This document shows, piece after piece, positions 1-64,000 of a stretch of 64,000 bases of DNA. Both the position numbers and the translations under genes were made by a program. Within the stretch, counting starts at the first letter, position 1, and every line of letters begins with the position of its first letter. The DNA comes from a virus (lineage: Duplodnaviria; Caudoviricetes): IMG/VR virus record IMGVR_UViG_3300032038_000045, positions 25,174-89,173 of that record; one strand, given 5' to 3'. The notes under the pieces were generated by a model. The model was not told where the DNA came from. It saw nothing but the letters and a program-made list of their open reading frames with translations, and did not search any database.

Positions 1-82
1 CAAAAATATATACTATACATAATAAATTGAATCTTAAAATTAATAATTATATTTCTTTTGTTCAGAATAAATTATTAGAGAA

Positions 83-307
83 ATGAGCAAGGTAATATTC
101 AGTAAAGATAATTTTGCACGAAAGCATATTGACAATTCTATAAATACTGTTGTTAAAATGCACTTCGGTTTTATTGATACTGATTGTACCTTAGTTAAAA
201 ATTTACTTACAGGTATTTCTTATAGTCTTATTGATTCTGCTTATATTCTAAATAAAGAAAGACTTTCTTCTTTTAATAATCTTTTAACAAAATTAGCGTA
301 TGACTAA
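83..307 (+). CDS. small hypothetical virion-region protein
   Basis: 74-aa ORF whose stop overlaps the next start (ATGA at 300); position in structural block only. Confidence 0.55.
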   Translation: MSKVIFSKDNFARKHIDNSINTVVKMHFGFIDTDCTLVKNLLTGISYSLIDSAYILNKERLSSFNNLLTKLAYD

Positions 308-854
308 ACTAAAAGGTAATGGTTTATACTTAGAAATACCTTTTGACTATCTTTGTGTATATCACCAACTTTTAAATTATCTTGCTGATTTTGGAGAAGA
401 TGCTTTAAGAGATTGTGATTCTACCTGTAAAGGTTCTAATAAAGGTATTATTCAGTGTTGGAATATGTTTCAAGCTGCTGTAGCTGCTTATAATTTAGGT
501 CAATATAAACGTGCAAATGTATTGATGAAATATATAGAGTCTCAGCTTGAACTTATATATAAAGGTAGGGGTATAAATGAGTTTTCTGCTGGAGAACTTT
601 ATCCCGTTGATGAAGAGGGGTTTGTTTATGGAGTAGTTTCTTGTAGAAACATGATTGAATTTTATGTTCCTACAGAAGATGAAACTTTTATTCAAGAAAT
701 TGTAGTAAAAGGAGAAAAACAAACTATTACACAAAATCTTAAAGCTTGGAACTTATACGTTAAATTCTTAAATGTTCCTTCTAAAGATAGAGATTTTGAT
801 TTAATTACTGATGAAAACAAAGATTTAATTGTAACAAGCAATTATATAGTTTAA
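300..854 (+). CDS. crAss-like virion structural protein (unassigned)
   Basis: 184-aa ORF, helical N-domain with Cys-rich stretch CDSTCKG...CWNMFQAAVAAY, coupled to fibre genes. Confidence 0.5.
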   Translation: MTKLKGNGLYLEIPFDYLCVYHQLLNYLADFGEDALRDCDSTCKGSNKGIIQCWNMFQAAVAAYNLGQYKRANVLMKYIESQLELIYKGRGINEFSAGELYPVDEEGFVYGVVSCRNMIEFYVPTEDETFIQEIVVKGEKQTITQNLKAWNLYVKFLNVPSKDRDFDLITDENKDLIVTSNYIV

Positions 855-856
855 AT

Positions 857-2467
857 ATGGCTGAAGTTTTTACAAAGAATCTTGGAAAAGTATGTCTTAC
901 TTGTGATGGTTATTGGGATTCTACCAAATCTTACGAAAGACTTTGCTTAGTTACTGTAGAATATTCTGATGGTAAAGTTGAAGCTTATGTTTCAAGAAAA
1001 GCTGTACCAGCAGGAGTTTCCCCTGTAAAGGGAAGTGTTACTGAGTATTGGCAGATAATTTATACTTGCGCTGGCCATGATGGTGGTGACAGCGATAAAA
1101 AAAAATATAGGCTAACTATAAATACTAATCCAGGTTCTGCAACTGTTAAAATGAATGGTATAGTTGTTTCTTCTAAAACTAAAGAGTTTTATGAGGGAAC
1201 AACTGTTACCGTTGAAGTAAGTGCAAGCGGATATACTACTAAAACAAGAACTTATACTTTAAGTGCTGATGTAACTGATACTATATCGTTGGATGCTATT
1301 ACTACTGTTAAACACAGACTTACTATAAATACTGTTCCTTCAGGTGCTTTTGTATATATGAATAATTCTCTTGTTAGTTCTAAGACAAAAGAATTTGATG
1401 AAGGTACCGTTGTAAATGTTAGAGTTCAGTTATCTGGTTATGGTAGTGAAACGAGAAGTTACACTATGAATACTGATATTACTGATACTATAACATTAAG
1501 TCAGGTACAACCTACTACATATATAGTTACTATTGGAACTCCTACTCCAAGTAATGCTGTAATAAAAGTAGATGGTGTTACTAAACAACCTGGAGATACT
1601 ATTGAAGTAACTGCTGGAACAAGAATAACTGTTACTGCTACTGCAGATGGTTATGAAAATTATAGTCAACAATTTACTATAAATAGTAATAGAACAATAA
1701 CTCCTGTTCTTACAAAAATTCCTGATGTTAGAGTTTTTACTATAGATGGTAATTCAGATTCGTTTACTAAAAATGTAGAATTTGGTACTCAACAAGTTGT
1801 TCTTGATTTTGTTTCTTTATTAAATAATGAAAGTGTAAATGTAGTAGAAGTTACTTCTACTGGCAACTTAGCGGCTGTTGTAAATAATAATACTAAAAAA
1901 ATTACATTAAGTAGAATAGATAGTGCTGCTGGTATAAATGGAACTTCTTCATTTAAACAAAGTGATGATAATAAAGTTATAGTTGTAACTATATCTATGA
2001 ATGAAGAAGGAGAAGCCGTTTATACTTTGACCGCTGATGGAAGTTCTAATGATGTTACAAAGAACATAAATGCTGCTGGTGGAACGATAAATATACCTAT
2101 TGTATCTAAGAAAACTCAAAGTGGAGTTGATACAAATGCAAATTACAGTATTTCTGGTAATGATTTTACTAATAACAATAATGTTGTAAGTATTAATGTA
2201 CCAGCAAATAACAATACTTCTTCGAGAACATACAGTACCACTGTTACTCAAGCTGAATCCGGTAAAACTTTAACTATAACAGTTGTTCAAGCTGGAGTTG
2301 CAGCATATGTAAATGTTGAAGACATTAATGGTAATGAGTTAGAAAATCTTTATTTTACCGCTGATGGTATTCCTTGTGATTCCAATGGAGATCCTCTAAG
2401 TGGTGCTACTCAAGTTGATGGACAAAACATTTATGTTAAATCTAATACTACATGGAGTGTAATTTAA
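857..2467 (+). CDS. fibre/adhesin protein with 3 PEGA-like repeats, a BACON-like domain and a C-terminal half BACON
   Basis: Tandem ~65-aa repeats (RLTINTxP...VSSKTKEFxEGT..V.V..SGY); Thr/Ser/Val-rich beta composition; VPANNNTSSRTYSTTVTQ; ends LYFTADG...VKSNTTWSVI. Confidence 0.75.
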   Translation: MAEVFTKNLGKVCLTCDGYWDSTKSYERLCLVTVEYSDGKVEAYVSRKAVPAGVSPVKGSVTEYWQIIYTCAGHDGGDSDKKKYRLTINTNPGSATVKMNGIVVSSKTKEFYEGTTVTVEVSASGYTTKTRTYTLSADVTDTISLDAITTVKHRLTINTVPSGAFVYMNNSLVSSKTKEFDEGTVVNVRVQLSGYGSETRSYTMNTDITDTITLSQVQPTTYIVTIGTPTPSNAVIKVDGVTKQPGDTIEVTAGTRITVTATADGYENYSQQFTINSNRTITPVLTKIPDVRVFTIDGNSDSFTKNVEFGTQQVVLDFVSLLNNESVNVVEVTSTGNLAAVVNNNTKKITLSRIDSAAGINGTSSFKQSDDNKVIVVTISMNEEGEAVYTLTADGSSNDVTKNINAAGGTINIPIVSKKTQSGVDTNANYSISGNDFTNNNNVVSINVPANNNTSSRTYSTTVTQAESGKTLTITVVQAGVAAYVNVEDINGNELENLYFTADGIPCDSNGDPLSGATQVDGQNIYVKSNTTWSVI

Positions 2468-2480
2468 ACTAAAGTAAATA

Positions 2481-3143
2481 ATGGCAAAACCTTCTTATAT
2501 AACTTGTGCTCCTACAAGTGGGAGTAACAATGGAACTGTAAAAGTTACTTGTACATCTGGATATAAAGGACGTTCTCAAAGAAGTGGTAATATAACAATA
2601 GGTTCAAAATCTGTAGGTGTTACTCAATTTGGTGCGCCACTTTATGTAATTATTACTGCTAATAAAACTACTGCCGATAAAAGCGGTGATACTATAATTA
2701 TTACTGGTAGAACAAATGGTAGAGTTATAAGTGTATCTACGAATAATAGTGCTGTTTTTCCTATTTCTTCTTTAGTTTACAATAATACTAATGGAAGTGG
2801 TTCTGATTCATCTAAAACAGTTACACCTGCTTCTGACCCTGGAGCAAATGAAGAAATAACTTTTACTGCCACAATAAATGTTCCAGCTAATGAAAGCACT
2901 TCTATAAGAAATGGTAGAATAACTGCAAGTGTTCAAGGTGATACTTCTGCACAAACTGCAAGTAATAATATTAACTTGAGCCAGCAAGCTGGAAATGCTA
3001 CGTTAAATGTAAGTCCTACTAATTTATACTTTACTGCAGACGGTGTGCCTTGCAATGCTAATGGTGACGAGATTAGCGGAGCAACTCAGGCAAATGGTCA
3101 AAATATAACTGTTACTTCTAATACTACATGGGAAGTTAGTTAA
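2481..3143 (+). CDS. BACON-domain fibre protein
   Basis: PTSGSNNGTVKVT, DPGA, VPANESTSIRNGRITA and VTSNTTW are BACON-type motifs. Confidence 0.75.
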   Translation: MAKPSYITCAPTSGSNNGTVKVTCTSGYKGRSQRSGNITIGSKSVGVTQFGAPLYVIITANKTTADKSGDTIIITGRTNGRVISVSTNNSAVFPISSLVYNNTNGSGSDSSKTVTPASDPGANEEITFTATINVPANESTSIRNGRITASVQGDTSAQTASNNINLSQQAGNATLNVSPTNLYFTADGVPCNANGDEISGATQANGQNITVTSNTTWEVS

Positions 3144-3154
3144 TTGATTTTACA

Positions 3155-3469
3155 ATGTATGTAGAAACTATTTTATCTTATGTTAGTGAAAGTTTTAATT
3201 TTGCTTATGTTATAACAATTAATATTGTTGTGTATCTTCTCCTTTACGGGGTAGGTTATATTACAAAAAAGGAAATTAAAAAACCTTATAAAATATTAAC
3301 AACAATTATAGTTACTATAATATTTGCATTTATTTATCACTTTACTACTGAGATAACAAATGAACAATTAATTAATAGTTCAATTCTTGCTCCAGTTAGT
3401 TGGGATTGGATTATTAAGCCTATATTACAGAAACTTAAAATAGATTATAATAAAGATGGAGCGTTTTAA
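3155..3469 (+). CDS. putative holin
   Basis: 104 aa, 2-3 hydrophobic segments, charged C-terminus (KPILQKLKIDYNKD). Confidence 0.55.
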   Translation: MYVETILSYVSESFNFAYVITINIVVYLLLYGVGYITKKEIKKPYKILTTIIVTIIFAFIYHFTTEITNEQLINSSILAPVSWDWIIKPILQKLKIDYNKDGAF

Positions 3470-3932
3470 ACCTTGGAAAGAGTTAGTTTTAGCTCTTAGA
3501 AGTATTGCTGATGCTATAGAAGGAGGAAATGATTCTCAAGGAAGTGGTGAAATTGACAATACTATATATAGATATAATGGAGCTAAAAGAGTAATGTTAG
3601 TTAACAGAAATTTTGATAACAGTAAATTTTCGCTTGATTTTAGTAATCCGAGTTCTTTAGGAACTATAAATTTATTAGGTGATTTGCTTAATCAAGAAGG
3701 TGTAGATATATTAAACAATATTATTGATTCACTTATCAAAGAAGATACTTATACTTATGAGATAGGAGCATTTTTTAAAACTAATGCAGGAAGTGTATTT
3801 TTTCCTATATTTCTTCTTACTAAAGAAAACAATAAAATTATGCTTGAAGGTGATTTCCTTATTGGGAAACATTTTGAAACTACTGATAAATTTAGTGTGA
3901 ATGATGAAGTTAAAACTGAGGAAGAACACTAA
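3456..3932 (+). CDS. hypothetical protein, paralog family A
   Basis: N-terminus FKPWKEL..A...I..AIEG and internal DLLNQEGVDILN shared with 3945-4409. Confidence 0.7.
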   Translation: MERFKPWKELVLALRSIADAIEGGNDSQGSGEIDNTIYRYNGAKRVMLVNRNFDNSKFSLDFSNPSSLGTINLLGDLLNQEGVDILNNIIDSLIKEDTYTYEIGAFFKTNAGSVFFPIFLLTKENNKIMLEGDFLIGKHFETTDKFSVNDEVKTEEEH

Positions 3933-3944
3933 TTTTAAATTATT

Positions 3945-4409
3945 ATGGAAACTTTTAAAGCATGGAAAGAGCTTATAAAAGCTGTTAAAGGTATTAGTTC
4001 TGCTATAGAAGGTGAAGACTCTAAAGGAGGTTCTTGTGAAGTTGATAACATTAATTATATTAATGAGGAAGAAAGAATTTTATTTAATAGAAATTTAGAT
4101 AATACAAAATTAGCGTTTGATGCAGCTACTGGTCCTACAAGTATGCAAAAAGTTGGGGATTTATTTAATCAAGAAGGTATTGATATAATAAATAGTATGT
4201 TGCCTATTTTAGTTAATAATCAAGAGAGATATTGGGATGTTTATTTTTTCATAAAAGATGCACCTACTGGAAATGTTGCACAACCTATAGTTAAATTAAT
4301 GTATAATGGAGTTGATAATTTGTTTGCTATGAAATGTGGTGGATATGTTGCAAGAATTAGTGATAAATTTACTTTAGACACTGCTATGTCTCAAGGTGGT
4401 GTAGCATAA
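3945..4409 (+). CDS. hypothetical protein, paralog family A
   Basis: Tandem paralog of 3456-3932 (FKAWKEL, AIEG, DLFNQEGIDIIN). Confidence 0.7.
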   Translation: METFKAWKELIKAVKGISSAIEGEDSKGGSCEVDNINYINEEERILFNRNLDNTKLAFDAATGPTSMQKVGDLFNQEGIDIINSMLPILVNNQERYWDVYFFIKDAPTGNVAQPIVKLMYNGVDNLFAMKCGGYVARISDKFTLDTAMSQGGVA

Positions 4410-4465
4410 ACTTACAATTAAAAATATTGCTCTTGCTAACTAATTTTATATAGATAGAATAGATT

Positions 4466-4594
4466 ATGAATATCCATATAATTGAAATTAAAAAGCTATT
4501 AAATAAAATAGTTAAAGGTAATTCAAATTCTTTTGTTAGTAATCAAAACAATTCTTCTGAAAATAAAAATAAAATAGAAGATAATAAAAAATAA
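4466..4594 (+). CDS. 42-aa small ORF not in the supplied track
   Basis: MNIHIIEIKKLLNKIVKGNSNSF... mirrors the N-terminus of 4606-4884 (DIIEIKKLLNQIVKNSQGF). Confidence 0.55.
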   Translation: MNIHIIEIKKLLNKIVKGNSNSFVSNQNNSSENKNKIEDNKK

Positions 4595-4605
4595 ATTTTA
4601 ATATT

Positions 4606-4884
4606 ATGCTTACAGAAAGAGATATTATTGAAATAAAGAAACTTCTTAATCAAATTGTAAAAAATAGTCAAGGTTTTATAACTCTTGACCAACTTAATGA
4701 AATTTTACAAAATGCTGGTTATGAAATTAGTAGTAATAAAAGTCAAAGTGTAAATGAAAATTCTACTTCAGACGAATATCCTTCTGGAGCTGCTATTGCA
4801 TCTTTAGCTGAAACTTGGACTTTTACTTTAGACGATAATACACAAGTAACGAAAAAAGTATTATGCTTAACTTTGCAGCCGTAA
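4606..4884 (+). CDS. small tail-fibre-associated protein
   Basis: 92 aa; helical N-terminus; ETWTFTLDDNTQVTKKV resembles short phage fibre end motifs. Confidence 0.55.
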   Translation: MLTERDIIEIKKLLNQIVKNSQGFITLDQLNEILQNAGYEISSNKSQSVNENSTSDEYPSGAAIASLAETWTFTLDDNTQVTKKVLCLTLQP

Positions 4885-6248
4885 AACAAATTGTCATACC
4901 TGAAGGAAATGTAATAGCTATTGATGATGAAAATAATGTTAGGATATGGCAAGCAGCTTTTGATGCTATAGTAAATGGAGTTTCTCCTTTAACTTTGCCT
5001 TCTGCTGTTAGAGCAGCTGTAGTTTATCTTAAGCAACAAGGAATTTGTGAACAAAACGGTACTCCTACTCCTACAAGTCCTGTAGATATAAAATGTAATA
5101 ATGGAGTTATAAGAATTAAAGATAGAGAACTTCCTTACGGGTATAGAAGACTTATAGGTATTAATTTTGATGGAAATGTTTTCTATGATACTGGAATGAA
5201 ATTATATGGTAGTGATACTTTAAAGTTTAAATTTAAAGCATCTATTGCCTGTAATGTTTTAGGATGTTATACTTCTGCTTCTGCACAAACTAATTATTCT
5301 TTATATGTAGGAACTTCTGCTACTCCTACTTATCTTAGATATAATGGAGGTTCTTATAATTCTAAAATAGACGCAAATGATTGGTATGATGTAACTATTA
5401 CTCCTACTGGTTCTCAAGGAATGAAAACTGATTCTACTTGGGCAGCCAAATCTTTTACTACAGATTCTGATTTATTAATAGGTAGTACTTCTTATGGAGC
5501 TACTTCTGCAAAATTAACTGGAGCTTTGGAAGGAAATATTGTAGTTCTTGGAAGAGAAACAATTATTCCTTGTAAAAGAGTTTCAGATGGAAAACTTGGT
5601 TATTATATGAAACTTGCAAATAGATTTATAGAAAATCAAGGAACTGGAACTCCTACTTCATTGGGATATGATAATACTTATTATGATGAATTATTTGTTG
5701 ATGGTACTTCTGAAGTTTTAACTCTTAATTCTCAAACTGCTTCTGTTAAAAACTTGTTTGCAGTAGGGGATTATAAAGATGAACAAGATATTATAAGCGG
5801 AAATATAATAAGAAGAGTTAAAATACTTGTTTTAGATGGAGAAACTGAATTAGAAGAAGGTTATGCTTTTAGTGGAGCTAATAATTGTATGATACTTTAT
5901 ATTTACGATGGAATAAATGAAACTTATACTCCTTTATGTACTCATTTTGCTGGTACTACAAAATATGGAAGTTCTATGCCAAATAATAGTATTATTGTAA
6001 GGGTTTCTGGTAATAGACGTACTATTAGTATAAAAAATAATAATTGGTCGAATATACAAGATTATACCAATTTTATGAAAGCTCAATATGAAGCTGGAAC
6101 ACCTGTCATTGTAATTTATTCTCTTGAAACAGAAACTACAGAACAAGTAATTCCTCAACTTCTTAATACTATAGAAGGAGATAATGTTGTAACTGTTACT
6201 GCAGAAGTTTCTAATATTGCTTTGGAAGTTAAATATAAAAGAAATTAG
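4863..6248 (+). CDS. tail fibre / receptor-binding protein candidate with lectin-like beta domains
   Basis: 461 aa, beta-rich; GICEQNGTPTPTSPVDI and YRRLIGINFDGNVFYDTG...GYY segments resemble phage fibre modules. Confidence 0.55.
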   Translation: MLNFAAVKQIVIPEGNVIAIDDENNVRIWQAAFDAIVNGVSPLTLPSAVRAAVVYLKQQGICEQNGTPTPTSPVDIKCNNGVIRIKDRELPYGYRRLIGINFDGNVFYDTGMKLYGSDTLKFKFKASIACNVLGCYTSASAQTNYSLYVGTSATPTYLRYNGGSYNSKIDANDWYDVTITPTGSQGMKTDSTWAAKSFTTDSDLLIGSTSYGATSAKLTGALEGNIVVLGRETIIPCKRVSDGKLGYYMKLANRFIENQGTGTPTSLGYDNTYYDELFVDGTSEVLTLNSQTASVKNLFAVGDYKDEQDIISGNIIRRVKILVLDGETELEEGYAFSGANNCMILYIYDGINETYTPLCTHFAGTTKYGSSMPNNSIIVRVSGNRRTISIKNNNWSNIQDYTNFMKAQYEAGTPVIVIYSLETETTEQVIPQLLNTIEGDNVVTVTAEVSNIALEVKYKRN

Positions 6249-6250
6249 GT

Positions 6251-6383
6251 ATGGCTATAAAAAAATCTTGCAGATTATCAAAAAGATATTAATAATATTG
6301 ATAATCAAATTGCACAACTTACACAATTAAGACAAAGGACTTTAGATATTTATAATAAAAATGTTGCTGTTAACTTCGTATAA
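6251..6383 (+). pseudogene. 43-aa coiled-coil-like ORF broken by one extra A in an A7 tract
   Basis: Removing one A from 6259-6265 gives MAIKNLADYQKDINNIDNQIAQLTQLRQRTLDIYNKNVAVNFV; the DYQKDIN frame matches the intact paralog at 6897. Confidence 0.55.
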
Positions 6384-6939
6384 TTTTATTTTATTATGGT
6401 TCTCAGAAATAAAACTATTATAACCAAAAAGAATGGTTCTATTTTTATTCCAAATAGAATAATAAGAGCTGAATATCCTGCTGGTAATAAAAGTGATAGT
6501 GGTGATGATGATTCCAATTCAAAAATTTATTATCTTAAGATATTATCAGATGATTTTATAAAAGGAATAGATATTCTTGCTTCTTCAAGTGCTGGATTTA
6601 TAGGTCTTGTATATTTGAAAAGCTATTTTCAAGATGGTCAAAGAGTGTTTAAAGAACATATTACAACTCGTGATAAATTTTCAAAATGTGTACTTGTTCA
6701 TTATACAAATTTTACTGGCAACGTTATTGCAGGAAGGCTTGATTTTATATCACCACAATTTGATACAGTTACTTCAGATAATTTTAAGGGAAGAGAATTG
6801 ATATTTTTGTCACTTAACACACTATATCTTAATGAAATTATAAATGCTCTTGATGAAAGTGTAAAATATGAAACAAATTTTTAATTAAATTAAGATATGG
6901 TTTTTAAAATAAGTTCAGATTATCAAAAAGATATTAATA
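6271..6939 (+). repeat. 24-bp direct repeat CAGATTATCAAAAAGATATTAATA at 6271-6294 and 6916-6939
   Basis: Exact match read from sequence; each copy precedes a variable-cassette gene. Confidence 0.9.
6396..6884 (+). CDS. hypothetical protein in variable cassette
   Basis: 162 aa; acidic Gly/Ser linker followed by IYYLK, similar layout to 6971-7549. Confidence 0.6.
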   Translation: MVLRNKTIITKKNGSIFIPNRIIRAEYPAGNKSDSGDDDSNSKIYYLKILSDDFIKGIDILASSSAGFIGLVYLKSYFQDGQRVFKEHITTRDKFSKCVLVHYTNFTGNVIAGRLDFISPQFDTVTSDNFKGRELIFLSLNTLYLNEIINALDESVKYETNF

Positions 6940-6998
6940 GTATTTATAATAAAATTATATTCGCAGTATTATGTTTGCAAAATTATTGGCAGAATTAA
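6897..6998 (+). CDS. 33-aa small ORF not in the supplied track
   Basis: MVFKISSDYQKDINSIYNK...; shares 24 identical bp with 6271-6294. Confidence 0.35.
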   Translation: MVFKISSDYQKDINSIYNKIIFAVLCLQNYWQN

Positions 6999-7549
6999 AA
7001 AGAATAGCTATATTGCTTCAAAGCAAAAAGTTAGTTGATAAAGATTATGTTCCTGATGAAGGTGGAAGTGAAAGTGATGATAAATTTTATTTATTAAAAG
7101 GAGGTAGTGTAGCACCAGAAATACCCCAAATGGCAGTTATATGCGGTATTTCTTTTCAAAAATTGGATTTAACCAAGATTGATTTTACAACTATAACTGG
7201 TGACTGTCTTGCTAATGAATTATTTACAACAAAAGGTATTGATGTTATTAATAAAATTATAAAAAGTTTACATCCAGCTTTTATTGGTGATGGCTATAGG
7301 ACCAAATATTATTTTTCTACTATAGAATCTAAAGATTATAATTCAATATGGCTACCTAAGAGCACTGATGAACCTGATTTTATGCTAAGAGGATATAATG
7401 ATCAAACAGAAAAAGAAAGTATTAGAGGAATTATAATAAGTGTTACTATAGATGATAAAAAATATCTTACTGCGGCACTTTCAAAAGGAACTTATTTAAC
7501 TGAAAATACTCAGTTTATATATGTAAATGATGAAACCCAAGAACATTAA
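6971..7549 (+). CDS. hypothetical protein, distant member of paralog family A
   Basis: Amphipathic N-helix, PDEGGSESDDK linker, ELFTTKGIDVINKII matches the family A motif. Confidence 0.6.
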   Translation: MFAKLLAELKRIAILLQSKKLVDKDYVPDEGGSESDDKFYLLKGGSVAPEIPQMAVICGISFQKLDLTKIDFTTITGDCLANELFTTKGIDVINKIIKSLHPAFIGDGYRTKYYFSTIESKDYNSIWLPKSTDEPDFMLRGYNDQTEKESIRGIIISVTIDDKKYLTAALSKGTYLTENTQFIYVNDETQEH

Positions 7550-7719
7550 TATAACTTGATTTATTAATATTTTAATTTGTTGTTGTAACACACTGTGATA
7601 GCGTTAATATTATTTTGTAATGGTAATATTATTAAAATAATCAATACTATAAATTAAATTTAGGTTTAGAATGTATTGCTGCAAAATAAATTTTAAAATA
7701 TAAAAAAAATATAATTATA

Positions 7720-8511
7720 ATGGCAAGTATAGAACAACTTGTTTCTGAAATTGCTCATAGTGTTCAGCAAGCGAATAGCATACCCGTAAGGCGTGCTATT
7801 CGCCTTGCTGTTATACATAATAGAAATAAACTTATTAGACAAAGTTTTGAAAGACATAATTATATTGATAAAGTTCTTCAGCAAAGATTTCGTATTTCTT
7901 TAATTCCTTGTCCCGATGGAGATATCAATACTGAATTATTCCTTTACGGGGGAGATTTATATGATAAAAGTTTAGAAGATAGTGAAACTGAACCTACTAT
8001 TCGTAGAAGTGAATATATTGATGAATTTGGAGAAGTACATAAAATTCTTCGTAGTAAACAAAGAGTTCCACGTCCTACAAGATTAGATAATAATCTTCCA
8101 TTTCTTTCTGTAAGAACTACTGGTGTTAGAAATCCAATAGAAATACCTTTTGTTAAAGAAGCTGGAAGCAAATATTATCGTCATCTTCCTGGTATGTGTA
8201 AAAGTATTTCTTATGATTATATCAATCAATATATTTATTTAGATGTTACTAAGAATACTGATTTTATAAATTTAGGTTCAATAATTGTAGAATCTCCTTT
8301 TGAATATCCTACAATAATAGATGATGAAGAAACTGTGTATTCTGGAATACAAGAAGAACATTTCGATGGTAATAAAACTTATACCGCTGATGATGAATTT
8401 ATGATTTCTGAAGATATGATTTATGATATTAAGAAACTTGTTCTTGATGAGTTTAATTCTCAAGTAATTCGAGAAACAAATGAAGTACCAACTCCTAATC
8501 TAATGAAATAA
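7720..8511 (+). CDS. tail ring/tubular protein candidate
   Basis: 263 aa; helical N-terminus, beta body and helical C-terminus; position upstream of the tail stabilisation gene. Confidence 0.5.
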   Translation: MASIEQLVSEIAHSVQQANSIPVRRAIRLAVIHNRNKLIRQSFERHNYIDKVLQQRFRISLIPCPDGDINTELFLYGGDLYDKSLEDSETEPTIRRSEYIDEFGEVHKILRSKQRVPRPTRLDNNLPFLSVRTTGVRNPIEIPFVKEAGSKYYRHLPGMCKSISYDYINQYIYLDVTKNTDFINLGSIIVESPFEYPTIIDDEETVYSGIQEEHFDGNKTYTADDEFMISEDMIYDIKKLVLDEFNSQVIRETNEVPTPNLMK

Positions 8512-9371
8512 TGAACTTTGACTTACTTGGCGATGTAAATGCCAAAAGTGTTTATTTAAGATTACAACATAAATCTCGTGGAGAGTATAGTAGTCTTTGT
8601 AGAAAATTAGATAGAATACTTAAAGCTAAAGAACAGTCTTACGATTATTTATTTGCCCGTAAAGAAGATATATGCAAGACTCTCAAAATTAATCTTCTTA
8701 ATTATCCTATTGAATTTGGAGAACAAACCTTTAATGAAGAGTTGGGTCTTGAAACTAAAGTTTCCAAACTTCTTCGTCTTAAAACAGATAGTCAATATAG
8801 ACAAGATATTGTTCAACTCGCCAAATGGTGTTCTATCATTAGAAATGAACATGATTTAAATAATAAAATTATTATTGCTAAAAAGAAACTAAACCTTAAT
8901 TATAAAGCTTATGAAAATCTAATATTTTTATTTTTTCAAGAAGTTCAAAAAGTTCTCCTACAAGGAGACATTTATAAAATGGGTTATGGTTTAGGTTCTA
9001 TATACTTAGATTGTGTTGAATATAATGAAGGTTCTAAACGAATAGATTTTGCTAAAACTTTAGCTTATAAAAAAGAATTGATTGAATCTGGTAATTTTGA
9101 TGAAAAAACTGATTATAGAATTAAATTTAATAAAAATAAAGACTTGTATCTTAGAGTAGTTAATAGTATGTATTTTACAAGTCAAAAGATGATGAAGTTT
9201 AAATGGAGTGATTATGTAAATGGTAAATATAGAGGCATGATTTATAAAGAAATTTATGATAAGTTTGTTAAAAAAGAAGATGATGTATATTCAATGCAAT
9301 TAAGTCTTAAAAGAAAAATAAATCTTCTTGGATATATTAATCCTGGATTTTATCTTAAATTTAAAAATTAA
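8511..9371 (+). CDS. IHF/HU-like domain protein (crAss type)
   Basis: FFQEVQKVLLQGDIYKMGYGLGSIYL resembles the HU/IHF helix-beta core; basic protein; typical crAss location. Confidence 0.55.
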   Translation: MNFDLLGDVNAKSVYLRLQHKSRGEYSSLCRKLDRILKAKEQSYDYLFARKEDICKTLKINLLNYPIEFGEQTFNEELGLETKVSKLLRLKTDSQYRQDIVQLAKWCSIIRNEHDLNNKIIIAKKKLNLNYKAYENLIFLFFQEVQKVLLQGDIYKMGYGLGSIYLDCVEYNEGSKRIDFAKTLAYKKELIESGNFDEKTDYRIKFNKNKDLYLRVVNSMYFTSQKMMKFKWSDYVNGKYRGMIYKEIYDKFVKKEDDVYSMQLSLKRKINLLGYINPGFYLKFKN

Positions 9372-9377
9372 CGAGTT

Positions 9378-10043
9378 ATGGCAATTAAAGGTAATTTTGT
9401 TTTTACACCAACCTCTGGTAGTGGAAACAACACAATAAAAGTTACTTGTGGAACTACTGCTAATACTGCAAACAACAAAAACACTGTTGATACACAAGAA
9501 CAAATAACTGTTGAAATTCCTGGTGGAACTTCTAAAACTGTAAATCTTATTCAGTTCAAGAAAGAATCTCAAGAATTTGTTTATGTTAAACCTTGTGAAA
9601 TAAGTACTCTTGGTGCTGGAGGTTTCATTGATAATGAAGCTTTAGTGGTAGAAAATGCTGGCACTTATGATGTTTATTTAAAATTTAAAGTTGTAAATTA
9701 TAATGCATCTGGTCTTGTTAATGTCCCGATGATTATTAATGCAAATGTTCCTGCTACCAGCAAAAATAGTATAGGTGCTAAACTTCAAAGTCTTCAAACT
9801 ACTGTACCTCTTCAAAACGGAGTTATAACTGGAAATGGACAATACTATATTAAGATTGCTGGTTTAACTTCTAATCCTCTTAATGATACTGCCAGTTTCA
9901 GATTTTATCAAAACACTAATGGAAAATTCTATGATTTAGCTGGTGGTGGAGAATATACAAATGAAACTGATGTTCCTCCTGTATTCTTAGGTACTGTTCA
10001 GTCCGCTGTTAATCCTCCGGCAGGCAATATTATTAATTTCTAA
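9378..10043 (+). CDS. fibre-associated protein beginning with the second half of a BACON domain
   Basis: TPTSGSGNNTIKVTC...QITVEIPGGTSKTVNLIQ, followed by an unrelated beta domain. Confidence 0.6.
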   Translation: MAIKGNFVFTPTSGSGNNTIKVTCGTTANTANNKNTVDTQEQITVEIPGGTSKTVNLIQFKKESQEFVYVKPCEISTLGAGGFIDNEALVVENAGTYDVYLKFKVVNYNASGLVNVPMIINANVPATSKNSIGAKLQSLQTTVPLQNGVITGNGQYYIKIAGLTSNPLNDTASFRFYQNTNGKFYDLAGGGEYTNETDVPPVFLGTVQSAVNPPAGNIINF

Positions 10044-10046
10044 TAA

Positions 10047-10964
10047 ATGAATAAAACTACTTATACAACTGTTGAAAGGATTATAGCAAAAATTGATAAT
10101 GACTTTAATCCTAACAATAGTGATTGGATACCTCGAGTTGGTGCTTGGTGTATAGATGCTATGCACCAACTTGATGTTACAATGACAAGTAAAGTTAAGA
10201 AAAAACTTCTTGTTAAAGATAGAGTTGCAAGAAGTGAATGTTGTCTTTCAGACCTTGATCTTACTGTTTATGATGAAAACGGTTGTATAGTTCCTAAAGC
10301 AGGTAGTAAAAGTGGTTGTTGTGGAGCAGCAAATAATGGCTCTATGCAATCTCCCTCTACGGGGAAAGAAGAATTAGTTTCTGGTAATACTCTTTATACT
10401 ATTGACGATAATAGTAGAAATGGTGAAGATGGAGGAGCAGAAACAATGCTTCATCATATGAGAACTCATAGAACAGTTGAACTCGAATATACAAATAGAG
10501 AAGAAACTGTTGATATGCGTGCCCAAAGAATTAATCACAAAGATTATCCTGCTCGATACAATGTTGTTGAGATTTATAAAGGTGGAGGAAGTCAAGGTAG
10601 AAACTATGTAGTTTCTGGAGGATACACTCTTGAACTCAACTATGATGCTGATTATGTTTATATTGAATATGATACTATAGATACAGTAAAAGGAATGGAT
10701 GGAGTTGAATATCCAGTTATTCCTAACAATGGAAAACTTATTGAAGCCATTGTTTATTATTGTATGTATAAAATGCTTTGTAGAGGTTATAAACATCCTG
10801 TATTTAATCTTGCTGCATCTCAATATGGAACAAATCCTTATTATATTTGGATGAATACTAAAGATGAAGCTAAAAGAAGTGTTATTAATGATGGCATAAA
10901 TGAAGATGTATCTAAGTTGTTTAGGAGCAGCTTATTTATATCAACCTTTTATCCTCGTGGATAG
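10047..10964 (+). CDS. tail tubular/ring protein (P22 gp4-like, crAss Ttub)
   Basis: 305 aa directly upstream of the stabilisation gene; helical ends with a low-complexity insert. Confidence 0.6.
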   Translation: MNKTTYTTVERIIAKIDNDFNPNNSDWIPRVGAWCIDAMHQLDVTMTSKVKKKLLVKDRVARSECCLSDLDLTVYDENGCIVPKAGSKSGCCGAANNGSMQSPSTGKEELVSGNTLYTIDDNSRNGEDGGAETMLHHMRTHRTVELEYTNREETVDMRAQRINHKDYPARYNVVEIYKGGGSQGRNYVVSGGYTLELNYDADYVYIEYDTIDTVKGMDGVEYPVIPNNGKLIEAIVYYCMYKMLCRGYKHPVFNLAASQYGTNPYYIWMNTKDEAKRSVINDGINEDVSKLFRSSLFISTFYPRG

Positions 10965-11079
10965 TTGTTTTAGCCTCTACAATCCATTCTTATATTTGAG
11001 TGGAACAAGGATTCATCTTGAAGATTTGAGTGCGTTGTAGGGGCTAATTTTTATCAAAATTTCCTAATAATTTTCAATT
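10957..11079 (+). repeat. ~120-bp intergenic element, copy D
   Basis: TTTTAGCCTCTACAATCCATTC...GTTGTAGGGGCT...AAAATTTCCTAATAATTTT; aligns with copies A and E. Confidence 0.8.
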
Positions 11080-14000
11080 ATGCCAGATATAGTTAAAGAA
11101 CTTAATCTTAATAAACATCCTAAAAATTGTAAAGACCTAAGTCTTATTTATGCTAAGAATGTAAGAGTTAGTAATGATTTATCTTGTCTTCAGAGTGAAG
11201 AAAGTATTCTGAAACATGATGATTTGATGAATAAACTTACTCATAAAACAATAGTTGGATATATACCTTGTAATAAGGAAATAGTTTTCGTTACGATAGA
11301 TGGTAACAAACCTGTAATTGGAACTAAAATAAATGCTTATTTAGAAAGATATAACGAATTAGAAAATAGGTGTGAATGTGTTTATACTAAATACAAATAT
11401 TATGGCGGTGAAATAAAAGGCACATTCACTTATAATATAAATGATGAACTTATACTTGCTATTAGTGAGTTCGATTATGATAATAATTTAAATCTCCCTC
11501 TTCATACTATAAATATTGGAAAATGGGATGGAGAAGTTGTAGATGGAGCTTTAGATTATGAAGATTTAACAACTAATCCTAAAGTAAGAATACCTGAAGT
11601 AACAAATTATCAATATGTTGCTGGTACTGCTTATAAAGGTTGGTATCATTTCTTTATTAGATTTAAGATTAATAATAGAGATTATACTAAATGGTTTCCT
11701 TTAGGATTTCCTATTCTTATTGATGAAGTATTTAAAAGTGCAGTTGTTAAATATTTTCAACCTTATGATGATATAAATAGTACTGCAAGGAAAGCAAATG
11801 AAAGGGACGAAAGAATAGATACTGTTTTTGGTGGCGATGCTTATGTTGATACTTCTTCTAAATATGATATATGTTCAAAAACTGTAAATCTTAATATTAA
11901 TTTTAATAGTCAAGATAATAAATCTATTTATCAAATAGGTTTTATTTGTACTACTAAAAAATATACTAAAGCTTTTAAAACTTCAGATATTGAACTGAGT
12001 GATAGACAAACAAATTTTATAGTTAATTTCAATATTCTTGACGAGTATAGTGTTGAAGAATTTTTACTTCAGAACTTTAATTATTATAATGTAAAGAATA
12101 TAATTAATTATAAAAATAAACTCTATATAGCTAATTATAAAGATTCTCTATTTGATTATGAGACTTTAAGTCAATTCGTTAGAAATAATATTCAAATAAA
12201 TCTTACTACTGGCGCAAGTTCTGCAGAACAAGATAGTTATGACACTGAATATGAAACTGAAATAGAAGAACCTGCTTCTGTCGCTGGTTATAGATTGATT
12301 GTTGATGTTACAGTATTTGCAACCAGAGTAAGTGATGGAGTAGAAATTGCTTATAGAAATTTTAAAGCTGATTTATTAAATAGTAAAATATTAGCTAAAG
12401 ATTATCCTCAAGGTGTTTATCCGGAAAATGCAGACTCTTATTGGGATTATGAGGATTATACTGATTTTAGAATAGAGAGTACTTTTACGTTATATGATGA
12501 AAATAATCAAGAGACTCAACTTGGTGGAGATATTGATATAACAGGAGGAACTCAAAGTTTCAATAGTTCTGCTGGTTATTATCCACCTTTAATAGGATTA
12601 GCTGATTATAAAGATTATTATACAACTCCAGCTAATGAATTAAGATGGCAAACTTCTCGTGGTGTTTCTACTCAATATACTTTAACAATAAATGGTACTG
12701 TTAAGAATATACAATTAGATTGTTTCTTTGTTAAAACTGGTGATAAAATAGCACAAGGTATAGGTTGGGGTTTAAAATATTTGAAAAAAATTGATTATGG
12801 TTCATATTATTCGAGTTCAACTGATTATGTTGTAGTAGAACAAAATACTTATAAACCGATTTCTCAAAATACCAATACTAATACTACTATAACTCCTTCC
12901 GCTGATTCTAATTATGATTTTAATTTCTTAAGAAATGCTACTCTTATTCCAGGTGAAACTTATAAAATCTATATTCATTTTGTAAATGATTATGGTGAAA
13001 TTTCTGATGGTATATTTATAAGTGATATAAATGTTCCTAAGAATACCACTGTTGGAGAACTATATAGAATAAGTGCTGTAGTTAATGCTCTTCCTACTAA
13101 CTGTGTTGGATATTTTCTTAGTTATGAAAAACTTCAAAAGAAGAAGAGTTATAGTGGTCTTTTAGTTTACGAAAATAATATTTATAAATTCTTTAGTGGA
13201 GAAGTAGATATATTTGATTCTATTGATTTACAAGGCAATAAAGCTAATATTCTCGGTACTGTTTCTATAGATGATTTAGTAGGAAAAGGTATTGGTCAAA
13301 GTGGTATAGCAATAGATTTGAGTATATTTGAAAATAAATATTATTTTTGGAACAAAGTTGTAGATAATGCCAATTATAACTACCTTGGTTCTATGGATAT
13401 AAAGTCTATAGAATTAATAGCTGCTGATGATTTTAGTAAAGGCAATAATGGCAAAGGTAGTTACTTAAAACTTAACTTTAGTTCAGGTTTTGGATTAACT
13501 CCTGGTCAATATTATATTTGCGATATTTATAACGACAATAGTGGACAATATAAGAATGAAATTAAAACTCTTATTAAATTCACTAATGTAATTTATTCTA
13601 CTGGCTCAAGAACTTTCAATAATGGATATTCTGGCAGAATCACTAAAAATGATATTCTAATTTATAACAAAAATGGTTTTGTCTTAGATTCTTCTATAAA
13701 CACTTTATATACTAATGATTTCTATCCTTATTATAGTTCCTATATTATAGAAGAAAGTGGCAATGCTCGATTTAAGAGAAACTATTTTCAAAGAGAACAT
13801 AACCCTTCTATAGACCTTAGTCCTAATCCAATGTTGCAAGGTAACAATGTTGTTCCTGCTCCTTTAGTTGTTGTTTCTCTATATGAATATTCTGATATTA
13901 TCCTTGAAACTAAACAGATAAATAATGCTCCTCAAAAATATCCATTGAATACTACAGTTCCAAGAGGGGATGAAGATTATGCCACACCAACCTTTGTAAT

Positions 14001-15336
14001 AAATACTATAACTGAACCTAAAAACTCAGTCGATTTATTTGAAGAAGTTAATGGCAGTCAAGATTTCTTAAATCCTCAAACTTGGGTCAATTATGACAAG
14101 AATACTGAATATCAAAATGAATTTAATAAACGTATTCAGCGTTCCAATGTTATTCAAGATGAAAGTATAGAAAATTCTTGGCGTTTCTTCCCCGTAGAAG
14201 GATATAAGGATATTACTGAGAACAAAGGTGTTATTACTAATCTTGTTGCTATAGGTACTACAATGCTTGCTCATACTGAACATTCTTTATTCATGTTTGA
14301 TAGAGATAATACTTTACAAACTAATGATAAACAAGTTCAGTTGGCTATGCCTGATATATTCGACGTAGATTATAAAGAAGTTTTCACTTCTGAATTAGGT
14401 ATAGCTGGTTTACAAGATAGTAAAGCATATATTGTAGATGTATTTGGTTATATATTTTATGATAATGATTCTCATCAACTTTATAGATTTGGAGAAAAAC
14501 AATTAAATATATTAGATTTTAACCTTATACAATTCTTATTTAAATATCGTCCATATAAAGTTAGATTCGCTAATGATAAGAATGCTGATAGAATCTTATT
14601 AAATATTCATTATATGGATGGTGGAAATTCTAAAGAAATAACTCTTAGTTTTAATACTTCTATAAATAAATCAATTTCGTTGCATACTTATAACTTTGAG
14701 GAGTCTACAAATACGAAAAATAATGTATATTTGTTTAAGAACTTAAAGAATAATCCTACTAACATATATTATATAAATAATGATTTTAATAATGGAAATA
14801 GAAATAGAGTAAATGATACAAATAATAATTATTTGAAGAATATTGAATATAATAGATTTGAAAATAATTACGGTTCTTTTGGTGTTCAAGAATTTTCTCA
14901 AATAGATATAATTATAAATAATGCTTATGAAGTTATAAAATATTTAGAATTTATTACTTATAAACTTTATGAAGTTACAGAAGTAGAAAACAATGATAAT
15001 GTTTTCTTCCCCGTAGAGGAAATGAGAGTGCCTTATGCTGGAACTCAAATTAGAGTTTATAATGGTTCTAACTCCGCTGATAGAGTTGATACTGGTTGGA
15101 TAGATATTAAAAATGCTAATTGGCAAAATAAAAATAACTCCCAAAAGCCTATGGAATATAAACTTCCTTATTGGCATAATGGTAATTGGAATTTCAATTA
15201 TCTTCGTGATAAATTAAATCATGGTGATTCTCGTTTATGGGGCAATTATTTTATAGTTTCTATAAGATTCGGTAGAGAAAATGTTAGAACTGAATTTGAA
15301 ACTTTAGGTTATGCAATTAGTAAAAGCGAACAATAG
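11080..15336 (+). CDS. tail stabilisation / muzzle protein (P22 gp10-like, crAss Tstab)
   Basis: 1418 aa; NSWRFFPVEGYKDITENKGVITNL and GYIFYDND...LY segments; size and position match crAss muzzle genes. Confidence 0.75.
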   Translation: MPDIVKELNLNKHPKNCKDLSLIYAKNVRVSNDLSCLQSEESILKHDDLMNKLTHKTIVGYIPCNKEIVFVTIDGNKPVIGTKINAYLERYNELENRCECVYTKYKYYGGEIKGTFTYNINDELILAISEFDYDNNLNLPLHTINIGKWDGEVVDGALDYEDLTTNPKVRIPEVTNYQYVAGTAYKGWYHFFIRFKINNRDYTKWFPLGFPILIDEVFKSAVVKYFQPYDDINSTARKANERDERIDTVFGGDAYVDTSSKYDICSKTVNLNINFNSQDNKSIYQIGFICTTKKYTKAFKTSDIELSDRQTNFIVNFNILDEYSVEEFLLQNFNYYNVKNIINYKNKLYIANYKDSLFDYETLSQFVRNNIQINLTTGASSAEQDSYDTEYETEIEEPASVAGYRLIVDVTVFATRVSDGVEIAYRNFKADLLNSKILAKDYPQGVYPENADSYWDYEDYTDFRIESTFTLYDENNQETQLGGDIDITGGTQSFNSSAGYYPPLIGLADYKDYYTTPANELRWQTSRGVSTQYTLTINGTVKNIQLDCFFVKTGDKIAQGIGWGLKYLKKIDYGSYYSSSTDYVVVEQNTYKPISQNTNTNTTITPSADSNYDFNFLRNATLIPGETYKIYIHFVNDYGEISDGIFISDINVPKNTTVGELYRISAVVNALPTNCVGYFLSYEKLQKKKSYSGLLVYENNIYKFFSGEVDIFDSIDLQGNKANILGTVSIDDLVGKGIGQSGIAIDLSIFENKYYFWNKVVDNANYNYLGSMDIKSIELIAADDFSKGNNGKGSYLKLNFSSGFGLTPGQYYICDIYNDNSGQYKNEIKTLIKFTNVIYSTGSRTFNNGYSGRITKNDILIYNKNGFVLDSSINTLYTNDFYPYYSSYIIEESGNARFKRNYFQREHNPSIDLSPNPMLQGNNVVPAPLVVVSLYEYSDIILETKQINNAPQKYPLNTTVPRGDEDYATPTFVINTITEPKNSVDLFEEVNGSQDFLNPQTWVNYDKNTEYQNEFNKRIQRSNVIQDESIENSWRFFPVEGYKDITENKGVITNLVAIGTTMLAHTEHSLFMFDRDNTLQTNDKQVQLAMPDIFDVDYKEVFTSELGIAGLQDSKAYIVDVFGYIFYDNDSHQLYRFGEKQLNILDFNLIQFLFKYRPYKVRFANDKNADRILLNIHYMDGGNSKEITLSFNTSINKSISLHTYNFEESTNTKNNVYLFKNLKNNPTNIYYINNDFNNGNRNRVNDTNNNYLKNIEYNRFENNYGSFGVQEFSQIDIIINNAYEVIKYLEFITYKLYEVTEVENNDNVFFPVEEMRVPYAGTQIRVYNGSNSADRVDTGWIDIKNANWQNKNNSQKPMEYKLPYWHNGNWNFNYLRDKLNHGDSRLWGNYFIVSIRFGRENVRTEFETLGYAISKSEQ

Positions 15337-15339
15337 AAT

Positions 15340-15870
15340 ATGAAATGTGTTAGTAGAAAAAAGGCTTGGATAGGTGCAGCTATTAGTGCTGCTGCTGGTT
15401 TAGCTAATGCAGCAATTCAAGCAAGACAAAAGAGAAAAGCTCAAGAAGAAGCTCAGAGACAAGCTAATGAAGATGCTATAATGCGGTCTCAAGCTAATTT
15501 GACAGATGCTTATAATAATCAAGACTATTTAGATAATTATTATGATAGAGTTCAGCTTATACCTCAATTCCTTTACGGGGGAAGAAAAAAAGCTACTCTC
15601 GGTACTATAGTTGAAGGTATTGGCAACTTCTTGAAAACTGACAATGGTAGAGAACTTTTAAATAGTGGAATATCTTCTTTAGGTAATATTGCAGGTAGTG
15701 CAATATCTTCTGCTCCAACTACTTCAATTTATTCTCCAAATGCTTTCAAACCCACTGTTAAAACTTCTCTTGTTGATAAAAGTTATAATCTTAATAATTC
15801 TAATATTGAACCTCAGTATTACGATAGGTTTTCGCAAGCCAAGTTTGGTAAGCGAGTAAGAGGATGTTAG
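15340..15870 (+). CDS. small cargo/ejection protein
   Basis: Ala/Gly hydrophobic helix WIGAAISAAAGLANAAI plus coiled coil; follows the muzzle gene. Confidence 0.6.
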   Translation: MKCVSRKKAWIGAAISAAAGLANAAIQARQKRKAQEEAQRQANEDAIMRSQANLTDAYNNQDYLDNYYDRVQLIPQFLYGGRKKATLGTIVEGIGNFLKTDNGRELLNSGISSLGNIAGSAISSAPTTSIYSPNAFKPTVKTSLVDKSYNLNNSNIEPQYYDRFSQAKFGKRVRGC

Positions 15871-15985
15871 AGGCATCTATTTTTACCTACAATGGATTTT
15901 AGTTGTCTGAATGATAACTTGTTAATCTTTGAAATAAAAGTATGTTGTAGAGCCTTATTTTTGATAAAATTTCCTAATAATTTTT
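15868..15985 (+). repeat. ~120-bp intergenic element, copy E
   Basis: 70/112 ungapped identity to copy C by hand alignment. Confidence 0.85.
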
Positions 15986-15992
15986 ATTTTTT

Positions 15993-18341
15993 ATGTCTAA
16001 AATCAAACCTAATATAGTTCGTGGAGGACAAAGTATTGATTTAGGAAATAATATGTTTTTGATGCAAGGTCGTCCTCATAGTAGAGGTGGAATTGATATT
16101 GGTAAAAACCTTGAAGTTGAGGGTGGCGAAGTGATGCAATATAAACCGAATGAAGTCAGGGTTTTTAGTAAAGAGCCTATACTTAATGGAGTAAGTCCTG
16201 CACAATATGTTCTTGGCGGAGCAAACCCCAATAATGTTTTTAATGCTCAAGAGTATTGGAAAAGAGTTAATAGAGTTAGTGATGATGGAAAGAAATATCG
16301 TACTGGTGGTAAAATTGATAAAAGAAGTTGGACTACTATATTAAATAAAAGAAAGGAAGATGAATTTTCAAAATGGTACAAGAATATATCTTCTATATTA
16401 AATCTTGATTCTAATCCTGATAATCCTCTTCATGCTTATGATTATAGAGGATATTGGTTAGAAAATAGAAACAAAGATATTGATTATACTAAATCTGATT
16501 TTCATTTTCCGGATAAATATAAAAAACCGACACATCCAACATTTAGTATAGAAAGTCAATATGCTAATAAAAAATATGGAATAAATCCTAAAAGTGTAGG
16601 ATATTGGAAAGGTGATGAATTTATTCCTGGTGTATTTAATGATTTGATGGGTGCTACAAGTGGTAAAGTAAAAAATATTCCAGAGGCACAAGAATATACT
16701 CCAAGTGAAAATATAGTAAATTATATAAAAAGTACTGAAGGATTTAGAGATAAGTGGTATCGAGATGGAAACGGTATTTGGACTGTAGGTTATGGATTTA
16801 CGGGTTCTAAAGTCAGAAAAATGTTTCCTAATGGAATGACAAAACAACAAGCTGATAAATACCTTGCTGATAGTTTAAATATAAGAAAACAAATACTTCA
16901 ACGAGATACTCCTAATTGGGATAGTTTAAATCAAAATCAACGTGATGCTTTATTAAGTTATCATTATAATATAGGAGAAAGCAATTATAGAAACAAAAGT
17001 CCTAAGATGCAACAAGCATTAAGAGATAAAAATTGGGATGTTGTTTCTAAAAATATTGATGCTGGATATAATGATAAAAACAATCCTGGTCTTAGAAAAA
17101 GAAGAGATTATGAAAGAAATCTTTTTAATACTCCAATAACTGAGAAAAAGCTTGGTGGTAAAGTTAATAAATCTGCAAACATGGATTTTAATTATATAAT
17201 AGGTAGAAACAATATATATAAATTAGGAGGAAGACAAAAAGCTCCTCTTGGTATTGATATTCTTAATTCTCAAAATTTACATAGAAATGCTGAAGTATTT
17301 GATGGAGTTCCTGCAATAGCAGTTAGCGAACAAGTAGTAAGACCTAATCTTGCTGAACAACAGAGATTGTTAGATGAAACTTCTCAAATAATAAATAATT
17401 CTATAGAAACAAATATTGATAATTCTATAAGAGCAAGTATTAGTAGAGGCGATTCTGCATCAAATAGAATAAGACGAATTAGAAATATTAATGTTCCACT
17501 TACTATTGATGGTAGAAGTGCTACTATAAATAAGGATGGAACAATTGATTTAAAAAATCGTTATACTTTAGCTGGTGATAATAGAGGTATCGGTTATAAA
17601 TCTATTAGTGAACGAAATAAATTATTAAGACAAGCTAAAGTTAGAAACGCTGTTAATAATATAAAACAAGGTATAAAAGATAATAGTTCTGAACTTCTTT
17701 CTACTGGAATCAATCTTGCTGGAAACCTTGCTGGCTCTCTTATTAATTTGAATGCTATTAATAAGATGAAGTATTATGACATCATCCCTCTACGGGCAAA
17801 TAAGTTGAAAACTAATGTAAATATTAATCCTCAACTTGATACTTTAAGAGAACAACTTGCTCGTTTTGAAGGAGATACTCGCAATAACACTTCGAGTAGC
17901 AAAGTCGCATTAGCCCGTAGGCAAAGTGCAAGAGCAAGAACAGCTCAAGCTATTAATCAATTATTTGGTACTAAAGAAAATCTTCAAACTGAACTTATTA
18001 ATCGTGATAGATTTAATCAACAACAAGTTGGTAATATGAATGTTCAGATGAGAAATAGATGGCTTGCTGGTAAGTCTCAATTTGATAATCAAATAAGAAA
18101 TATGAGAGCTGAAAATGCTATTGCTGGTATCAATAATGCTATTGCTGCATTTAATGGTGAGAATGGATATTTTAACACCAGAGATAAGAAGTTTAACGAA
18201 CAAGCTAATAGAGCTCTCTATGCTCTCACTGCTCCAAATGCTGTAGATGCTATTACAAGCAAGAATGCTGAAAAGCTTATAAATACATTTGTTGAACCTC
18301 GTTTCAGAAAGAGAATGAGGAGAAGTTTAGGTATAGATTAA
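15993..18341 (+). CDS. cargo/ejection protein with internal GH24 (T4-type) lysozyme domain
   Basis: E-x8-D-x5-T triad in TEGFRDKWYRDGNGIWTVGYG, L..RR..E near domain end; N-terminal GRPHSRGGI...EVEGGE; coiled-coil C-terminus. Confidence 0.8.
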   Translation: MSKIKPNIVRGGQSIDLGNNMFLMQGRPHSRGGIDIGKNLEVEGGEVMQYKPNEVRVFSKEPILNGVSPAQYVLGGANPNNVFNAQEYWKRVNRVSDDGKKYRTGGKIDKRSWTTILNKRKEDEFSKWYKNISSILNLDSNPDNPLHAYDYRGYWLENRNKDIDYTKSDFHFPDKYKKPTHPTFSIESQYANKKYGINPKSVGYWKGDEFIPGVFNDLMGATSGKVKNIPEAQEYTPSENIVNYIKSTEGFRDKWYRDGNGIWTVGYGFTGSKVRKMFPNGMTKQQADKYLADSLNIRKQILQRDTPNWDSLNQNQRDALLSYHYNIGESNYRNKSPKMQQALRDKNWDVVSKNIDAGYNDKNNPGLRKRRDYERNLFNTPITEKKLGGKVNKSANMDFNYIIGRNNIYKLGGRQKAPLGIDILNSQNLHRNAEVFDGVPAIAVSEQVVRPNLAEQQRLLDETSQIINNSIETNIDNSIRASISRGDSASNRIRRIRNINVPLTIDGRSATINKDGTIDLKNRYTLAGDNRGIGYKSISERNKLLRQAKVRNAVNNIKQGIKDNSSELLSTGINLAGNLAGSLINLNAINKMKYYDIIPLRANKLKTNVNINPQLDTLREQLARFEGDTRNNTSSSKVALARRQSARARTAQAINQLFGTKENLQTELINRDRFNQQQVGNMNVQMRNRWLAGKSQFDNQIRNMRAENAIAGINNAIAAFNGENGYFNTRDKKFNEQANRALYALTAPNAVDAITSKNAEKLINTFVEPRFRKRMRRSLGID

Positions 18342-18350
18342 TATATTGCT

Positions 18351-21170
18351 ATGAGATATGTAGATGTAATAAATAGACCTTATGTTCCTGCCGTTAATCT
18401 TGATGTTTTTACAAGAACTCTTGATACTCTTCAGCAAGGACATATTAAAGGTCTTGAACTTAAATCTCAACTCGATACTGCTATTGCTAATCTTGATATG
18501 AACTCCGCCGAAGATGAATTTAAAGCTAATTTAATAAACGGCATTCAAAATGAAGTAAATGCAAGTGCAGAAGATTGGGGTGGAAATATGTATTATGGAA
18601 TTGCTGATTTAATAAAGAAACAAGGTGATATTGCTAAAAATCCTGCTGTAATTGGTAGACTTAAAGCTCAACAAGAATATAAAAAATATCAAGCTCAAAT
18701 TGATGCTCGTCAAGATTTAAGTCAGGATGCTAAAGATTGGGCAAAAGAAAAGAATCCTTATAAATACCAAGATAAGTTTGATGAAAATGGAAAAGTAATT
18801 GGTGGTACTGAATGGACTCCTGATTTTACTCCTGTTGAAAGTAAAGATTTCAATGATATTTTTAAATTAGCTTTAACCTATGCTGCTAAAGAACACGGAG
18901 GAGGTTCAAGTGCTACTTTTGTAGATGCTGATGGAAATCCTACAAAAAATGTCACAGGAGCTATTGCCGTATTGAGTACAACTACTGGTAAATGGGAGCG
19001 TCTTAGCAAAGAAAAAATAGATGCAGCTATTCAAGCTGCTATGAATGCTAATCCTCAATATGAAGCTTCTTTAAAACAAGACTATGAAGTTCTTAAATGG
19101 AAATGGGATAAAGGAGATGAAAATACTTCCTTAAAAGACCCCATTACAGGTCTTCAAAAAAATTATTCTCAATATAAAAGAGATATAATTGACCCGTTTA
19201 TTAGAGCTGCAAGTTATTATAATAGTACTTCTTCTACAAGTTATAATAGTAGTGTACTTGGTGCAGTTGAGGCTGCTCGACAAGCAAGAAGTGGTAAAAG
19301 TGGAAATGGTGGTTCTCAATATGGAGACCCCACTGGACTTCTTCCTTCTGGAGCAGGTTATAATGCTACTATTACTGATGATACTAAGAGTAAGAGTTTT
19401 GTTACTGTAGGAGTAAGTAAGAACAGAGTAAAAGATTATATAAATAAAGTTTCTGATGGAAAGAACATAAATCTTACAGATTTAGATATTCTTGATAGAG
19501 ATTCTTTGAGAACAAGATTAACTTCTGCTGGTTTTAATGATAGTCAAATATCTGATATTTTAAATTATGCTACAAAAGAATATGCTGAAAATAAAGAAGC
19601 TTATGATTTATATGATAGTATAATGAGTGATGGCTCTAAAGCATCTGCTGGACAAATAATGAGATATGTTATAAATAACGGTTTGGTTCTTGATGAAGAT
19701 GAATTGAGTCGTAATTCATATCTTAGAGGATTATATGATGATTATCAAAAGATTGTTAATAATAGATTTTTAGGTGCTGAAAATTATTCTTTTGCAACTA
19801 AGAATAAACAATTATTTGATAATGTTATATCTTCGCTCGGTGTATCTGAAGATGCAATTAGAGAATTAGGATACAATATCGGCAAAGATGGAAATAGATA
19901 TACTATTAGTATTAATAGAGACCATTCTAATTTAATTGGTCAGCTTGAAGGAGCTGTACAAAATGGATATAATTCTTCTTCGAGAGGATATAAATTTAGA
20001 CAACATTTTGCTCGCGCAGTTGGTTCAGGTGATGGCTTCTATGCTTATAACGATGGTGGTAAAAAAGTTTATGCTCAAACTTCCGGTGCAATATCTGAAA
20101 TGGTTTCGAGAGTAAGAGATTTCTTTGATGGTGACATTAATGGATATTATGCGTTAAATCAAGCTAATGTTCAAAATTACAATCAAGGCTCTGAAGAAGC
20201 TGCAAGAACTGTAGCTGGAAATATAGTAAACGCTATTCCAACATTTGTTAGAGAAAATACAAGAATTAGTGGTCTTGCCGGTAATCAAAGTCCTGCTCAA
20301 TATGTAGCTGAAGGCATTGGTATATTGAACGATAGAATGCAGAGAATTGGTGCTCGTAATTTAGCTGATGATGAAAAGGTTATTTCTACTCAAAATTATA
20401 GTGGCATAAGTCCAAGACAAAACTCTGCTTATGAAAATATGCTTAATGCTAAAAGTACTGAACAATATAACTATTGGAAACATATTTATGATGCTGAGAA
20501 TTTAACTATTGACAATTTATTAAATTCTGGTTCTGCTCTAAATACTAATGTTTATAGAATGACTGATGATGGAAATAGAACAAGATTAGATTCTTCTGAA
20601 AAACTTATGCTAAATAAGTTAATAAATGATGAAAAGATAAAGAGAAGCTACAGTATGAATTACAATCCCTATACGGGGGAAGTTACTCCTCAAATTACAT
20701 TAAATATGCCTAATGGATATATTAATCCATTTACTCAAGATGATTCTCCTATTATTTTCACTTCAGATGTTCTAATCAATGATAGAGCTTTACGACAATT
20801 AAATAGGTCTGAAGAATATAAAATATCTTCTCAGCTTTATAGAAATGATTTAAATAATATTAATACTACTATTGGATATTATATTGATGGTGATGGTAAT
20901 CATAACTATGAGCTTACTCCTTCATTTAAATATAATGGTGAATCTTATAGAATGATTATAAATGAAAATGATACTGCATTAGCTATTGTTTCTGAAATTC
21001 AAGCTCAAAATATATTAATGCAATTTAATAATATTAAACAAGAATCTAAAAAACAATATACAGATAAAGAAAAAGAAAACTTTAGAAATACTCTTAAAAA
21101 TAATAAATCACTATTAGAAATTTTTGGTGAAGATGTTTTAACCAAAATGGCGTCTACATATTTTAGCTAA
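18351..21170 (+). CDS. cargo protein, first subunit of the crAss virion RNAP locus
   Basis: 939 aa; first of three consecutive giant genes characteristic of Crassvirales. Confidence 0.7.
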   Translation: MRYVDVINRPYVPAVNLDVFTRTLDTLQQGHIKGLELKSQLDTAIANLDMNSAEDEFKANLINGIQNEVNASAEDWGGNMYYGIADLIKKQGDIAKNPAVIGRLKAQQEYKKYQAQIDARQDLSQDAKDWAKEKNPYKYQDKFDENGKVIGGTEWTPDFTPVESKDFNDIFKLALTYAAKEHGGGSSATFVDADGNPTKNVTGAIAVLSTTTGKWERLSKEKIDAAIQAAMNANPQYEASLKQDYEVLKWKWDKGDENTSLKDPITGLQKNYSQYKRDIIDPFIRAASYYNSTSSTSYNSSVLGAVEAARQARSGKSGNGGSQYGDPTGLLPSGAGYNATITDDTKSKSFVTVGVSKNRVKDYINKVSDGKNINLTDLDILDRDSLRTRLTSAGFNDSQISDILNYATKEYAENKEAYDLYDSIMSDGSKASAGQIMRYVINNGLVLDEDELSRNSYLRGLYDDYQKIVNNRFLGAENYSFATKNKQLFDNVISSLGVSEDAIRELGYNIGKDGNRYTISINRDHSNLIGQLEGAVQNGYNSSSRGYKFRQHFARAVGSGDGFYAYNDGGKKVYAQTSGAISEMVSRVRDFFDGDINGYYALNQANVQNYNQGSEEAARTVAGNIVNAIPTFVRENTRISGLAGNQSPAQYVAEGIGILNDRMQRIGARNLADDEKVISTQNYSGISPRQNSAYENMLNAKSTEQYNYWKHIYDAENLTIDNLLNSGSALNTNVYRMTDDGNRTRLDSSEKLMLNKLINDEKIKRSYSMNYNPYTGEVTPQITLNMPNGYINPFTQDDSPIIFTSDVLINDRALRQLNRSEEYKISSQLYRNDLNNINTTIGYYIDGDGNHNYELTPSFKYNGESYRMIINENDTALAIVSEIQAQNILMQFNNIKQESKKQYTDKEKENFRNTLKNNKSLLEIFGEDVLTKMASTYFS

Positions 21171-21179
21171 AACAAAATT

Positions 21180-24100
21180 ATGACTCCTGAAGAAAGACAA
21201 GAACATTTGCATCATGTAACAAGCATTCTTGGTGCTGACGTTAATTCGTCAGCACCTTTAACTGTTTCTTACAGTGATGGTAGAACCGATGAATTGGTTT
21301 CAAATACGTTAAGACAAGCTGGTGTAGTTGGTAATACAGAAGCTTTTTCTATAAATAAAGATTTATATGATAAATATGCTAAATATGGAATAATTCCAAA
21401 TGCTGCTGCGAGTCAAGAAGATTTAGATAGAGAACGTGCTGAAAAACAATCTGCTATAAATCAATTTGGTAACATGCTTGGTCAAGCAGTTGTTAATGAA
21501 GTTTTACTTGGAACTATAAGAGGTTTTTCTGATATATTTGATGCTGCATATAGTATAGCCAAAAATGACGATAATGATTATACAAATGCTGTATCTACTC
21601 AAATAGAAGATTGGCAAAACTATATTAGAGATGAAGTTCTTCCTATATATCAAAGAGAAAATGATGGTGGCTTTCATATTAATGATTTTGGTTGGTGGAT
21701 GAATGGTGCAGTTAGTACGGCCACTACTCTTTCTCTTATGTTACCTGGTCTTGGAATAAGTAAAGGTGTTTCTTTATTAGGTAAAGTTGGTAATGTAGGT
21801 TCTAAGGTTGGAAAACTTGGTTATAAAATTACTAAAGCTGGAGCCAAATTAGTAGGTGCTGAAGCTAAAGCTGGTATGGCTTTTGAAACTTTAAAAGGAG
21901 GTCTTGAAATAGGTGGTATGGCATTTATATCCCGTACTGCTGAAAACTATCAAGAAGCAAGAGAAACTTATAATACTGTTTTAGAAAAAACTAAAGACAA
22001 ACTTTCTTCAATGAAAGATGAAGAAAGAGAAAAGTTTCTTAAAATAAATCCTGAATTTGCAGATTTAAGCGATGATGAAATAGCTGAAGCTATTGCAAGT
22101 AATTCTGCTGGAAAAACTTTCCTTAATGATTATTGGATGCTCTTAATGGATATACCTCAATTTAAAACTCTTTCCTCTATTTGGAAAGGTGCTGGTATAG
22201 CTAATAAAGCAACAACAAGAGGTATAAGAAAAGCTAATGCTGAAGCTATAAATAGATTAGTTGGAAAAGGATTGAGCGAAGAAGCTGCTACTGAAGTTTC
22301 TAAAACATTTGCTCAAAGATTAGGTTCTGCTTTTAGTATTGAGAATTTAGGTAAAACTGCTAAAAATGTTTGGACAGGTACAGAAGGCTTAATGCTTAGT
22401 GAAGGTATTGAAGAAGGTTTTCAAGGCATTCAATCTCAGAGAGGAGAAGAATATGGAGAACTTTATTTTAATCCTCATCTCCAAAGAAAGACTCTCGGTC
22501 AATATCTTAATGATGAAACTATATGGGAGCAAGCTTTCTGGGGAGTAATGGGTGGTTTACTTTTCCAAGGTGGTGCTAAAGCTTTTAGAAGACTTGAAGA
22601 TAAAGCTCGTGCTAAAATAAAGTCTAAAGACTTATCTGAAATAGATATTAAAGCTTTACAGCTTGGTGAGGATAAATCTCGTATTGCTGAAATATATGGT
22701 CGTTTTGATAAAATGGATGACTATAAGGAAAAGATGGGTTTGATTAATAATGGTAAGAATCCTTATAGTGTTAAAAAAGATTCAAAAGGTCAAGATGTCT
22801 TAGTTGATGGTAAACGTCAATACGATGATATTCAATCTACTGAAGAAGTAGAACAACTTAAAACTTTAGCAACAAAAGATTTCCTCACAAATCTTGTTAT
22901 AAGTGCTGCCAATAATGGTAACTATGATTTGCTTAAAGAGTTTGTTTCTAATAAAGAGTTTGCTCAGTATTTTAAAGATAGTGGAGTTAACACTGATGAA
23001 CTTCTTGAAAGTCAATTAATTTCTAAGATGGATGATATTTATAATAAATATCAAACTGCTTATTATGAAACTATTGATAATACAGATGCTTATAATGAGC
23101 ATATAACTCGCCTTGTAGCTTCTGAAATTGCAAGAGATGAATTAACATTAGAAGAAGTTCAAGATAGAATAGATGATTTAAATGCTCAAATAGCAGATAG
23201 AGAACTTTCTAATCAATCTCATTATGAGCAAATAGCTAAACAAAGAGTTATACATCAAAAACTTGAAGCTATTGATGCTGCTATTAATAAGATTAATGAG
23301 AAGAAAAATGATAGAAATACATTCTATTCTAAACAAGCTTTTGATAAAGAATATAAAGATTTACAAAGACAAAAGGATTATTTGTATAGAGAATTAGAAC
23401 GTACTAATTCTAATTTTAATTATTCTGGAGTCTTATCTGAGAGTCTCGAAGATACTTTACAAGCTGCATCTGAACTTTATAATAGTTTCGTATTAGATAA
23501 TACTGATACTACAGCATTTGAAAATCTTTCTCAAACTACTCAAAGAAATCTTTATTCTAAAGCTGCTTATGAAGTTTTTAGAGATGAACTTCAAAGAGAC
23601 CTTCCTAATTCAGATAATCTTAAGCAATATTATACTGATAAGTATGATGAGAAACTTGCTATGTTCATAGATATAGCTAATTCTAAGTTTGCTCACGCTT
23701 ATGATAAAGTTTATAATTATATTAAACGCTCTGATAATCCTTATGAGGCAATTCAACATCTTTTAAAAGATGATATTGTTGCTGAAGATGGTTATAGTGC
23801 AAGGGAAATATCTCAACTTAATGATGCTTTAGATGTTCTTAGATTTGGCTCTCAAGATAGAGAAGCTTTTAACAATGCTCTAATGTTTATGGTTGTTGGT
23901 GAACAAGGTAAACGTAAAAGAGAACAACAAGAGTCTGAAGAAGTTAAAGTTGAAGATAAAAAAGTTAATCCTGCTGTAGCTGAAAAAGTAACAGGTATAA
24001 AGCCGGAAGAAGCTCCATCTCCTTCTACAGGGCAACAAGGAGTTAATCCTGAATCCCCCGTAAGGGAAGATAGCACTACCGAGAGGCTTGACGATACTGG

Positions 24101-27100
24101 TCTTAGTCTTTTTGATGAAGAAGGTGAACTTCCTCAGAGAATAACTGAAGAAGAAAAGAAGATTATTGATGATTTTCAACAAGAGCGATTACTTACTAAT
24201 GGTGATGATATTCCTTTCATTACTTCTTATAATGCAGTTGAAGAAATAATTAAAACTCATAAAACTCTTTGGCAGAACACTGTTAAAGATGGAGTTGGAA
24301 GTAAAGCTTATACAGAATTTATAGAATTAGTTAAAGATTATATGATTGTTAATCTTAATAATTCTAAAGCTGTAGCTGATAAATATGCTGAACTTGGCTT
24401 AAGATTGTTTGTCGATAGAATCAGTAATGCTGGTAAAAATGCTTCTACTCCTCAAGGTAAAAAACTTAAAGAGTTTTTCAATGCTATAACTGAAGCTTTA
24501 GGTTTTAATTCTGAAACTGGTGATAGTAGGTATGAAGGTTTATCTGAAGAAGAAGCTCAGAGTAAGAAAGATGAATCTATTAGAAATGTCTTTGAACAAT
24601 TTATAAAATATTCTGGAGTTAAACATTCTATTGTTGATGGTAGAAAAGTTATAGATGTTGCAGATTTATTCTTAGAAATGTCTAAAACTTTTGATGACAA
24701 TAATAGAGATTATATATCTATTTTATATCTTTATAATGATATTTCTAATTTCATAAATGGATATAGAGGAACAGAATATTTATTCTTAAATAGAGGTCTT
24801 CTTTCTTTGAAGCATGAAGAATTTATAGATGCTCTTAATAAAAAGAGAACTGAAGTAAAAACTGTTTCTCCTTTTATGCACTTTAGTTCTACTTTAAATA
24901 GTAAAACTAATTCTTCAATGCAAGGTTTAAATGATGCTACTAAAATTAAAATTCTTCAACAAGCAAGAGACAAAGGTGTTACATTAAGTATAACTCGTAC
25001 ATCTAAAGGAGACCCTGTTTCTATAGCTTTCAATGTTAAATATAATGGTAAAACTTATGAATTGGGTATGTTGTCTCTTGTTGAAGGTAGTAAAGATAAT
25101 AATACTTTAACAAGTAAATACCAAGGTTTAGATATAAGTTTAACTAAGAATAATGATGGTTCTATATCCTCTTCTGAAGATTATTTATTTGATGGTATAT
25201 TAAACAATTCTGAATTATATAACTATATTGCTTCTTGGTTTAGTACTGAAAAAGCTCATTTGTTTAATGGTAATACTTCTCAATCTGCTCTCCTTGCTTT
25301 ACAAAAAATTCAATTTAATAGTAAACTTGATATTTTATCAAATCCTACTATTAAAAGATATATTGATGAACATGATTTAGAAAATCAATATAAAAAATCT
25401 AATTCTAAAAAGTCTTTTAAAGACTATGTTTTAGGAAAGATTACAGATATTGTTTTCTATGATATGTATTCTAAAGATACTACTCCTGGAGCTGTAGATA
25501 GTAAATTGAGTAATTTAATTACTAAATTTGGTATTAGAGAAAGCATAGAAAGATTCAAAGAAAAACAGTATGATAATTTCTCTCAAACTAAAGCTCTTTA
25601 TGATAAATTAGAATCTGGTGAAGAAGTAAATGCTGTATATAAGAGTGATGATGTTGGAAGTATAAGATATGATAGAACAAGAACTAAGAGTACTAATAGA
25701 CTTGGTATTGCCAATGAAACCGAACAACATCCTATAATCTATTATGATGGAAGTAAAGGTATTGATGAAAATGGTAAAATATATGCCAATATACCAGGTC
25801 TTTCTATTGGTACTATAGGTATTGTAATGGGTGAAAATCAAGGAGAATATTATATAAACGAAAATGGTGAAAAAGTTAATTCTCCTGGTGCTAATTTAGC
25901 TCTTATAACTGGAGGTAATAAAATACTTTCCAACAACAATAAATTAAATAGAGAACTTTATGATGCCCTTAAGGGTGAAATGAATTCTATAATAAATGAT
26001 TATTATGATGTTATACAAAACAATAATGCTACTTTAGCTCAAAAGAATGCAGCTTATGAAAGATTGTATAATAGATTAAATGATTTATTTGGTAATTCTG
26101 AAAATAAATTATTCTCTAATTTTATTGTTGGTAAAGGTAAAGATGTTATAGGAATTTCTACTTACATTGATGGTCAATATATTCCAGTTCTTAAAGTTTT
26201 CAAATATAAATCTTTGACTTTTGATAATGGAGTTAGAAGAAGAAATGGAAGAATAGTTGAAGGTGAAGAACTTAATCAATATTTTGGTGGAGGTTTTGCT
26301 ATAACTGTTCCTGGTGGAACTCATTATAATCAATTTAGTAATAAGAGTGAAGCTCAACAAAAGAGAATTGGAGAATTAATTGATTATATAGCTGATAATG
26401 TTGAATTTAATACAACAAGATTTGCTGTAACTAATGCAAATAATCAAAATACTCAAACTTCTCACATTAAGAAAGTTGATGGTAATATTGAAATAGAAGT
26501 TGGTTCTTTTAAACATCAATTTGACAATTTTGCTCAAGCTGTAGTTAGACTTAATATGTTTAATACAAGTCAAATTGGTACTTCTAATAGACGATATGAT
26601 TATGTTGATAAATATGGTAATCCTAAACTTCCTAAGAGTTTCTTCTTACAAATAAACGATACTGTAGCTCCTATTTCAGAACAAGAAAAAGAAGAACAAC
26701 TTGGTCTTAAAGGTTGGATTGATAGAAACAATATAGAGGAAAATGAAGAAGTAGTTTTTGAAGATGTTCTTTATGCTTCTGGTTTTAATAGTGATGTAGT
26801 TGAATCTATCAAAGATTTTAATGATTTCCTTGAAAAGAATAGTTATCCATTATTTATTAAACCTATAGTATTACTTAATGGTAATCTTAGTAGAGAAGAA
26901 AATGGTGTAACATATGAACCATTTGGTAGATATGACGGAAAGAATATTCTTCTTGGTAGAAAAGCTGCAACTTTAAAACAAAAAGAAAGTATACTTCGTA
27001 TTCTCGTTCACGAGAATATTCACAGAGTTGTAGATGAAACTAAATTCTTTGATGGAGAAGTTGGTCAAAACAGAATTAATGAAATAAATGATATATTTGA

Positions 27101-27734
27101 TATTTTCTATGATGAATTATCAAGAGATAAAACTTCTGATAGAAATGTAAAAAGACTTAAAGAAAAGTTTAAACAATTCAAGAGTGATTATAAAGACAAA
27201 GCTGTTATTGCTAATGAATTTATGGCTGAAGTAATGTCTGATGCTGGTCTTAGAAATTATATGAATACTATTGAGATTGAAATTGAGCAAAATAAAGGTC
27301 AATCCCTTCTTCAAAGAATATTTGATTTCATAGCTAAACTGTTTGGTATAGATGTAAAAGATAATAGCTTACTTTCTCAGTTTAGAAATGCTCTTAGAGA
27401 TATAGACGCATCTGCTTCTACTGAAAGTATTAAAGAACAACCTGAAAATCCTAACTCCCCCGTAGAGGGAGATGCACAGTCTGGTGACGATACTGATTTT
27501 GGAGATATGACTAATGAAATAGGTCTTGAAGATATAGAATTTGATTCTCGTTATGAAGGTCTTACTTCTGAAGAAATAGTTATGGAAAGTTTAGATGAAG
27601 ATAAAACTGATAACATTTTCGGTGTCAATATGGCTAACGATATGCAGACGTATTTGCAGCAGTTACCAAGTAGTCAAAGACCTGAGATGGCCTCTGCGAT
27701 TGACTCTAATGAATTGAACTATCTTTGTCGATAA
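21180..27734 (+). CDS. giant cargo protein with zincin metallopeptidase motif (virion RNAP locus)
   Basis: 2184 aa; HENIH (HExxH) at 27009-27023 with downstream NEFMAE; Gly-rich N-terminal helices. Confidence 0.75.
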   Translation: MTPEERQEHLHHVTSILGADVNSSAPLTVSYSDGRTDELVSNTLRQAGVVGNTEAFSINKDLYDKYAKYGIIPNAAASQEDLDRERAEKQSAINQFGNMLGQAVVNEVLLGTIRGFSDIFDAAYSIAKNDDNDYTNAVSTQIEDWQNYIRDEVLPIYQRENDGGFHINDFGWWMNGAVSTATTLSLMLPGLGISKGVSLLGKVGNVGSKVGKLGYKITKAGAKLVGAEAKAGMAFETLKGGLEIGGMAFISRTAENYQEARETYNTVLEKTKDKLSSMKDEEREKFLKINPEFADLSDDEIAEAIASNSAGKTFLNDYWMLLMDIPQFKTLSSIWKGAGIANKATTRGIRKANAEAINRLVGKGLSEEAATEVSKTFAQRLGSAFSIENLGKTAKNVWTGTEGLMLSEGIEEGFQGIQSQRGEEYGELYFNPHLQRKTLGQYLNDETIWEQAFWGVMGGLLFQGGAKAFRRLEDKARAKIKSKDLSEIDIKALQLGEDKSRIAEIYGRFDKMDDYKEKMGLINNGKNPYSVKKDSKGQDVLVDGKRQYDDIQSTEEVEQLKTLATKDFLTNLVISAANNGNYDLLKEFVSNKEFAQYFKDSGVNTDELLESQLISKMDDIYNKYQTAYYETIDNTDAYNEHITRLVASEIARDELTLEEVQDRIDDLNAQIADRELSNQSHYEQIAKQRVIHQKLEAIDAAINKINEKKNDRNTFYSKQAFDKEYKDLQRQKDYLYRELERTNSNFNYSGVLSESLEDTLQAASELYNSFVLDNTDTTAFENLSQTTQRNLYSKAAYEVFRDELQRDLPNSDNLKQYYTDKYDEKLAMFIDIANSKFAHAYDKVYNYIKRSDNPYEAIQHLLKDDIVAEDGYSAREISQLNDALDVLRFGSQDREAFNNALMFMVVGEQGKRKREQQESEEVKVEDKKVNPAVAEKVTGIKPEEAPSPSTGQQGVNPESPVREDSTTERLDDTGLSLFDEEGELPQRITEEEKKIIDDFQQERLLTNGDDIPFITSYNAVEEIIKTHKTLWQNTVKDGVGSKAYTEFIELVKDYMIVNLNNSKAVADKYAELGLRLFVDRISNAGKNASTPQGKKLKEFFNAITEALGFNSETGDSRYEGLSEEEAQSKKDESIRNVFEQFIKYSGVKHSIVDGRKVIDVADLFLEMSKTFDDNNRDYISILYLYNDISNFINGYRGTEYLFLNRGLLSLKHEEFIDALNKKRTEVKTVSPFMHFSSTLNSKTNSSMQGLNDATKIKILQQARDKGVTLSITRTSKGDPVSIAFNVKYNGKTYELGMLSLVEGSKDNNTLTSKYQGLDISLTKNNDGSISSSEDYLFDGILNNSELYNYIASWFSTEKAHLFNGNTSQSALLALQKIQFNSKLDILSNPTIKRYIDEHDLENQYKKSNSKKSFKDYVLGKITDIVFYDMYSKDTTPGAVDSKLSNLITKFGIRESIERFKEKQYDNFSQTKALYDKLESGEEVNAVYKSDDVGSIRYDRTRTKSTNRLGIANETEQHPIIYYDGSKGIDENGKIYANIPGLSIGTIGIVMGENQGEYYINENGEKVNSPGANLALITGGNKILSNNNKLNRELYDALKGEMNSIINDYYDVIQNNNATLAQKNAAYERLYNRLNDLFGNSENKLFSNFIVGKGKDVIGISTYIDGQYIPVLKVFKYKSLTFDNGVRRRNGRIVEGEELNQYFGGGFAITVPGGTHYNQFSNKSEAQQKRIGELIDYIADNVEFNTTRFAVTNANNQNTQTSHIKKVDGNIEIEVGSFKHQFDNFAQAVVRLNMFNTSQIGTSNRRYDYVDKYGNPKLPKSFFLQINDTVAPISEQEKEEQLGLKGWIDRNNIEENEEVVFEDVLYASGFNSDVVESIKDFNDFLEKNSYPLFIKPIVLLNGNLSREENGVTYEPFGRYDGKNILLGRKAATLKQKESILRILVHENIHRVVDETKFFDGEVGQNRINEINDIFDIFYDELSRDKTSDRNVKRLKEKFKQFKSDYKDKAVIANEFMAEVMSDAGLRNYMNTIEIEIEQNKGQSLLQRIFDFIAKLFGIDVKDNSLLSQFRNALRDIDASASTESIKEQPENPNSPVEGDAQSGDDTDFGDMTNEIGLEDIEFDSRYEGLTSEEIVMESLDEDKTDNIFGVNMANDMQTYLQQLPSSQRPEMASAIDSNELNYLCR

Positions 27735-27808
27735 CTTCTTCATCTTTTAAAATTAAGTCCATTATAGGGGCTGAAAACGCCCCTATTTTGGAAAATATTA
27801 GCAAATTT
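27685..27808 (+). repeat. ~120-bp element, copy F, overlapping the 3' end of the 2184-aa gene
   Basis: AATGAATTGAA shared with C, GATAACTT.TT.ATCTTT shared with E, TAGGGGCT shared with D, AAAATATTAGCAAAT shared with A and B. Confidence 0.75.
27764..27789 (+). terminator. intrinsic terminator-like hairpin
   Basis: ATAGGGGC-tgaaaac-GCCCCTAT followed by TTT, between the two largest genes. Confidence 0.5.
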
Positions 27809-27863
27809 AATTAATGCAATATAGAGTGTTTATATTGCTAAAACTTATAAACATTTAATCAAT

Positions 27864-30800
27864 ATGGCTTGTAATATTTGGGGCATTAGAATCAAAGATG
27901 ACCAAAATGATAGAATAGCTAAATTTATAGCTGGAACTTTTATTTCCAGGAATGATAGATTAGCTGTAGCTAAAGCGTATAATGATGGACGTATTTATAA
28001 ATATGCTTATAGAAAGCACATAGTTTCTACTAAAGAGGAGTTTGATAAAATGAATGGAAATTCATTTAAAAAACTTCTTAGAGATTATGCTAATGAAAAT
28101 ATTCCATCTATTTTGAGAAGTGCTGCACTTACTCAAAATGATACAAGAGGTGGATGGACGAGTAGTATAGCTAAGGAACACGCTGTTAGATACACAGATG
28201 ATATTCTGAAGACTATTTATTTTAATAATTTAGTCACAAATCAAGATGTAACTAAGAGCAAATTACTTAACAGTGTTAGAAATACTATAATTAAAAAATA
28301 TTTACGTAGAGTTTCTATTTGGTTTAACAATGAAAATGCTAATGGAAGATTCACTGAAGAATATAAGAAATATAAGGAACTTTGGGATGAATATAGAAAG
28401 AATAAAAATTCTAAAAATTTAGGTGATTTGTTTACATATATTCAGAATACTATTAAAAATAGTGGAACTGAATATATTACAATGATTAACTATTCTGAAC
28501 TTGCTCAGCATGTTTTTAGTGTTGGTGTAGCTAAAGAATGGTTTGCTACTTGTTTACAACATCCCTCCATTAAAGAACTTGCTCGTAAATTTGAAACAAC
28601 TAAACTTGAAAAACTTGATGCTGGTGATATAGCATCTAATGATGAACAAGATAGTTCTGTTGATGGAACCGATGAGGATACTCATGATAGAGATGAAATG
28701 GCTGCATCTTGGGATAATAGTATCCTTGGAGATTATGCTAAAAACTATAATGGTAGACTCAAATTATATCTTTCTACTCTTGCTCAAAGAACTGCTCCTA
28801 TTATAGGTAATAGCGATGCTAATTATCTTACTGATGATGAACTTGGAGTTGTACAATATATGGATGTCAACTATGTACAAACTCAAATTCAAGCTCTTGG
28901 TCCTTTTGCAGGTGTTGAAGATTTCATTAATAAATTAGAGAAGAAAGCCCTTAGCATATCATCCCTTTACGGGGTAGGAAAATTAGTCAATGATATGCGT
29001 AAGGATGCTGTGTTTGCTAATTTCGTTTATACTCAATTTGCAAAACCTATTTTAAATGCAGTCTCTGTTCAAGTTACATCTGATAATGCAAATGTTGCTT
29101 TATCTAATGATGAAGCTTTTGCCGCTACAAAAGTTATATATACTTTACAAGCTGATGCTAATCAAATAGGTAGGGGAGAGTTTAGAGATGATGATATTGC
29201 TTCTTTAAATAAAGCTTTAGAAAATGTTCAAAAACTTAATAATTCAACTCTCTTACAATACGATGGCGAAATACGCAATAAAGTAAAAGATACTGTTGTA
29301 GATTATATAAGTAGACATTTTCCTTCCCTCAATAGAGAAAATATAATTAATTGGTTCTTTGATAATCCTAATACGGCAAATGTTGCTCAGTTAAGAAATT
29401 TAGTTGAAGCTTTAATAAATTATAATTCTGGTTTAAAGAAAGCTTTAAATAATGAAAATGAATATAGAGCTAAATATTATAAAGCCAGAAGAGAATATAA
29501 TGAATATATTAAGGGTAAAAGTGAAAATGAAATATTTAGAGATAGACCTGAATGGAATGAAGAAAGTATAAATAAGAAAGCAAGAAATTCTGCTATTAAT
29601 GCTTTATCTAAAATTCTGTTAGAAGCTTCTGATGCTTCCATTAGACTTAATTCCTTTAATGCTGAAGGTAAAATGAGGTCTAATGTTGGTAAATCTTCTT
29701 ATATAACTGATTTTGCTAAACAACTTAAACTTCAGTTTGAAAATGGTAAAGATGGTAGAGAAGTAATTAAAGACTTCTTTACTAAAAAGAAATATGATAT
29801 AACCGATGTTGAAACAAATATGTTCTTGTTTGGTTTAAAAGATAGGAACGGTAATATTATTCAACATGGTTTAATTAGAAAAGATAAAGCCGGAAATTAT
29901 GTTATAGATGAAGATTCTTCATTATATAAACAGTTCGATATAGCTTTATTTGATGGTATCAAGAATACTCAAAGTAAAGATGGTGTTGTTTATTCTAATA
30001 TGAGTAAAGAAGATTATCTTTTATCTTCTTTGTTAACTTTTGATGCTAAAATTAGATTTGATGGACTTGATGATTCTGCTATAGTTAATTCTGGAAATTA
30101 TTTAATGCGTATTCCTTCTGATGCATCTAATACCTATATGATTCAAATGCCTCGTATACCATTAAATGATTTATATAGTTACGAGAATGAAGAATTAGTT
30201 AGAGATAGGCAGAATGAAATAAAGAATAGAGTTCAAGAATATTTTCCAAATCATTTAGACCAAAGTGAAAATGTTCCAGAATCTATTCTTCCTTATTGGA
30301 GAAATGTTGTCAATAGTACGACTAATGACAATAATAGTTTCAATAAAGAAAATTCTTTAAATAATCATAAAGATATATTATTAAACTTGTTTATAACAGG
30401 TAAAATTGATAAACTTAATTTCTCCAATTTAAATAAAAGATTTGATAGTAAAACTAAACAAGTTTATATTCCTTTAACTTATTTTGACGAATCATCTAAA
30501 TTTATGATTCTTGTCAAAGGTGATACTAATGAAAATAATAATGTTGCTACAAATCTTGAAATAGTAGCTATAAGGAGTATTGATAAATATATTCCTGATG
30601 AAGATAATGGATTGGGACAATCTTTTACTTTATCTTTGTTAAGTGATGATACTTCTTATACTCAGACTAAATCGGTTAGAAATCAAGTATTTTCTTTTAT
30701 AGATAATTCTTCTATTGCTATACGAGATTATTTATATGAAAGAGGTGAGATAAAAAGAAGTTTTAATAAAAACTCTAAAATATTCTTATCTTACAGAAAT

Positions 30801-33800
30801 GAACTTTGGGGAGAACTTCAACAATTTGCTACTAACCTAAATAATGTTTTTGAAAAAGATGATGAAGGTATTTGGAGAGTTAAAGAAAATTTAGATGGAT
30901 TATTCGATAACTTCCATTATAAAGATGGAAAGATTATTGATAATGGAACTCTCGCTGGTGATGTATTTAAATTCTTCAAATTATTTGATGTAGGAACAAA
31001 TGTTAACTCCAGAATGCAAAGTCTTCTTGGTAATTTGATATTAGAAGATAGAAATGGAGCATATCTTAATCCTGAATTAATAGGTAATTTAATATATGAA
31101 ACTTATGCTAACGGTCAACAAGTTTTAACTGTTGGAGATGATTTCCAAAGTGGAATGGATGAATCTATATCTAATGAAATAGATTCTATTGTTGAAGATT
31201 GGCTTGATTCATATGTTACTTATTGCAGAAATAGTGCTGAAGAATTTGATACTATTTTAAATTCTGAATTCAACCATGTTGATATAGTAGATTGGGGATT
31301 AAATACTGCCTTAGCTTATATGACTATGGATGGTATTTTTGAAGGTTCTTCTAAATACTATAAAGATGCTAAAACATTCCTTAAACGAGCTAAGGAAACT
31401 CAAATGGGTGGAACACCTTATGTTGGTGCAGATTTTACTCAATACGAAGATAAAATTGTTGATATTGTAGATGATGCTGGCAAACCTCAAGAAATAAAAA
31501 TTGGCAATCTTACTTTAACTCCTCAAACTGGTTTTAGAGCTGTAACAATTAAGAATAGTAAAACTAAATATACTGATGCTCAATATATTTATGATGAAAC
31601 TTTCAAATCTATTTCTAAAACTATTTCTGATGAAGAATTGGCTTCTAAATTAGCAAGAGATATTGCTCTTCCTTTTGGCGATATTAAAATTGGAAATACA
31701 GTTTTTAAAGGCAAAAGTACTAAAGCTAATGATGCTCAATCTTATATAACTATTGAAGAATTTATTCGCAGAAGATGGGCGGATGGTACTCTTAATGAAT
31801 ATAAGCCTTTACTTGAACAACTTTTAGACCCCAATATTCCTGCTGATAAAATAGATTTATCTAAAGTTTCTACTCGTATACAAGCTCAAAAGAATGTTTA
31901 CTATGATTTAAAATACGATGAAGATACTGGTCAACATCGTCCTCGTCAAATTAAGAATGCTGAATTTGTTTTAATACCTAAATTACTTGATAAAGACTCT
32001 TCATTATATCAACTTTATGATATTATGAAAAGAAATAATATAGGTCAAGTTAATACTCTTGAAACAAGTAAAGCTTCTAATAAAAATGTTCTTACATTTT
32101 GGGATGATAAAGGAAAAGCTAATCCTCTGGCATTTGAATCTTCCCTTACGGGGAAAAGAATAGTAAACGGTAAACTTGTCGGTAGGTCCACTTATACTAA
32201 TGTTGAAGATTTCTACTATAAAAATCTTTATAAACAATTAGATGTTGTAGACCATATTGAGGACAAGGAAAATAAAGCTGGTATACAGTTATTTAAAAAG
32301 ATTCAAGATAATGCTACTGATGAAACAAGACCTTTTGTAAATAATATTCAAAATGGTTTTGCCGCTAATATTAGAGATTCCTATAATAAATTAATTGATA
32401 GATTAGGTTGGAAAGTTCAGAATGGACAATTAGTTAATAAAGATGGTAGTACTACTCTAAATTATAATGAAATTTATAACTTATGGAGAGAAGAACTTAG
32501 TAGAAGCGGTATAGATGAAAATATGGAAGATTATCTTACTCCTGGCATAGATGGACTTCCTATTATGCCTGAGTGGATGTCTATATTTTCTACCAAACTT
32601 GAAAATATTGCTCAATCTGTTTTTAACTCCAATATTACTCGTCAAACTCTTCCTGGTTATCATGGTATTCAAGTTACTAACATTGGTTGGTCTACTGAAC
32701 TCCATTATCACCCCGTAGAGGGAGATAGACATCTTCCTGTTGTTGAAATAATGGTTCCTGCTTATTCTAAATCTATTAAGCAACTTATTGCTAAATATGG
32801 TAAAGAAGAAGCATTAAAGAAACTTCAAGAAAAAGGTCTTGATGAACATATTGGATATCGTATTCCAACTGAAGGAAAACAATCTATTGCTATCTTTAAA
32901 ATAAAAGGTTTCTTAGATGAAACTTATGGTTCAAGTATAATTGTTGCTAACGAATGGGTTACTCAAACTGGTTCTGACTTCGATATTGACTCCATTTATG
33001 CGTTAGTTAACGAAATTGATTTTGATGGAACTAATATCAATAAAGTTGAGTATAACATTGATGACAATATTCATGCTGAAAAGCAAAGATATATAGATAA
33101 TGTTAAAGAATTATTAAGTTCTCGTAAAGAAGACCTTACTAAATATAATACTTTTGAAGATTATGTAAATGCTGGTAAAAGATTTGGATTTACTTATGAT
33201 AATTTTAAGAAACTTACTCCAATAGAACAACTTACTCGTAGACAAAGAAATAATTTCATTACAGACAATGTAATGAATATTATGAGTAATCCAAGTTCTT
33301 TTGAAGAAACATTTGGTCGTTCTAATTTCGAGTCTATAACTGATGCTAAAAATGAAGTAGAAGCTATTACTAATAGAAGTTTAAATAATGCTTCTGTATA
33401 CAATCCTTTTGACCAAATTAGATTTATGCAGAATGCTATTGATGGTAGAAAACTTAAAGCATTTAGTGTTAATAGAGATACTTTTACTTCAATATGTAAT
33501 AAACTTCAAGTTTCTCTTTCTGAAAGAAATGGTATAAGAGTTATATATAATAACAAGAATGAAGATTTAATTAAATCAGCTTATGATATAGAGAGAAGTG
33601 ACGATGGTAAAATTGTTGTTAATCATACTAATTTTGGTTGGTCTAAAAACAATCGAAATGTTGATGGTCGATTAATAACTTCTTATTCTTCTCAGACTAC
33701 TGCTCATATTCTTGATGCTATTAAAGAAGGTTCTTTGTTTAATGAAACTGAATATACATTCGGTACATTTAAAACTCTCATCGACTTAGGTATAGATTAT

Positions 33801-36800
33801 AAAACAGCTATTACTTGGTTATATCAACCTGCTATTACTCGTATCAATGATATAAATTCTTCGTCTAATAGTATATATCTTAATGGTAAGACGAAAAATA
33901 AATTTGATGCAAGTTTAGTTGCTCAAAAGAGAATAGCTCAAGAACTTGGTTTAATAGAAAACGATTATACTTCTATAAAAGATTTATATGCTAAACTTGA
34001 AAAAGATACTGATTATATAGAAATATTAACTGAAGTTTTTGATGGTAAAGGTGGCAAACTTGCTATAAATCCTGAAGCTATTGAACGAAGACTTAAAGGT
34101 CAAGATGTTAATGGAAAAACTGTTACTGCTGAACAATTAGAAAGAAGAAATCTTATCTTTGATTTAATTTCTGCGAGACAATTTTATACATTTAAGAGTT
34201 TGGCTGATAAAGTAGAGAATATTTCTCGAGTTCTTCGTCCTGATGCTTTTGGTGCTAAACAAATTATTAGAGATAATAAAAATATTATATCTAAAGTAGA
34301 ACAATATCGAGATAAATTAGGATATATTCTTACTACTCCTGATGGAAGAAATATAATAAATGCTATATATTCTGATAATAGTGAATATAAATATTTGAAT
34401 GCTTTTTATAATTATTCTACTAAGTTATCTGTAGAAATAAATACTAATTTATTTAGAACTGAACAAGTTGATTTCCAAAATATAATTGAGGATATTGAAA
34501 CTAAAATTGGTTCTGACCTTAATGACGAGAATTATTTAGCTGCTAAAAAGTATGTAATAGGTAGCTTATATCGTTCTGTTCCAGCTTTAATTAATCCTGT
34601 TACTATTAACAATTCTGGATTTGTTGTTATAGATAAAGATGCTGTTACTTCTCCATTTTATTGGGAAAATGAAATTGGTAGGATTTATGGTTTTATTGAA
34701 ACTGAAGTTAATAATCCAGATATAGATATAAATGATTTTAGTAAAGAAAATTTAGATAAATTTAATAAACTTACTCCTGCACAAAAGATATTGTTTATTA
34801 AATCTCATTTCGAAGATGGTAGTTTCTTTGACAAAATATCTGTTGTAAAATCATTTAAAAATGAAATTACAAATAAGAAATATTCTTATAATAGAATTTT
34901 CTTAAATGATATGTCTTATGATATTAACGCTCTTAGAAATGAATTTAAACAAATTTTCTTTAATAAAAATCCTTATATAAAATCTGCTGCTGTAGATTTA
35001 GTTAAGTATGCTTTTATTGTTGAAGGATATGACTTTAGAAAACAAACTATAAGTAAAGCTATTCCTAATGAAGTTATTTATGCTAAGATTAATGAAGGAG
35101 GTCTTAATATATTAGACTTTGTTAAAGAAGAATTTAATACATTGGAAATTCCTTCTTATGGAAAGAATGGTATTACTGATAATTTCATTAGAAGTCATAG
35201 TGATATTCTTAATCCTATTAAGATTTGGAAATCTAATAAGTTTAGGCAAAATCCTGTTCATGATGATTTAGTTAATCATTATTATGATAAAACTAATCAC
35301 ATGATTACTATACCTAAAAATAATGCTGCTACTAATGTCTTAAATGCTTTAAAGCTTAATGATAGAGAAAATAATTATATAAAATTAACCTTCTCCCCTA
35401 ATGGTAAAGAAGTAACTTATTTGTATAGAATTTTTAATCCAAGAAGTTCTGATAATATTTATCTTGTTCCTATAAATACTCTTGAAGAATTTGAAAATAG
35501 TGATTTCTCTATTAATAATGCTAATAATGAACACAATAGTTATGAATATTATTTAAATATTATAAGAAAAGAATTACTTGATAAAGATAGTTTTGATTTA
35601 AGCGAAGAAGAACAAAAAGATATTCAAGAAGATGCTAATCTGTTTGAAGTTGATGAAACAAAAATATTAGATGAAATACCTAAATATAAGTTTGTAAATC
35701 AATTTGATGAAAATAAACTTATAAATAAATCTCGTACTGGTACTGAGACTGAGATTGCTGTTCTTAATAAATTCTTTAATGATATAGAAGAAAATGTAAG
35801 TGAACTTCCTGATAATATTTCTAAACGAATTATTAAGAATAGTTCTCCTTTATTAAATCAACTTCTTGAACTTAATCAATCTACTTCAACTTCAAGATTT
35901 AAAGTTCCTTTCCAAGATACTTATATAACTATTGAAATAAAGAGAGAAAATCCCATTAATTATGCTAATTATCAAGAAGGTAATATTAAGAAATTAAAAG
36001 TTACCGAAGATATTAAATATTATTCTGAAAAACTTGGTAAAATAAATAAATTTGATAATCTATTTTCTTTCTCTATTGTTTCTGAAAAAACAGTTGACGG
36101 TAGTTTAATTGAATACGATAATAGAGATAGTAGATATGATGATATAGATGATGTATTTGCTGAAGAAACAGTTGTTGGTTCGAGAAATTCTTCTGACAAT
36201 ATAGCTGCTTTAATTGCTAAAGATTTAAAATTTAACGCAAGACTTGGACAAGAAGATGCTATTGATGCTATAGCTGATATTTCATTAAATGGTACTAATA
36301 TTCATCTTCAGTCTTCTCTTGATGAAAACTTTAAATCTGTTTATAATATAGCTAATAAATATTATAAGAAAGTTTCTAACGATTTACTTACTGAATTTTC
36401 ATCTTTTACTCTTGAAAATGGTAATACTTATGCTATAGATAATAGTAAGCTTTATCAAGAAGCTACAGCTAAAGATTTTGCTAATCTGCTCAATCTTCTT
36501 TTACGGGCTAAACACTTTATTGAATCTATAGAAGAGTTTGATATACTTAATATTACTGGTGAAGATGAAGATACAAGAAAAGAAATTGAATTACTTAAAT
36601 CTTTAAGAAATAATATACTTAATGATAGAAGACTTAAAATTGCTTTTAATAAAACATTTAACATTTATCTTGCTAAAGAATCTGGTAATCCTCTAACTAA
36701 AGTTGCTTATAAAGATGCTTATGGCAACGAGCATAGAATGATTAACATCACAGATGTATTTGGTGATACTTCATTTGTTAGAGCTCAAATAGCTGATATA

Positions 36801-39800
36801 GCTCATATTCCTAATAAGCAAATTCAGATTGTAGCAAAGATTATAAGTGAAGAACTTAATGCTTCTGAATATAGAGGTAGAGATAAAGTAGCAAATTATG
36901 ATAAATGGATAAGTGATAATATTGGTTCCAATCCTAATGAAGTTTTCAATAAAATAGTTGATGAAAATGGTAAATTGATTCAACCTTTTACTGATGCTTA
37001 TATTGATGATTTCAATAGGCAACGAATTGAACTTCAACAAATAGAAGATACTGAAGGTAGATTTAGTGCCAATTATTTCTTAAAGAAACTTGAGTTTGAT
37101 AAGTGGAAACTCAGAAATAGTCAGCAAAGAATACTTGATGATTATTATGATAGACATATTAGAATTAGAGAGACTGGATATAGAGAATGTGGAGAAGATT
37201 TATTAGAATATTTAAAACTTCAACATAGACTTTATACTGAGTTTGATGATGATATGCTTTCTGAATCTGAAGTTGCTGAAAAAGTTGCTATAATTGAAAG
37301 ACTCCGTGAATTAAGGGAAGATGATGGTATTAAAAATTATGCTTCTTCAATTAAAGCTTTAAATGAAGAATATTTTGAATTTGAAGAGAGTGAAGAATTT
37401 AAAGTTAAACTTGCTAAATATCAAAAAATTGTAGAAGATTATAATAAAGCTCATAAATATGAACCTCTTTCTTCTAAACTTGAAAATGCTGATTACAATG
37501 TAGCCTATAATTGGATTAAAGAAAATACTTTTTATACATTAAATGCAGAAGCTTATAATGCTCTCTCTAATGCTTATGGTATTCTTAAATTAGGTAATTT
37601 TGAGAGAAGAACTAATCCTCTTGTTAAGAAGATTTACGATACTCATAAAGCTAATAATACTCTTTATGACATTTATCGTAGAGTAATAGGAACTAATTTT
37701 ACTGATGCTGAAATTAAAGAAATTAGAGATTTCGAGGCAAGTCGTTATTCCCCCGTAGAAGGAAATAGCATGAATCCTCATTCTGATTCTTCTTTAATTA
37801 AAAATGTTCCTCAACAAAGAGTTCTTAGTAATGAATTTTGGATTAATCAATATGTTTCTCAAGAAGAGAAAACACCTGAAGTTATAGAAGAAAAGAAGAA
37901 AGCTTATACTACTATTAATACTATTATTGCTAAAGGTATAAATAAAGATACCGGATTGATTGAAGTTAGAAGACTATTTGATAATTGTACTCAGGATGAA
38001 TTAGACGAACTAATTGATGCTTATAGAACTCTTAAACTTCTTTCTAATAATCGTACTCGAAAGAAGACTAAGAAAGGTAAAAATATATTTGAATTTAAGT
38101 ATAATGAAGCTGATTTTGCTAAACAATATGCTATTTATAATTCTTTAAATAGAAATGAAAAGTATCTATTTGAACAAATATTCTGTGAAACTGATATTCA
38201 TGGTGAAGTTCAAGAAACTGAAGAAGGATTACTTAAACCTAATGGATTTATATATGGTTATGTAGAACTTACTGATGAAGCTATAGCTGAACATCCTGAA
38301 TATATTGATGAAAGGAAAGAAAAAGCTATTAAATTGCTCAATGAAAATGAAGAATTTGTTCCTACTGAATATTATTATCAAAAAGTAGATGAAGTAACTA
38401 AAGAAGCTCAACGTCTTTATGATGAAGCTATAGCTTCTGGAAAGTCTACTAAAGAAGCTGAAATAATTAAAAATAATTATTTCCAAACTTGGTACAATAA
38501 TAATCATATTTGGAATAAATATACTAACAAATATCAACCTATTAGTATTTGGACTACTCGTCATATTAAAGAAGATGGTAGTTTATCTGGACAATATAGT
38601 TTTGTCCCCGTAGGAGATAATATAGATAGGAAGATAAAAGAAGATAAACTTAATACTAATTTCTCTAAGAGTGGTAATAATTATAAATTAACAGGTGATT
38701 ATAATAATCCTAAATATTCTTCTATTTTAGGTAATACTGAAAGTAAAGAATATAAACTTTATACTTATCTTGAGAATTTGTTTAATGAAATAGTTACCAA
38801 TTCTACTGAACAAAGGTTTATAAATGAAGGCTGGATGCCTCGTCAATATAAACTTGACCCTGATGCTTCTTGGTATGGTAAACAAGTTCTTGGTGCTTTT
38901 GGTTTTAATTTCAGAAATTATAAGAACAAAAGATGGGATGAATTAGTTGATTATTATCATCAACCTTCTATGCATAATCCTATGCTTGAATTACTTAAAG
39001 CTAAAGGTTATGAGCAAATGGAAGAAATTCCTGAAAAATCTTTTGGTCAATCTGATGAAGATTATAATAATATAGTTAATGAAATTAGACAAAGAAATGC
39101 TGAAAGAGAAAAGAAGAACTTAGAACTTGAAAGAAATGTTCGTGATAGTAATTGGAATGATGTTATTAGACAATTCATTTATACTCAAGAACAATATAAT
39201 GCTAAGAGTAATCTTAAAAATCTTGCTTATTTAACTATAGATGATTTAGTTGAAAGAAAAGCTTATAAGATTAATAATTGGGATAGAATTTCCAAAGATA
39301 GAAGAGGTACTGAAAATGTTAACTTCCTTACTGAAGAACAAAAGAATACTTTAGGTATATTTAGTAACTGGGTTAGAAGAGTTCTTTATGGTCAATATAA
39401 ACGAATTGGACCTCTCAATAAAGTTGCTGATACTTTACAAAATATGGCATCTGCTAAATATATGATGTTTAACTTGTATGCTGGTATCAACAATGTTACT
39501 GTAGGTGCAGTTAATATTCTTGGTGAAAGATTTGCAAGAGAATACTTTGGTAATAAAGAGTGGCTTGCTGCTAATAAAGAGTATGTTTCCAATATGCTTA
39601 CATTTATTAAAGATACTTTCTCTGAGAATGGTAGTAATAGAACTTCTTCTATTCTTAAACGATTTGATGCTGTTGAAATTGATAGAATGTTAGACTTTAC
39701 TGGTGGTGATTTTAGTCTTTCTAAGATAAGTGAACATTTTAATACTATTGCTTATTCTTTGCAAAGTGGTGGTGAACATTATATGCAAAATACTGCTCTT

Positions 39801-41081
39801 ATTGCTATGCTTAAATCTCATAGAGTTGTAACTGATCCTCATACGGGCAAGAAAACTATTATGAGTTTTGGAGAATATACTTCTAATCTTGAGATTGCTG
39901 CTCTTAAACGAGTAATTAGTAATAACGAATATCTTACTGCTAAACTCAACGAACAAATAAGAAAAGCTAATCAAGATAAACAATTAGAGTATGAATATGA
40001 TAAACTTAAGCGTAATGTAGTTACTGATTTCTTCTTATCTCTTGAAGAAAATGAAGAAAAGAAACGTATTCGCAAAGAATATCTTGCTCTTAGAAAGGAA
40101 ATGAACATTGATGATAAAGCTGCTTTTGAAGCTAATCCTGATGTATGGAGTCAATTTGATAACAATGGTAGATTTAAAGAAGATTCCGGATTAGATGATA
40201 GTCATTTTGGTATGCTCAAAAATAGGATTATAAGAATTAATCATAAGATTCATGGTGTATATGATAAAAACGGTGCTGCTCAAATTGAGAAACATTGGTG
40301 GGGTAGTCTTGCTATGCAATTTAAAAAGCATATCTATCCCGGTCTTCTTAAAAGATGGGCTACTCGTGGTTATTATAACGAATCTCGTGGAACGTTTGAA
40401 AAAGGTTCTTATATTTCTGTTATTGATTTCCTTGGAATGGAATTTAAAAACTTCAAGGATAAACAAAATGCTCATTCTGTTGATGGAACAAATACAGCTT
40501 TATCTGCAATTCAAACTGTGTTTGAATGTATAATTGATACTATTCATAACTTTAAGTATAATTATGATGTTCTCCCTGCTTATGAACAAGCAAATATTCG
40601 TAGAGCTTTAGCTGACCTTTGTGGTATATGTGCTTCTCTTCTTACTGTGTTTGCAGTTTATGCTCTCAGCGACGATGATGATAGAAAAGATTCTACTCTT
40701 CTTAATTCTACTCTCTATCTTGCAGATAGACTTTATGGTGAATCTCGAATGTTCCTTCCTCAAGGTATGATTCCTGAAATTAAAACTCAATGGAGTCAAC
40801 CTATTGCAGGTAAGGGTGTTATAGAAGATTTACTTAGTGCTATGGGAGATATTACTCAATGGCTTATGGACCCTGATTATGACCCTATTTATAGGAGCGG
40901 TACTTATAAAGGTAAGAATAAAGTTGTAGTTAAGATTAAAAAGAATATTCCTCTTGTTCGTACTATTCAAAGAATACAAACGATTAATCAATCTAATAAT
41001 TATTATAGAATTGGAGATAATGGACTTGCTCAAAAATTAGTTAAGAATTTTGCTTTAGAAATAACTGGTCAAAAAGATTAA
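27864..41081 (+). CDS. virion-packaged RNA polymerase catalytic polyprotein
   Basis: 4405 aa; GYRIPTEG and QTGSDFDIDS (DxDxD at 32976-32990). Confidence 0.9.
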   Translation: MACNIWGIRIKDDQNDRIAKFIAGTFISRNDRLAVAKAYNDGRIYKYAYRKHIVSTKEEFDKMNGNSFKKLLRDYANENIPSILRSAALTQNDTRGGWTSSIAKEHAVRYTDDILKTIYFNNLVTNQDVTKSKLLNSVRNTIIKKYLRRVSIWFNNENANGRFTEEYKKYKELWDEYRKNKNSKNLGDLFTYIQNTIKNSGTEYITMINYSELAQHVFSVGVAKEWFATCLQHPSIKELARKFETTKLEKLDAGDIASNDEQDSSVDGTDEDTHDRDEMAASWDNSILGDYAKNYNGRLKLYLSTLAQRTAPIIGNSDANYLTDDELGVVQYMDVNYVQTQIQALGPFAGVEDFINKLEKKALSISSLYGVGKLVNDMRKDAVFANFVYTQFAKPILNAVSVQVTSDNANVALSNDEAFAATKVIYTLQADANQIGRGEFRDDDIASLNKALENVQKLNNSTLLQYDGEIRNKVKDTVVDYISRHFPSLNRENIINWFFDNPNTANVAQLRNLVEALINYNSGLKKALNNENEYRAKYYKARREYNEYIKGKSENEIFRDRPEWNEESINKKARNSAINALSKILLEASDASIRLNSFNAEGKMRSNVGKSSYITDFAKQLKLQFENGKDGREVIKDFFTKKKYDITDVETNMFLFGLKDRNGNIIQHGLIRKDKAGNYVIDEDSSLYKQFDIALFDGIKNTQSKDGVVYSNMSKEDYLLSSLLTFDAKIRFDGLDDSAIVNSGNYLMRIPSDASNTYMIQMPRIPLNDLYSYENEELVRDRQNEIKNRVQEYFPNHLDQSENVPESILPYWRNVVNSTTNDNNSFNKENSLNNHKDILLNLFITGKIDKLNFSNLNKRFDSKTKQVYIPLTYFDESSKFMILVKGDTNENNNVATNLEIVAIRSIDKYIPDEDNGLGQSFTLSLLSDDTSYTQTKSVRNQVFSFIDNSSIAIRDYLYERGEIKRSFNKNSKIFLSYRNELWGELQQFATNLNNVFEKDDEGIWRVKENLDGLFDNFHYKDGKIIDNGTLAGDVFKFFKLFDVGTNVNSRMQSLLGNLILEDRNGAYLNPELIGNLIYETYANGQQVLTVGDDFQSGMDESISNEIDSIVEDWLDSYVTYCRNSAEEFDTILNSEFNHVDIVDWGLNTALAYMTMDGIFEGSSKYYKDAKTFLKRAKETQMGGTPYVGADFTQYEDKIVDIVDDAGKPQEIKIGNLTLTPQTGFRAVTIKNSKTKYTDAQYIYDETFKSISKTISDEELASKLARDIALPFGDIKIGNTVFKGKSTKANDAQSYITIEEFIRRRWADGTLNEYKPLLEQLLDPNIPADKIDLSKVSTRIQAQKNVYYDLKYDEDTGQHRPRQIKNAEFVLIPKLLDKDSSLYQLYDIMKRNNIGQVNTLETSKASNKNVLTFWDDKGKANPLAFESSLTGKRIVNGKLVGRSTYTNVEDFYYKNLYKQLDVVDHIEDKENKAGIQLFKKIQDNATDETRPFVNNIQNGFAANIRDSYNKLIDRLGWKVQNGQLVNKDGSTTLNYNEIYNLWREELSRSGIDENMEDYLTPGIDGLPIMPEWMSIFSTKLENIAQSVFNSNITRQTLPGYHGIQVTNIGWSTELHYHPVEGDRHLPVVEIMVPAYSKSIKQLIAKYGKEEALKKLQEKGLDEHIGYRIPTEGKQSIAIFKIKGFLDETYGSSIIVANEWVTQTGSDFDIDSIYALVNEIDFDGTNINKVEYNIDDNIHAEKQRYIDNVKELLSSRKEDLTKYNTFEDYVNAGKRFGFTYDNFKKLTPIEQLTRRQRNNFITDNVMNIMSNPSSFEETFGRSNFESITDAKNEVEAITNRSLNNASVYNPFDQIRFMQNAIDGRKLKAFSVNRDTFTSICNKLQVSLSERNGIRVIYNNKNEDLIKSAYDIERSDDGKIVVNHTNFGWSKNNRNVDGRLITSYSSQTTAHILDAIKEGSLFNETEYTFGTFKTLIDLGIDYKTAITWLYQPAITRINDINSSSNSIYLNGKTKNKFDASLVAQKRIAQELGLIENDYTSIKDLYAKLEKDTDYIEILTEVFDGKGGKLAINPEAIERRLKGQDVNGKTVTAEQLERRNLIFDLISARQFYTFKSLADKVENISRVLRPDAFGAKQIIRDNKNIISKVEQYRDKLGYILTTPDGRNIINAIYSDNSEYKYLNAFYNYSTKLSVEINTNLFRTEQVDFQNIIEDIETKIGSDLNDENYLAAKKYVIGSLYRSVPALINPVTINNSGFVVIDKDAVTSPFYWENEIGRIYGFIETEVNNPDIDINDFSKENLDKFNKLTPAQKILFIKSHFEDGSFFDKISVVKSFKNEITNKKYSYNRIFLNDMSYDINALRNEFKQIFFNKNPYIKSAAVDLVKYAFIVEGYDFRKQTISKAIPNEVIYAKINEGGLNILDFVKEEFNTLEIPSYGKNGITDNFIRSHSDILNPIKIWKSNKFRQNPVHDDLVNHYYDKTNHMITIPKNNAATNVLNALKLNDRENNYIKLTFSPNGKEVTYLYRIFNPRSSDNIYLVPINTLEEFENSDFSINNANNEHNSYEYYLNIIRKELLDKDSFDLSEEEQKDIQEDANLFEVDETKILDEIPKYKFVNQFDENKLINKSRTGTETEIAVLNKFFNDIEENVSELPDNISKRIIKNSSPLLNQLLELNQSTSTSRFKVPFQDTYITIEIKRENPINYANYQEGNIKKLKVTEDIKYYSEKLGKINKFDNLFSFSIVSEKTVDGSLIEYDNRDSRYDDIDDVFAEETVVGSRNSSDNIAALIAKDLKFNARLGQEDAIDAIADISLNGTNIHLQSSLDENFKSVYNIANKYYKKVSNDLLTEFSSFTLENGNTYAIDNSKLYQEATAKDFANLLNLLLRAKHFIESIEEFDILNITGEDEDTRKEIELLKSLRNNILNDRRLKIAFNKTFNIYLAKESGNPLTKVAYKDAYGNEHRMINITDVFGDTSFVRAQIADIAHIPNKQIQIVAKIISEELNASEYRGRDKVANYDKWISDNIGSNPNEVFNKIVDENGKLIQPFTDAYIDDFNRQRIELQQIEDTEGRFSANYFLKKLEFDKWKLRNSQQRILDDYYDRHIRIRETGYRECGEDLLEYLKLQHRLYTEFDDDMLSESEVAEKVAIIERLRELREDDGIKNYASSIKALNEEYFEFEESEEFKVKLAKYQKIVEDYNKAHKYEPLSSKLENADYNVAYNWIKENTFYTLNAEAYNALSNAYGILKLGNFERRTNPLVKKIYDTHKANNTLYDIYRRVIGTNFTDAEIKEIRDFEASRYSPVEGNSMNPHSDSSLIKNVPQQRVLSNEFWINQYVSQEEKTPEVIEEKKKAYTTINTIIAKGINKDTGLIEVRRLFDNCTQDELDELIDAYRTLKLLSNNRTRKKTKKGKNIFEFKYNEADFAKQYAIYNSLNRNEKYLFEQIFCETDIHGEVQETEEGLLKPNGFIYGYVELTDEAIAEHPEYIDERKEKAIKLLNENEEFVPTEYYYQKVDEVTKEAQRLYDEAIASGKSTKEAEIIKNNYFQTWYNNNHIWNKYTNKYQPISIWTTRHIKEDGSLSGQYSFVPVGDNIDRKIKEDKLNTNFSKSGNNYKLTGDYNNPKYSSILGNTESKEYKLYTYLENLFNEIVTNSTEQRFINEGWMPRQYKLDPDASWYGKQVLGAFGFNFRNYKNKRWDELVDYYHQPSMHNPMLELLKAKGYEQMEEIPEKSFGQSDEDYNNIVNEIRQRNAEREKKNLELERNVRDSNWNDVIRQFIYTQEQYNAKSNLKNLAYLTIDDLVERKAYKINNWDRISKDRRGTENVNFLTEEQKNTLGIFSNWVRRVLYGQYKRIGPLNKVADTLQNMASAKYMMFNLYAGINNVTVGAVNILGERFAREYFGNKEWLAANKEYVSNMLTFIKDTFSENGSNRTSSILKRFDAVEIDRMLDFTGGDFSLSKISEHFNTIAYSLQSGGEHYMQNTALIAMLKSHRVVTDPHTGKKTIMSFGEYTSNLEIAALKRVISNNEYLTAKLNEQIRKANQDKQLEYEYDKLKRNVVTDFFLSLEENEEKKRIRKEYLALRKEMNIDDKAAFEANPDVWSQFDNNGRFKEDSGLDDSHFGMLKNRIIRINHKIHGVYDKNGAAQIEKHWWGSLAMQFKKHIYPGLLKRWATRGYYNESRGTFEKGSYISVIDFLGMEFKNFKDKQNAHSVDGTNTALSAIQTVFECIIDTIHNFKYNYDVLPAYEQANIRRALADLCGICASLLTVFAVYALSDDDDRKDSTLLNSTLYLADRLYGESRMFLPQGMIPEIKTQWSQPIAGKGVIEDLLSAMGDITQWLMDPDYDPIYRSGTYKGKNKVVVKIKKNIPLVRTIQRIQTINQSNNYYRIGDNGLAQKLVKNFALEITGQKD

Positions 41082-41106
41082 CTTGTAATAGTTACTCTTA
41101 TTGATG

Positions 41107-41157
41107 AAAAAAAAGGCGTACTACCGGAATGTTCCGAATAGTACGCCTTTGTTGTTT
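41107..41157. terminator. bidirectional intrinsic terminator at the convergence point
   Basis: AAAGGCGTACTA (41112-41123) / TAGTACGCCTTT (41139-41150); A-run before and T-rich run after. Confidence 0.85.
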
Positions 41158-41170
41158 ATTGAAATTGATT

Positions 41171-41294
41171 CTTTGCTATCCCTTTTAGCTTGTAATCAAT
41201 TCAAATTGCTTAGATGAACAACTTATCATCTTTTTATCAAAACTTCGTCAGAGAGCCTAATTTTGAGTCAAAATTGAAAAATATTAGCAAATTT
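41171..41294 (+). repeat. ~120-bp intergenic element, copy A
   Basis: 81/122 ungapped identity to copy B by hand alignment. Confidence 0.85.
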
Positions 41295-41322
41295 ACACTC
41301 AAACAACTTTATTGCTAATATC

Positions 41323-41544
41323 TTAATCAATTACTTTAACAGGAAAATCAGGTTCTCCTTCTATATCATCATAAGAGCAATTTAAGATGTTTACAGTATT
41401 ATCTCCTTTGTCTTTAAGAGTAATATCTTTAAAATACCATACAACATCTTTACCATCATTAGTTTTTAAATTGGCAGAATAAGTTGCTCTACTCCAATCA
41501 TCAAGACGAACAAATTTGAGTTTTTCTCTTTTAATTGTTCTCAT
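41323..41544 (-). CDS. hypothetical protein
   Basis: 73-aa ORF abutting dUTPase. Confidence 0.6.
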   Translation of the reverse strand: MRTIKREKLKFVRLDDWSRATYSANLKTNDGKDVVWYFKDITLKDKGDNTVNILNCSYDDIEGEPDFPVKVID

Positions 41545-42000
41545 TTATTTACCAGTAGAACCAAATCCTCCTTCACCTCTTTCACTATCAGAAAGTTCTT
41601 CAACAACATTAAAGCAGACGTGAGGATAAGGGAGAATCATAATTTGACCAATACGTTCACCAACTTGATAAGGAGCACGACGAAGTTCTTGAGTACGAGA
41701 TTTATAAGCCATCATAAGTTCACCACGATAACCACTATCGAGAATACCTACACTATTAGTAAGATAAAAGTCAGTTTTACGATTAGAACTACGAGGGAAA
41801 ATAAGCATAACATAACCTTCAGGAACTTCAAAAGCAAGACCTGTATGATACATATAGCATTCATTCTTATTATCCCACTCTACAGAAGTACAAGTAATAT
41901 CCATTCCAGCATCACCATAATGAGCATAAGCTGGAACTATTGCCTCAGGAACAAGTTTTTTAACTTTAACTAATAAATCTTTTCGTACTAATGTATACAT
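41545..42000 (-). CDS. dut: trimeric dUTPase
   Basis: AGMDI, PRSS, GILDSGYRGE, QIMI, RGEGGFGSTG motifs. Confidence 0.97.
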   Translation of the reverse strand: MYTLVRKDLLVKVKKLVPEAIVPAYAHYGDAGMDITCTSVEWDNKNECYMYHTGLAFEVPEGYVMLIFPRSSNRKTDFYLTNSVGILDSGYRGELMMAYKSRTQELRRAPYQVGERIGQIMILPYPHVCFNVVEELSDSERGEGGFGSTGK

Positions 42001-42003
42001 AAT

Positions 42004-42516
42004 TTAAAGTTTTAAATTGTCAGCTGTAGGATGAATAGTCATATCTGAATTATCTCTCGATGTAGGATATGGGTCTGGAGTAGCAAGTTCTTTAAGATGC
42101 ATACCTAACCACATAATACCTTCTTGAATCTTAGTAATAACAAGATTTGTAGCTTTTGTAGATTGAAGAATTTTAACTTTTTGAATAGCCATATCTAAAA
42201 ACTTTCTCATAAGCTTAGTATCACCAATTTCATCTGCAGAGCTTCTAAGTCTATCACTTCTATAAAGATTTAAATTAACTTTTTCAATTTTAGCTCTTTC
42301 TTCAAGTATTTCAAGATATTCTCTCATATATTTAAGTTGTTTATCATAAATTTCTCTTGGACAAGTTGGAACAAAATCAAGAGTTTTAGCATCCCATTTT
42401 TCAACCATTATTTCAAGTTTTTCATAGCGAACTCTTGTTTGCCAATATTCAGCTATAAATCCGTCTATATAATCTGAACTTAGCATTAACGGCATTGTGT
42501 CTTGTAATTCATCCAT
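42004..42516 (-). CDS. two-domain helical protein, possible nucleotide-sponge anti-defence protein
   Basis: N-half resembles the crAss001_48-type family (LDFVPTCP...QLKYM..YL.ILE.RA.IE); C-half NLVITKIQEGIMWL resembles the Acb2/Tad1 hairpin signature; recognition from memory only. Confidence 0.45.
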   Translation of the reverse strand: MDELQDTMPLMLSSDYIDGFIAEYWQTRVRYEKLEIMVEKWDAKTLDFVPTCPREIYDKQLKYMREYLEILEERAKIEKVNLNLYRSDRLRSSADEIGDTKLMRKFLDMAIQKVKILQSTKATNLVITKIQEGIMWLGMHLKELATPDPYPTSRDNSDMTIHPTADNLKL

Positions 42517-42523
42517 AATTATT

Positions 42524-42769
42524 TTATTTAATAAATTCTTTATTTTCGTTTATAAAATCTGGTATATCAGCAAAAAATCTATTAAAACTATGTTTATCAC
42601 GAATAGTACAATGAAATCCTTTAAGAATATCTGTTTCGTCTAATTTCCAAATATAAACATCTATACATATATGGTCATTATAAACATTTAGAGAATAACT
42701 TACATTTGTATAGCGACAAGTATTATTTAGACGAAATATACATTGATTAATTAATTCTTTAGCCAGCAT
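42524..42769 (-). CDS. hypothetical protein
   Basis: 81-aa ORF in operon. Confidence 0.6.
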   Translation of the reverse strand: MLAKELINQCIFRLNNTCRYTNVSYSLNVYNDHICIDVYIWKLDETDILKGFHCTIRDKHSFNRFFADIPDFINENKEFIK

Positions 42770-42773
42770 AAGT

Positions 42774-43823
42774 TTAAGAATTTAAAACAAGATTACCGAG
42801 AACTTCTATCTTATTGGCTCTGTCCCCGTAAAGGAGAGAATCCATCCGTTTAAGACCTTCATTATTTTCCATATTGGAATAATAACCAGTTACAGCATTA
42901 TAGACACCCCAACCAGTACCTTCAAATTCTTTTTGACCAGGGCCGTTATGATAATACCATTCAATATTAGCAATTTGTTTAAGTTTTTGAGTAGAAATGT
43001 TTGCAAATTCAATAGCATTCCAATTTCTATCAAAGATATGTTTATAAGAATATCCTCCTTGATTAAGAGCATCTTTCTCCGCTTTACTAAATACTAAATC
43101 ACCAATAATAGTTTGGAATTTAATATCACTAACTTTCTTTTTAGCCATAGCAATATAAGCTTCTTGTAAATCATCGCTCATAACTCTACAAATACCAAGA
43201 AGTTCTTGTGCAGTGTTAATATTATTATTAACATTCTTAGTATGTCTAAAAGAAACATAATTAGTAGAATTTCTAATAGCAGCATTCAATGTATTTTCAC
43301 AAATAACTCTAATTGGAGTAAACAATATTTTAACACCAGTACTTCCATCATGAGAATTTGTAAAAACTAAATAAGACTCAACAGGGTCTCCTTTGACCAT
43401 AATATCATTAGGAAGTTTAGCAGAAACAAAAATTCTTTCTCCATAACCAAAAGAACCAGCGGTTTGCCAAATGGCAGAATTTTTCCCAATGGCATTATCG
43501 AAGAACTTAAATGCTTCAACATTTTGAACTGGAGTATATCTTTCCTTAACTATTCCCAAAGGAACTTTGGTATCATCTCTACATACAGCATAACCATTGG
43601 GAACTTGCATAAAAAGTTCATTACCAAGAAGTCTATGTTCAAGTCCTTCAGCTATCATCACATCTCCCTCTACGGGAAATTTAGAATAAATCTCTTGTTT
43701 ACTAACTGTCCAATCAAGGCCAGCTTTAGTCATAACTTCCTGTGAAGTTATACAATCTTCAACATTTGAAACACCTTTAAATCTAAAAGGTGCTCCTTTG
43801 ATTTTTACGAAACTCATATTCAA
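42774..43823 (-). CDS. DUF932 / TIGR03299 family protein
   Basis: AGLDWTV, YTPVQNVEAF.FFD, TAGSFGYGERIF, NSHDGS, TPIRVICENTL. Confidence 0.9.
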   Translation of the reverse strand: MNMSFVKIKGAPFRFKGVSNVEDCITSQEVMTKAGLDWTVSKQEIYSKFPVEGDVMIAEGLEHRLLGNELFMQVPNGYAVCRDDTKVPLGIVKERYTPVQNVEAFKFFDNAIGKNSAIWQTAGSFGYGERIFVSAKLPNDIMVKGDPVESYLVFTNSHDGSTGVKILFTPIRVICENTLNAAIRNSTNYVSFRHTKNVNNNINTAQELLGICRVMSDDLQEAYIAMAKKKVSDIKFQTIIGDLVFSKAEKDALNQGGYSYKHIFDRNWNAIEFANISTQKLKQIANIEWYYHNGPGQKEFEGTGWGVYNAVTGYYSNMENNEGLKRMDSLLYGDRANKIEVLGNLVLNS

Positions 43824-44505
43824 ATTCTGTATCTACGTTAAATTTCATTAAAGTAGGAGTGTTAATAATATCTTTTACAGGACAAATATTATAGTATCCT
43901 CTAAGTTTTTTAACATAATAATCGTCCCAAAAGACAAATTGTATCTTTTCAACATCTGCAAGAAGAATATTAGTTTTAATTGTAATAGGTGGAGCTGGAA
44001 AATATTTTCCATACTTTATTGTACTATTAAATAGATAAGCTCGTGTGAAATAATAAGAAGATAACCTATTACCAAATGCTATATAAATTCTATTATCATC
44101 TGTTATAAATTTATAATCTAAATGTTTTTCAGTATCAACAACTACATTATTTTTAACTTCTATAACATTTAATAAAATTGTTTTATAAGCATTCTCGTAA
44201 AATATACCTTTTGGGTCCATTTTAACATCGCTTCTTCTTATGTTTTCACTTATACCATATTTCTTAAATACAAATTCATCTTCTTTTAAAGTAAGGGGTA
44301 AGAACAATCCTCGATTATTTATAGTTGTAACGCCAGTTAAAACTTTCGCAAATCCATCTTTTGTTAAATCAGAAACATCCTTTTCAACAATTTTAATAAA
44401 TTCTTTCAAATATTTAATAGACCGTTCTAACCCCTCACTACTTGATGTTTTGTTTTTATTATAATATTCTTCTTCTTTTAAATATCTATCAGAAATTTCA
44501 CTCAT
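43783..44505 (-). CDS. hypothetical protein
   Basis: 240-aa ORF in operon. Confidence 0.65.
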   Translation of the reverse strand: MSEISDRYLKEEEYYNKNKTSSSEGLERSIKYLKEFIKIVEKDVSDLTKDGFAKVLTGVTTINNRGLFLPLTLKEDEFVFKKYGISENIRRSDVKMDPKGIFYENAYKTILLNVIEVKNNVVVDTEKHLDYKFITDDNRIYIAFGNRLSSYYFTRAYLFNSTIKYGKYFPAPPITIKTNILLADVEKIQFVFWDDYYVKKLRGYYNICPVKDIINTPTLMKFNVDTEFEYEFRKNQRSTF

Positions 44506-45260
44506 TACTTGATAGTTAAAGAAGTTTTATTTTCAAGTTTAGCAATAGTATATTTTATGTCTGGTTGAGAAACAAGACTTGCTTCAACTACATCTTCATA
44601 TATAGATGTTTCAACTTCATTCTCAGGATTAGCAAGTAAATCTTTAGAATAATCACATCTTCCAAGCATAAAATCTGTCATAGGAATAACAGTAGCTACT
44701 CTAAATTTTAGTTGTGTAAAATCAGCAACTGTAAACTCTTCAAAGTCTTCTCCATAATCAGCTTTAATAAGAGCATTTATAGCAACTAACATTCCACTAT
44801 AATCAATATCTTGACCTTGAACAAGAACACCCTCTCGATAAAGTTCATTTATATATCTACGAGTATAATCTCCAAGTATAGAAATTCTTTCAACATCTAT
44901 GTCAATAGATTTTCTTGTTTTTGTAAATAATTTATGAAGAGGAAGAACTAATACTTTATTACCAGAGTTTCCATCATCACCAAATTGAATTACTGCATCA
45001 AGAAGTTTACTTCTTAATTTTTCTACAAGATTTTTTCTTACATTTTGTAAATCATTAATTCTTTTCTTTTCATTTTTGCAGCATTCAATATCAGACTTAG
45101 TAACAGAGATAAGATTACAATAAGCATCTACTTTATCATCAAGTTCTTCTTTTGTAATATCTAACTTTTTTTCAAGTTCTTCACTAAGTTCTCCATCACA
45201 TTCTTCTACAACATTCAAAATGTTTTGGAGGTCTTCTGAAATTTCATATAAACTTTTCAT
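44505..45260 (-). CDS. Siphovirus Gp157-like protein
   Basis: MKSLYEI...GEL..EL...L.I..EEL..KVDAY plus coiled coil EKKRI. Confidence 0.75.
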   Translation of the reverse strand: MKSLYEISEDLQNILNVVEECDGELSEELEKKLDITKEELDDKVDAYCNLISVTKSDIECCKNEKKRINDLQNVRKNLVEKLRSKLLDAVIQFGDDGNSGNKVLVLPLHKLFTKTRKSIDIDVERISILGDYTRRYINELYREGVLVQGQDIDYSGMLVAINALIKADYGEDFEEFTVADFTQLKFRVATVIPMTDFMLGRCDYSKDLLANPENEVETSIYEDVVEASLVSQPDIKYTIAKLENKTSLTIK

Positions 45261-45439
45261 AATAGTTTCAATTCTTCTATTTGTAATTTATTCTCAGAAT
45301 ACATATAAGATATTGAATCAATATCTAATCCATATTCTTCTTCAAGAATTTCAGTGAAGTTAATTTCATCATCTGAAATTCTTTCATCTTCTATTTCACA
45401 AATAGAATTTGTAACATAATCTAAAATATAACAATACAT
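45257..45439 (-). CDS. small acidic hypothetical protein
   Basis: 60 aa, overlapping start/stop with neighbours. Confidence 0.55.
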   Translation of the reverse strand: MYCYILDYVTNSICEIEDERISDDEINFTEILEEEYGLDIDSISYMYSENKLQIEELKLL

Positions 45440-45440
45440 A

Positions 45441-46475
45441 TTATTTCAATTCATTTTTATGATTAGTAATAACATCAGGAAAATTCTGATAAATAATATT
45501 CTCAACTTCTTTAGCTATAACTTTAGCATTAGGATGAGGTTTACCAGTTTTTCCATAAAGTCTTAAATCAAGGAAATGAATCCATTCTTCTATTCTATAT
45601 GTATAAATACATTTAGTAGCAGTATCAAGAGGTAACATTCCTCTTGCATCTTCAGGTTTCATTCCTTTTTTAATAGCAGCAAGGTATCTCTCTTCTGCAT
45701 CAAGACAAGTATGAACCCATTCATCAGCTGTACAATAACATAAAGAGGAACCATCTTCTTGAGGAATACCCCAAGCACCAAAAGGTTTCTCTTTATTATC
45801 TCGATTTACCCCGTAAAAGAAGATGGAGTTCTCGCATTCACAAACTATTCTTCCATCTTTTTTATTAACTACAAGATAAGGATATTCTTCATCAGTATCA
45901 GAATCAATTAATGCAGCCAACCAATGAGGTTCAACAAAAGATACATTTCCATTATACTTATCTTTTGAGAAATTACAATATCTTGTGGATTGTTCACAAA
46001 TATTGTTTGGAGAAATTCTATTAAGTTCTCTTGAAGTAGAAATTTGAGTAACAACTTCAAATGTAAATCTTATCAATTTTACAACTTCTTCTACACAATT
46101 ATATTTATTAGCAAAAGCTAAGAAATTAAGTTCGTTTACTTGATATTTTGCTAAAACTCCCATCCAATCATTTTCTCTTTTAAATTGAGAATTAACAGAA
46201 ACAAATATTACTTTATTCTTTACATTTTCATAATATCCACAATAAGGAGAATAACAGAATAAATATTTAATTTCTTCACTAATTAGAGGTGTATTAATAA
46301 CATAATATGAAGTACCATGACGAAAAGGACTTCTATGTCCAGCTTTCCATAATTGCTCAAGCCATTCTACAGTACCTTGTTTATTAGAATTATAACATAT
46401 AGAGGCAGCATATCCTATTTGAGAAACATTATTTCCTAAATCTATATGTTTAACTGTCGCTGGAATTATCTTCAT
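45441..46475 (-). CDS. thyX: FAD-dependent thymidylate synthase
   Basis: GHRSPFRH, SRELNR...EQSTRYCNFS (RHR motif altered to RIS), PEDARGMLP, HFLDLR...PHP. Confidence 0.9.
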   Translation of the reverse strand: MKIIPATVKHIDLGNNVSQIGYAASICYNSNKQGTVEWLEQLWKAGHRSPFRHGTSYYVINTPLISEEIKYLFCYSPYCGYYENVKNKVIFVSVNSQFKRENDWMGVLAKYQVNELNFLAFANKYNCVEEVVKLIRFTFEVVTQISTSRELNRISPNNICEQSTRYCNFSKDKYNGNVSFVEPHWLAALIDSDTDEEYPYLVVNKKDGRIVCECENSIFFYGVNRDNKEKPFGAWGIPQEDGSSLCYCTADEWVHTCLDAEERYLAAIKKGMKPEDARGMLPLDTATKCIYTYRIEEWIHFLDLRLYGKTGKPHPNAKVIAKEVENIIYQNFPDVITNHKNELK

Positions 46476-47514
46476 AATAACTATTATTTGGCTGTTTTTT
46501 ATTTATTGGGTCACTATAAGCATATTGTTGAAATGAATTATTGCTTATATGTATTAATCTTGCTTTACCAATAAAAGATTTAAGATTTGATACTCCACAA
46601 TATGATAGAGTAGAAGCTAAATAAGAAGTAAACTCCCTAACAAATTGTCCAAGAGTTTTAGTTATCTTAATATATTTAAAGAAACCTTCTTCTATCTTTT
46701 CATATTCAAGATTTTTATCATTTTCTCTTTGAGCTTTGATAGTACTCATTCCATAATAACTATTAACTTTATTAAATAAAATAGTTTTAACAGGTTTAGT
46801 ACCACATTCTTCACATTCAGCAAACATTTTACCAAGCATAACATAATCAGCTCCAAGAGCTAAAGCTTTAATAGCTTGTCCATAAGTAGAAATTCCACCA
46901 TCTGCAATAACTTTTGGAGAATTTGGAATATTTCTTCTTAAAGAATTAATATCATTAAGAAGAGTTGCCATAGGATAATGAATACCTGTATTTACAGATG
47001 TTGTACAAGCAGCTCCTCCACCAATTCCAACTCTCACATAATCTATTTTAGCTTCGCAATAAGCAATATAAGTTTCAGGATTAGCAATATTACCTGTCAT
47101 TATTTGTAATTTATGGAAATACTTTTCTTTAGCTTCTCTACATTTATCAAGAAGTCTTTTCATATTTCCATTAGCACAATCTATACAAATTTCAATTACA
47201 GTAGTACTTCTAATTTTATAAGTTTTATCTATAAATATTTCTTCAAATTCTTTTAATGAAAGAGCAACCCATTGTACACCAAAAAATCTTTTTCTTGTTT
47301 CAAGAGGAACTCCTCTCGGAATGATAGGGATTATATCATAATTATTATAAATATCATAATTCTTATCATCTACAATACAATTCATAGGTGCAGTAAAAAT
47401 AGGAAGAGTATCTCCTTGTCTTATATCACAATCACTTCTATGTTCAATAGGCGATGTTATAGCCGGAATTATTGCTACATCATCTAATGATAAATAAAGT
47501 TCTTTTTCAATCAT
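46450..47514 (-). CDS. IMP dehydrogenase/GMP reductase family enzyme, no CBS domains
   Basis: TAPM, IDCANG, GNIA, VGIGGGAACTT (catalytic Cys), IADGGI, KALALGADYVMLG, YYGMST. Confidence 0.9.
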   Translation of the reverse strand: MIEKELYLSLDDVAIIPAITSPIEHRSDCDIRQGDTLPIFTAPMNCIVDDKNYDIYNNYDIIPIIPRGVPLETRKRFFGVQWVALSLKEFEEIFIDKTYKIRSTTVIEICIDCANGNMKRLLDKCREAKEKYFHKLQIMTGNIANPETYIAYCEAKIDYVRVGIGGGAACTTSVNTGIHYPMATLLNDINSLRRNIPNSPKVIADGGISTYGQAIKALALGADYVMLGKMFAECEECGTKPVKTILFNKVNSYYGMSTIKAQRENDKNLEYEKIEEGFFKYIKITKTLGQFVREFTSYLASTLSYCGVSNLKSFIGKARLIHISNNSFQQYAYSDPINKKQPNNSYYEDNSSDS

Positions 47515-48212
47515 ATTAATATAAACTTTATTATATTTTTTATATGATAAAATAAATTAGCTTCTTTAACAAGTCTACCAATTTTATCTCGTTCAACCAA
47601 ATCTAATGGAATATCATAATCACTCGGCAACCTATTGTCAGTCGGATTAATTATTATTCCCCCGTAAGAGAAGTATTTCTTAAACTCAAGAAATTCTTGT
47701 AGTTTATTAATTCCTTTAACAATACAAATTCTATTTATAAAAGAAATATCACTTATCTTTCTAAAATGTTTATATAAATCAGCTTTACCAAAATTTATAC
47801 GAAGTACAGTTTCATATATTTCTTTCAAGTCTTTAATCTTTAATACAGGATTTCTAATAGAATCAATTAATAATCTTTTACAATCATCTGGTGTTTTAAC
47901 ATCATCAGCATATACTATATCATTCAATATAGTTATTTCTATATCATCTATTATTCTATGTTCTTGAAAGTTATACCATCTATTTCTTCTAATATGTTTT
48001 TCTTCAAAACCAAAAACATCAAGAAATATCCTCTCTCTTTCTTTATTTATATCATAAATTCTTCTATTAATAGAAGATATATTTCCACTTTTATCAAATA
48101 AGTAATTATTATATGTTGCAGCAGTATATCCTTTAGTATAAATATAATTAACCATATTTATTATATCAGTATCATCATTTACTACTATTATTTGATAGTC
48201 TTGCATACACAA
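47511..48212 (-). CDS. hypothetical protein (ATG at 48206 is the likely start)
   Basis: 233-aa ORF; track start is TTG. Confidence 0.65.
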   Translation of the reverse strand: MCMQDYQIIVVNDDTDIINMVNYIYTKGYTAATYNNYLFDKSGNISSINRRIYDINKERERIFLDVFGFEEKHIRRNRWYNFQEHRIIDDIEITILNDIVYADDVKTPDDCKRLLIDSIRNPVLKIKDLKEIYETVLRINFGKADLYKHFRKISDISFINRICIVKGINKLQEFLEFKKYFSYGGIIINPTDNRLPSDYDIPLDLVERDKIGRLVKEANLFYHIKNIIKFILI

Positions 48213-48241
48213 ATATAATAATTTTTCTGAAATAATAAAAT

Positions 48242-48359
48242 AAAAAATCTTAGCAAATTTTAATGAATTTCCGGCTTTCTAACGCATTCAATTTTTGAAG
48301 TTGAGCGAGTCTTCATCTTTAATATTTCAATTCATTGTGAATAGAAATAGATGGCAAAG
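48242..48359 (-). repeat. ~120-bp intergenic element, copy C
   Basis: CTTTGCCATC start as in A and B; ungapped alignment to E. Confidence 0.85.
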
Positions 48360-48397
48360 AGAAGAAATAAGGGAGCAAATTATCACAACTTGCTCCC
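48357..48397 (-). terminator. intrinsic terminator
   Basis: GGGAGCAA/TTGCTCCC stem with U-rich tail on - strand, immediately after the 48402 stop. Confidence 0.75.
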
Positions 48398-48401
48398 ATC
48401 C

Positions 48402-48749
48402 TCATACAATACGGAAAACATCAGCGTTATCAATAGTTTCAACATAATCAACAATTATGTTTCCTCTATCTTTACATTCATTAATTACATAATCTTTTAT
48501 TTCTCCTAAAAGTTTAACCTTACATTTATTGTACATATTAGTTTCACATACTCTACAATTATCATCAAAAGCTGTATCGCTTAGAATAAGATAATATTGA
48601 GTTATACCTTTTTGTGAATCATAATTTGCAGCTTCAACAAAAAACTTGTATTTCCTCTTTACGGGGAAAATAAAGTAATTAAGTTTAAAATCGTAATAAG
48701 GTTTTTTATGATTACTAATAGGATTTATAATATTATATTTTGCTATCAT
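48402..48749 (-). CDS. hypothetical protein
   Basis: 115-aa ORF coupled to ligase. Confidence 0.6.
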   Translation of the reverse strand: MIAKYNIINPISNHKKPYYDFKLNYFIFPVKRKYKFFVEAANYDSQKGITQYYLILSDTAFDDNCRVCETNMYNKCKVKLLGEIKDYVINECKDRGNIIVDYVETIDNADVFRIV

Positions 48750-49993
48750 AGTTTTTCAAGTTGTTTAAGTCTAACTTCCTTTATATGGAAAGGAACTTGA
48801 TTAACTCCACTTCTTTCACCAAAGGAAATTAGAAGTTTTCTACCTATTAGAGTATCTCTATTATAAAGACATTCACGTTGATAACTAAAGTTTCCACCTA
48901 TATGACATTCAAATGTTTCATCGTTAATATCATTTTTACATTTGAATAATGGAATATCATCACGCTTATTACCTTCAGGATAAATATCAATAATTTCAAA
49001 TTCTCCATCAGTAGTTTTCTTAAACTTAATCATAGAAGAATTACGTTTACCAAATTGATATTCAGCCTCAGGGTCTCTAAGAATAAGACCTTCAAAACCT
49101 TTATCAATGAAAGAATCTCTCATTTTCACAGCATCATTACCATTTTCAACAATTCTATGAGGTAAATATTCTATAACTGCTCTATGAGTTAAATGAGTTT
49201 GAATACTTCCAAAATCAGTAATAAAATGATAAAGATAAGTATCAAGAATTTTAAGTCTTTCTATTTGAGTATAATCTTCACAAGCTATATCATAACACCA
49301 AAATTGAACAAGTTTATTCTCAGGACATCTTGGGTCTTTGACAGCATGATTAATTTCATTTACAGAATATCCAGGAATATAAACTTCTCCATCCAATGCC
49401 CAACCTTCATGAATCATATTTTCAAGAAGTTCATCAGGAAGTAATAAAAGAAGATTAGATTCAAGATAACCAAGACTTTTCCAAATAATACCTTCTCTAC
49501 TCTGAAACTGAAGATGTTTAGTAGCAAACAAACCTCCATCTTCATAAGCAGTTATAAAACATCTAAGACCATTAATTTTCCATTGTGCAAAATAGTAAGA
49601 TGTTTTATTAAATAGTTTATTATTTTCATTATCGTAAGTTTTGGCAAGCATAGGAAGAAGTTTACCTTCTGCATCAGTTCTATCATCTGAAAGATAAGTA
49701 GAAAGCCAAGAATGCAACTCTCCTCTACGGGGAAGGTCCTTATCATCTCGTATTTCATTAAGATATTTATAACCTTGTTTTCTTTTCTGATTAATACGAG
49801 ACATTATTTCATCTTCAGGAGGTCTATTAGTAGGACTAACATAAACATTAATTGTTTTATCTAATATACCATGATAAACCTTTATTGTATTTTCAGAATA
49901 TTTAACTGCGTGCCAAACACATATATTGCCTCTATTATCTTTTCTGTAAAGACTATTTAGATAATTTACATTATCTATTGCATTTTCATTCAT
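48746..49993 (-). CDS. ATP-dependent DNA ligase
   Basis: Motif I variant QWKINGLRC, LDGEVY, WCYD, EGLILR, MIKFK; OB-fold C-terminus. Confidence 0.9.
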   Translation of the reverse strand: MNENAIDNVNYLNSLYRKDNRGNICVWHAVKYSENTIKVYHGILDKTINVYVSPTNRPPEDEIMSRINQKRKQGYKYLNEIRDDKDLPRRGELHSWLSTYLSDDRTDAEGKLLPMLAKTYDNENNKLFNKTSYYFAQWKINGLRCFITAYEDGGLFATKHLQFQSREGIIWKSLGYLESNLLLLLPDELLENMIHEGWALDGEVYIPGYSVNEINHAVKDPRCPENKLVQFWCYDIACEDYTQIERLKILDTYLYHFITDFGSIQTHLTHRAVIEYLPHRIVENGNDAVKMRDSFIDKGFEGLILRDPEAEYQFGKRNSSMIKFKKTTDGEFEIIDIYPEGNKRDDIPLFKCKNDINDETFECHIGGNFSYQRECLYNRDTLIGRKLLISFGERSGVNQVPFHIKEVRLKQLEKL

Positions 49994-50573
49994 GTTTATT
50001 GAAATTAAAATGTAAATGTTCGGGCTTAATATAATTATTAGATTTAACTTTAGATTTTCTTTTTAATCTGTCATTAAGTTCATCTAATAAATTAGGATTA
50101 TCTGATTCTATTTCTTCACCAGTTTTTGGATTGAAATAAATGTATACTTCTTTATTAGTAAATAAATCTATTGTTACTTTACGAATAAATTTATTTTCAA
50201 CTTTAACCTTTTTAGGTTTATCTGTTTTTACTTTCTTAGCTTTAGAAATAACAGGAGTTTTATATTCAGATTCAAACTCTAAATTAGCATTATGTCTTTC
50301 TAATAATATATCATAATAAGTATTATATGTTATTTCATTTTTAATTTTCAATAAAATTCTAATATAAAGATAAATAGTATTTTCGTAACTATAATGGTTT
50401 GTACTAATTAGTTGTTGACCTTTTTTATTAAGTCTTGTACAATCTAATTCTTTAAGTAATTCATCTAAACAAGCAACATAATTATTATTATGTTTTTCTA
50501 ATAAATTAAAATATAATTCTGTATCTAAATATCCATATGGAGGATAAGCAGTATTTATAATTATATCTTTCAT
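49986..50573 (-). CDS. hypothetical protein
   Basis: 195-aa ORF with Lys-rich C-terminus. Confidence 0.6.
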   Translation of the reverse strand: MKDIIINTAYPPYGYLDTELYFNLLEKHNNNYVACLDELLKELDCTRLNKKGQQLISTNHYSYENTIYLYIRILLKIKNEITYNTYYDILLERHNANLEFESEYKTPVISKAKKVKTDKPKKVKVENKFIRKVTIDLFTNKEVYIYFNPKTGEEIESDNPNLLDELNDRLKRKSKVKSNNYIKPEHLHFNFNKHE

Positions 50574-50803
50574 ATCAAATCAAATAAAGAACAAGAACGA
50601 ATAGTAAAATCTTCTTTTATGTTTTTAAAGATAAGTCTATCATTGTTATCTATTTCTTTATCTTTATAAGAATTTATCCAATTAGAAACTTGTCCTTCAT
50701 AAAAGTTTTCAGCTTCAAAATAATCACTTGTTAAACAAATTGGTAACTCAGCACCATCTTTTTCAAGAAATACACCATAATTAGCTATTTCTATATCTTT
50801 CAT
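50570..50803 (-). CDS. hypothetical protein
   Basis: 77-aa ORF with overlapping junctions. Confidence 0.55.
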   Translation of the reverse strand: MKDIEIANYGVFLEKDGAELPICLTSDYFEAENFYEGQVSNWINSYKDKEIDNNDRLIFKNIKEDFTIRSCSLFDLI

Positions 50804-51273
50804 TTTATCAGATTCATTATTTGTTTCTTCGCAAATGCTTCAGGAAGTTTAAATACAATAATGTTTTTCGGATTTCCAAGCCAAACAAGATTATATTTAA
50901 TCCAAGTTATAAGATTAAAAGTTTGAGACTGTAAATAAGAACCTCTATTTTCATCAAATGGAACGATTCCATTTTTATAATTAATTTTAGTATAATACCA
51001 ATGATTATTATAACAATCCCAAATTTTCTTCTCTGATTTTTTAAGAACATTTATATCACTTTGTTTGGTTAAATCAATATCGCCAAATAGAATTACATCA
51101 TCTGGACTAATAAAACGGTCTCCAAGTTTAAAACCAGCCTGACCTTTAAATTGTTTTTCTTTCTTTATAGAATCAAGTTCTTTTTCAGATATAGCTTGCA
51201 TAAAAGTATAAGAATTTTTAGAATGGTCTAATACTATTCTTTTTCTCATACCAAAGATGTTTAATGCTTTCAT
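50800..51273 (-). CDS. hypothetical protein
   Basis: 157-aa ORF after primase. Confidence 0.6.
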   Translation of the reverse strand: MKALNIFGMRKRIVLDHSKNSYTFMQAISEKELDSIKKEKQFKGQAGFKLGDRFISPDDVILFGDIDLTKQSDINVLKKSEKKIWDCYNNHWYYTKINYKNGIVPFDENRGSYLQSQTFNLITWIKYNLVWLGNPKNIIVFKLPEAFAKKQIMNLIK

Positions 51274-52402
51274 AATTATTTATATAATTAATAGATTGTT
51301 TTATATTCTCTGAAATAATAGTTATATTATTTTTTGCTCTATATTCTGCAAAATCTTTACATCCAGATTCTATAGGAATAAATATAGGAATAATATTATA
51401 AACTTTTCTTAACCAATTAGCTTCAACTATACCTACTCTATCATTATCCATAAGGCTAATTAATTTACCATCAATAGTCAATTTAGACTTTAACCATTCG
51501 TATTCATAATTACGAAGTTTATAAGTTTCGTGAGGTATATTAATAACACCAATTTTGATATTAGGAATTTCCCCGTAAGGGAAGATTGATTGTATGGTGC
51601 AGCCAATAGATAATCTATCTTTTGTAGATTTAGTTATTACAATATAATTATAATCATTTCTATCAAGATTATATATACCTTCAAGATGATTACAATTACA
51701 AATAAATTTTGAAGCAGAATGTTTATCTCTATTTGGGAAATATAGTTTTATATTGTTTACACCATTTCTATCTTTTCCAAGAAAATAAGCATAACAAGGG
51801 TCTGAAATTTTATAATAATATTTAGGTTCAGGATTAATATTTTTATCTATATAATATTGTTCTATTGGATAAACAAAATTAATATTGAGATGTTGAAGAT
51901 TAACACCTATTTCTTTCCAATAGATTTCATCGTATTCATTCCAATTTCTTACAACAAGGTCTATAATAGTTTTAGTATTTCTACTAACATTTATAGCATC
52001 TTTAATTTGTTGTGTAAGCGTTGTATCTATTTCATCGCCATAAAATATATCTTTAAATGTAAAAGTTATATGGCGAAGGATTTTCATAAATCCTTTCTTA
52101 TCATTGACTGATATTTTTTCTTTATTTATAATAGATAGAATATAACCAACTGCATCAAAACAATCACCCCAGAAGTAGCCTGCAAAATCCCTCATTTTAA
52201 GTTTTCCTTTATTATCATAACGAAAACCTACAGTTGGACGTCTATCTATTCTAATTGGAGAAAGTATTAATTCACCACTATCTATACAATGTTGTATAAC
52301 TGAAATTGGAAGATTAAAATATTTACTAAAAATATTAACTTGACTAACTTTATCGAGAATATATTTTTTAGATAAATTATTAGAATTAATACTTCTACCC
52401 AT
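51218..52402 (-). CDS. DnaG-like (Toprim) primase, crAss type
   Basis: SPIR.DRRPT, GDCFD, KLYFP, ITKSTKD, MDNDRVG, KDFAE. Confidence 0.85.
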   Translation of the reverse strand: MGRSINSNNLSKKYILDKVSQVNIFSKYFNLPISVIQHCIDSGELILSPIRIDRRPTVGFRYDNKGKLKMRDFAGYFWGDCFDAVGYILSIINKEKISVNDKKGFMKILRHITFTFKDIFYGDEIDTTLTQQIKDAINVSRNTKTIIDLVVRNWNEYDEIYWKEIGVNLQHLNINFVYPIEQYYIDKNINPEPKYYYKISDPCYAYFLGKDRNGVNNIKLYFPNRDKHSASKFICNCNHLEGIYNLDRNDYNYIVITKSTKDRLSIGCTIQSIFPYGEIPNIKIGVINIPHETYKLRNYEYEWLKSKLTIDGKLISLMDNDRVGIVEANWLRKVYNIIPIFIPIESGCKDFAEYRAKNNITIISENIKQSINYINNYESIKHLWYEKKNSIRPF

Positions 52403-52413
52403 ATTATTAGAAA

Positions 52414-52450
52414 TAAAAAATAAGGGCAGGAGAATCTAATCGCCTGCCCT
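52414..52450 (-). terminator. intrinsic terminator
   Basis: AGGGCAGG/CCTGCCCT stem plus TTATTTTTT on - strand. Confidence 0.8.
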
Positions 52451-52479
52451 ATTTAATCTTTTACACTATAATTTATATA

Positions 52480-53403
52480 TTAGAAAGGAAGGTCGTCTTG
52501 AACCGGAACTGGACCACCAAAAGTTCCTCCCATTTCAGCACCCATCGGAGAAGCTCCCATAATATCTACTCCACCCGCAGGAACAGGAGCTTGGAAATTA
52601 GGAGCTTGTTTCTTAGTCAAATCCATAGGAGCAATCTTTTCTCTCGTAATATCAAGCTTAATAGAAGGAATAGTATTTTGTTGATAAATTTCAATACAAC
52701 CTTCACCAACAAACTGAGGGAAACTTAAATCGCCACGATTAACCTCTTTCCATTCAGTACGAGCTTTAAAATAGCGGATAAGTTTAATCCAAACAACAAT
52801 GTTCTTATTGTCAGCAGTCTTATAAACTGGTTTATCACCTTCTCTACCATGATTCATCATAGCTTCAAAGTTGGTAAACAAATTCTTCCAAGAAGAAAGA
52901 ACTGTTTCAGCAGGAACAGTAACATATTCACCTTGTTCATCAAAATCTACAAAATCGAGAGAAAGAGCTTCTTCTTCTTTCTCAGTCATAGCACGACCTT
53001 TAAGAACAAAAACATTGAGAATATGCTTAAGCCAATCAAAGATAAGATTAACTTTCCATTCTTCAGATTTACCAGGAATAGTTAAAGCAGTAGATTCAAC
53101 TGCGTTAAACTGCATAGACACATAACGACGTTTGGAAGCATCTTCTTCATTAGAAGCAAAAGTGATAGTAAGACGAGGAACTTCGAGACCATTAAACGAA
53201 GGCATACCAGTTTTATCCTCACCGGGAACAAAAGTGCTAACTTTAACATCTTCAAGGTGAGCAAGGAACAAACCATTCTGCTTTGCATCACGAGTGTCAA
53301 ACTTCAAACGAGTAGTTCCACGAGTTTCATTACTAACACCTCTACGAACAACTTTTTTAGTCTCTAATCCGTTTGCAACCGAATTAACAACTTCTTCAGG
53401 CAT
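52480..53403 (-). CDS. single-stranded DNA-binding protein candidate
   Basis: 307 aa; Gly/Pro-rich tail ending DDLPF; flanked by primase and recombinase genes. Confidence 0.6.
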   Translation of the reverse strand: MPEEVVNSVANGLETKKVVRRGVSNETRGTTRLKFDTRDAKQNGLFLAHLEDVKVSTFVPGEDKTGMPSFNGLEVPRLTITFASNEEDASKRRYVSMQFNAVESTALTIPGKSEEWKVNLIFDWLKHILNVFVLKGRAMTEKEEEALSLDFVDFDEQGEYVTVPAETVLSSWKNLFTNFEAMMNHGREGDKPVYKTADNKNIVVWIKLIRYFKARTEWKEVNRGDLSFPQFVGEGCIEIYQQNTIPSIKLDITREKIAPMDLTKKQAPNFQAPVPAGGVDIMGASPMGAEMGGTFGGPVPVQDDLPF

Positions 53404-53441
53404 AAATTTTAAATTTAAAATTTTTTGTTAAAATATGATAT

Positions 53442-53486
53442 AAAATATGGGTGCTAATCTATTTGTATATTTAAGATTAGCACCCA
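53442..53486 (-). terminator. intrinsic terminator
   Basis: 12-bp stem GGGTGCTAATCT/AGATTAGCACCC. Confidence 0.8.
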
Positions 53487-53511
53487 CTTTATAATTGCGC
53501 CAAAATGTTAA

Positions 53512-54279
53512 TTATTCGGCTTCTTTCTGACCACGAGGAGAAACCTTGGCATCAACAAATTCCTTAGAAAGCGGAAGAGCGGAAACCTCAACAGTTTCAT
53601 ATCCGTTGAAAACAGGAACAGTAGTCATAGCAGCAAGGTCGATAGGATAGGTACGAGCAGTGGAAACTTTTTCCTCTTTACGAAGACCTTCCTTCAGAAT
53701 ATTCCAAATGTTAGAATCAGTGAAATTAAGAACGACACCAGTACCAATCATATCAGAAGAATTGGAGCACTTGCTACCAAGATACTTATCAACCTCAGCG
53801 GAATAGTTAGCAGCAAGAATTTCAATCTTCTCGTCATCACCGAGACCCTCAGCGGAGAGAGCATCAACAAGTTCAGCATCGTTGGAGTTCAGAGCAGCCT
53901 CAAGAGCATCCTGATAGTTAGCACGAATAAGAGCAACCTTTTCATCCTTGCTCATACGCTGAGTAACGGTAAGACCAATACCCTTCTCAGAATAAGCGCG
54001 AATACCCTTAGCGATAGCCCACTGACCATATTCAGCGATAGCAGCTTCGACAGATTCAAATTCGGGAAGCTGACCAGCAGCGAAAGCCTGAGCAATAGCA
54101 TCGTGATTGTTAACGAACATCACATAATCACCATTGGCAATACCAAGAGCCTTGCTAACTTGAGGGGTGATACGGAAGCCACCATGAGTGCTCAGAGCAA
54201 CAAGTTCAGGGTCGTAAGCAGCTTTACGCTGACCAGACATAACAACACCGAATCCGAATTTAAGTCCATTAGTTTCCAT
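53512..54279 (-). CDS. probably highly expressed protein with AbrB-like N-terminal DNA-binding motif
   Basis: GGFRITPQVSKALGIANGDYVMFV fits the AbrB/SpoVT pattern; GC-richer codon use than neighbours. Confidence 0.55.
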   Translation of the reverse strand: METNGLKFGFGVVMSGQRKAAYDPELVALSTHGGFRITPQVSKALGIANGDYVMFVNNHDAIAQAFAAGQLPEFESVEAAIAEYGQWAIAKGIRAYSEKGIGLTVTQRMSKDEKVALIRANYQDALEAALNSNDAELVDALSAEGLGDDEKIEILAANYSAEVDKYLGSKCSNSSDMIGTGVVLNFTDSNIWNILKEGLRKEEKVSTARTYPIDLAAMTTVPVFNGYETVEVSALPLSKEFVDAKVSPRGQKEAE

Positions 54280-54349
54280 AATGATTTTGATTTAAAAAGT
54301 TAAACTGTAAAATTATTACTTTGTTTGAGTGTAAGTTCACTTGGTTTAA

Positions 54350-55315
54350 TTAATCTATAACTAATTCTGCTTCTACTTCTTTAACATCTTGTTCGTTAAT
54401 AGGAAGACCAAAAGTTTGTTTTAGTTCAGTTGTTTCCATACAACCAAGAAGTAAATCAGAAGCAATATCACGAGCTGCAATAGTAAAAGCTCTATGACCT
54501 ATCATAATTTTTGAATACTTTTTATAAGTATCTTTTTCAAAGAAACCAGCAGCAACAGCTTCATTATAAGTAAAGGAAGCAGTAGAAGTAACAAGTGTAC
54601 CATCTACTTTTCTATAGAGTTTATAAGTTGTTATATAATCTATAGGTTGATTAGCAATCCTAAATACCGGAATCTTTCCACTTTTAGTAACTTCAGCAAC
54701 TTGACTTTTATGTATAATAACCTGAAATTGTTTAGAATTTAATTGATAATCTCTATACGTATTACCATTTAAATCTTTATAATATCTAACAGGATAAACA
54801 TACATCTTATCACTATCAGGATTATCTTTAGCACGTTTTTCAGCATCTTCAGAATTATTGCATCTTACACAATATTCAGGAAGATTATTTTCATTAAAAA
54901 CATTAAAACCGTCTGTATATTCATACAGAGCTTGATAATCTCTTAGACATTCCCAATAACAAGCTGCCCTCGATAATAATGCTTTAATAATATGAATATC
55001 AATACCCGTTTTACCATTAATAACATGGATATGTTCAGCACATCCGGTAAATGGAAGTTTTAAATCTTGCGCTCTACAAAATATAGAAAGAACATCAGCT
55101 TTAGTTTTAAGACCACTTTTATCTGAACGAATATATTGTTCAGCAAAAGTTTCAAAAGCAACCATTCCTTCTTTAGTAGTTAAATCAAGAGCAGCAAGAC
55201 TATTAGTAATTCCATAAGGATGGATGGTAGCAGGTAATTCATTCTTTTTAGAAACTGTAGGTTTATCGGGATTAGCACCTACAACTTCATTGACTTGTTT
55301 ACTTGCATCATTCAT
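54350..55315 (-). CDS. RecT/Redbeta-like ssDNA annealing protein
   Basis: IHVINGKT.I, SFTYNEAVAAG, YKKYSKIMIGHRAFTIAARDIASDLLLG. Confidence 0.7.
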   Translation of the reverse strand: MNDASKQVNEVVGANPDKPTVSKKNELPATIHPYGITNSLAALDLTTKEGMVAFETFAEQYIRSDKSGLKTKADVLSIFCRAQDLKLPFTGCAEHIHVINGKTGIDIHIIKALLSRAACYWECLRDYQALYEYTDGFNVFNENNLPEYCVRCNNSEDAEKRAKDNPDSDKMYVYPVRYYKDLNGNTYRDYQLNSKQFQVIIHKSQVAEVTKSGKIPVFRIANQPIDYITTYKLYRKVDGTLVTSTASFTYNEAVAAGFFEKDTYKKYSKIMIGHRAFTIAARDIASDLLLGCMETTELKQTFGLPINEQDVKEVEAELVID

Positions 55316-55346
55316 ATTTCAAAGAACTTGTTTGGATTTGCTTTAA

Positions 55347-55377
55347 CAAATATAGGTAATTAAATTGAAACTACAAA
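55347..55377 (-). promoter_or_regulatory. Bacteroidota sigma-70-type promoter
   Basis: On - strand TTTG, 19-nt spacer, TATATTTG (TAnnTTTG consensus), upstream of the RecT-like gene. Confidence 0.65.
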
Positions 55378-56747
55378 ATAATATCTCCGGAAATTTCATC
55401 AATCTTCATATTTTTTGTGAAGTTTTCGTTATGTACCGCTATAAGAGTATTTTCTCTTTCTCGCATCATAGCTCTTTCTTCAGAAGTATTTTCGCAATAA
55501 ATCTTGTACATAATTAGAGGAGTAGGTAATTTAATCTTATCAAATTTGTTTTTAAATGCAAATATATTACTAAGAAAGGGAGTAGTATAAATAAGAATAT
55601 CAGCTTCAGTTTTTATAGAGTTATCAGAACTTCCTTTCATTATTAATACATTGCAATAATTAGCATTAAATAGTTTAACATTATTATTAGATAAAGCAGC
55701 AGATTTAAATATCTTAGGTTCTCCTTTATGTTCACCATTTTTATAACATACTACTTCACCATTTTTATCAGTTAAATAAGAATCTTCTAATTCATTATGA
55801 TAACCTACATTGTTTATATCATTATCAAATAAATATTTTGAAAGTTTATTACAAAATTCTCCTCTTTCACATACTACAATTATTTTCTTATTAGCATGAT
55901 TATTAATTATATCTTTTATAATTTCAAGTTTAGCATTATTATCTGTTAAAAGCTTTTTTCTAAGATGTGTAATATTGAAAATAGTATTAACTCTTTCTCT
56001 AATTGCTATAGGATTAAAAACAGCATCTAATTGTTTATTATATTCAACACTCATATCAAGATGAGAATCCCAACCATTAAATTTAGCTACTTCAATACAA
56101 CAATCCATAGCACTCATTTGTCTAATTGGGTCACCAACTCTACATCTATCAATAGTATTGAAATCATTAAATAAACGCATACTATCTTTTACATAATTTT
56201 CATATTTATCATATTGTTCTCTATCATCTTTATTAAGATAAGCACAACATCTATATTCCTCTACGGGGGAATAAATAGAGTTTCTAATAAGATTTTGTTG
56301 AGTATTTCTTTTTTCAGTTAAATCTATACAAGGAACAATTTCCTTAATCTTATTTATAAAAGTATTATCAAGTTCATTTTTAGTAAAGATAAATAAAGCA
56401 AATTTACATTTACGTCCATAATCTGTTAGAGTTCCAATATGTTTATTTAATCCAACAGTTATAACACAATCAAAACTTTGTTTAATAGTATCTTTGTATT
56501 TAAATGTAACTACTCTTAAATTATCCTTATATTTATCTTTGAAAGAATTTGTTTTTACAAGATTTTCCCAATCTACAACAAATAGAAGTATTTTAATATT
56601 AGGTCGTTTTTCAACTAATTTAGCAATTATTTCTTCTACGAGAATATAAGGGTTTAGTGGGGGTTCGATATAACAATATCCTCTACCTTTATTTCTTTGA
56701 AAAGCCCCATTCAACTCTTCACTTATTTTAAGATATGCGTTATTCAT
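55371..56747 (-). CDS. SF2/SNF2-like helicase fold with degenerate catalytic motifs
   Basis: C-terminal RecA2-like features (K...I..II, IIVVCE, GYHN, F) but no GKT or DExx visible. Confidence 0.55.
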   Translation of the reverse strand: MNNAYLKISEELNGAFQRNKGRGYCYIEPPLNPYILVEEIIAKLVEKRPNIKILLFVVDWENLVKTNSFKDKYKDNLRVVTFKYKDTIKQSFDCVITVGLNKHIGTLTDYGRKCKFALFIFTKNELDNTFINKIKEIVPCIDLTEKRNTQQNLIRNSIYSPVEEYRCCAYLNKDDREQYDKYENYVKDSMRLFNDFNTIDRCRVGDPIRQMSAMDCCIEVAKFNGWDSHLDMSVEYNKQLDAVFNPIAIRERVNTIFNITHLRKKLLTDNNAKLEIIKDIINNHANKKIIVVCERGEFCNKLSKYLFDNDINNVGYHNELEDSYLTDKNGEVVCYKNGEHKGEPKIFKSAALSNNNVKLFNANYCNVLIMKGSSDNSIKTEADILIYTTPFLSNIFAFKNKFDKIKLPTPLIMYKIYCENTSEERAMMRERENTLIAVHNENFTKNMKIDEISGDIIL

Positions 56748-56748
56748 T

Positions 56749-59001
56749 TTATTCTTCTAAATCATCAAATAGTGTTGCAAAACTTCCTCCACCATATTTT
56801 TTAAGTAAAGCTTTACCAGACTTTGTTTTAGTTAAAGGATTACCTTTTTGTTGTGGAGAAATTCCTAATTGAATAGGGTCTATAATCTTTAGAGCTTCTT
56901 CATAATAATAATTATAATTAATATCACGAAGATTTATATTAGTATCATCTAAAGTATTTAATATAGTAACACGATTTCCAGCACATAGATTATTAAGTTT
57001 TAATTCAGGAGATTGTTTAAATAATTGACCTCCTCTATTAGAAACATAAAATCTAACATTTCTTTGAATTTCGTGTTCTTCAGTATCTATATAAATAGCT
57101 TTAAATTTTCTACCAATATTTTGAGTTTTACAAAAATCAAGTATATCAGTACTTTCATAGAAAGTTTCTAATACTGGTTTATTATGAAGAAAATGTTCAA
57201 CAACAGCTTTTGCTACAATAGGAGCATTATAACCTTTTGCAAGATTTTCCATATACATATATGGATTTAAATCTCCTTTATAGTCAATTTTACCATTTGT
57301 TTCTTCTGCTATATAATTGTTAATATCTCTATTAACATAACAGTTATATTCTTCAGTATCAGCACTTAAACCTGTATATTCTTCCCAATGTTTTGTAATA
57401 GAATTAAATTCTTCTTTTTTATTATCATATAATTTTACAACAATACCATCTGTATTAGCTGAAACAACAGGAATACCATTCATTTCAAGTTCTTCGCATA
57501 ACATTAAAATAAACAGTTGTCCATTGATAGTTGTTTTAAGAGTACACATTCTATCGTATATATCACCAAATTCATAACTGAATTTACCATATATACTATT
57601 AATAACAATCTTTAAAGCTTCAGCTACAACTTTCTTTGGTATTCCATCAACTAAAGGTTCTTCACTATGTTTAGCTGCAATACGAGTAGTTCTAAAATAA
57701 TCTACAAGTTTAATAAAAACTCCTTTATCTATATGTTCAGGAGCAATTTTATAAGCAACCATTATACTCGGGTAGAAGCTCGAGATGTCGTAGTGTACGT
57801 ACTTAAAATCTTTGCCAGACCTTAAATTTCTTGGTTTATCTTCACTATGCAATCCGCCCGTAGCCATAGTGTAAATAGTATTACCTATAGTAACTTTTCT
57901 TTCAAATTCTGATTTACTTGTTCTTGTAATAGAAACTGTTTTTATATCATTAAGAAAATCTTGAAGTTCTTTAGTTTTAAATTGGACATTATCAAATATA
58001 ACTTTTTTAAAACTCATATTTGTTCTTTCAGTTTTCTTTCCTCTCCATTGATATGGTTGAAGATTACTAAAATCAGAATAGAATTTTATAAAAAGTTTAT
58101 CTGCCATATCACTTCTTGAACTATTAAGAACATCAAGTTCATAAGCATTAGAAATACTATATCTTAGTTTAATTTCATCAGAAAACAATCTTGTCATTTC
58201 AGCAACAATAAATACATCATTAAGATTGTAATGCATCATATCAGGTATATAATCATCAAGAATATATCTATCCCATCTATCAATAAGTTTATTTAAGTTT
58301 TCTATAGAAATTCCATTATATCTTGGATTCTTCCAATAAAACTTAGCTTCTTCTTCATTTATAGGCGGAATAGTATATTCAAGAAGTTGATACCATTTAA
58401 TATTAATTGAAGTTTGTTTTAAAGACTTACCAAAGAAAACTCTATTTCCTTCAGCATCAATACCTACTCCAACTTTATTTAATGCAAATATTCTAAACAA
58501 ATCTACATCACGAAATGGTTTATTAAATTTACGCAAAGAATCAAGATAAAAATCTTTACGAGCAGCATCCTTATTATCTTGTAATTCAATAATATGTTTA
58601 CTTGTTTCATAAAGTTTTGTTATTAATTCTTTTGTACTATTTAATACTCCCATATACATTAAAAGACAACTAATCATAAGACCATCATAACTTAAATTAT
58701 TAAATCCATAAAGATTAGTCATCTTTCCTTTATTCATCTCATTAATATATCCCATAAGGGGAAATAATTGAGAATCATCTGTATCTGTAATATAGAATTG
58801 TTTAGTTTTAACTTCTCCAAGTTTCTTACGAATTTCAGCAACACTATATTTTTCCACTAAAGGTATAGGTTTGCCTTTATCATTTATACAATCTTTAAAT
58901 ATATTTAAATAACTTGCTAAATCAACAAAAGTAACTGAAAAGAAATTAGGAAGTATTTCAATATCATAACATTGTATATTTAGCATATTATTACCTCCCA
59001 A
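56749..59001 (-). CDS. family B DNA polymerase
   Basis: Exo YDIE and GFNN..YD; Pol YDISSFYPS, KIVINSIYGK, NTDG. Confidence 0.92.
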   Translation of the reverse strand: MGGNNMLNIQCYDIEILPNFFSVTFVDLASYLNIFKDCINDKGKPIPLVEKYSVAEIRKKLGEVKTKQFYITDTDDSQLFPLMGYINEMNKGKMTNLYGFNNLSYDGLMISCLLMYMGVLNSTKELITKLYETSKHIIELQDNKDAARKDFYLDSLRKFNKPFRDVDLFRIFALNKVGVGIDAEGNRVFFGKSLKQTSINIKWYQLLEYTIPPINEEEAKFYWKNPRYNGISIENLNKLIDRWDRYILDDYIPDMMHYNLNDVFIVAEMTRLFSDEIKLRYSISNAYELDVLNSSRSDMADKLFIKFYSDFSNLQPYQWRGKKTERTNMSFKKVIFDNVQFKTKELQDFLNDIKTVSITRTSKSEFERKVTIGNTIYTMATGGLHSEDKPRNLRSGKDFKYVHYDISSFYPSIMVAYKIAPEHIDKGVFIKLVDYFRTTRIAAKHSEEPLVDGIPKKVVAEALKIVINSIYGKFSYEFGDIYDRMCTLKTTINGQLFILMLCEELEMNGIPVVSANTDGIVVKLYDNKKEEFNSITKHWEEYTGLSADTEEYNCYVNRDINNYIAEETNGKIDYKGDLNPYMYMENLAKGYNAPIVAKAVVEHFLHNKPVLETFYESTDILDFCKTQNIGRKFKAIYIDTEEHEIQRNVRFYVSNRGGQLFKQSPELKLNNLCAGNRVTILNTLDDTNINLRDINYNYYYEEALKIIDPIQLGISPQQKGNPLTKTKSGKALLKKYGGGSFATLFDDLEE

Positions 59002-60457
59002 AACTTAATATTAATTCTTTTCTTGTTCTACTACACGCAACATAAAGTCTTCTTAGCATTTCTTCATAATCAGCATACATTTGTCCAGTAGAGGTAAAAA
59101 TCATATCATTTAAGTCTACAAAAACATTCTCATAGGTAGAACCTTGACTTTTGTGGCTGGTGATTGCAAAAGCATAATCAATATCTCTACTATAAAGAAT
59201 TTGAGAACCTTTCTTTATATTAGTTAATATAAGATATTGTTTTTTAAAATCATAATATGCTTTCCACCTATTAGCTCTAACTCCACCTGTAGCTGTTTTA
59301 GCATCAGATATTAGATTTTGTATAACTTCTATATATTTTAATATAGTATATTTATCTCTATGGTCTATAACAAATATAGGTTTAGTAATAGTTCCTCCAT
59401 TTACTTTTTGGAATTTTACAAGGAAACCTTTAAAGTTATAATTAGGTTCAACATAATTGACTAAATCCTTAATAATATATTCTTCACTATTGTTAAGAAT
59501 AATATCATTAAATTCGTCAACTGTTGTTTCATAACTCATAACCAAATCGTTCTTTGTAAGAATATTCTTATTAGCATCTTCTATAATAATATTTCTTATA
59601 AAATTATTCCAAGAAGTAACACAAACATTTGTATAAGCAATAAGTTTATACATTTCTATATTTTTAGTATATTCTTCATCATTGAATCTTACACTAACTA
59701 AATTAGAAAATTGTTGAGCACCAACTATAGAAAATCCTTCTCCAAGTTCATTATAATTAGATACTCCAATATGTTTTGAAATATAATTTATAAACTTATG
59801 AGACTTGTATTTTATATCTTCTCTTAAATAATCGAGAAGTAATAAAGTTGGATTAGTTTCTTGTTGTCTAACAATTTCAGTTAATTCATAAACTTTATTG
59901 CATTTAATAAAAGCTGTACTTTTGTGTTCCCTTACGGGGGAAAGTTGAGCATTATCTCCAATGAAAAGAAGCTTAATATTATGTTCCCTACATTTATTAA
60001 TAATATAAGTAACAAGAGAAGCATTTAACATAGAAGCTTCATCACATATTAATAATTCTATATTTTGTAACTTTGGAGTAGAAATAGGAGTAAATGCTGG
60101 ATTATTATAATCAAAATCTTCTATATTAAGATTTAATCTAAAACCAAAAGTAGATTGAATTGTTTCAACTTTAAGACCTACAGAATTACTGAAAACTCTA
60201 CAAGCTTTATGAGTTGGAGAACAACACTTTATAGCAGAAAGAGCTAAATTACATTTACTTACAACAAATTTTGTAACAAATGTTTTACCTACTCCACCAG
60301 CTCCTATAAGACCGTATACGCTTTTACTTTCATCATATGGAGAATTTATGAATTCTACTAAACCTTCAACAGCTCTTGTTTGACCATTTGTTAATGTAAT
60401 AGATTGTTTATTTTCAGTTCTACCTTTACCAACTATATTATAATTAAATTCCTCCAT
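58991..60457 (-). CDS. SF1 (Dda/RecD-like) DNA helicase
   Basis: GAGGVGKT, DEASM, IGDNAQL, EIVRQ, HKSQGSTY, YVACSR. Confidence 0.92.
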   Translation of the reverse strand: MEEFNYNIVGKGRTENKQSITLTNGQTRAVEGLVEFINSPYDESKSVYGLIGAGGVGKTFVTKFVVSKCNLALSAIKCCSPTHKACRVFSNSVGLKVETIQSTFGFRLNLNIEDFDYNNPAFTPISTPKLQNIELLICDEASMLNASLVTYIINKCREHNIKLLFIGDNAQLSPVREHKSTAFIKCNKVYELTEIVRQQETNPTLLLLDYLREDIKYKSHKFINYISKHIGVSNYNELGEGFSIVGAQQFSNLVSVRFNDEEYTKNIEMYKLIAYTNVCVTSWNNFIRNIIIEDANKNILTKNDLVMSYETTVDEFNDIILNNSEEYIIKDLVNYVEPNYNFKGFLVKFQKVNGGTITKPIFVIDHRDKYTILKYIEVIQNLISDAKTATGGVRANRWKAYYDFKKQYLILTNIKKGSQILYSRDIDYAFAITSHKSQGSTYENVFVDLNDMIFTSTGQMYADYEEMLRRLYVACSRTRKELILSFGR

Positions 60458-60989
60458 TTTTATATTTCTCTATTACAGGTTTATATAATTCATAATTTTT
60501 AATATAATCTTTAATAGAATCTTTACAAGCTTGATGTTTCCAATCAGTTTTAGTATCTTTTAAATCAAATAAAATAATTCCCGTAACATTATTTTTAACA
60601 AGATTTCCTTTACATAAAACACCAGCCATAAAAGGCATATAAATATTATCATTATATTTCTTGTCTCCTCTTTTTAAATAATTAATTTCGTTAACAGAAA
60701 TAAATTTATTATTTATAATACAAGTACTATATTTAGGTTTATCACTTTTAATAAAATAAGAATCATTAGTAAATTTATAAAAACAATTTTCTAATGTTAA
60801 AGTAACAAAATTAATAGGAACAACATACCATAATTTTTCTAAATCAAAAAAGCAAACTGCGACTACATTTTTTTCAACAACAGTATAAAGTTTTTCTTTT
60901 ATAGTTTTAGTTTGTTTTTTAACTTTATTAAACCCCGAAGGTTTAAATGAAAAACTAATAGCCATAACAATAATATTTATAGTGCTCAC
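60444..60989 (-). CDS. hypothetical protein (ATG at 60965 is the likely start)
   Basis: 181-aa ORF; track start is GTG inside a hairpin. Confidence 0.6.
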   Translation of the reverse strand: MSTINIIVMAISFSFKPSGFNKVKKQTKTIKEKLYTVVEKNVVAVCFFDLEKLWYVVPINFVTLTLENCFYKFTNDSYFIKSDKPKYSTCIINNKFISVNEINYLKRGDKKYNDNIYMPFMAGVLCKGNLVKNNVTGIILFDLKDTKTDWKHQACKDSIKDYIKNYELYKPVIEKYKNGGI

Positions 60990-61036
60990 TTCGTTCGCAC
61001 ACCTTCCCCGTAAAGGGATGATGCAGCATTAGCTTT

Positions 61037-61504
61037 TTATTGAAGATTATTAAACAATAATTCAGCAGTTTCTCTACTATATTTATTAAATAGTAATCTC
61101 CAACGACCATTAACTTTTTCAGCAAATATTACAGGTTTAATATTTGTAAAATCATATTTTAAACCTTGTGCAGCAAATTTATTGGATAAGAATTTATCAT
61201 CTATATCTTCATAGAATTTTTGTATTATTTTATTATCATCTTGATTAGTATCAACATATAGCCCAACACCAGTATTTATATATTGCAGTGCGTCATCGGC
61301 GATATTAGTTATATATGCTAAACTTATAAATACTTTTCTAATTCTATGTTTATCTTCTTCATAGAAATTAGTATTATTGCAACCGTTATTATAAAATTTA
61401 ATTTCTCTTGAATAATTGCATATACAAGTTAAATTTCCAAAACTTAAAGCATGAGCACATTTAACACAAGTTAATGTTCTTTCTTTAACATTAAAATCAA
61501 ACAT
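61037..61504 (-). CDS. hypothetical protein with Cys cluster (CxxC...CxC...C)
   Basis: CVKCAH...CICNY...GC, possible Zn binding. Confidence 0.55.
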   Translation of the reverse strand: MFDFNVKERTLTCVKCAHALSFGNLTCICNYSREIKFYNNGCNNTNFYEEDKHRIRKVFISLAYITNIADDALQYINTGVGLYVDTNQDDNKIIQKFYEDIDDKFLSNKFAAQGLKYDFTNIKPVIFAEKVNGRWRLLFNKYSRETAELLFNNLQ

Positions 61505-61778
61505 TGTTTTGGTTCATTAAGTTTACTATTTTATAAAATTCTTCTTTTGCATCTTTAGAACTTTCACAATATATAGCAATATTTAATCCACCTTCCATAT
61601 TTACAAAAATACAATCTGGTTCTATTAAATTTTCTTTATCAAAAACATCATCTTTTTCTATATGTCCACCATCAGATTGCTTTTTTAATAAACTATTATG
61701 AATTAATCCACAATGAATAATCTTTGAAATTCTAATAGCAGTTCTTGAATTTTTAGAAACATAAATTGCGTCTTTCAT
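61497..61778 (-). CDS. hypothetical protein
   Basis: 93-aa ORF starting directly after the 120-bp element. Confidence 0.6.
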   Translation of the reverse strand: MKDAIYVSKNSRTAIRISKIIHCGLIHNSLLKKQSDGGHIEKDDVFDKENLIEPDCIFVNMEGGLNIAIYCESSKDAKEEFYKIVNLMNQNNV

Positions 61779-61900
61779 ATTTGCTAATATTTTTTAAATT
61801 TTATACGATTTTAAGCCTTCTGAGGCACTTTCATTTTTCAGACGATAAATTGTGTAGCTTTGATATTATAATGCAACAGACGCAGAAATGGATAGCAAAG
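61779..61900 (-). repeat. ~120-bp intergenic element, copy B
   Basis: CTTTGCTATCC...ACAATTTATCGTCT...CAGAAGGCTTAA...AAAATATTAGCAAAT. Confidence 0.85.
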
Positions 61901-61908
61901 CGGACAAG

Positions 61909-61951
61909 TAAATAAAATAAAATCCGGCGAGTTTCACAACTGACCGGATTT
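61909..61951 (-). terminator. intrinsic terminator
   Basis: AAATCCGG/CCGGATTT outer stem, AGTT-GTGA-AACT inner hairpin, U-rich tail on - strand. Confidence 0.75.
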
Positions 61952-62083
61952 CTTGTCGTATTAACAAATGGAAAACATACAACTCTAACTATTGCAACAC
62001 CTATATTATATGCGCGAAAGTGTATTGTTAATATATGAAAAGTTACAGTATATTTATGGTATTGCTGTTAATACGACAATATG

Positions 62084-62154
62084 TTGAAATATCAGGATTC
62101 GAACCTGAACTGACAGAACCAAAATCTGTAGTGCTACCATTACACCATATTTCA
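62084..62154 (-). tRNA. tRNA-Gln(TTG)
   Basis: TGAAATA/TATTTCA acceptor stem, ACAGA-TTTTGGT-TCTGT anticodon arm, GGTTCGAATCC T-arm; no encoded CCA. Confidence 0.88.
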
Positions 62155-62307
62155 ATAACTTTTTCAATGAAATCACCTGTTGATTTTTCTTCAACAATAG
62201 TGTAACATCGTGAACGATAAAATCGCTATCACTCCTTGCTGCAACAAGGGTTCCTTTATAATCTATATGAATTGCAGTTCATATAAATCTTATAGAACGT
62301 ATTTTAT

Positions 62308-62679
62308 CTATTTCTTTTTATAGTTTAAATATCTTTCTTCTTTAAGATATTCATTATTATGTTCAATTTGAGCATTGGCAAATAATTCAAAAGCTTCAAG
62401 AGCTTCTACATCTTTGAGAAGGTAATTAATACTTTCTCTTGCTGTTTTAGCAATATGTTTATGAAGCTTTAATTCAGCTTTAGCTAAAGCAATTCTTTTG
62501 CCAACTTCAAAATCAAATTTGTCATCGTCATTACATTTAGCTATTCCTATAAACTCTTCTCTTTCAACTTCTTCTCCACGATTATCAACAATAGTAGTCA
62601 TAAGTTTACAAGTAACTTTCTTTTTGTCAACTACATAAGTTGGTTCTTGATAGCAAGCTTTAAATTTAGATGTTTTCAT
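62308..62679 (-). CDS. hypothetical phage protein
   Basis: 123 aa; FIGIAKCNDDDKFDFEVGKRIALAKA. Confidence 0.7.
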   Translation of the reverse strand: MKTSKFKACYQEPTYVVDKKKVTCKLMTTIVDNRGEEVEREEFIGIAKCNDDDKFDFEVGKRIALAKAELKLHKHIAKTARESINYLLKDVEALEAFELFANAQIEHNNEYLKEERYLNYKKK

Positions 62680-62705
62680 TTTATTAAAAGTTAAATTATT
62701 AGTTG

Positions 62706-62777
62706 TAGTGGGTAGGAGAATCGAACTCCTATTGCAGGAATGAAAATCCTGAGTACTAACCGTTATACGAACCCACC
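62706..62777 (-). tRNA. tRNA-Glu(TTC)
   Basis: GGTGGGT/ACCCACT acceptor stem, CAGGA-TTTTCAT-TCCTG anticodon arm, GTTCGATTC T-loop. Confidence 0.93.
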
Positions 62778-62789
62778 TTTAAACCTTAA

Positions 62790-62972
62790 TTAAAACTGGT
62801 TTGGAACAAAGGTTTTATCTATTTTATTATAATCTTCTTCTTTAATGATTTTATGAGTTTTACGATAAACTTTATCGTTTCCATTATAAAGTTCTAAACA
62901 TTTATCATAAGGAAGAAAATCAGTAACTTTCTTTTTATCGTATCTTTTAATGATACAAAATAATTTAGCCAT
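62790..62972 (-). CDS. small hypothetical protein
   Basis: 60-aa ORF. Confidence 0.5.
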   Translation of the reverse strand: MAKLFCIIKRYDKKKVTDFLPYDKCLELYNGNDKVYRKTHKIIKEEDYNKIDKTFVPNQF

Positions 62973-63165
62973 TTTTCTTTAAATCTTTAAAAATTCCATA
63001 AGCTCCAAGATTAAAAAGAAGCAAAGGGACAAAAATTATAATATCACTTAGAATAAGGTCTGCTACATGAATAAGATTAGGAGCAAATATATTATAAATT
63101 ATAAACAGAATATCAAGAAGTATTACAAATGTAATAATTGCTATAGATTTAGTATCAGTTTTCAT
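62965..63165 (-). CDS. small membrane protein (2 TM)
   Basis: Two hydrophobic segments. Confidence 0.55.
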   Translation of the reverse strand: MKTDTKSIAIITFVILLDILFIIYNIFAPNLIHVADLILSDIIIFVPLLLFNLGAYGIFKDLKKNG

Positions 63166-63166
63166 A

Positions 63167-63358
63167 CTATTTTTTGATTTTGTTTATAATCCAAAATAAC
63201 CATTTGACATCCATAATTATAGCACATATTACAAACGCAACAAATACTATAATTAACCAATGAGGCTCTATGTTTATATTCTTAACTAAAAAGAATATAG
63301 ATAGCACATTGAATAAAATCAATGTTAAAGTTCCTAATACTTCTTGTAATTTATTCAT
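63167..63358 (-). CDS. small membrane protein (2 TM)
   Basis: Two hydrophobic segments. Confidence 0.55.
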   Translation of the reverse strand: MNKLQEVLGTLTLILFNVLSIFFLVKNINIEPHWLIIVFVAFVICAIIMDVKWLFWIINKIKK

Positions 63359-63579
63359 AATTTAATTATTAATAAAATTAATAATATTTGAAATAATTGA
63401 CCAACTAATCCACCTAAAATAGTAGCAAGCCAATCCTTCCAATCCCAAATACCACCTTTAAGCTTATCTTTATATTCCATTCCACTTGCAACACCGAGTA
63501 CACATAAAATTGTAAATATAAAACCTATTGGAATAGCATAAAGAAAATGCTTATCTCTATTAGATTCTCTCAACCACAT
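63355..63579 (-). CDS. small membrane protein (DKH...E.KD...WDW.D.LAT.LGG family)
   Basis: Hydrophobic helices with this recurrent phage membrane-protein motif. Confidence 0.6.
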   Translation of the reverse strand: MWLRESNRDKHFLYAIPIGFIFTILCVLGVASGMEYKDKLKGGIWDWKDWLATILGGLVGQLFQILLILLIIKL

Positions 63580-63812
63580 TAATCTTTTTTATTAAGATAA
63601 TAAGATTCAATAAAATAGGCGATGATAATCATCACTAAACTAAGAAGTAACATAGTATTATTTACTACTATATTTTTTAACAGTTCTTGCAAGAGCTTTT
63701 CCGATAATAACACAGACAGCAATTACAATCATAACAGCTGCACCAGCAGCAGAATCAGCAGAAAGAACGGGAATCATAATTTTAATAATTTAAAGAATAG
63801 TATTTTTATTAG

Positions 63813-63897
63813 TACCTCGGGTGGGACTCGAACCCACACGACCATTTCTGGTCAAAGGATTTTAAGTCCTTTGTGTCTACCATTTCACCACCGAGGC
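63813..63897 (-). tRNA. tRNA-Leu(TAA)
   Basis: GCCTCGG/CCGAGGT acceptor stem, AAGGA-CTTAAAA-TCCTT anticodon arm, long variable arm, GGTTCGAGTCC T-arm. Confidence 0.95.
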
Positions 63898-64000
63898 AAA
63901 CATATTATTTTATAATATCTTTTTTAACATTTTTTAACATATGTATCTTTTTTAATATATCCAATAGTTTCACCAAATGTTACACTTTTCAAATTATCTT

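Follow-up and report, generated by a model that had tools for sequence, protein, structure and literature searches.

The window, the whole 64,000-nucleotide stretch of DNA analysed here, from a crAss-like gut phage, spans positions 25174-89173 of an 89,173 bp genome. It contains 23 exact copies of the 7-mer CCCCGTA (12 on the plus strand and 11 on the minus strand), reproducing the count and coordinates of a preliminary description made from the sequence alone. The copies are listed below as 16-nt sites with the peptide that each encodes; G001, G003, G004 and G005 are related genomes.

3239..3254, minus: antisense in ORF 3155-3469, read LYG
7939..7954, minus: antisense in IHF-like ORF 7720-8511, LYG; within an insertion relative to orthologues
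10352..10367, minus: antisense in ORF 10047-10964, PSTG
14187..14202, plus: sense in ORF 11080-15336, FPVEG; G003 has the same peptide with other codons
15006..15021, plus: sense in ORF 11080-15336, FPVEE; orthologous word in G003, degenerate in G004/G005
15568..15583, minus: antisense in ORF 15340-15870, LYG; indel region
20666..20681, minus: antisense in ORF 18351-21170, PYTG; the sole copy with T after GTA
24053..24068, plus: sense in ORF 21180-27734, SPVRE
27455..27470, plus: sense in ORF 21180-27734, SPVEG
28962..28977, minus: antisense in giant RNAP-like ORF 27864-41081, LYG
32141..32156, minus: antisense in ORF 27864-41081, SLTG; G001 has the word at the corresponding place
32708..32723, plus: sense in ORF 27864-41081, HPVEG
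37748..37763, plus: sense in ORF 27864-41081, SPVEG
38603..38618, plus: sense in ORF 27864-41081, VPVGD; weakest 3' half
42821..42836, plus: antisense in DUF932 gene 42774-43823, LLYGD; synonymous changes within a conserved peptide
45806..45821, plus: antisense in ThyX gene 45441-46475, FYG
47657..47672, plus: antisense in ORF 47511-48212, SYG
48654..48669, minus: sense in ORF 48402-48749, FPVKR
49720..49735, minus: sense in ligase-like ORF 48746-49993, PRRG
51568..51583, plus: antisense in primase gene 51218-52402, PYG; word kept here in G003, G004 and G005
56256..56271, minus: sense in SNF2-like ORF 55371-56747, SPVEE; kept here in G001, G003 and G005
59927..59942, minus: sense in Dda-like helicase 58991-60457, within motif GDxxQLxPV, SPVRE
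61003..61018, plus: intergenic, between ORFs 60444-60989 and 61037-61504

Dinucleotide shuffles of the window contained a mean of 0.37 copies of CCCCGTA (maximum 4). The whole genome carries 32 copies, 16 on each strand, far above two codon-aware null models that keep the 2 intergenic copies: synonymous-codon shuffling gave a mean of 3.0 (maximum 6) and codon permutation a mean of 2.4 (maximum 5). CCCCGT occurs 33 times in the genome and is followed by A in 32 of these. The flanking bias that had been noted earlier is real, with YTY at positions -3 to -1 and RA-GG-RA at +7 to +12, and the word is therefore ~16 nt long: the real unit is the asymmetric YTY-CCCCGTA-RA-GG-RA. Using a weight matrix with a cut of 12 bits for relaxed copies, we found 39 copies in this genome and 0-1 in null genomes. 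Five relaxed copies in the window pass this cut, and three possible degenerate copies fall below it:

1018..1033, plus: relaxed copy CCCTGTAAAGGGAAG, 21.8 bits
17785..17800, minus: relaxed copy GCCCGTAGAGGGATG, 20.5 bits
24020..24035, minus: relaxed copy GCCCTGTAGAAGGAG, 13.8 bits; 24 nt from the plus-strand copy at 24056
36496..36511, minus: relaxed copy GCCCGTAAAAGAAGAT, 17.2 bits
43665..43680, minus: relaxed copy TCCCGTAGAGGGAGAT, 20.4 bits
8652..8667, plus: possible degenerate copy GCCCGTAAAGAAGAT, below 12 bits; would fill a long plus-strand gap
5130..5145, minus: possible degenerate copy ACCCGTAAGGAAGTT, below 12 bits
39836..39851, minus: possible degenerate copy GCCCGTATGAGGATC, below 12 bits

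Among the variants proposed in the preliminary description, those at 1021, 17797, 24032, 36508 and 43677 thus belong to the set, and those at 5136 (minus), 8656 (plus) and 39842 (minus) look like weaker members; 7783 and 17914 do not resemble members.

The word is read in four reading frames and on both strands, and the frame containing TAA/TAG is never used. The resulting peptides (PVE/PVR/PVK, PRRG, xSTG/LTG/YTG and LYG/PYG) are those described earlier, and the sole intergenic strict copy in the window is indeed that at 61006. Gene direction shows no bias either, with 13 copies in the same direction and 17 antisense in this genome, and 79 versus 100 (P=0.13) among the intragenic copies pooled from 8 genomes. 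In that pool 179 of 227 copies are intragenic; the 48 intergenic copies represent a 3-fold enrichment in intergenic DNA. Word copies are created by synonymous changes within conserved proteins: the GVPRR of TerL is encoded with CCT AGA AGA in relatives and with CCC CGT AGA in this phage. At 49726 the DNA word is the same as at the orthologous site of G003, G004 and G005, yet it encodes PRRG here and PVE there. The core is also retained far beyond chance across 91-94% ANI divergence: G003 and cr3_1 (91% ANI) have identical cores at 30 of 33 aligned sites, where ~16 would be expected, and G004 and G005 at 17 of 17. Selection acts on the DNA rather than on the protein, and the idea of a selected, cis-acting array of DNA signals is borne out, regardless of frame and gene direction.

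The enrichment extends to related phages. K-mer enrichment analysis ranks the word first among 8-mers in 9 of 9 Intestiviridae genomes, and pattern counts find it in cr8_1 and cr110_1 as well. Every tested member of the Intestiviridae uses a dialect of its own, at a density of ~1 per 3 kb; the prototype p-crAssphage carries 31 copies of a ~24-nt version, sGyTwkACyCCCCGTrGAGGATGGA. Among the genomes examined, Steigviridae, Suoliviridae and Crevaviridae are without the word. It is absent from crAss001, IAS virus and phi14:2 and, by pattern count, from cr127_1, cr10_1, cr118_1, cr7_1 and cr4_1; a k-mer screen of cr127_1, cr10_1, cr118_1 and cr4_1 detected no comparable word. Bacteroidota hosts had been suggested as a further place to look, and five Bacteroides/Phocaeicola genomes show no enrichment: the 11-mer occurs 0-6 times per 5-7 Mb, no more often than its reversed control, and the 7-mer count equals its control.

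Copies of the word are evenly spaced. Strict copies in the window lie at most 5.1 kb apart (15574 to 20672), rather than the ~4.7 kb first reported. In most genomes the coefficient of variation (CV) of per-strand gaps is 0.26-0.45 (P<=0.001), and the 263 pooled same-strand gaps have a CV of 0.46 and a gamma shape of 4.7. In this genome, strict copies alone are evenly spaced when strands are combined (CV 0.59, P=0.0006) and weakly so per strand (CV 0.72 and 0.71); per-strand evenness emerges only after relaxed copies are added (minus strand CV 0.39, P<5e-5; plus strand 0.61, P=0.02). Among neighbours less than 400 bp apart, none share an orientation and 24 are opposed; all 10 of 10 tight pairs are convergent, some as close as 37-60 bp. 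Orientations switch between successive copies more often than chance predicts (runs z up to 3.7; combined z about 5), and the phase between the plus and minus arrays is uniform (KS P=0.11), showing that the two arrays are independent. Each strand is tiled separately, with a copy roughly every 4-6 kb where the encoded protein allows one. The motif had been called orientation-independent; this holds relative to genes but not for orientation itself, because each orientation makes its own evenly spaced array.

The preliminary description also proposed that each site folds as a short hairpin (TTCCC-CGTAA-GGGAA), and a single-stranded DNA or RNA hairpin could then be the recognised object. A stem of 5-6 bp is possible at some copies here, such as 51568-51584, but mean DNA folding energies are only -1.9 kcal/mol in this genome and -0.3 to -1.5 kcal/mol in relatives. 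Folds lose no strength when sites exchange their 5' flanks (P 0.14-0.96), covariation between the flanks is absent, and essentially no hairpin can form in the dialects of G001, cr271_1 and p-crAssphage. Hairpin recognition is therefore largely refuted.

Even same-orientation spacing, independence of the strands and convergence of tight pairs together point to a polar signal for a phage-encoded DNA-tracking machine. On balance, we somewhat favor the reading that this phage-specific word, selected at about 30-40 copies per genome, would be met from one direction by such a machine with a reach of a few kilobases. Our first choice, held tentatively, is a loading or priming signal for the phage replisome. 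Intestiviridae encode a small primase and a Dda-like SF1B helicase (in the window, phrog_12622 and the Dda-like helicase) and no recognisable ring helicase. As with the strand-specific template signals of T7 primase (5'-GGGTC/TGGTC), phiX174 PAS and plasmid ssi, word spacing matches the scale of phage Okazaki fragments, and the primase and non-ring helicase are encoded beside conserved word copies. In p-crAssphage, two convergent pairs flank AT-rich DNA beside its two RepL genes, suggesting a link to the origin, although RepL is absent from G000, G001 and G003. Against priming, known primases require only 3-5 nt, at sites that are far more frequent, while PAS and ssi are long hairpins present once or twice; moreover, under simple single-origin bidirectional replication priming signals should flip orientation at the origin, and the word does not. 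Our second choice, which is less likely, is that the word marks phage DNA as 'self' in a private, Chi-like manner, restraining a nuclease-helicase. Like the Chi sites of RecBCD/AddAB, the word is oriented and over-represented at roughly one per 5 kb per orientation, and it may likewise act only when a translocating enzyme arrives from one side. Known Chi sites, however, are 5-8 nt, belong to a host enzyme, and are enriched and replication-skewed in the host chromosome, whereas the phage word is 16-24 nt, unskewed and different between sister phages; this phage also carries a Gp157 Gam-like nuclease inhibitor. Host Chi itself is excluded, as the word is not enriched in hosts.

Other readings are less likely. 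In one, programmed single-strand nicks would fall on both strands, a phage nickase cutting the word in virion DNA or during replication and a phage ligase resealing it. What T5 and phiKMV-like phages would have in common with this is a strand-specific mark, phage-encoded and defined by sequence, that recurs along the genome. Even per-strand spacing, the lack of close same-strand copies and an ATP-dependent ligase conserved across the family agree with this. Those systems, however, nick one strand only, at 4-10 sites; the annotated p-crAssphage gene set shows no recognisable nickase except an intron HNH; and cutting both members of convergent pairs 37-60 bp apart would leave staggered double-strand breaks. 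We consider nicking unlikely, and duplex binding sites for a nucleoid, partition or packaging-organiser protein (ParB-like or IHF-like, for example) slightly more so. An asymmetric 16-24 nt word with lineage-specific flanks is typical for a co-evolving DNA-binding protein, overall spacing here is even, and p-crAssphage has been suggested to live as a phage-plasmid (PMC10983915). If only the presence of a site mattered, though, strand labels would be random given positions; in fact each orientation is regular by itself, the two alternate, and opposite copies come as close as 37 bp, which same-strand copies never do. Strand-wise tiling thus speaks more for a polar option than for a protein that simply binds duplex DNA. 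Annotations of crAss families without the word include IHF-like genes, too. We established no link between the word and either protein suggested earlier, the IHF-like 8511 or the 'AbrB-like' 53512, the latter of no recognisable family.

A role as promoter, terminator or pause signal, for either the giant phage RNA polymerase or the host polymerase, is improbable. The polarity of the word agrees with such a role, intergenic copies are enriched, and intergenic convergent pairs form long hairpins (-27 to -73 kcal/mol) by which transcription from either side could be halted. Most copies are nevertheless intragenic without preference for gene direction: as promoters, half would produce antisense RNA, and as terminators nearly half would abort mRNAs, including that of the 13-kb RNAP gene (6 copies), while single sites have neither a stable stem nor a T tract. 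It is very improbable that the copies are remnants of a very small mobile element, whether MITE, REP or solo terminal repeat, or a host signal borne by the phage (Chi or uptake sequence). Inverted pairs do resemble REP/BIME doublets or MITE ends: REPs also contain GTAG, and their convergent doublets form long hairpins between genes. REPs, however, lie outside genes, are palindromic and are disseminated through bacterial chromosomes by a RAYT transposase, whereas the phage copies are mostly intragenic, non-palindromic and made by point substitutions in conserved codons rather than insertion; pair interiors are mutually unrelated, and the p-crAssphage annotation has no transposase or RAYT-type gene. 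Density, in-frame peptides and lineage-specific dialects recall the uptake sequences of Pasteurellaceae (USS) and Neisseriaceae (DUS), which share a 10-12 nt core with weaker flanks, ~1 copy per 1-3 kb, equal use of both strands, spacing more even than random, copies inside genes in preferred frames, intergenic inverted pairs as hairpins, and turnover of sites at constant density. The phage word differs in residing in a 90 kb phage genome rather than a competent bacterium, with no uptake machinery involved, in its absence from hosts and in its regular per-strand spacing.

We found no paper that describes this word. It is a family trait of the Intestiviridae with lineage-specific dialects, which would arise because the putative reader co-evolves with the word. 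Neither a hairpin nor a host signal, it resembles a previously undescribed mark that some machinery acting on DNA would read.

The window contains 23 copies of the heptamer CCCCGTA (12 on the plus strand, 11 on the minus), as the preliminary description had counted, whereas 100 dinucleotide shuffles gave a mean of 0.37 and a maximum of 4. Genome-wide we found 32 strict copies (exact CCCCGTA; 16+/16-), compared with a mean of 3.0 (maximum 6) after synonymous shuffling and 2.4 (maximum 5) after codon permutation, two codon-aware nulls that work within genes and both retain the two intergenic copies. Once oriented and aligned, the copies share an asymmetric word, YTY-CCCCGTA-RA-GG-RA, with ~16 informative positions and a weaker GAT afterwards. 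A weight matrix recovered 39 sites above 12 bits in the genome and 0-1 in Markov-simulated genomes. Among the relaxed copies and variants first listed, those at window positions 1020, 17786, 24021, 36498 and 43666 are recovered by the matrix; 5133, 8656 and 39837 appear to be weaker members, whereas 7783 and 17914 do not appear to belong. We detected no compositional peculiarity around the sites past ~20-40 nt. At window 24020-24068, inside ORF 21180-27734, a degenerate minus copy lies back to back with a strict plus copy, their cores 24 nt apart; this is the sole close pair in the studied genome and it is divergent, whereas the tight pairs of relatives are convergent.

The studied record is 89,173 bp long, with the window at its bases 25174-89173, and its 127-bp terminal repeat reflects overlap in the assembly. 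Its GC content is 29%. The phage belongs to the Crassvirales, family Intestiviridae, since its TerL shares 62-70% identity with the TerL proteins of Carjivirus communis (prototype crAssphage, or p-crAssphage), cr3_1 and ctbg_1. The Intestiviridae contain the prototype crAssphage, the most abundant known human gut phage, with replication and lifestyle still under debate. Genes in the window run rightward to ~41 kb and leftward beyond. Where these two convergent blocks join, a GC-rich hairpin flanked by runs of A and T (window 41108-41150, AAAAAAGGCGTACTACC...GGTAGTACGCCTTT) looks like an ordinary terminator, bidirectional by appearance, with no word pair in its make-up. The leftward block also carries the following genes.

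Genes in the leftward block (window coordinates)
46450-47514, minus strand: IMP dehydrogenase / GMP reductase-like gene (PF00478, E 2e-44), in the nucleotide-metabolism block
62083-62154, minus strand: tRNA Gln-TTG, end of the block
62705-62777, minus strand: tRNA Glu-TTC, end of the block
63812-63897, minus strand: tRNA Leu-TAA, end of the block

By tblastn, the IMP dehydrogenase / GMP reductase-like gene has no homologue in the other crAss genomes compared.

Selection targets the DNA rather than the protein. Thirty of the 32 strict copies lie within ORFs, where they are read in different frames, as initially proposed, and encode xPV(E/K/R), PRRG, x(S/L/Y)TG or xLYG; the frame containing TAA or TAG is unused at all copies. 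The conserved TerL peptide GVPRR is written with CCC CGT AGA in the studied phage and with CCT AGA AGA in relatives, and at the LLYGD site (42824) the word was likewise created through synonymous changes. At 49726 the DNA word is retained in the related genomes G003, G004 and G005, while the encoded peptide is PRRG in the studied phage and PVE in those three. At least one relative has the word at the orthologous position for 7 of the 30 genic sites. Three strict copies among these fall in replication genes, at 49726 (ligase-like), 51571 (primase) and 56262 (SNF2-like). The core alone is retained in G003 at the helicase site 59933 (CCCCGTAAATGAG). The remaining genic sites are lineage-specific and frequently fall in indel-rich linkers. 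Between closely related genomes the core is strongly conserved: cores are identical at 30 of 33 sites in G003 and cr3_1 (91% identity; ~16 expected) and at 17/17 in G004 and G005 (94% identity), and in both pairs motif identity exceeds flank identity.

The cis-acting array proposed in the preliminary description extends to relatives. Scanning viral contigs for one extended variant picked up many that are AT-rich and 40-93 kb long. CCCCGTARRGG occurs 29, 27, 16, 7 and 8 times per whole record, with none for the reversed control; in named genomes it occurs 16 times in p-crAssphage, 29 in cr3_1, 10 in ctbg_1 and 11 in crAss002, and CCCCGTA itself 28 times in cr8_1 and 36 in cr110_1. The most enriched 8-mer is part of the word in 9/9 Intestiviridae genomes screened against an order-2 background (under a maximal-order Markov model, sub-words are enriched as well). 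Density is ~1 per 3 kb in most genomes. Across the nine, the word varies by lineage in its flanks or through core transitions, and we call these lineage-specific forms dialects.

Dialects of the word
p-crAssphage, 31 copies: sGyTwkACyCCCCGTrGAGGATGGA
crAss002, ~29 copies: TTCCCCCrTArAGGAG
cr271_1, 17 copies: aGCTCCCCCGTAGAAGArATG
G004/G005: aCTGCCCGTAGAGGGAAT

Pattern counts of the word are at control level in Steigviridae (crAss001, IAS virus, phi14:2), Suoliviridae (cr10_1, cr118_1, cr7_1, cr4_1) and Crevaviridae (cr127_1), and a k-mer screen covering these genomes except cr7_1 found no comparable genome-wide word in the Steigviridae or Suoliviridae. Other repeats were seen in two of these genomes. 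In crAss001 (MH675552), CTCCAGAAG is present in 29 copies and CTCCAGAAGG in 12 (z ~18-19), probably as a coding repeat, and poly-A/T runs are strongly enriched. The 26% GC genome of cr127_1 (NC_055886.1) carries another GC-rich repeat that is longer than the word, TGGCCACAAGGGCGAGAGGTGTTCCGAA, with 10 copies at 1776, 11357, 11919, 19706, 28705, 28872, 42047, 42233, 59326 and 82343; they include three sets of opposite-strand pairs separated by 170-560 bp, and the sequence is unrelated to the Intestiviridae word. One further record, G002 (IMGVR_UViG_3300045988_115360, 86,776 bp), is a mirror-image assembly in which a ~43-kb genome fragment is fused to its own reverse complement, so that motif positions mirror as x and L+1-x on opposite strands (5331+/81446-, 7396-/79381+ and so on).

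Copies of the word are spaced more evenly than random. With both strands combined, strict copies of the studied genome have a gap CV of 0.59 (P=0.0006; minimum gap 564), and its 39 matrix sites give a CV of 0.39 on the minus strand (P<5e-5) and 0.61 on the plus strand (P=0.02). Same-orientation gaps have CVs of 0.26-0.45 (P<=0.003, mostly <=0.001) in G003, p-crAssphage, crAss002 and cr8_1, and on one strand (P<=0.003) in G001, G004, G005 and cr271_1; these per-strand statistics cover ~10 genomes, some of them mutually related. In a pool of nine genomes, the 263 normalised gaps between same-strand copies show a CV of 0.46, against 1.0 for a random process, and a gamma shape of 4.7. Neighbours less than 400 bp apart comprise 24 opposite-orientation and no same-orientation cases, and orientations alternate above chance (runs z up to 3.7; ~5 combining independent genomes). 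Plus copies are uniformly placed within minus intervals (KS P=0.11), so the two arrays are independent, barring a small excess of pairs. A polar word of the KOPS/FtsK type, whose orientation skew should flip at one defined locus, is rejected because orientations alternate genome-wide and are 7+/7- in the plus gene block and 5+/4- in the minus block of the window.

Every one of the 10 pairs less than 110 bp apart is convergent, and pairs fold as long hairpins. Their interiors are mutually unrelated, whereas REP/RAYT elements or MITEs share internal sequence; that reading is also rejected because word copies come from synonymous point changes in conserved codons rather than from insertion, and we found no cognate transposase or RAYT-type gene among the p-crAssphage annotations. 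The p-crAssphage genome (BK010471.1) carries three convergent doublets, at 22901-22945, 28077-28190 and 95745-95882, two of which flank AT-rich, internally palindromic DNA adjoining both RepL genes. One RepL-side doublet, upstream of the forward-strand repL, coincides with a predicted origin (PMC10983915).

Relative to genes, 48 of 227 copies pooled from eight genomes are intergenic, a three-fold enrichment, and 79% are intragenic. The absence of a transcription-direction bias was borne out: strict copies are 13 sense and 17 antisense in the studied genome, and genic copies in the pool are 79 in the gene's direction and 100 antisense (P=0.13), a split that appears to agree with the available frames, two sense against three antisense. 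We regard a transcription signal as very improbable.

A folded hairpin, the form first proposed for the site, did not survive analysis. DNA folding of 25-nt windows gave a mean of -1.9 kcal/mol in the studied genome and -0.3 to -1.5 kcal/mol in relatives, swapping 5' flanks between sites made folds no weaker (P 0.14 to 0.96), and the dialects of p-crAssphage, G001 and cr271_1 are almost stemless. The apparent stem in the studied phage is a side effect of a C run opposite a G-rich purine run. An N4-type hairpin promoter or other ssDNA hairpin, which requires a stable, covarying stem of 5-7 bp, is rejected on these energies and the lack of covariation. Programmed nicks were also proposed. T5-type nicks all lie on one strand, whereas the word is balanced here and in all relatives; nick sites on both strands are unlikely.

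Hosts offer no counterpart to the word. We screened Bacteroides xylanisolvens, the host of crAss002, along with B. cellulosilyticus, B. intestinalis, B. finegoldii and P. vulgatus (5-6.8 Mb each). P. vulgatus is a reported host of p-crAssphage (PMC10983915). The word's presence in Bacteroidota hosts, raised in the preliminary description, finds no support in these five genomes: counts per genome are 0-6 for CCCCGTARAGG (reversed control, 4-8) and 283-406 for CCCCGTA (control, 240-494). As neither is enriched, we exclude host Chi and uptake sequences, as well as REP-like elements of the host. Host Chi is strongly over-represented in the host chromosome, short (5-8 nt), invariant and common to phages of one host, whereas the word spans 16-24 nt and its dialects differ among crAss002, p-crAssphage, cr271_1, G004 and the studied phage. 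In logic Chi is nonetheless the closest parallel, being a polar word for a translocase, but the word is absent from hosts. In anatomy the closest are USS/DUS, with which the word has in common density, presence on both strands, even spacing, in-frame peptides, inverted pairs and dialects; these, however, reside in a naturally competent bacterium and are bound by an uptake receptor, whereas the word's carrier is a virus.

Because its two orientations are tiled separately, the pattern argues for a word met directionally by a machine moving along the DNA, rather than a protein merely sitting on the duplex; a duplex-binding organiser is decidedly unlikely. The existence of dialects and the lack of the word in hosts argue that this putative reader is encoded by the phage and evolves together with the word. 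In this family the replication module comprises a small primase (phrog_12622), a Dda-like SF1B helicase, PolB, an SNF2-like ATPase, RecT, SSB, ligase, DUF932 and a Gp157 Gam-like protein, with no ring helicase among the listed genes. RepL is not the reader, since PF05732 is missing from G000 (the studied genome), G001 and G003. The 'AbrB-like' protein at 53512-54279, an early candidate, gave no lead in Pfam, PHROG, PDB or Atlas. A PDB sequence search with the primase gave no match, and its AlphaFold model, built on four sequences, has a pLDDT of 44, too low to be useful. In tblastn profiling of the studied phage's proteins between Intestiviridae and Steigviridae, nearly all genes were too diverged for cross-family scoring.

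Our first choice, held tentatively, is that the word would serve as a loading or priming signal of the phage replisome, a reading that the origin-side pairs fit. That the word is a private, Chi-like signal recognised by a nuclease-helicase is conceivable but doubtful. With similar reserve, we can imagine the word as a private 'self' barcode, in which a phage-encoded helicase-nuclease or replisome would accept only DNA bearing the phage's dialect, in the correct orientation, every few kb. In that case DNA from the host or from rival crAss lineages would be broken down or not replicated, the phage genome itself would escape, and the rapid change of dialects would be a trace of rivalry among co-infecting relatives. 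The word would then be a virus-owned identity code, Chi-like or uptake-sequence-like.

Literature searches by exact words and by crAss motifs, nicks and primase found no description of the word, and a study of the phage-plasmid lifestyle of p-crAssphage (PMC10983915) makes no mention of it. The word is a clean test case of a non-coding signal written by selection through coding sequence, and synthetic recoding or engineering of Intestiviridae phages would have to respect it. A word of 16-24 nt, maintained in ~30 copies, tiled along each strand and constraining dozens of proteins, implies a central, unrecognised DNA transaction. Its dialects may determine which phages recombine or compete, and identifying the reader would provide an entry point to crAss replication or self-recognition.

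Follow-up and report, generated by a model that had tools for sequence, protein, structure and literature searches.

Half-domains at the ends of three genes

The window analyzed here is a 64,000-nt stretch of DNA (positions 25,174 to 89,173) from the 89,173-bp genome of a gut crAss-like phage (Caudoviricetes; IMG/VR record IMGVR_UViG_3300032038_000045). Three genes on its plus strand carry parts of a BACON-like fold at their ends; following the putative order of their products, we refer to them as the base, middle, and tip genes. The base gene (857..2467) encodes a 536-aa protein with an anchor-like N-terminal region, three PEGA/head-fiber-dimer-type Ig domains, further Ig-like domains and, at the C-terminus (..SNTTWSVI-stop), the first strands of the BACON-like fold, designated h1 (2330..2464). 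This h1 contains a clade-specific Cys-bearing loop insert and ends three residues past a conserved Trp. A 13-nt spacer (2468..2480) separates the base stop codon from the ATG of the middle gene (2481..3143), which encodes 220 aa with the N-terminus MAKPSYITCAPTSGSNNGTVKVTC and the C-terminus ..SNTTWEVS-stop. The middle protein starts with the remainder of the fold, designated h2 (residues 1–49, nt 2481–2627), continues with a central Ig-like domain (nt 2628–2990) and ends with a second h1 (nt 2991–3140). The tip gene (9378..10043) follows the middle gene at a distance of 6.2 kb and is flanked by a 286-aa gene and tail ring protein 1, the tail ring genes being recognized by Pfam. Its 221-aa product, with the N-terminus MAIKGNFVFTPTSGSGNNTIKVTC, consists of an h2 (residues 1–59, nt 9378–9554) and, C-terminal to it, a domain of about 160 aa.

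HMMs of h1 and h2 were built from relatives and run against the whole 89,173-bp genome. The h1 HMM gave two significant matches, in the middle (E 4.5e-11) and base (E 2.9e-5) proteins, and these stop 0 and 1 residues short of the stop codon. Likewise, two significant matches were obtained with the h2 HMM, in the middle (E 2e-15) and tip (E 4e-12) proteins; both begin at the initiator Met, one to two codons after an in-frame stop. The genome balance is two terminal h1 to two N-terminal h2, and the scan detected no intact copy of the split BACON-like domain type anywhere in the 89 kb. A sequence-only reading of this DNA had described h1 ends and h2 starts in these three ORFs, with a Cys in each half; its coordinates and motifs were all reproduced, as were the cysteines, which relatives retain down to 70% identity.

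The stop codon of the base gene lies at 2465–2467, and the frame of the middle gene is open only from base 2478 because of a TAA at 2475–2477; stop codons occupy the 13-nt spacer. These positions exclude readthrough and simple frameshifting; the sequence-only reading, too, had excluded simple readthrough, as the two ORFs do not share a frame. The two h1 copies in the window are old duplicates under purifying selection: 29 of 45 residues and 83 of 135 bases are identical, and synonymous sites are saturated (pS 0.76 vs pN 0.28). Because the two copies are so alike, the partner of each h1 is not assignable.

The cut lies within the BACON fold

Profile alignment to the solved BACON domains 3ZMR_A and 8VA4_A placed the cut in the middle of the domain. 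The profile of the 220-aa family gave a marginal, permuted match to 3ZMR_A (BoGH5A BACON; E 0.0038), in which h2 corresponds to residues 43–92 and h1 to residues 15–39, and a marginal match to 8VA4_A (E 0.015), in which h2 corresponds to residues 67–121 and h1 to residues 36–64. On its own, the h1 stretch was not significant, and its position was as expected. An intact joint from another phage locus (L082) aligned contiguously with residues 34–111 of 8VA4_A, the N-terminal domain of a GH16 enzyme, again marginally (E 0.004). Residues 4–49 of the middle protein matched positions 9–60 of the 61 positions of the Pfam BACON profile with an E of 9e-5 and 22.8 bits, below the 25-bit cut-off; neither the base nor the tip protein had a Pfam BACON match at E up to 1. 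The Pfam BACON model itself represents mostly the h2 part of the fold.

The middle protein belongs to a family of ~200-aa proteins found in many phages, all of which begin with MAKPSW..PTSGSGNG and end with VTSNT.WTV[SE]-stop. Both termini are among the most conserved columns of the family alignment. The AF2 monomer of the middle protein is all-beta (pLDDT 91, pTM 0.75), with pLDDT values of ~80 at the N-terminus and ~91 at the C-terminus. DSSP assigned four strands to h2 and two to three to h1 in this model, and omission of h2 lowered the pLDDT of h1 from ~91 to 71–88. A Foldseek search of the PDB with the full-length model returned only generic tandem Ig matches (integrins, complement, and self-complemented CfaB pilin fusions).

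In the base protein, Pfam recognized Head_fiber_dimeric (PF25641; 41.6 bits, cut-off 30) in three stretches and also PEGA. Base residues 82–146 resemble the C-domain of crAss001 gp29 (7QOF, gp29 residues 55–117; E 1.3e-4), and residues 3–68 resemble the N-terminus of p-crAssphage KP06_gp67, annotated as 'putative tail protein' (E 1e-10). Base residues 1–81 showed no sequence match to gp29, in which residues 1–58 form the hexon-pocket binding segment. Close homologs of the tip protein are limited to P0033 (95% identity) and, in locus L090, a 224-aa protein encoded at the equivalent position; an exhaustive HMMER search with the tip retrieved only one close homolog and two weak repeat matches, and tblastn with the tip gave no match. 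The Atlas model of the tip was poor (pLDDT 0.37, without usable neighbors). No match was found for the 9.3-kb region by megablast against a phage collection, or for the ten neighboring proteins in PHROGs.

The same cut recurs in other gut phages

Junctions were surveyed in 80 IMG/VR loci, which were chosen via the middle family, so that the junction counts are biased; loci L086 and L088 were found via the base protein, independently of this selection bias. Among 149 h1 matches, 139 lay within 8 residues of a stop codon, and in 128 of these 139 an h2-starting ORF followed within the next 150 nt. Intact in-frame domains accounted for only 4 of the 149. Dereplication yielded 19 middle-protein clusters and 52 distinct junction pairs, and the stop codon fell exactly three residues past the conserved Trp in 47 of the 52 junctions. 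Spacers ranged from −1 to 103 nt, the next gene occupied all three frames, and every downstream gene had its own Met-Ala start at the same structural position. Among the checks named in the sequence-only reading were a survey of split junctions in other crAss genomes and the co-occurrence of the two half types in relatives: the same cut was recovered in 52 distinct junctions from about 80 loci, the two half types do co-occur, and h1-ending genes precede h2-starting genes. These comparisons support the view that the cut is real, ancient, and precise.

The number and size of the units differ among loci. In L088, a 539-aa base ending in h1 is followed by h2-564 aa-h1, h2-635 aa-h1, and h2-303 aa, and in L086, a 449-aa base ending in h1 is followed by h2-513 aa, h2-526 aa, and h2-322 aa-h1. 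The 408-aa protein encoded at 9380–10606 of L082 consists of two middle units fused via an intact BACON domain. Locus L090, with a middle protein 86% identical to that of the window, has the same layout and displaced tip gene, and the four cysteines are all retained. In some loci, the halves do not add up to a simple chain: the two middle genes of L061 have no cap next to them, and h2 outnumber h1 in L086 and L058. Comparison of half classes revealed intact domains that pair a 'YLRV.P'-type h1 with a canonical h2; the 'IPW..GGGN'-type h2 occurred in no intact domain.

A joint probably shared between chains

Genes that end or start in mid-fold and a cut at the same residue in dozens of gut phages suggest that separate appendage proteins most likely clip together, restoring the fold between them. 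We favor, with somewhat better than even confidence, a reading in which the halves co-fold in trans and thereby link the base, the middle unit, and the tip. The base lacks an h2 and the tip lacks an h1, so that, provided the halves fold at all, one or more of the pairings would have to occur between chains. The C-terminal h1 would contribute about three beta-strands, ending in W-x-x-x-stop, and the N-terminal h2 about four, beginning directly after Met-Ala; together, h1 and h2 of separate chains would form one BACON-type Ig-like sandwich, each joint being a shared domain. The 220-aa middle unit would attach to the h1 of the 536-aa base, and the 221-aa tip, the gene of which lies in the tail-ring module at a distance of 6.2 kb, would attach to the h1 of the middle unit; direct attachment of the tip to the base is a further possibility. 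We infer the base–middle–tip order, the pairing of the halves, and their pairing between chains. With the tip gene located apart from the middle gene, it is the 2:2 count by itself that suggests the middle h1 as partner of the tip h2. A disulfide lock of the joint is hinted at by four clade-conserved cysteines.

This assembly differs in part from that put forward in the sequence-only reading. The base, middle, and tip order proposed there gains from the gene order of other phages, in which the same grammar recurs, and the binding of the chains to each other is predicted from comparison. Polymerization to a variable length found no support, given that the genome has one middle gene and a 2:2 ratio of halves, and glycan binding by the fiber, part of the same earlier proposal, is likewise unsupported. 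Complex prediction for base residues 390–536 with the middle protein (with alignment) and tip residues 1–62 (partner) gave values of 0.03, 0.74, and 0.02 in its runs (mark 0.32) and is counted neither for nor against pairing. More tentatively, and with the case for it falling just short of balanced, h1 and h2 may constitute a universal plug and socket used by several unrelated gut phage lineages, including crAss-like phages. Any protein ending in h1 could then be capped or extended by a compatible h2, so that anchors, extensions, and tips would be combined after translation and tip genes could lie anywhere; in the present clade, the lock would be a disulfide between the Cys of the h1 insert and the 'KVTC' Cys of h2.

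The arrangement of halves could also be explained by closure in cis, the main alternative, which we regard as unlikely: the middle protein would be a circular permutant, its own h2 and h1 forming one BACON domain beside the central Ig domain. The resulting two-domain monomer would be closed, only the base h1 and the tip h2 would pair in trans, and the fiber would consist of base and tip, with the middle protein as a separate virion or soluble protein. The AF2 monomer, which is compact and confident over both termini, is consistent with this, as are the ~5-residue linkers that flank the central domain in the secondary structure of the model and would permit antiparallel side-by-side packing. 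The 2:2 balance fits closure in cis equally well, locus L061 has its two middle genes without an adjacent cap, and a precedent is provided by the type 1 pilin FimA, which is reported to fold as a self-complemented monomer or, alternatively, in polymeric form (PMC6615685). However, a plain permutant needs no residue-exact termini that match the cut of its neighbors, and both are seen here; the order X-h1, middle, h2-Y is kept across 19 clusters. Closure in cis would require middle units of 564, 635, and 859 aa (L088 and L058) to fold back across many intervening domains. Middle units number 0, 1, 2, or two fused in different loci, which is what a chain predicts, and the joint in the fused double unit of L082 combines the h1 of one unit with the h2 of the unit that follows. 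Moreover, given the small drop in h1 pLDDT upon omission of h2, the models do not establish that h1 depends on the h2 of its own chain.

It is more improbable still that the halves do not pair at all, being either remnants of a broken-up fiber gene or parts with separate roles (for example, a C-terminal chaperone tag or an N-terminal anchor). Remnants would decay, yet few parts of the family are as well conserved as the two halves, purifying selection acts on both h1 copies, and the residue-exact cut in 47 of 52 distinct junctions is accompanied by halves that co-occur and adjoin far more often than either stands alone. On the other side, binding between the halves is a prediction from sequence comparison, the Pfam BACON score falls below the cut-off, and h1 stretches alone do not significantly match solved BACON domains. 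A single gene expressed via frameshifting, hopping, or stop suppression, or an origin of the split in assembly errors or pseudogenes, has a negligible probability in our assessment. No more than 13 nt separate the halves at the first junction, and their fusion would yield a BACON loop of normal length; however, the TAA in the spacer closes the downstream frame after the upstream stop codon and there is no overlap for a frameshift, the third gene is 6.2 kb distant, and identical boundaries occur in independent assemblies. The range of spacers, the use of all three frames, and the Met-Ala start of each downstream gene at the same structural position likewise stand against it. Frameshift and readthrough are ruled out by the junction sequence together with the junction statistics.

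If the halves pair between chains, they would represent a principle for joining virus appendages, and we found no paper in the literature that describes split-BACON joining of virus appendage proteins. Fold complementation is familiar from bacterial pili; here, each side would supply half a domain, without chaperone or usher. Such joining would be a conserved feature of many among the most abundant phages of the human gut and would explain the swapping of receptor-binding or mucus-binding tips by whole-gene moves. The annotation of fiber genes would change, because domain searches miss or mis-score the halves, and a natural split-Ig pair would become available for protein engineering. In this genome, a gene of the tail-ring module would be linked to a fiber encoded 6 kb upstream.

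Comparison with known systems

The BACON domain (Pfam PF13004) has been solved in BoGH5A (PDB 3ZMR) and at the N-terminus of a GH16 enzyme (PDB 8VA4). The half-domains share with it the signature ..SN..W.. followed by ..W....P.SGSGNG.. R ... VTQ. Known BACON domains form one continuous stretch in one chain, whereas the domain here is always cut at one loop and divided between two genes. The BACON-repeat proteins of phages, such as p-crAssphage KP06_gp64 (PMC6949934), are similar in being virion-surface proteins of gut Bacteroidota phages; the paper on these repeats does not mention split or partial domains. The base also resembles the head fiber dimer gp29 of crAss001 (PDB 7QOF; PMC10172136) in its three gp29-type Ig domains (PF25641). 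However, gp29 comprises 118–122 residues with a capsid-binding N-terminus and no half-BACON end, and the N-terminus of the base resembles p-crAssphage gp67 instead.

In chaperone-usher pili (Fim, Pap, and CFA/I), an incomplete Ig-like fold is completed by a neighboring subunit, and adaptor, rod, and tip subunits thereby assemble in linear order. To this extent the analogy to donor-strand exchange drawn in the sequence-only reading would hold; it is a loose one and does not extend to the strands themselves, since a single strand is donated in pili, whereas about three strands would meet about four here. The exchange in pili is catalyzed by a periplasmic chaperone and an usher, whereas the present proteins are cytoplasmic phage products, and no PapD-like chaperone or usher was detected among the ten neighboring proteins with Pfam and PHROG. 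The pilin FimA poses the same question of cis versus trans completion (PMC6615685). The modular Ig-like adhesins of gut phages, compared here by description only, include proteins with 'one BACON' or 'one BACON plus one Ig-like domain', and the paper does not mention split domains (bioRxiv 10.64898/2026.02.02.702849). These adhesins originate from crAss-like phages and gut myoviruses; displayed on phage K1F, they promoted adherence to epithelium (bioRxiv 10.64898/2026.02.02.702849), which by analogy suggests a role for appendages of the kind described here.

The halves of a BACON-like domain lie at the ends of different ORFs

In the window, part of a crAss-like phage genome of 89,173 bp, the base (ORF 857-2467, 536 aa) and the middle unit (ORF 2481-3143, 220 aa) both end in the first half (h1) of a BACON-like domain, closing with ..SNTTW-x-x-x-stop. 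The middle unit and the tip (ORF 9378-10043, 221 aa) both start with the second half (h2), in which Met-Ala and about 8 residues precede PTSGS.N.T.KVTC. This arrangement, described in the sequence-only reading, was confirmed: the sequence, a regular-expression search through the window and HMMs run against the complete genome agreed on two h1 and two h2 and no others, each at the extreme end or start of its own ORF. Nowhere in the 89,173-bp genome did the HMMs recover an uncut domain of this type. Tail ring protein 2 (7720-8511) lies upstream of the tip, which is followed by ring protein 1 (10047-10964) and a muzzle-like gene of 1418 aa. Behind the h1 of the middle unit comes a gene for a small membrane protein; the candidate h2 partner of this h1 is 6.2 kb away.

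The exclusion of simple readthrough between the base and the middle unit in the sequence-only reading also held, and it extends to recoding. At this junction the upstream stop (2465-2467) precedes a TAA (2475-2477) that closes the downstream frame, which is open only from 2478; hence, there is no frameshift window, and a frameshift was rejected. Between the two h1 copies, 29 of 45 residues but only 83 of 135 bases are identical, with a pS of 0.76 (synonymous sites saturated) versus a pN of 0.28; they are old duplicates under selective retention, not recent copies.

The small membrane protein (3155-3469, 104 aa, directly after the middle gene) has predicted membrane helices and a weak holin match alone (E 0.056). 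A homolog lies immediately before ring protein 2 in another phage locus, L086 (19045-19341), so the protein seems to be a conserved part of the module. The adjoining region (3456-7549) holds small paralogous genes in an array (158, 154, 162 and 192 aa). They share a helix-like N-terminal leader (M..FK.WKEL...) and a Gly/Ser/Asp-rich linker, and their C-terminal domains are unrelated; among them sits a fibre-like gene of 461 aa (4863-6248). No member had a Pfam or PHROG match, and the close relative L090 carries a different set here. In the tip, the C-terminal domain (residues 70-131) matches short repeats of two larger proteins, P0043 (2497 aa; six stretches, E 9e-15) and P0044 (863 aa).

The cut falls within a predicted Ig-like fold

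Positions 9-60 of the 61 in the Pfam BACON profile aligned with residues 4-49 of the 220-aa protein, at a score just below the cut-off. Against 3ZMR_A, the archetypal solved BACON domain (BoGH5A), the 220-aa family profile matched in permuted order, with the N-terminal h2 on 43-92 and the C-terminal h1 placed at 15-39; the ranges on 8VA4_A (GH16 enzyme, N-terminal domain) were 67-121 (h2) and 36-64 (h1). In a natural fusion of two middle-type units (L082 9380-10606, 408 aa), the domain at the joint is intact and aligned contiguously with 8VA4_A 34-111. Together, the permuted matches and the contiguous joint place the cut inside the BACON-like domain, in the predicted loop following the Trp-bearing strand.

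The split is shared by related phages

The 220-aa middle protein belongs to a family of approximately 200-aa proteins, every member of which starts MAKPSW..PTSGSGNG and ends VTSNT.WTV[SE]-stop. The two half types, expected from the sequence-only reading to co-occur in relatives, did so. In 80 IMG/VR loci retrieved with the middle-family profile, a selection that biases junction counts, 139 of 149 h1 matches ended no more than 8 residues from a stop, and 128 of these 139 were followed within 150 nt by an h2-starting ORF; only 4 were intact in-frame domains. Because many loci were near-identical, they were dereplicated to 19 middle-protein clusters and 52 distinct junction pairs. The stop lay exactly 3 residues past the Trp in 47 of these 52 pairs, spacers ranged from -1 to 103 nt, and the next gene used all three frames.

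In cr127_1 (L001), annotated as a complete Crevaviridae genome, the gene of a 70-aa protein ending in h1 lies 10 nt ahead of that of a 211-aa protein, which starts with h2 and ends with h1. The 238-aa protein after that middle unit (9646-10362) has an h2-like segment near its C-terminus (residues 171-223), not its N-terminus, and a 789-aa upstream protein contains four internal h1-like segments with other second halves. The small "adaptor" proteins encoded upstream at L016 (9715-9966) and comparable loci (65-100 aa, h1 at the end) start with short G-I-x-V-S-V-type repeats, which may be a beta-spiral oligomerisation segment.

Homologs found through the base protein provide independent support for the split: P0036, P0037 and P0042 share its N-terminus and PEGA-type repeats and likewise end in h1. 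L088 reads base (539 aa)-h1, h2-564 aa-h1, h2-635 aa-h1, h2-303 aa, a gene order that spells out a complete putative base, middle, middle, tip grammar. L086 reads base (449 aa)-h1, h2-513 aa, h2-526 aa, h2-322 aa-h1, so that sockets (h2) outnumber plugs (h1). Its 513-, 526- and 322-aa genes (11360-15476) are consecutive, all h2-starting, right behind the h1-ending base; they look like candidate alternative tips competing for one plug. In L090, whose middle protein is 86% identical, the layout is unchanged, all four cysteines are present and the tip gene is again flanked by the 286-aa gene and ring protein 1; from the middle unit to ring protein 2, the intervening genes are not those of the window.

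Pairing between chains or within the middle protein

In the simplest reading, an h1 and an h2 from different chains would co-fold into a single Ig-like sandwich, the shared domain serving as the joint. The base lacks an h2 and the tip an h1, so if the halves fold at all, they must do so across chains in at least one joint. We consider it probable that base, middle and tip form a chain by h1/h2 pairing; a direct base-tip pair may be an alternative product. In the main rival reading, which we regard as unlikely, the middle protein would be a circular permutant closing on itself, leaving pairing to base and tip. In favour of such closure, the AF2 model of the monomer is compact, with high confidence at either end, some genomes (L061) carry middle genes without caps, and FimA is a precedent for a subunit that can either complement itself or polymerise (PMC6615685). 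However, the middle termini are conserved with single-residue precision and match the cut in neighbouring genes, gene order is conserved, middle units as long as 564-859 aa occur, unit number is not constant between genomes, and the joint of the fused double unit is the h1-h2 pair of successive units. When the middle protein was modelled by AF2 with h2 removed, the pLDDT of h1 was 71-88, compared with about 91 at full length, which did not discriminate between closure and chaining.

For the chain reading, the proposed variable-length polymer left no sign in the genome, which has a single middle gene and an h1:h2 balance of 2:2. Glycan binding, also proposed in the sequence-only reading, is a speculative role for the fibre; the solved BoGH5A BACON domain has been reported to work as a spacer and not as a binding module. 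The proposed disulfide lock is likewise speculative. Its candidate partners are a 16-residue Cys-bearing insert in both h1 copies and the Cys of KVTC in both h2 copies; insert and Cys are confined to the window's clade and retained down to 70% identity. Disulfides are in use in crAss001 virions (PMC10172136).

Comparison with known systems

We found no description in the literature of phage proteins joined through a BACON or Ig domain split between them, and the crAss001 structural atlas left fibre assemblies unresolved (PMC10172136). Small BACON or Ig gut-phage proteins act as epithelial adhesins when displayed (bioRxiv 10.64898/2026.02.02.702849); no link to the 220-aa family was found. The base carries Ig domains of the type seen in gp29, the head-fibre protein of crAss001. 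Its N-terminal 68 residues instead match p-crAssphage gp67, an annotated tail protein, so the appendage may belong to the head or the tail. New here are the head-fibre-type base, the tip gene displaced to within the tail-ring module, the Cys-bearing insert specific to this clade and, in L088, the chain of four genes anchored on a base.

Follow-up and report, generated by a model that had tools for sequence, protein, structure and literature searches.

Six intergenic elements of ~120 bp (copies A-F) in the window, the whole 64-kb stretch of crAss-like gut phage DNA analysed here, were found to constitute a real and old family. Its members hold fixed positions, experience purifying selection, share the direction of local transcription and are in every case coupled to a terminator. 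The explanation that fits best, to which we give about an even chance, is that these elements are terminator-linked re-initiation cassettes serving as phage-specific promoter/operator regions, their promoter activity being purely something that we infer.

A positionally fixed family of intergenic elements

The six copies had been picked out from the sequence alone, and profile searches confirmed their coordinates and strands: each leave-one-out profile, built from five copies and tested for finding the sixth in the 64-kb window, recovered it (nhmmer E values of 6.7e-9 to 1.5e-13). The only other matches of these profiles in the window with E under about 1e-4 were to the copies' own reverse strands, and a profile search of the complete 89,173-bp genome gave no seventh copy. 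The copies align with one 2-nt indel only and are 50-66% identical to one another, with identities that match the earlier hand alignments (0.66 for the 41171 and 61779 copies, 0.61 for the 48242 and 15868 copies). A start codon lies at or shortly past the 3' end in five copies, as expected from the claim that five point into a downstream gene; the exception is copy D, at 41171, which faces the 3' end of a converging operon. The copies and their associated features are as follows.

10957-11079, + strand: copy A, abutting the stop of a 305-aa gene and ending at the ATG of a 1418-aa (P22 gp10-like) gene
10970-10983 and 11034-11047: closing arms of the long hairpin of copy A, then a T run (-31.8 kcal/mol, z -5.1)
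10991-10998: exact TAnnTTTG of copy A, within the hairpin loop
15868-15989, + strand: copy B, starting at the stop codon of a 176-aa gene and ending 3 nt before the ATG of a 782-aa lysozyme-domain gene
15887-15893 and 15944-15950: closing stem of copy B, then a T run
27685-27808, + strand: copy C, its first 50 nt being the last codons of a 2184-aa gene (stop 27732-27734)
27764-27786: block 4 of copy C, a local terminator hairpin followed by a T run (TATTTT; z -3.1)
27816-27863, + strand: additional leader separating copy C from the ATG of a 4405-aa giant (virion RNA polymerase-like) gene
41112-41150, no strand assigned: strong terminator hairpin after the giant gene (-25.6 kcal/mol, z -8.2), 20 nt upstream of copy D
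41171-41294, + strand: copy D, with no same-strand downstream gene, facing the stop of a 73-aa minus-strand gene (41323-41544)
48210-48217, - strand: exact host-type TAnnTTTG past copy E, 3 nt short of the 231-aa gene's ATG (48206)
48242-48359, - strand: copy E, following the terminator at 48371-48397 and without an internal stem
48371-48397, - strand: intrinsic terminator of the 115-aa gene upstream of copy E (z -4.75)
61779-61900, - strand: copy F, following the terminator at 61921-61950, downstream of tRNA-Gln, its 3' end meeting the ATG of the 93-aa gene with which the helicase / DNA polymerase block opens
61921-61950, - strand: terminator hairpin and T run upstream of copy F (z -3.6)

The same junctions carry homologous elements in cr3_1, in prototype crAssphage and in related crAss-like phages known from metagenomes. 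Orthologues were recovered for copy A in L004 and L005, with compensatory stem changes; for copy B in L005, cr3_1 (L010 15450-15546) and prototype crAssphage upstream of gp47 (L022 11497-11620); for copy C in L006/L007 (E 2.6e-10), L008 and L009; for copy D in L008 (24469-24583, E 3.7e-8) and L009; for copy E in L008, L009 and prototype crAssphage upstream of gp26, with an identical order of terminator, element and box in each; and for copy F in the L008 phage (L076 1922-2015, E 2.8e-4), likewise after a tRNA-Gln and a hairpin. By position alone, the 231-aa gene behind copy E corresponds to the crAssphage (gp26) and cr3_1 dNMP kinase genes. Prototype crAssphage carries at least four copies, upstream of gp47, gp26, gp38 and gp10, the last two being new matches (E 4.6e-5 and 8.9e-5, respectively, before inclusion). 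In the extra leader behind copy C, both a covarying hairpin (27816-27838) and a TTGCTAAAACTTAT-type word are kept in L006, L008, L009, cr3_1 and one IMG/VR relative.

This positional orthology holds across phages in which the giant protein is only 48-58% identical, and the strict spacing remarked on earlier extends across genera (122, 119, 116 and 120 nt for the B junction; 129, 125, 125, 126, 130 and 130 nt for the C junction). Junction DNA was 77% identical at C, against 55-61% for flanking coding DNA, and 69% at B, against 57-75%; the elements are about as conserved as the flanking genes or more so, with their length kept (L004, at 97% identity, is too close a relative to reveal selection). 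Identity was 0.54 among within-genome paralogues and 0.52 among positional orthologues, over a background of 0.455. Because copies within a genome are as alike as positional orthologues, each genome has its own element 'dialect', and the two identities fit co-evolution with a genome-encoded reader.

More distant searches returned little: blastn with one copy as query matched none of 50,697 phage records, relatives of the 176-aa protein were searched for in IMG/VR and none was found, and a sequence-only covariance model was insensitive at genus distance, with several matches lying within coding regions and discarded. Scanning viral contigs with the core pattern gave one match, judged to be chance, and scanning 185,579 species genomes gave 45 scattered single matches, among them neither CRISPR-like arrays nor true elements. 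With only chance matches from these core-pattern scans, the idea that the motif mimics a CRISPR repeat or derives from a host was dropped.

The distribution of copies bears on whether they are selfish DNA or a recombination repeat, be it a MITE-like element, Tn3-type res site or PeSL-like gene-shuffling cassette, a possibility that we consider highly improbable. Copy A is confined to this phage's lineage (this phage, L004 and L005) and has an identical 19-nt 3' module in common with copy B, so duplication can yield new copies, and the B junction is absent from one relative (L074). However, orthologous positions are kept across genera, at conserved core-gene junctions in all relatives rather than beside variable accessory ORFs; paralogues are only 50-66% identical; no consistent terminal inverted repeats were seen (TTTGCTA, 7 nt, pairs both ends in D and F only); and the matches in the 185,579 species genomes were scattered, single and attributable to chance. 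With positional orthology reaching prototype crAssphage, six sites dispersed at gene junctions and resolvase (PF00239) absent from the complete genome, the res-site option of the sequence-only reading is rejected, as, on the same cross-genus orthology, is its non-autonomous mobile element.

Terminators and RNA structure

Separate terminator hairpins with T runs precede copies D, E and F, bearing out the observation that three copies (41171, 48242 and 61779) come right after an intrinsic terminator, and stems or a hairpin lie inside copies A, B and C. The hairpin at 41112-41150 is flanked by an A run on one side and a T run on the other, and therefore could terminate both converging operons. 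Where a separate terminator is missing, the element supplies its own, either as a stem between the 5' arm and block 4 (RAGRGCC) or as a local hairpin, in most cases with a T run behind it. The long-range inverted pair described earlier for the 10957 copy proved real (-31.8 kcal/mol, z -5.1), and the long-range stems of A and B run on into the T-run sequences TAATTTTT and TTATTTTT. A G+C-rich hairpin with a T/U run directly after it, as in intrinsic terminators, was seen for this phage's copies only; in the crAssphage copies the stem is present and the T run after it absent, which counts against the best explanation.

In copies directly adjoining the upstream gene, a long-range stem or local hairpin is retained and shows compensatory changes, and copies after a separate terminator are without an internal stem. 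With the qualification that stem-bearing copies were picked after inspection and that copies are statistically non-independent, the closing stem was 80.8% paired (33-49% in slid controls), its covariation was 0.479 (0.11-0.19 in slid controls; 0/500 shuffles as high), its compensatory changes tolerated G-U, and register pairs numbered 7-10/10 in copies without a separate terminator versus 2-5/10 in copies with one (Mann-Whitney p = 0.003), except in copy B of L005, which lacks a separate terminator and scores 2/10, its stem being in another register. The TTCTG/CAGAA versus TTCTA/TAGAA pair, previously read as a compensatory change, does exist, but overall pairing in that register is at chance (5/10 pairs).

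No fold is common to the whole family: RNAalifold on the six copies gave 0 pairs, the post-terminator copies D, E and F fold no better than shuffles (z about 0; -0.5 for copy D), and the shared fold of an Rfam-type cis-regulatory RNA is lacking, the stem being kept only in the terminator-less subset. Rfam, searched at gathering thresholds and at E <= 1, returned no family match (only three tRNAs and two unrelated weak matches), so that, as for the check set out in advance, no described Rfam family accounts for the elements. Of the proposed structured leader RNA, then, the covarying closing stem stands for copies without a separate upstream terminator, and the post-terminator copies, with z about 0, do not conform.

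These structural results weigh on an RNA-level reading, in which the element would be an intercistronic leader reached by leaky-terminator read-through and carrying an unstructured site for a phage translational regulator or nuclease, with the stems of compact copies acting as processing or stabilising hairpins, much as RNase III sites do between T7 genes. Consistent with such a leader, the 3' end of most copies is no more than 8 nt from a start codon, the core-to-ATG distance is roughly constant (about 80-90 nt, hand counts), all copies are co-oriented with genes and the closing stem shows G-U-tolerant compensatory changes. We nonetheless regard it as unlikely, given the want of a family-wide fold, the position of D, E and F downstream of strong terminators, and copy D, which has no downstream gene; in E-type copies a canonical promoter lies between element and gene, and the main mRNA would therefore not contain the element.

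Small RNA genes are a less probable reading still, one that we judge to have little chance: the promoter-like half would drive a short transcript with the core at its 5' end and the block-4 hairpin at its 3' end, and that of copy D would act as an antisense RNA against the converging replication operon. Copy C does read, over 27732-27790, as a seed and then a terminator; copy D is aimed into the minus-strand operon at its 3' end, and a conserved 14-mer comes after the copy. In A and B, however, a start in the loop removes the 5' arm and therefore no terminator would form, no hairpin follows the core in D, E and F, and most copies run straight into a start codon.

Internal layout and a proposed promoter/operator function

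Each copy consists of a promoter-like unit, a core, often with a short dyad (GAT...ATC; GATTAATC in crAssphage), and an AT-rich module that usually ends at the start codon. The promoter-like unit, conserved across three genera, comprises a T-rich/GC block, 6-8 nt, TGAATT, 4 nt and a TA-box. Host-type Bacteroidetes promoters have the consensus -33 TTTG / -7 TAnnTTTG, which was checked on this genome's canonical promoters. The elements resemble these in the order and orientation of the T-rich/G block and TA-box and in the exact boxes of A and C, and differ in a spacing 1-3 nt shorter, in a -7 TTT that is mostly replaced and in the TGAATT of the spacer. Specifically, the TTTT(A)GC block lies 17-18 nt from the TA-box, versus 19-20 nt in this genome's canonical promoters, so the elements lack the Bacteroidetes sigma-A -33 block at 19-20 nt upstream of the -7 box. 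Exact TAnnTTTG occurs at the conserved column in 2/6 window copies (A, 10991; C, 27720), the others being TAnnAAAG-like. The earlier reading had placed exact boxes at these two sites only; both hold, and the 48242 copy adds one just outside, 3 nt before the ATG. Exact boxes likewise adjoin the ATG in E-type copies generally and in F of L076.

Besides the short spacing and the mostly TAnnAAAG-like boxes, several observations argue against a promoter. The promoter-like half of copy C is coding, with a TA-box explicable by a conserved Tyr-x-Cys protein tail, and a start there would run directly into the local terminator; copy D lacks a gene that it could drive; downstream of E-type copies there is already a canonical promoter; and the 3' module is found in both orientations (inverted in C, D and F), which is odd for a core promoter element. 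No sigma-like protein was recognisable in the genome, and a sigma-70 consensus scan gave no enrichment over shuffles. By eye, a sigma-54 reading of the TGGC block has the wrong spacing, the IHF consensus is unmatched, and reading frames and start codons vary between copies in a manner that rejects a conserved micro-ORF.

A non-transcriptional DNA site, merely tolerated at junctions, at which a phage DNA-binding protein would dock in an array (to serve genome organisation, pauses in ejection or packaging, or replication), could account for the length kept while sequence diverges, the genome-specific dialects, the frequent short dyad in the core, and copy D, which sits at a convergent junction and has no target gene. 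A weak AA/TT periodicity (z about 3 at 9.5-10 bp) is in line with such a site, and helical phasing of A-tracts, as in the phased nucleoprotein site suggested from sequence, is only weakly indicated. Against docking, which we consider quite unlikely, speak the strongest period, which is 13 bp and not the helical repeat, strict co-orientation with local transcription, the ties to terminators and start codons, and mapped phi14:2 promoters at junctions where the elements lie. Among the four options of the sequence-only reading, an extended phage-specific promoter or nucleoprotein site fits best.

As re-initiation cassettes, the elements would work as follows. At each transcription-unit boundary the terminator function would end the upstream transcript, and the conserved ~100-bp promoter/operator region, directly behind or nested in the terminator, would control re-initiation into the next gene. 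This region would probably be read by host RNA polymerase together with a putative phage-encoded sequence-specific factor, the promoter-like unit acting as a variant of the Bacteroidetes -33/-7 promoter and the core, which differs between genomes, as operator. In compact copies, transcripts starting in the loop would lack the 5' arm and would therefore escape the terminator that stops upstream read-through. Equally open is a start in the AT-rich 3' module beside the ATG, which would give leaderless mRNA of the kind made from the mapped phi14:2 promoters, the conserved body then being an upstream activator site. More tentatively, and with a distinctly lower probability than the cassette reading itself, the cassettes may be the cis-signal of a crAssphage-family-wide regulon, combining a non-canonical promoter and operator, a co-evolving putative phage factor giving rise to dialects, a loop-nested promoter insulated by its terminator (read-through stopped, inside-started RNA passing) and an orphan copy at a convergent junction firing antisense into the replication operon.

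Known systems and significance for crAss-like phages

Dispersed conserved intergenic elements are familiar from T7, in which intercistronic RNase III processing hairpins share one fold, and from cluster K mycobacteriophages, in which start-associated sequences (SAS/ESAS) recur at gene starts and SAS are 13-bp words; the present family has no one common fold and its members are far longer than 13-bp words. Closer in kind are the PeSL (promoter-early stem-loop) cassettes of T4-type phages (Arbiol et al. 2010, PMC2839356), which are likewise small, dispersed, multi-copy intergenic phage cassettes that join a terminator stem-loop to a promoter (in our elements a putative one), and which have strong canonical sigma-70 promoters, are found beside variable ORFs in hyperplastic regions and undergo recombination. 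Our copies are instead diverged (50-66%), lie at conserved core-gene junctions, mostly have no canonical promoter and carry a long conserved core. Middle promoters of phi14:2 were mapped by Drobysheva et al. (bioRxiv 10.1101/2020.03.07.982082), the middle/late class also being described for beta-crassvirinae genus VI; their motif is extended and multi-block, lies upstream of virion-cargo, RNA polymerase and other genes, and is read by host RNA polymerase. In the phi14:2 genome these promoters take the form TTG-N20-TAnnTTTG and often place the box 4-5 nt ahead of the ATG, and P070 lies at the junction equivalent to copy B. Junctions there are about 77 nt, with an A-tract and then the canonical TTG-N20-TAnnTTTG, whereas the present elements are about 120 nt, with 17-18-nt spacing, a mostly non-canonical TA-box, extra blocks 3-5 and terminator coupling; no sequence homology was detected between the elements and the equivalent phi14:2 junctions. 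We class the elements as a variant on known promoter-terminator cassettes.

In the literature on crAssphage intergenic elements or promoters we found only the phi14:2 work, and no description of gene-expression timing in prototype crAssphage and relatives; the sole mapped promoter class is that of a distant marine relative. Prototype crAssphage and its relatives are among the most abundant human gut viruses. The cassette precedes several key genes: those for the virion RNA polymerase and for cargo and tail proteins, the gene at the dNMP kinase position and the one with which the helicase / DNA polymerase block starts. The elements may therefore supply concrete candidate promoter/operator sequences for the now-cultured Carjivirus communis, a handle for finding the reader factor and candidate parts for Bacteroidales phage engineering.

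Six related elements and their inner order

The window covers 64 kb of a complete genome of 89,173 bp with direct terminal repeats, that of a crAss-like phage whose closest named relatives are the Intestiviridae (cr3_1 and Carjivirus communis), with large cargo proteins only 26–33% identical to its own at the amino-acid level. The virion genes form a plus-strand block, the last product of which is a giant protein of 4,405 aa, and this block meets the minus-strand replication block head-on at ~41.1 kb. The claim that six ~120-bp junction copies form one family was borne out: a profile built from any five copies recovered the sixth (E = 6.7 × 10−9 to 1.5 × 10−13), alignment of all six needs only one 2-nt indel, and no seventh copy was found across the whole genome. 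Terminators that the sequence-only reading had placed ahead of copies D, E and F were confirmed, as were the TAnnTTTG boxes within A and C.

Members of the element family (window position, strand)
10957, plus: copy A
15868, plus: copy B
27685, plus: copy C
41171, plus: copy D
48242, minus: copy E
61779, minus: copy F

Order of blocks within the element, 5′ to 3′
T-rich/GC block
spacer of 6–8 nt
TGAATT
spacer of 4 nt
TA-box (TAT....G)
spacer of 2–3 nt
core, starting TGAT(A/T)AA and often with a short dyad
block 4, RAGRGCC followed by A/T
AT-rich 17-nt module

The profile also weakly matches the reverse strand of every copy, because a dyad links the 5′ part with block 4. Copies A, B and E carry the AT-rich module in forward orientation, whereas C, D and F carry its reverse complement; by eye, relatives too have it reversed at the junctions of C and D and forward at that of E. 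The 5′ half of copy C (27685–27734) overlaps the last 16 codons of the 2,184-aa cargo protein, the tail of which (hydrophobic-x-aromatic-x-Cys-x-stop) is kept even in crAssphage and cr3_1, and coding and element constraints are therefore entangled there.

Positional orthologues in related phages

That the elements might be mobile is contradicted by homologous elements at equivalent junctions in metagenomic relatives, whose giant proteins are 48–58% and 176-aa proteins 40–93% identical to those of the window phage. Orthologues were found for A and B (loci L004/L005), C (L006/L007, E = 2.6 × 10−10; L008; L009), D (L008, E = 3.7 × 10−8; L009), E (L008 and L009) and F (the L008 phage, there too after a tRNA-Gln and a hairpin). 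The B junction has matches in cr3_1 and in prototype crAssphage (upstream of gp47), and a profile enlarged with the relatives' copies gave new crAssphage matches upstream of gp38 (E = 4.6 × 10−5) and gp10 (E = 8.9 × 10−5), both values preceding inclusion of these copies in the profile. The crAssphage gp26 junction, equivalent to E, is also a family member, and the same blocks are present, by eye, at the gp12 junction, equivalent to F. Junction length is kept at B across genera (122, 119, 116 and 120 nt) and at C in six phages (125–130 nt). The family is thus old and not mobile, with copy A restricted to the lineage of the window phage.

One relative, the L009 phage, lacks the B cassette: its 103-aa gene is followed by the 1,362-aa lysozyme-domain gene with 3 nt between them (L074 1835–1839), so that lineage either can do without the cassette or has lost it. 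In the window phage, the central part of the element has a weak partial match on both strands (E about 0.07) at genome 18836–18892 (window −6337 to −6281), which may be a degenerate relative; it sits in a 327-nt gap that also contains two canonical promoters.

Junction DNA is conserved as much as, or more than, adjoining coding DNA (C, 77% identical versus 55–61%; B, 69% versus 57–75%; E, 63% versus 54–72%).

A closing stem in copies without a separate terminator

The suggestion of a structured RNA held in part. RNAalifold predicted no consensus fold for the six copies, of which D, E and F folded no better than shuffles and A, B and C did (z = −2 to −4.8); no Rfam family was found for the element. 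Where a copy abuts the upstream gene, however, a covarying 10-bp closing stem pairs the region just 5′ of TGAATT with block 4. Across eight such copies from three genera, a subset set after inspection and composed of copies related to one another, double changes occur at 6 of the 10 pairs, 80.8% of cells are paired (33–49% with a slid partner), and covariation is 0.479 (0.11–0.19 with a slid partner; none of 500 shuffles as high). The nine copies behind a separate terminator show only chance pairing in these columns (2–5 of 10), as against 7–10 of 10 in copies without one, save a single copy with its stem in another register (Mann–Whitney P = 0.003). In copy C, block 4 instead supplies the 5′ arm to a local hairpin. 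The stem, confined to terminator-less copies, therefore appears to act as a terminator substitute and not as a family-wide RNA fold.

Known promoters and the reading of the element

Middle promoters of phage phi14:2 have been mapped; they carry an extended tripartite motif and are read by the host polymerase (Drobysheva et al., bioRxiv 10.1101/2020.03.07.982082). Read from the phi14:2 genome, they comprise an A-tract and then TTG-N20-TAnnTTTG, with the box often 4–5 nt before the ATG, and one of them, P070, is located at the junction equivalent to B. The promoter-like unit of the element has the right order and orientation, but its spacer measures 17–18 nt, and its TA-boxes mostly depart from the canonical sequence. 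A few canonical sites occur elsewhere in the genome, and E-type copies have one between element and ATG.

Canonical host-type promoter sites (TTTG-N19/20-TAnnTTTG unless stated)
window 48210–48217, minus: box, 3 nt ahead of the ATG of the gene that follows copy E
window 55347–55377, minus: promoter
genome 9444–9474, plus: promoter
genome 18871–18902, plus: promoter
genome 18978–19008, plus: promoter
genome 2905–2935, minus: promoter

The box 3 nt before the ATG would imply a leaderless mRNA for the gene after copy E. Two canonical promoters in tandem precede a 431-aa gene at genome 19052.

Other signals lie beside the junctions. The exact 14-mer TTACACTCAAACAA is present twice, at the 3′ edge of copy D (41293–41306, plus; exact in L008 and nearly exact in L009) and within the 70-nt junction upstream of gene 53512–54279 (54321–54334, minus). 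Ahead of the giant virion-RNAP-like gene, the leader (27816–27863) holds a covarying hairpin followed by the word TTGC(T/C)AAA(A/C)CTTATAA; both persist in relatives as distant as cr3_1 and an IMG/VR phage whose giant protein is 40% identical. The leader seems to be a regulatory signal of its own for that gene. GC-rich words of the TCTACGGGGG type adjoin junction elements in cr3_1 (L010, ~39180–39230) and crAssphage (L026, ~6010–6050).

The literature searched gave no description of the family. Conceptually nearest are the PeSL cassettes of T4-type phages (Arbiol et al., 2010; PMC2839356); unlike them, the copies described here are diverged, keep fixed positions between core genes and centre on a long conserved core. 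The complete genome encodes no sigma factor or resolvase that could be recognised. We read the element best, with about even confidence, as a terminator-coupled putative promoter/operator cassette. RNA might start after the TA-box, within the loop, so that a transcript with a ~80-nt leader would escape the hairpin, a placement disfavoured by copy C because its 5′ half is coding and a terminator follows; alternatively, the start might coincide with the ATG and the conserved body would be an upstream activator site, but copy F and the inversion of 3′ modules speak against this. Copy D has no gene to drive, and we therefore retain a non-transcriptional DNA site and an antisense RNA as further possible readings beside the cassette.

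Copies also follow genome-specific dialects: crAssphage copies share words absent from those of the window phage, and vice versa, and mean identity among within-genome paralogues (0.54) is about that of positional orthologues between genomes (0.52), both above background (0.455). Co-evolution of cis-sites with a reader from their own genome would be expected to give such a pattern, as would gene conversion.
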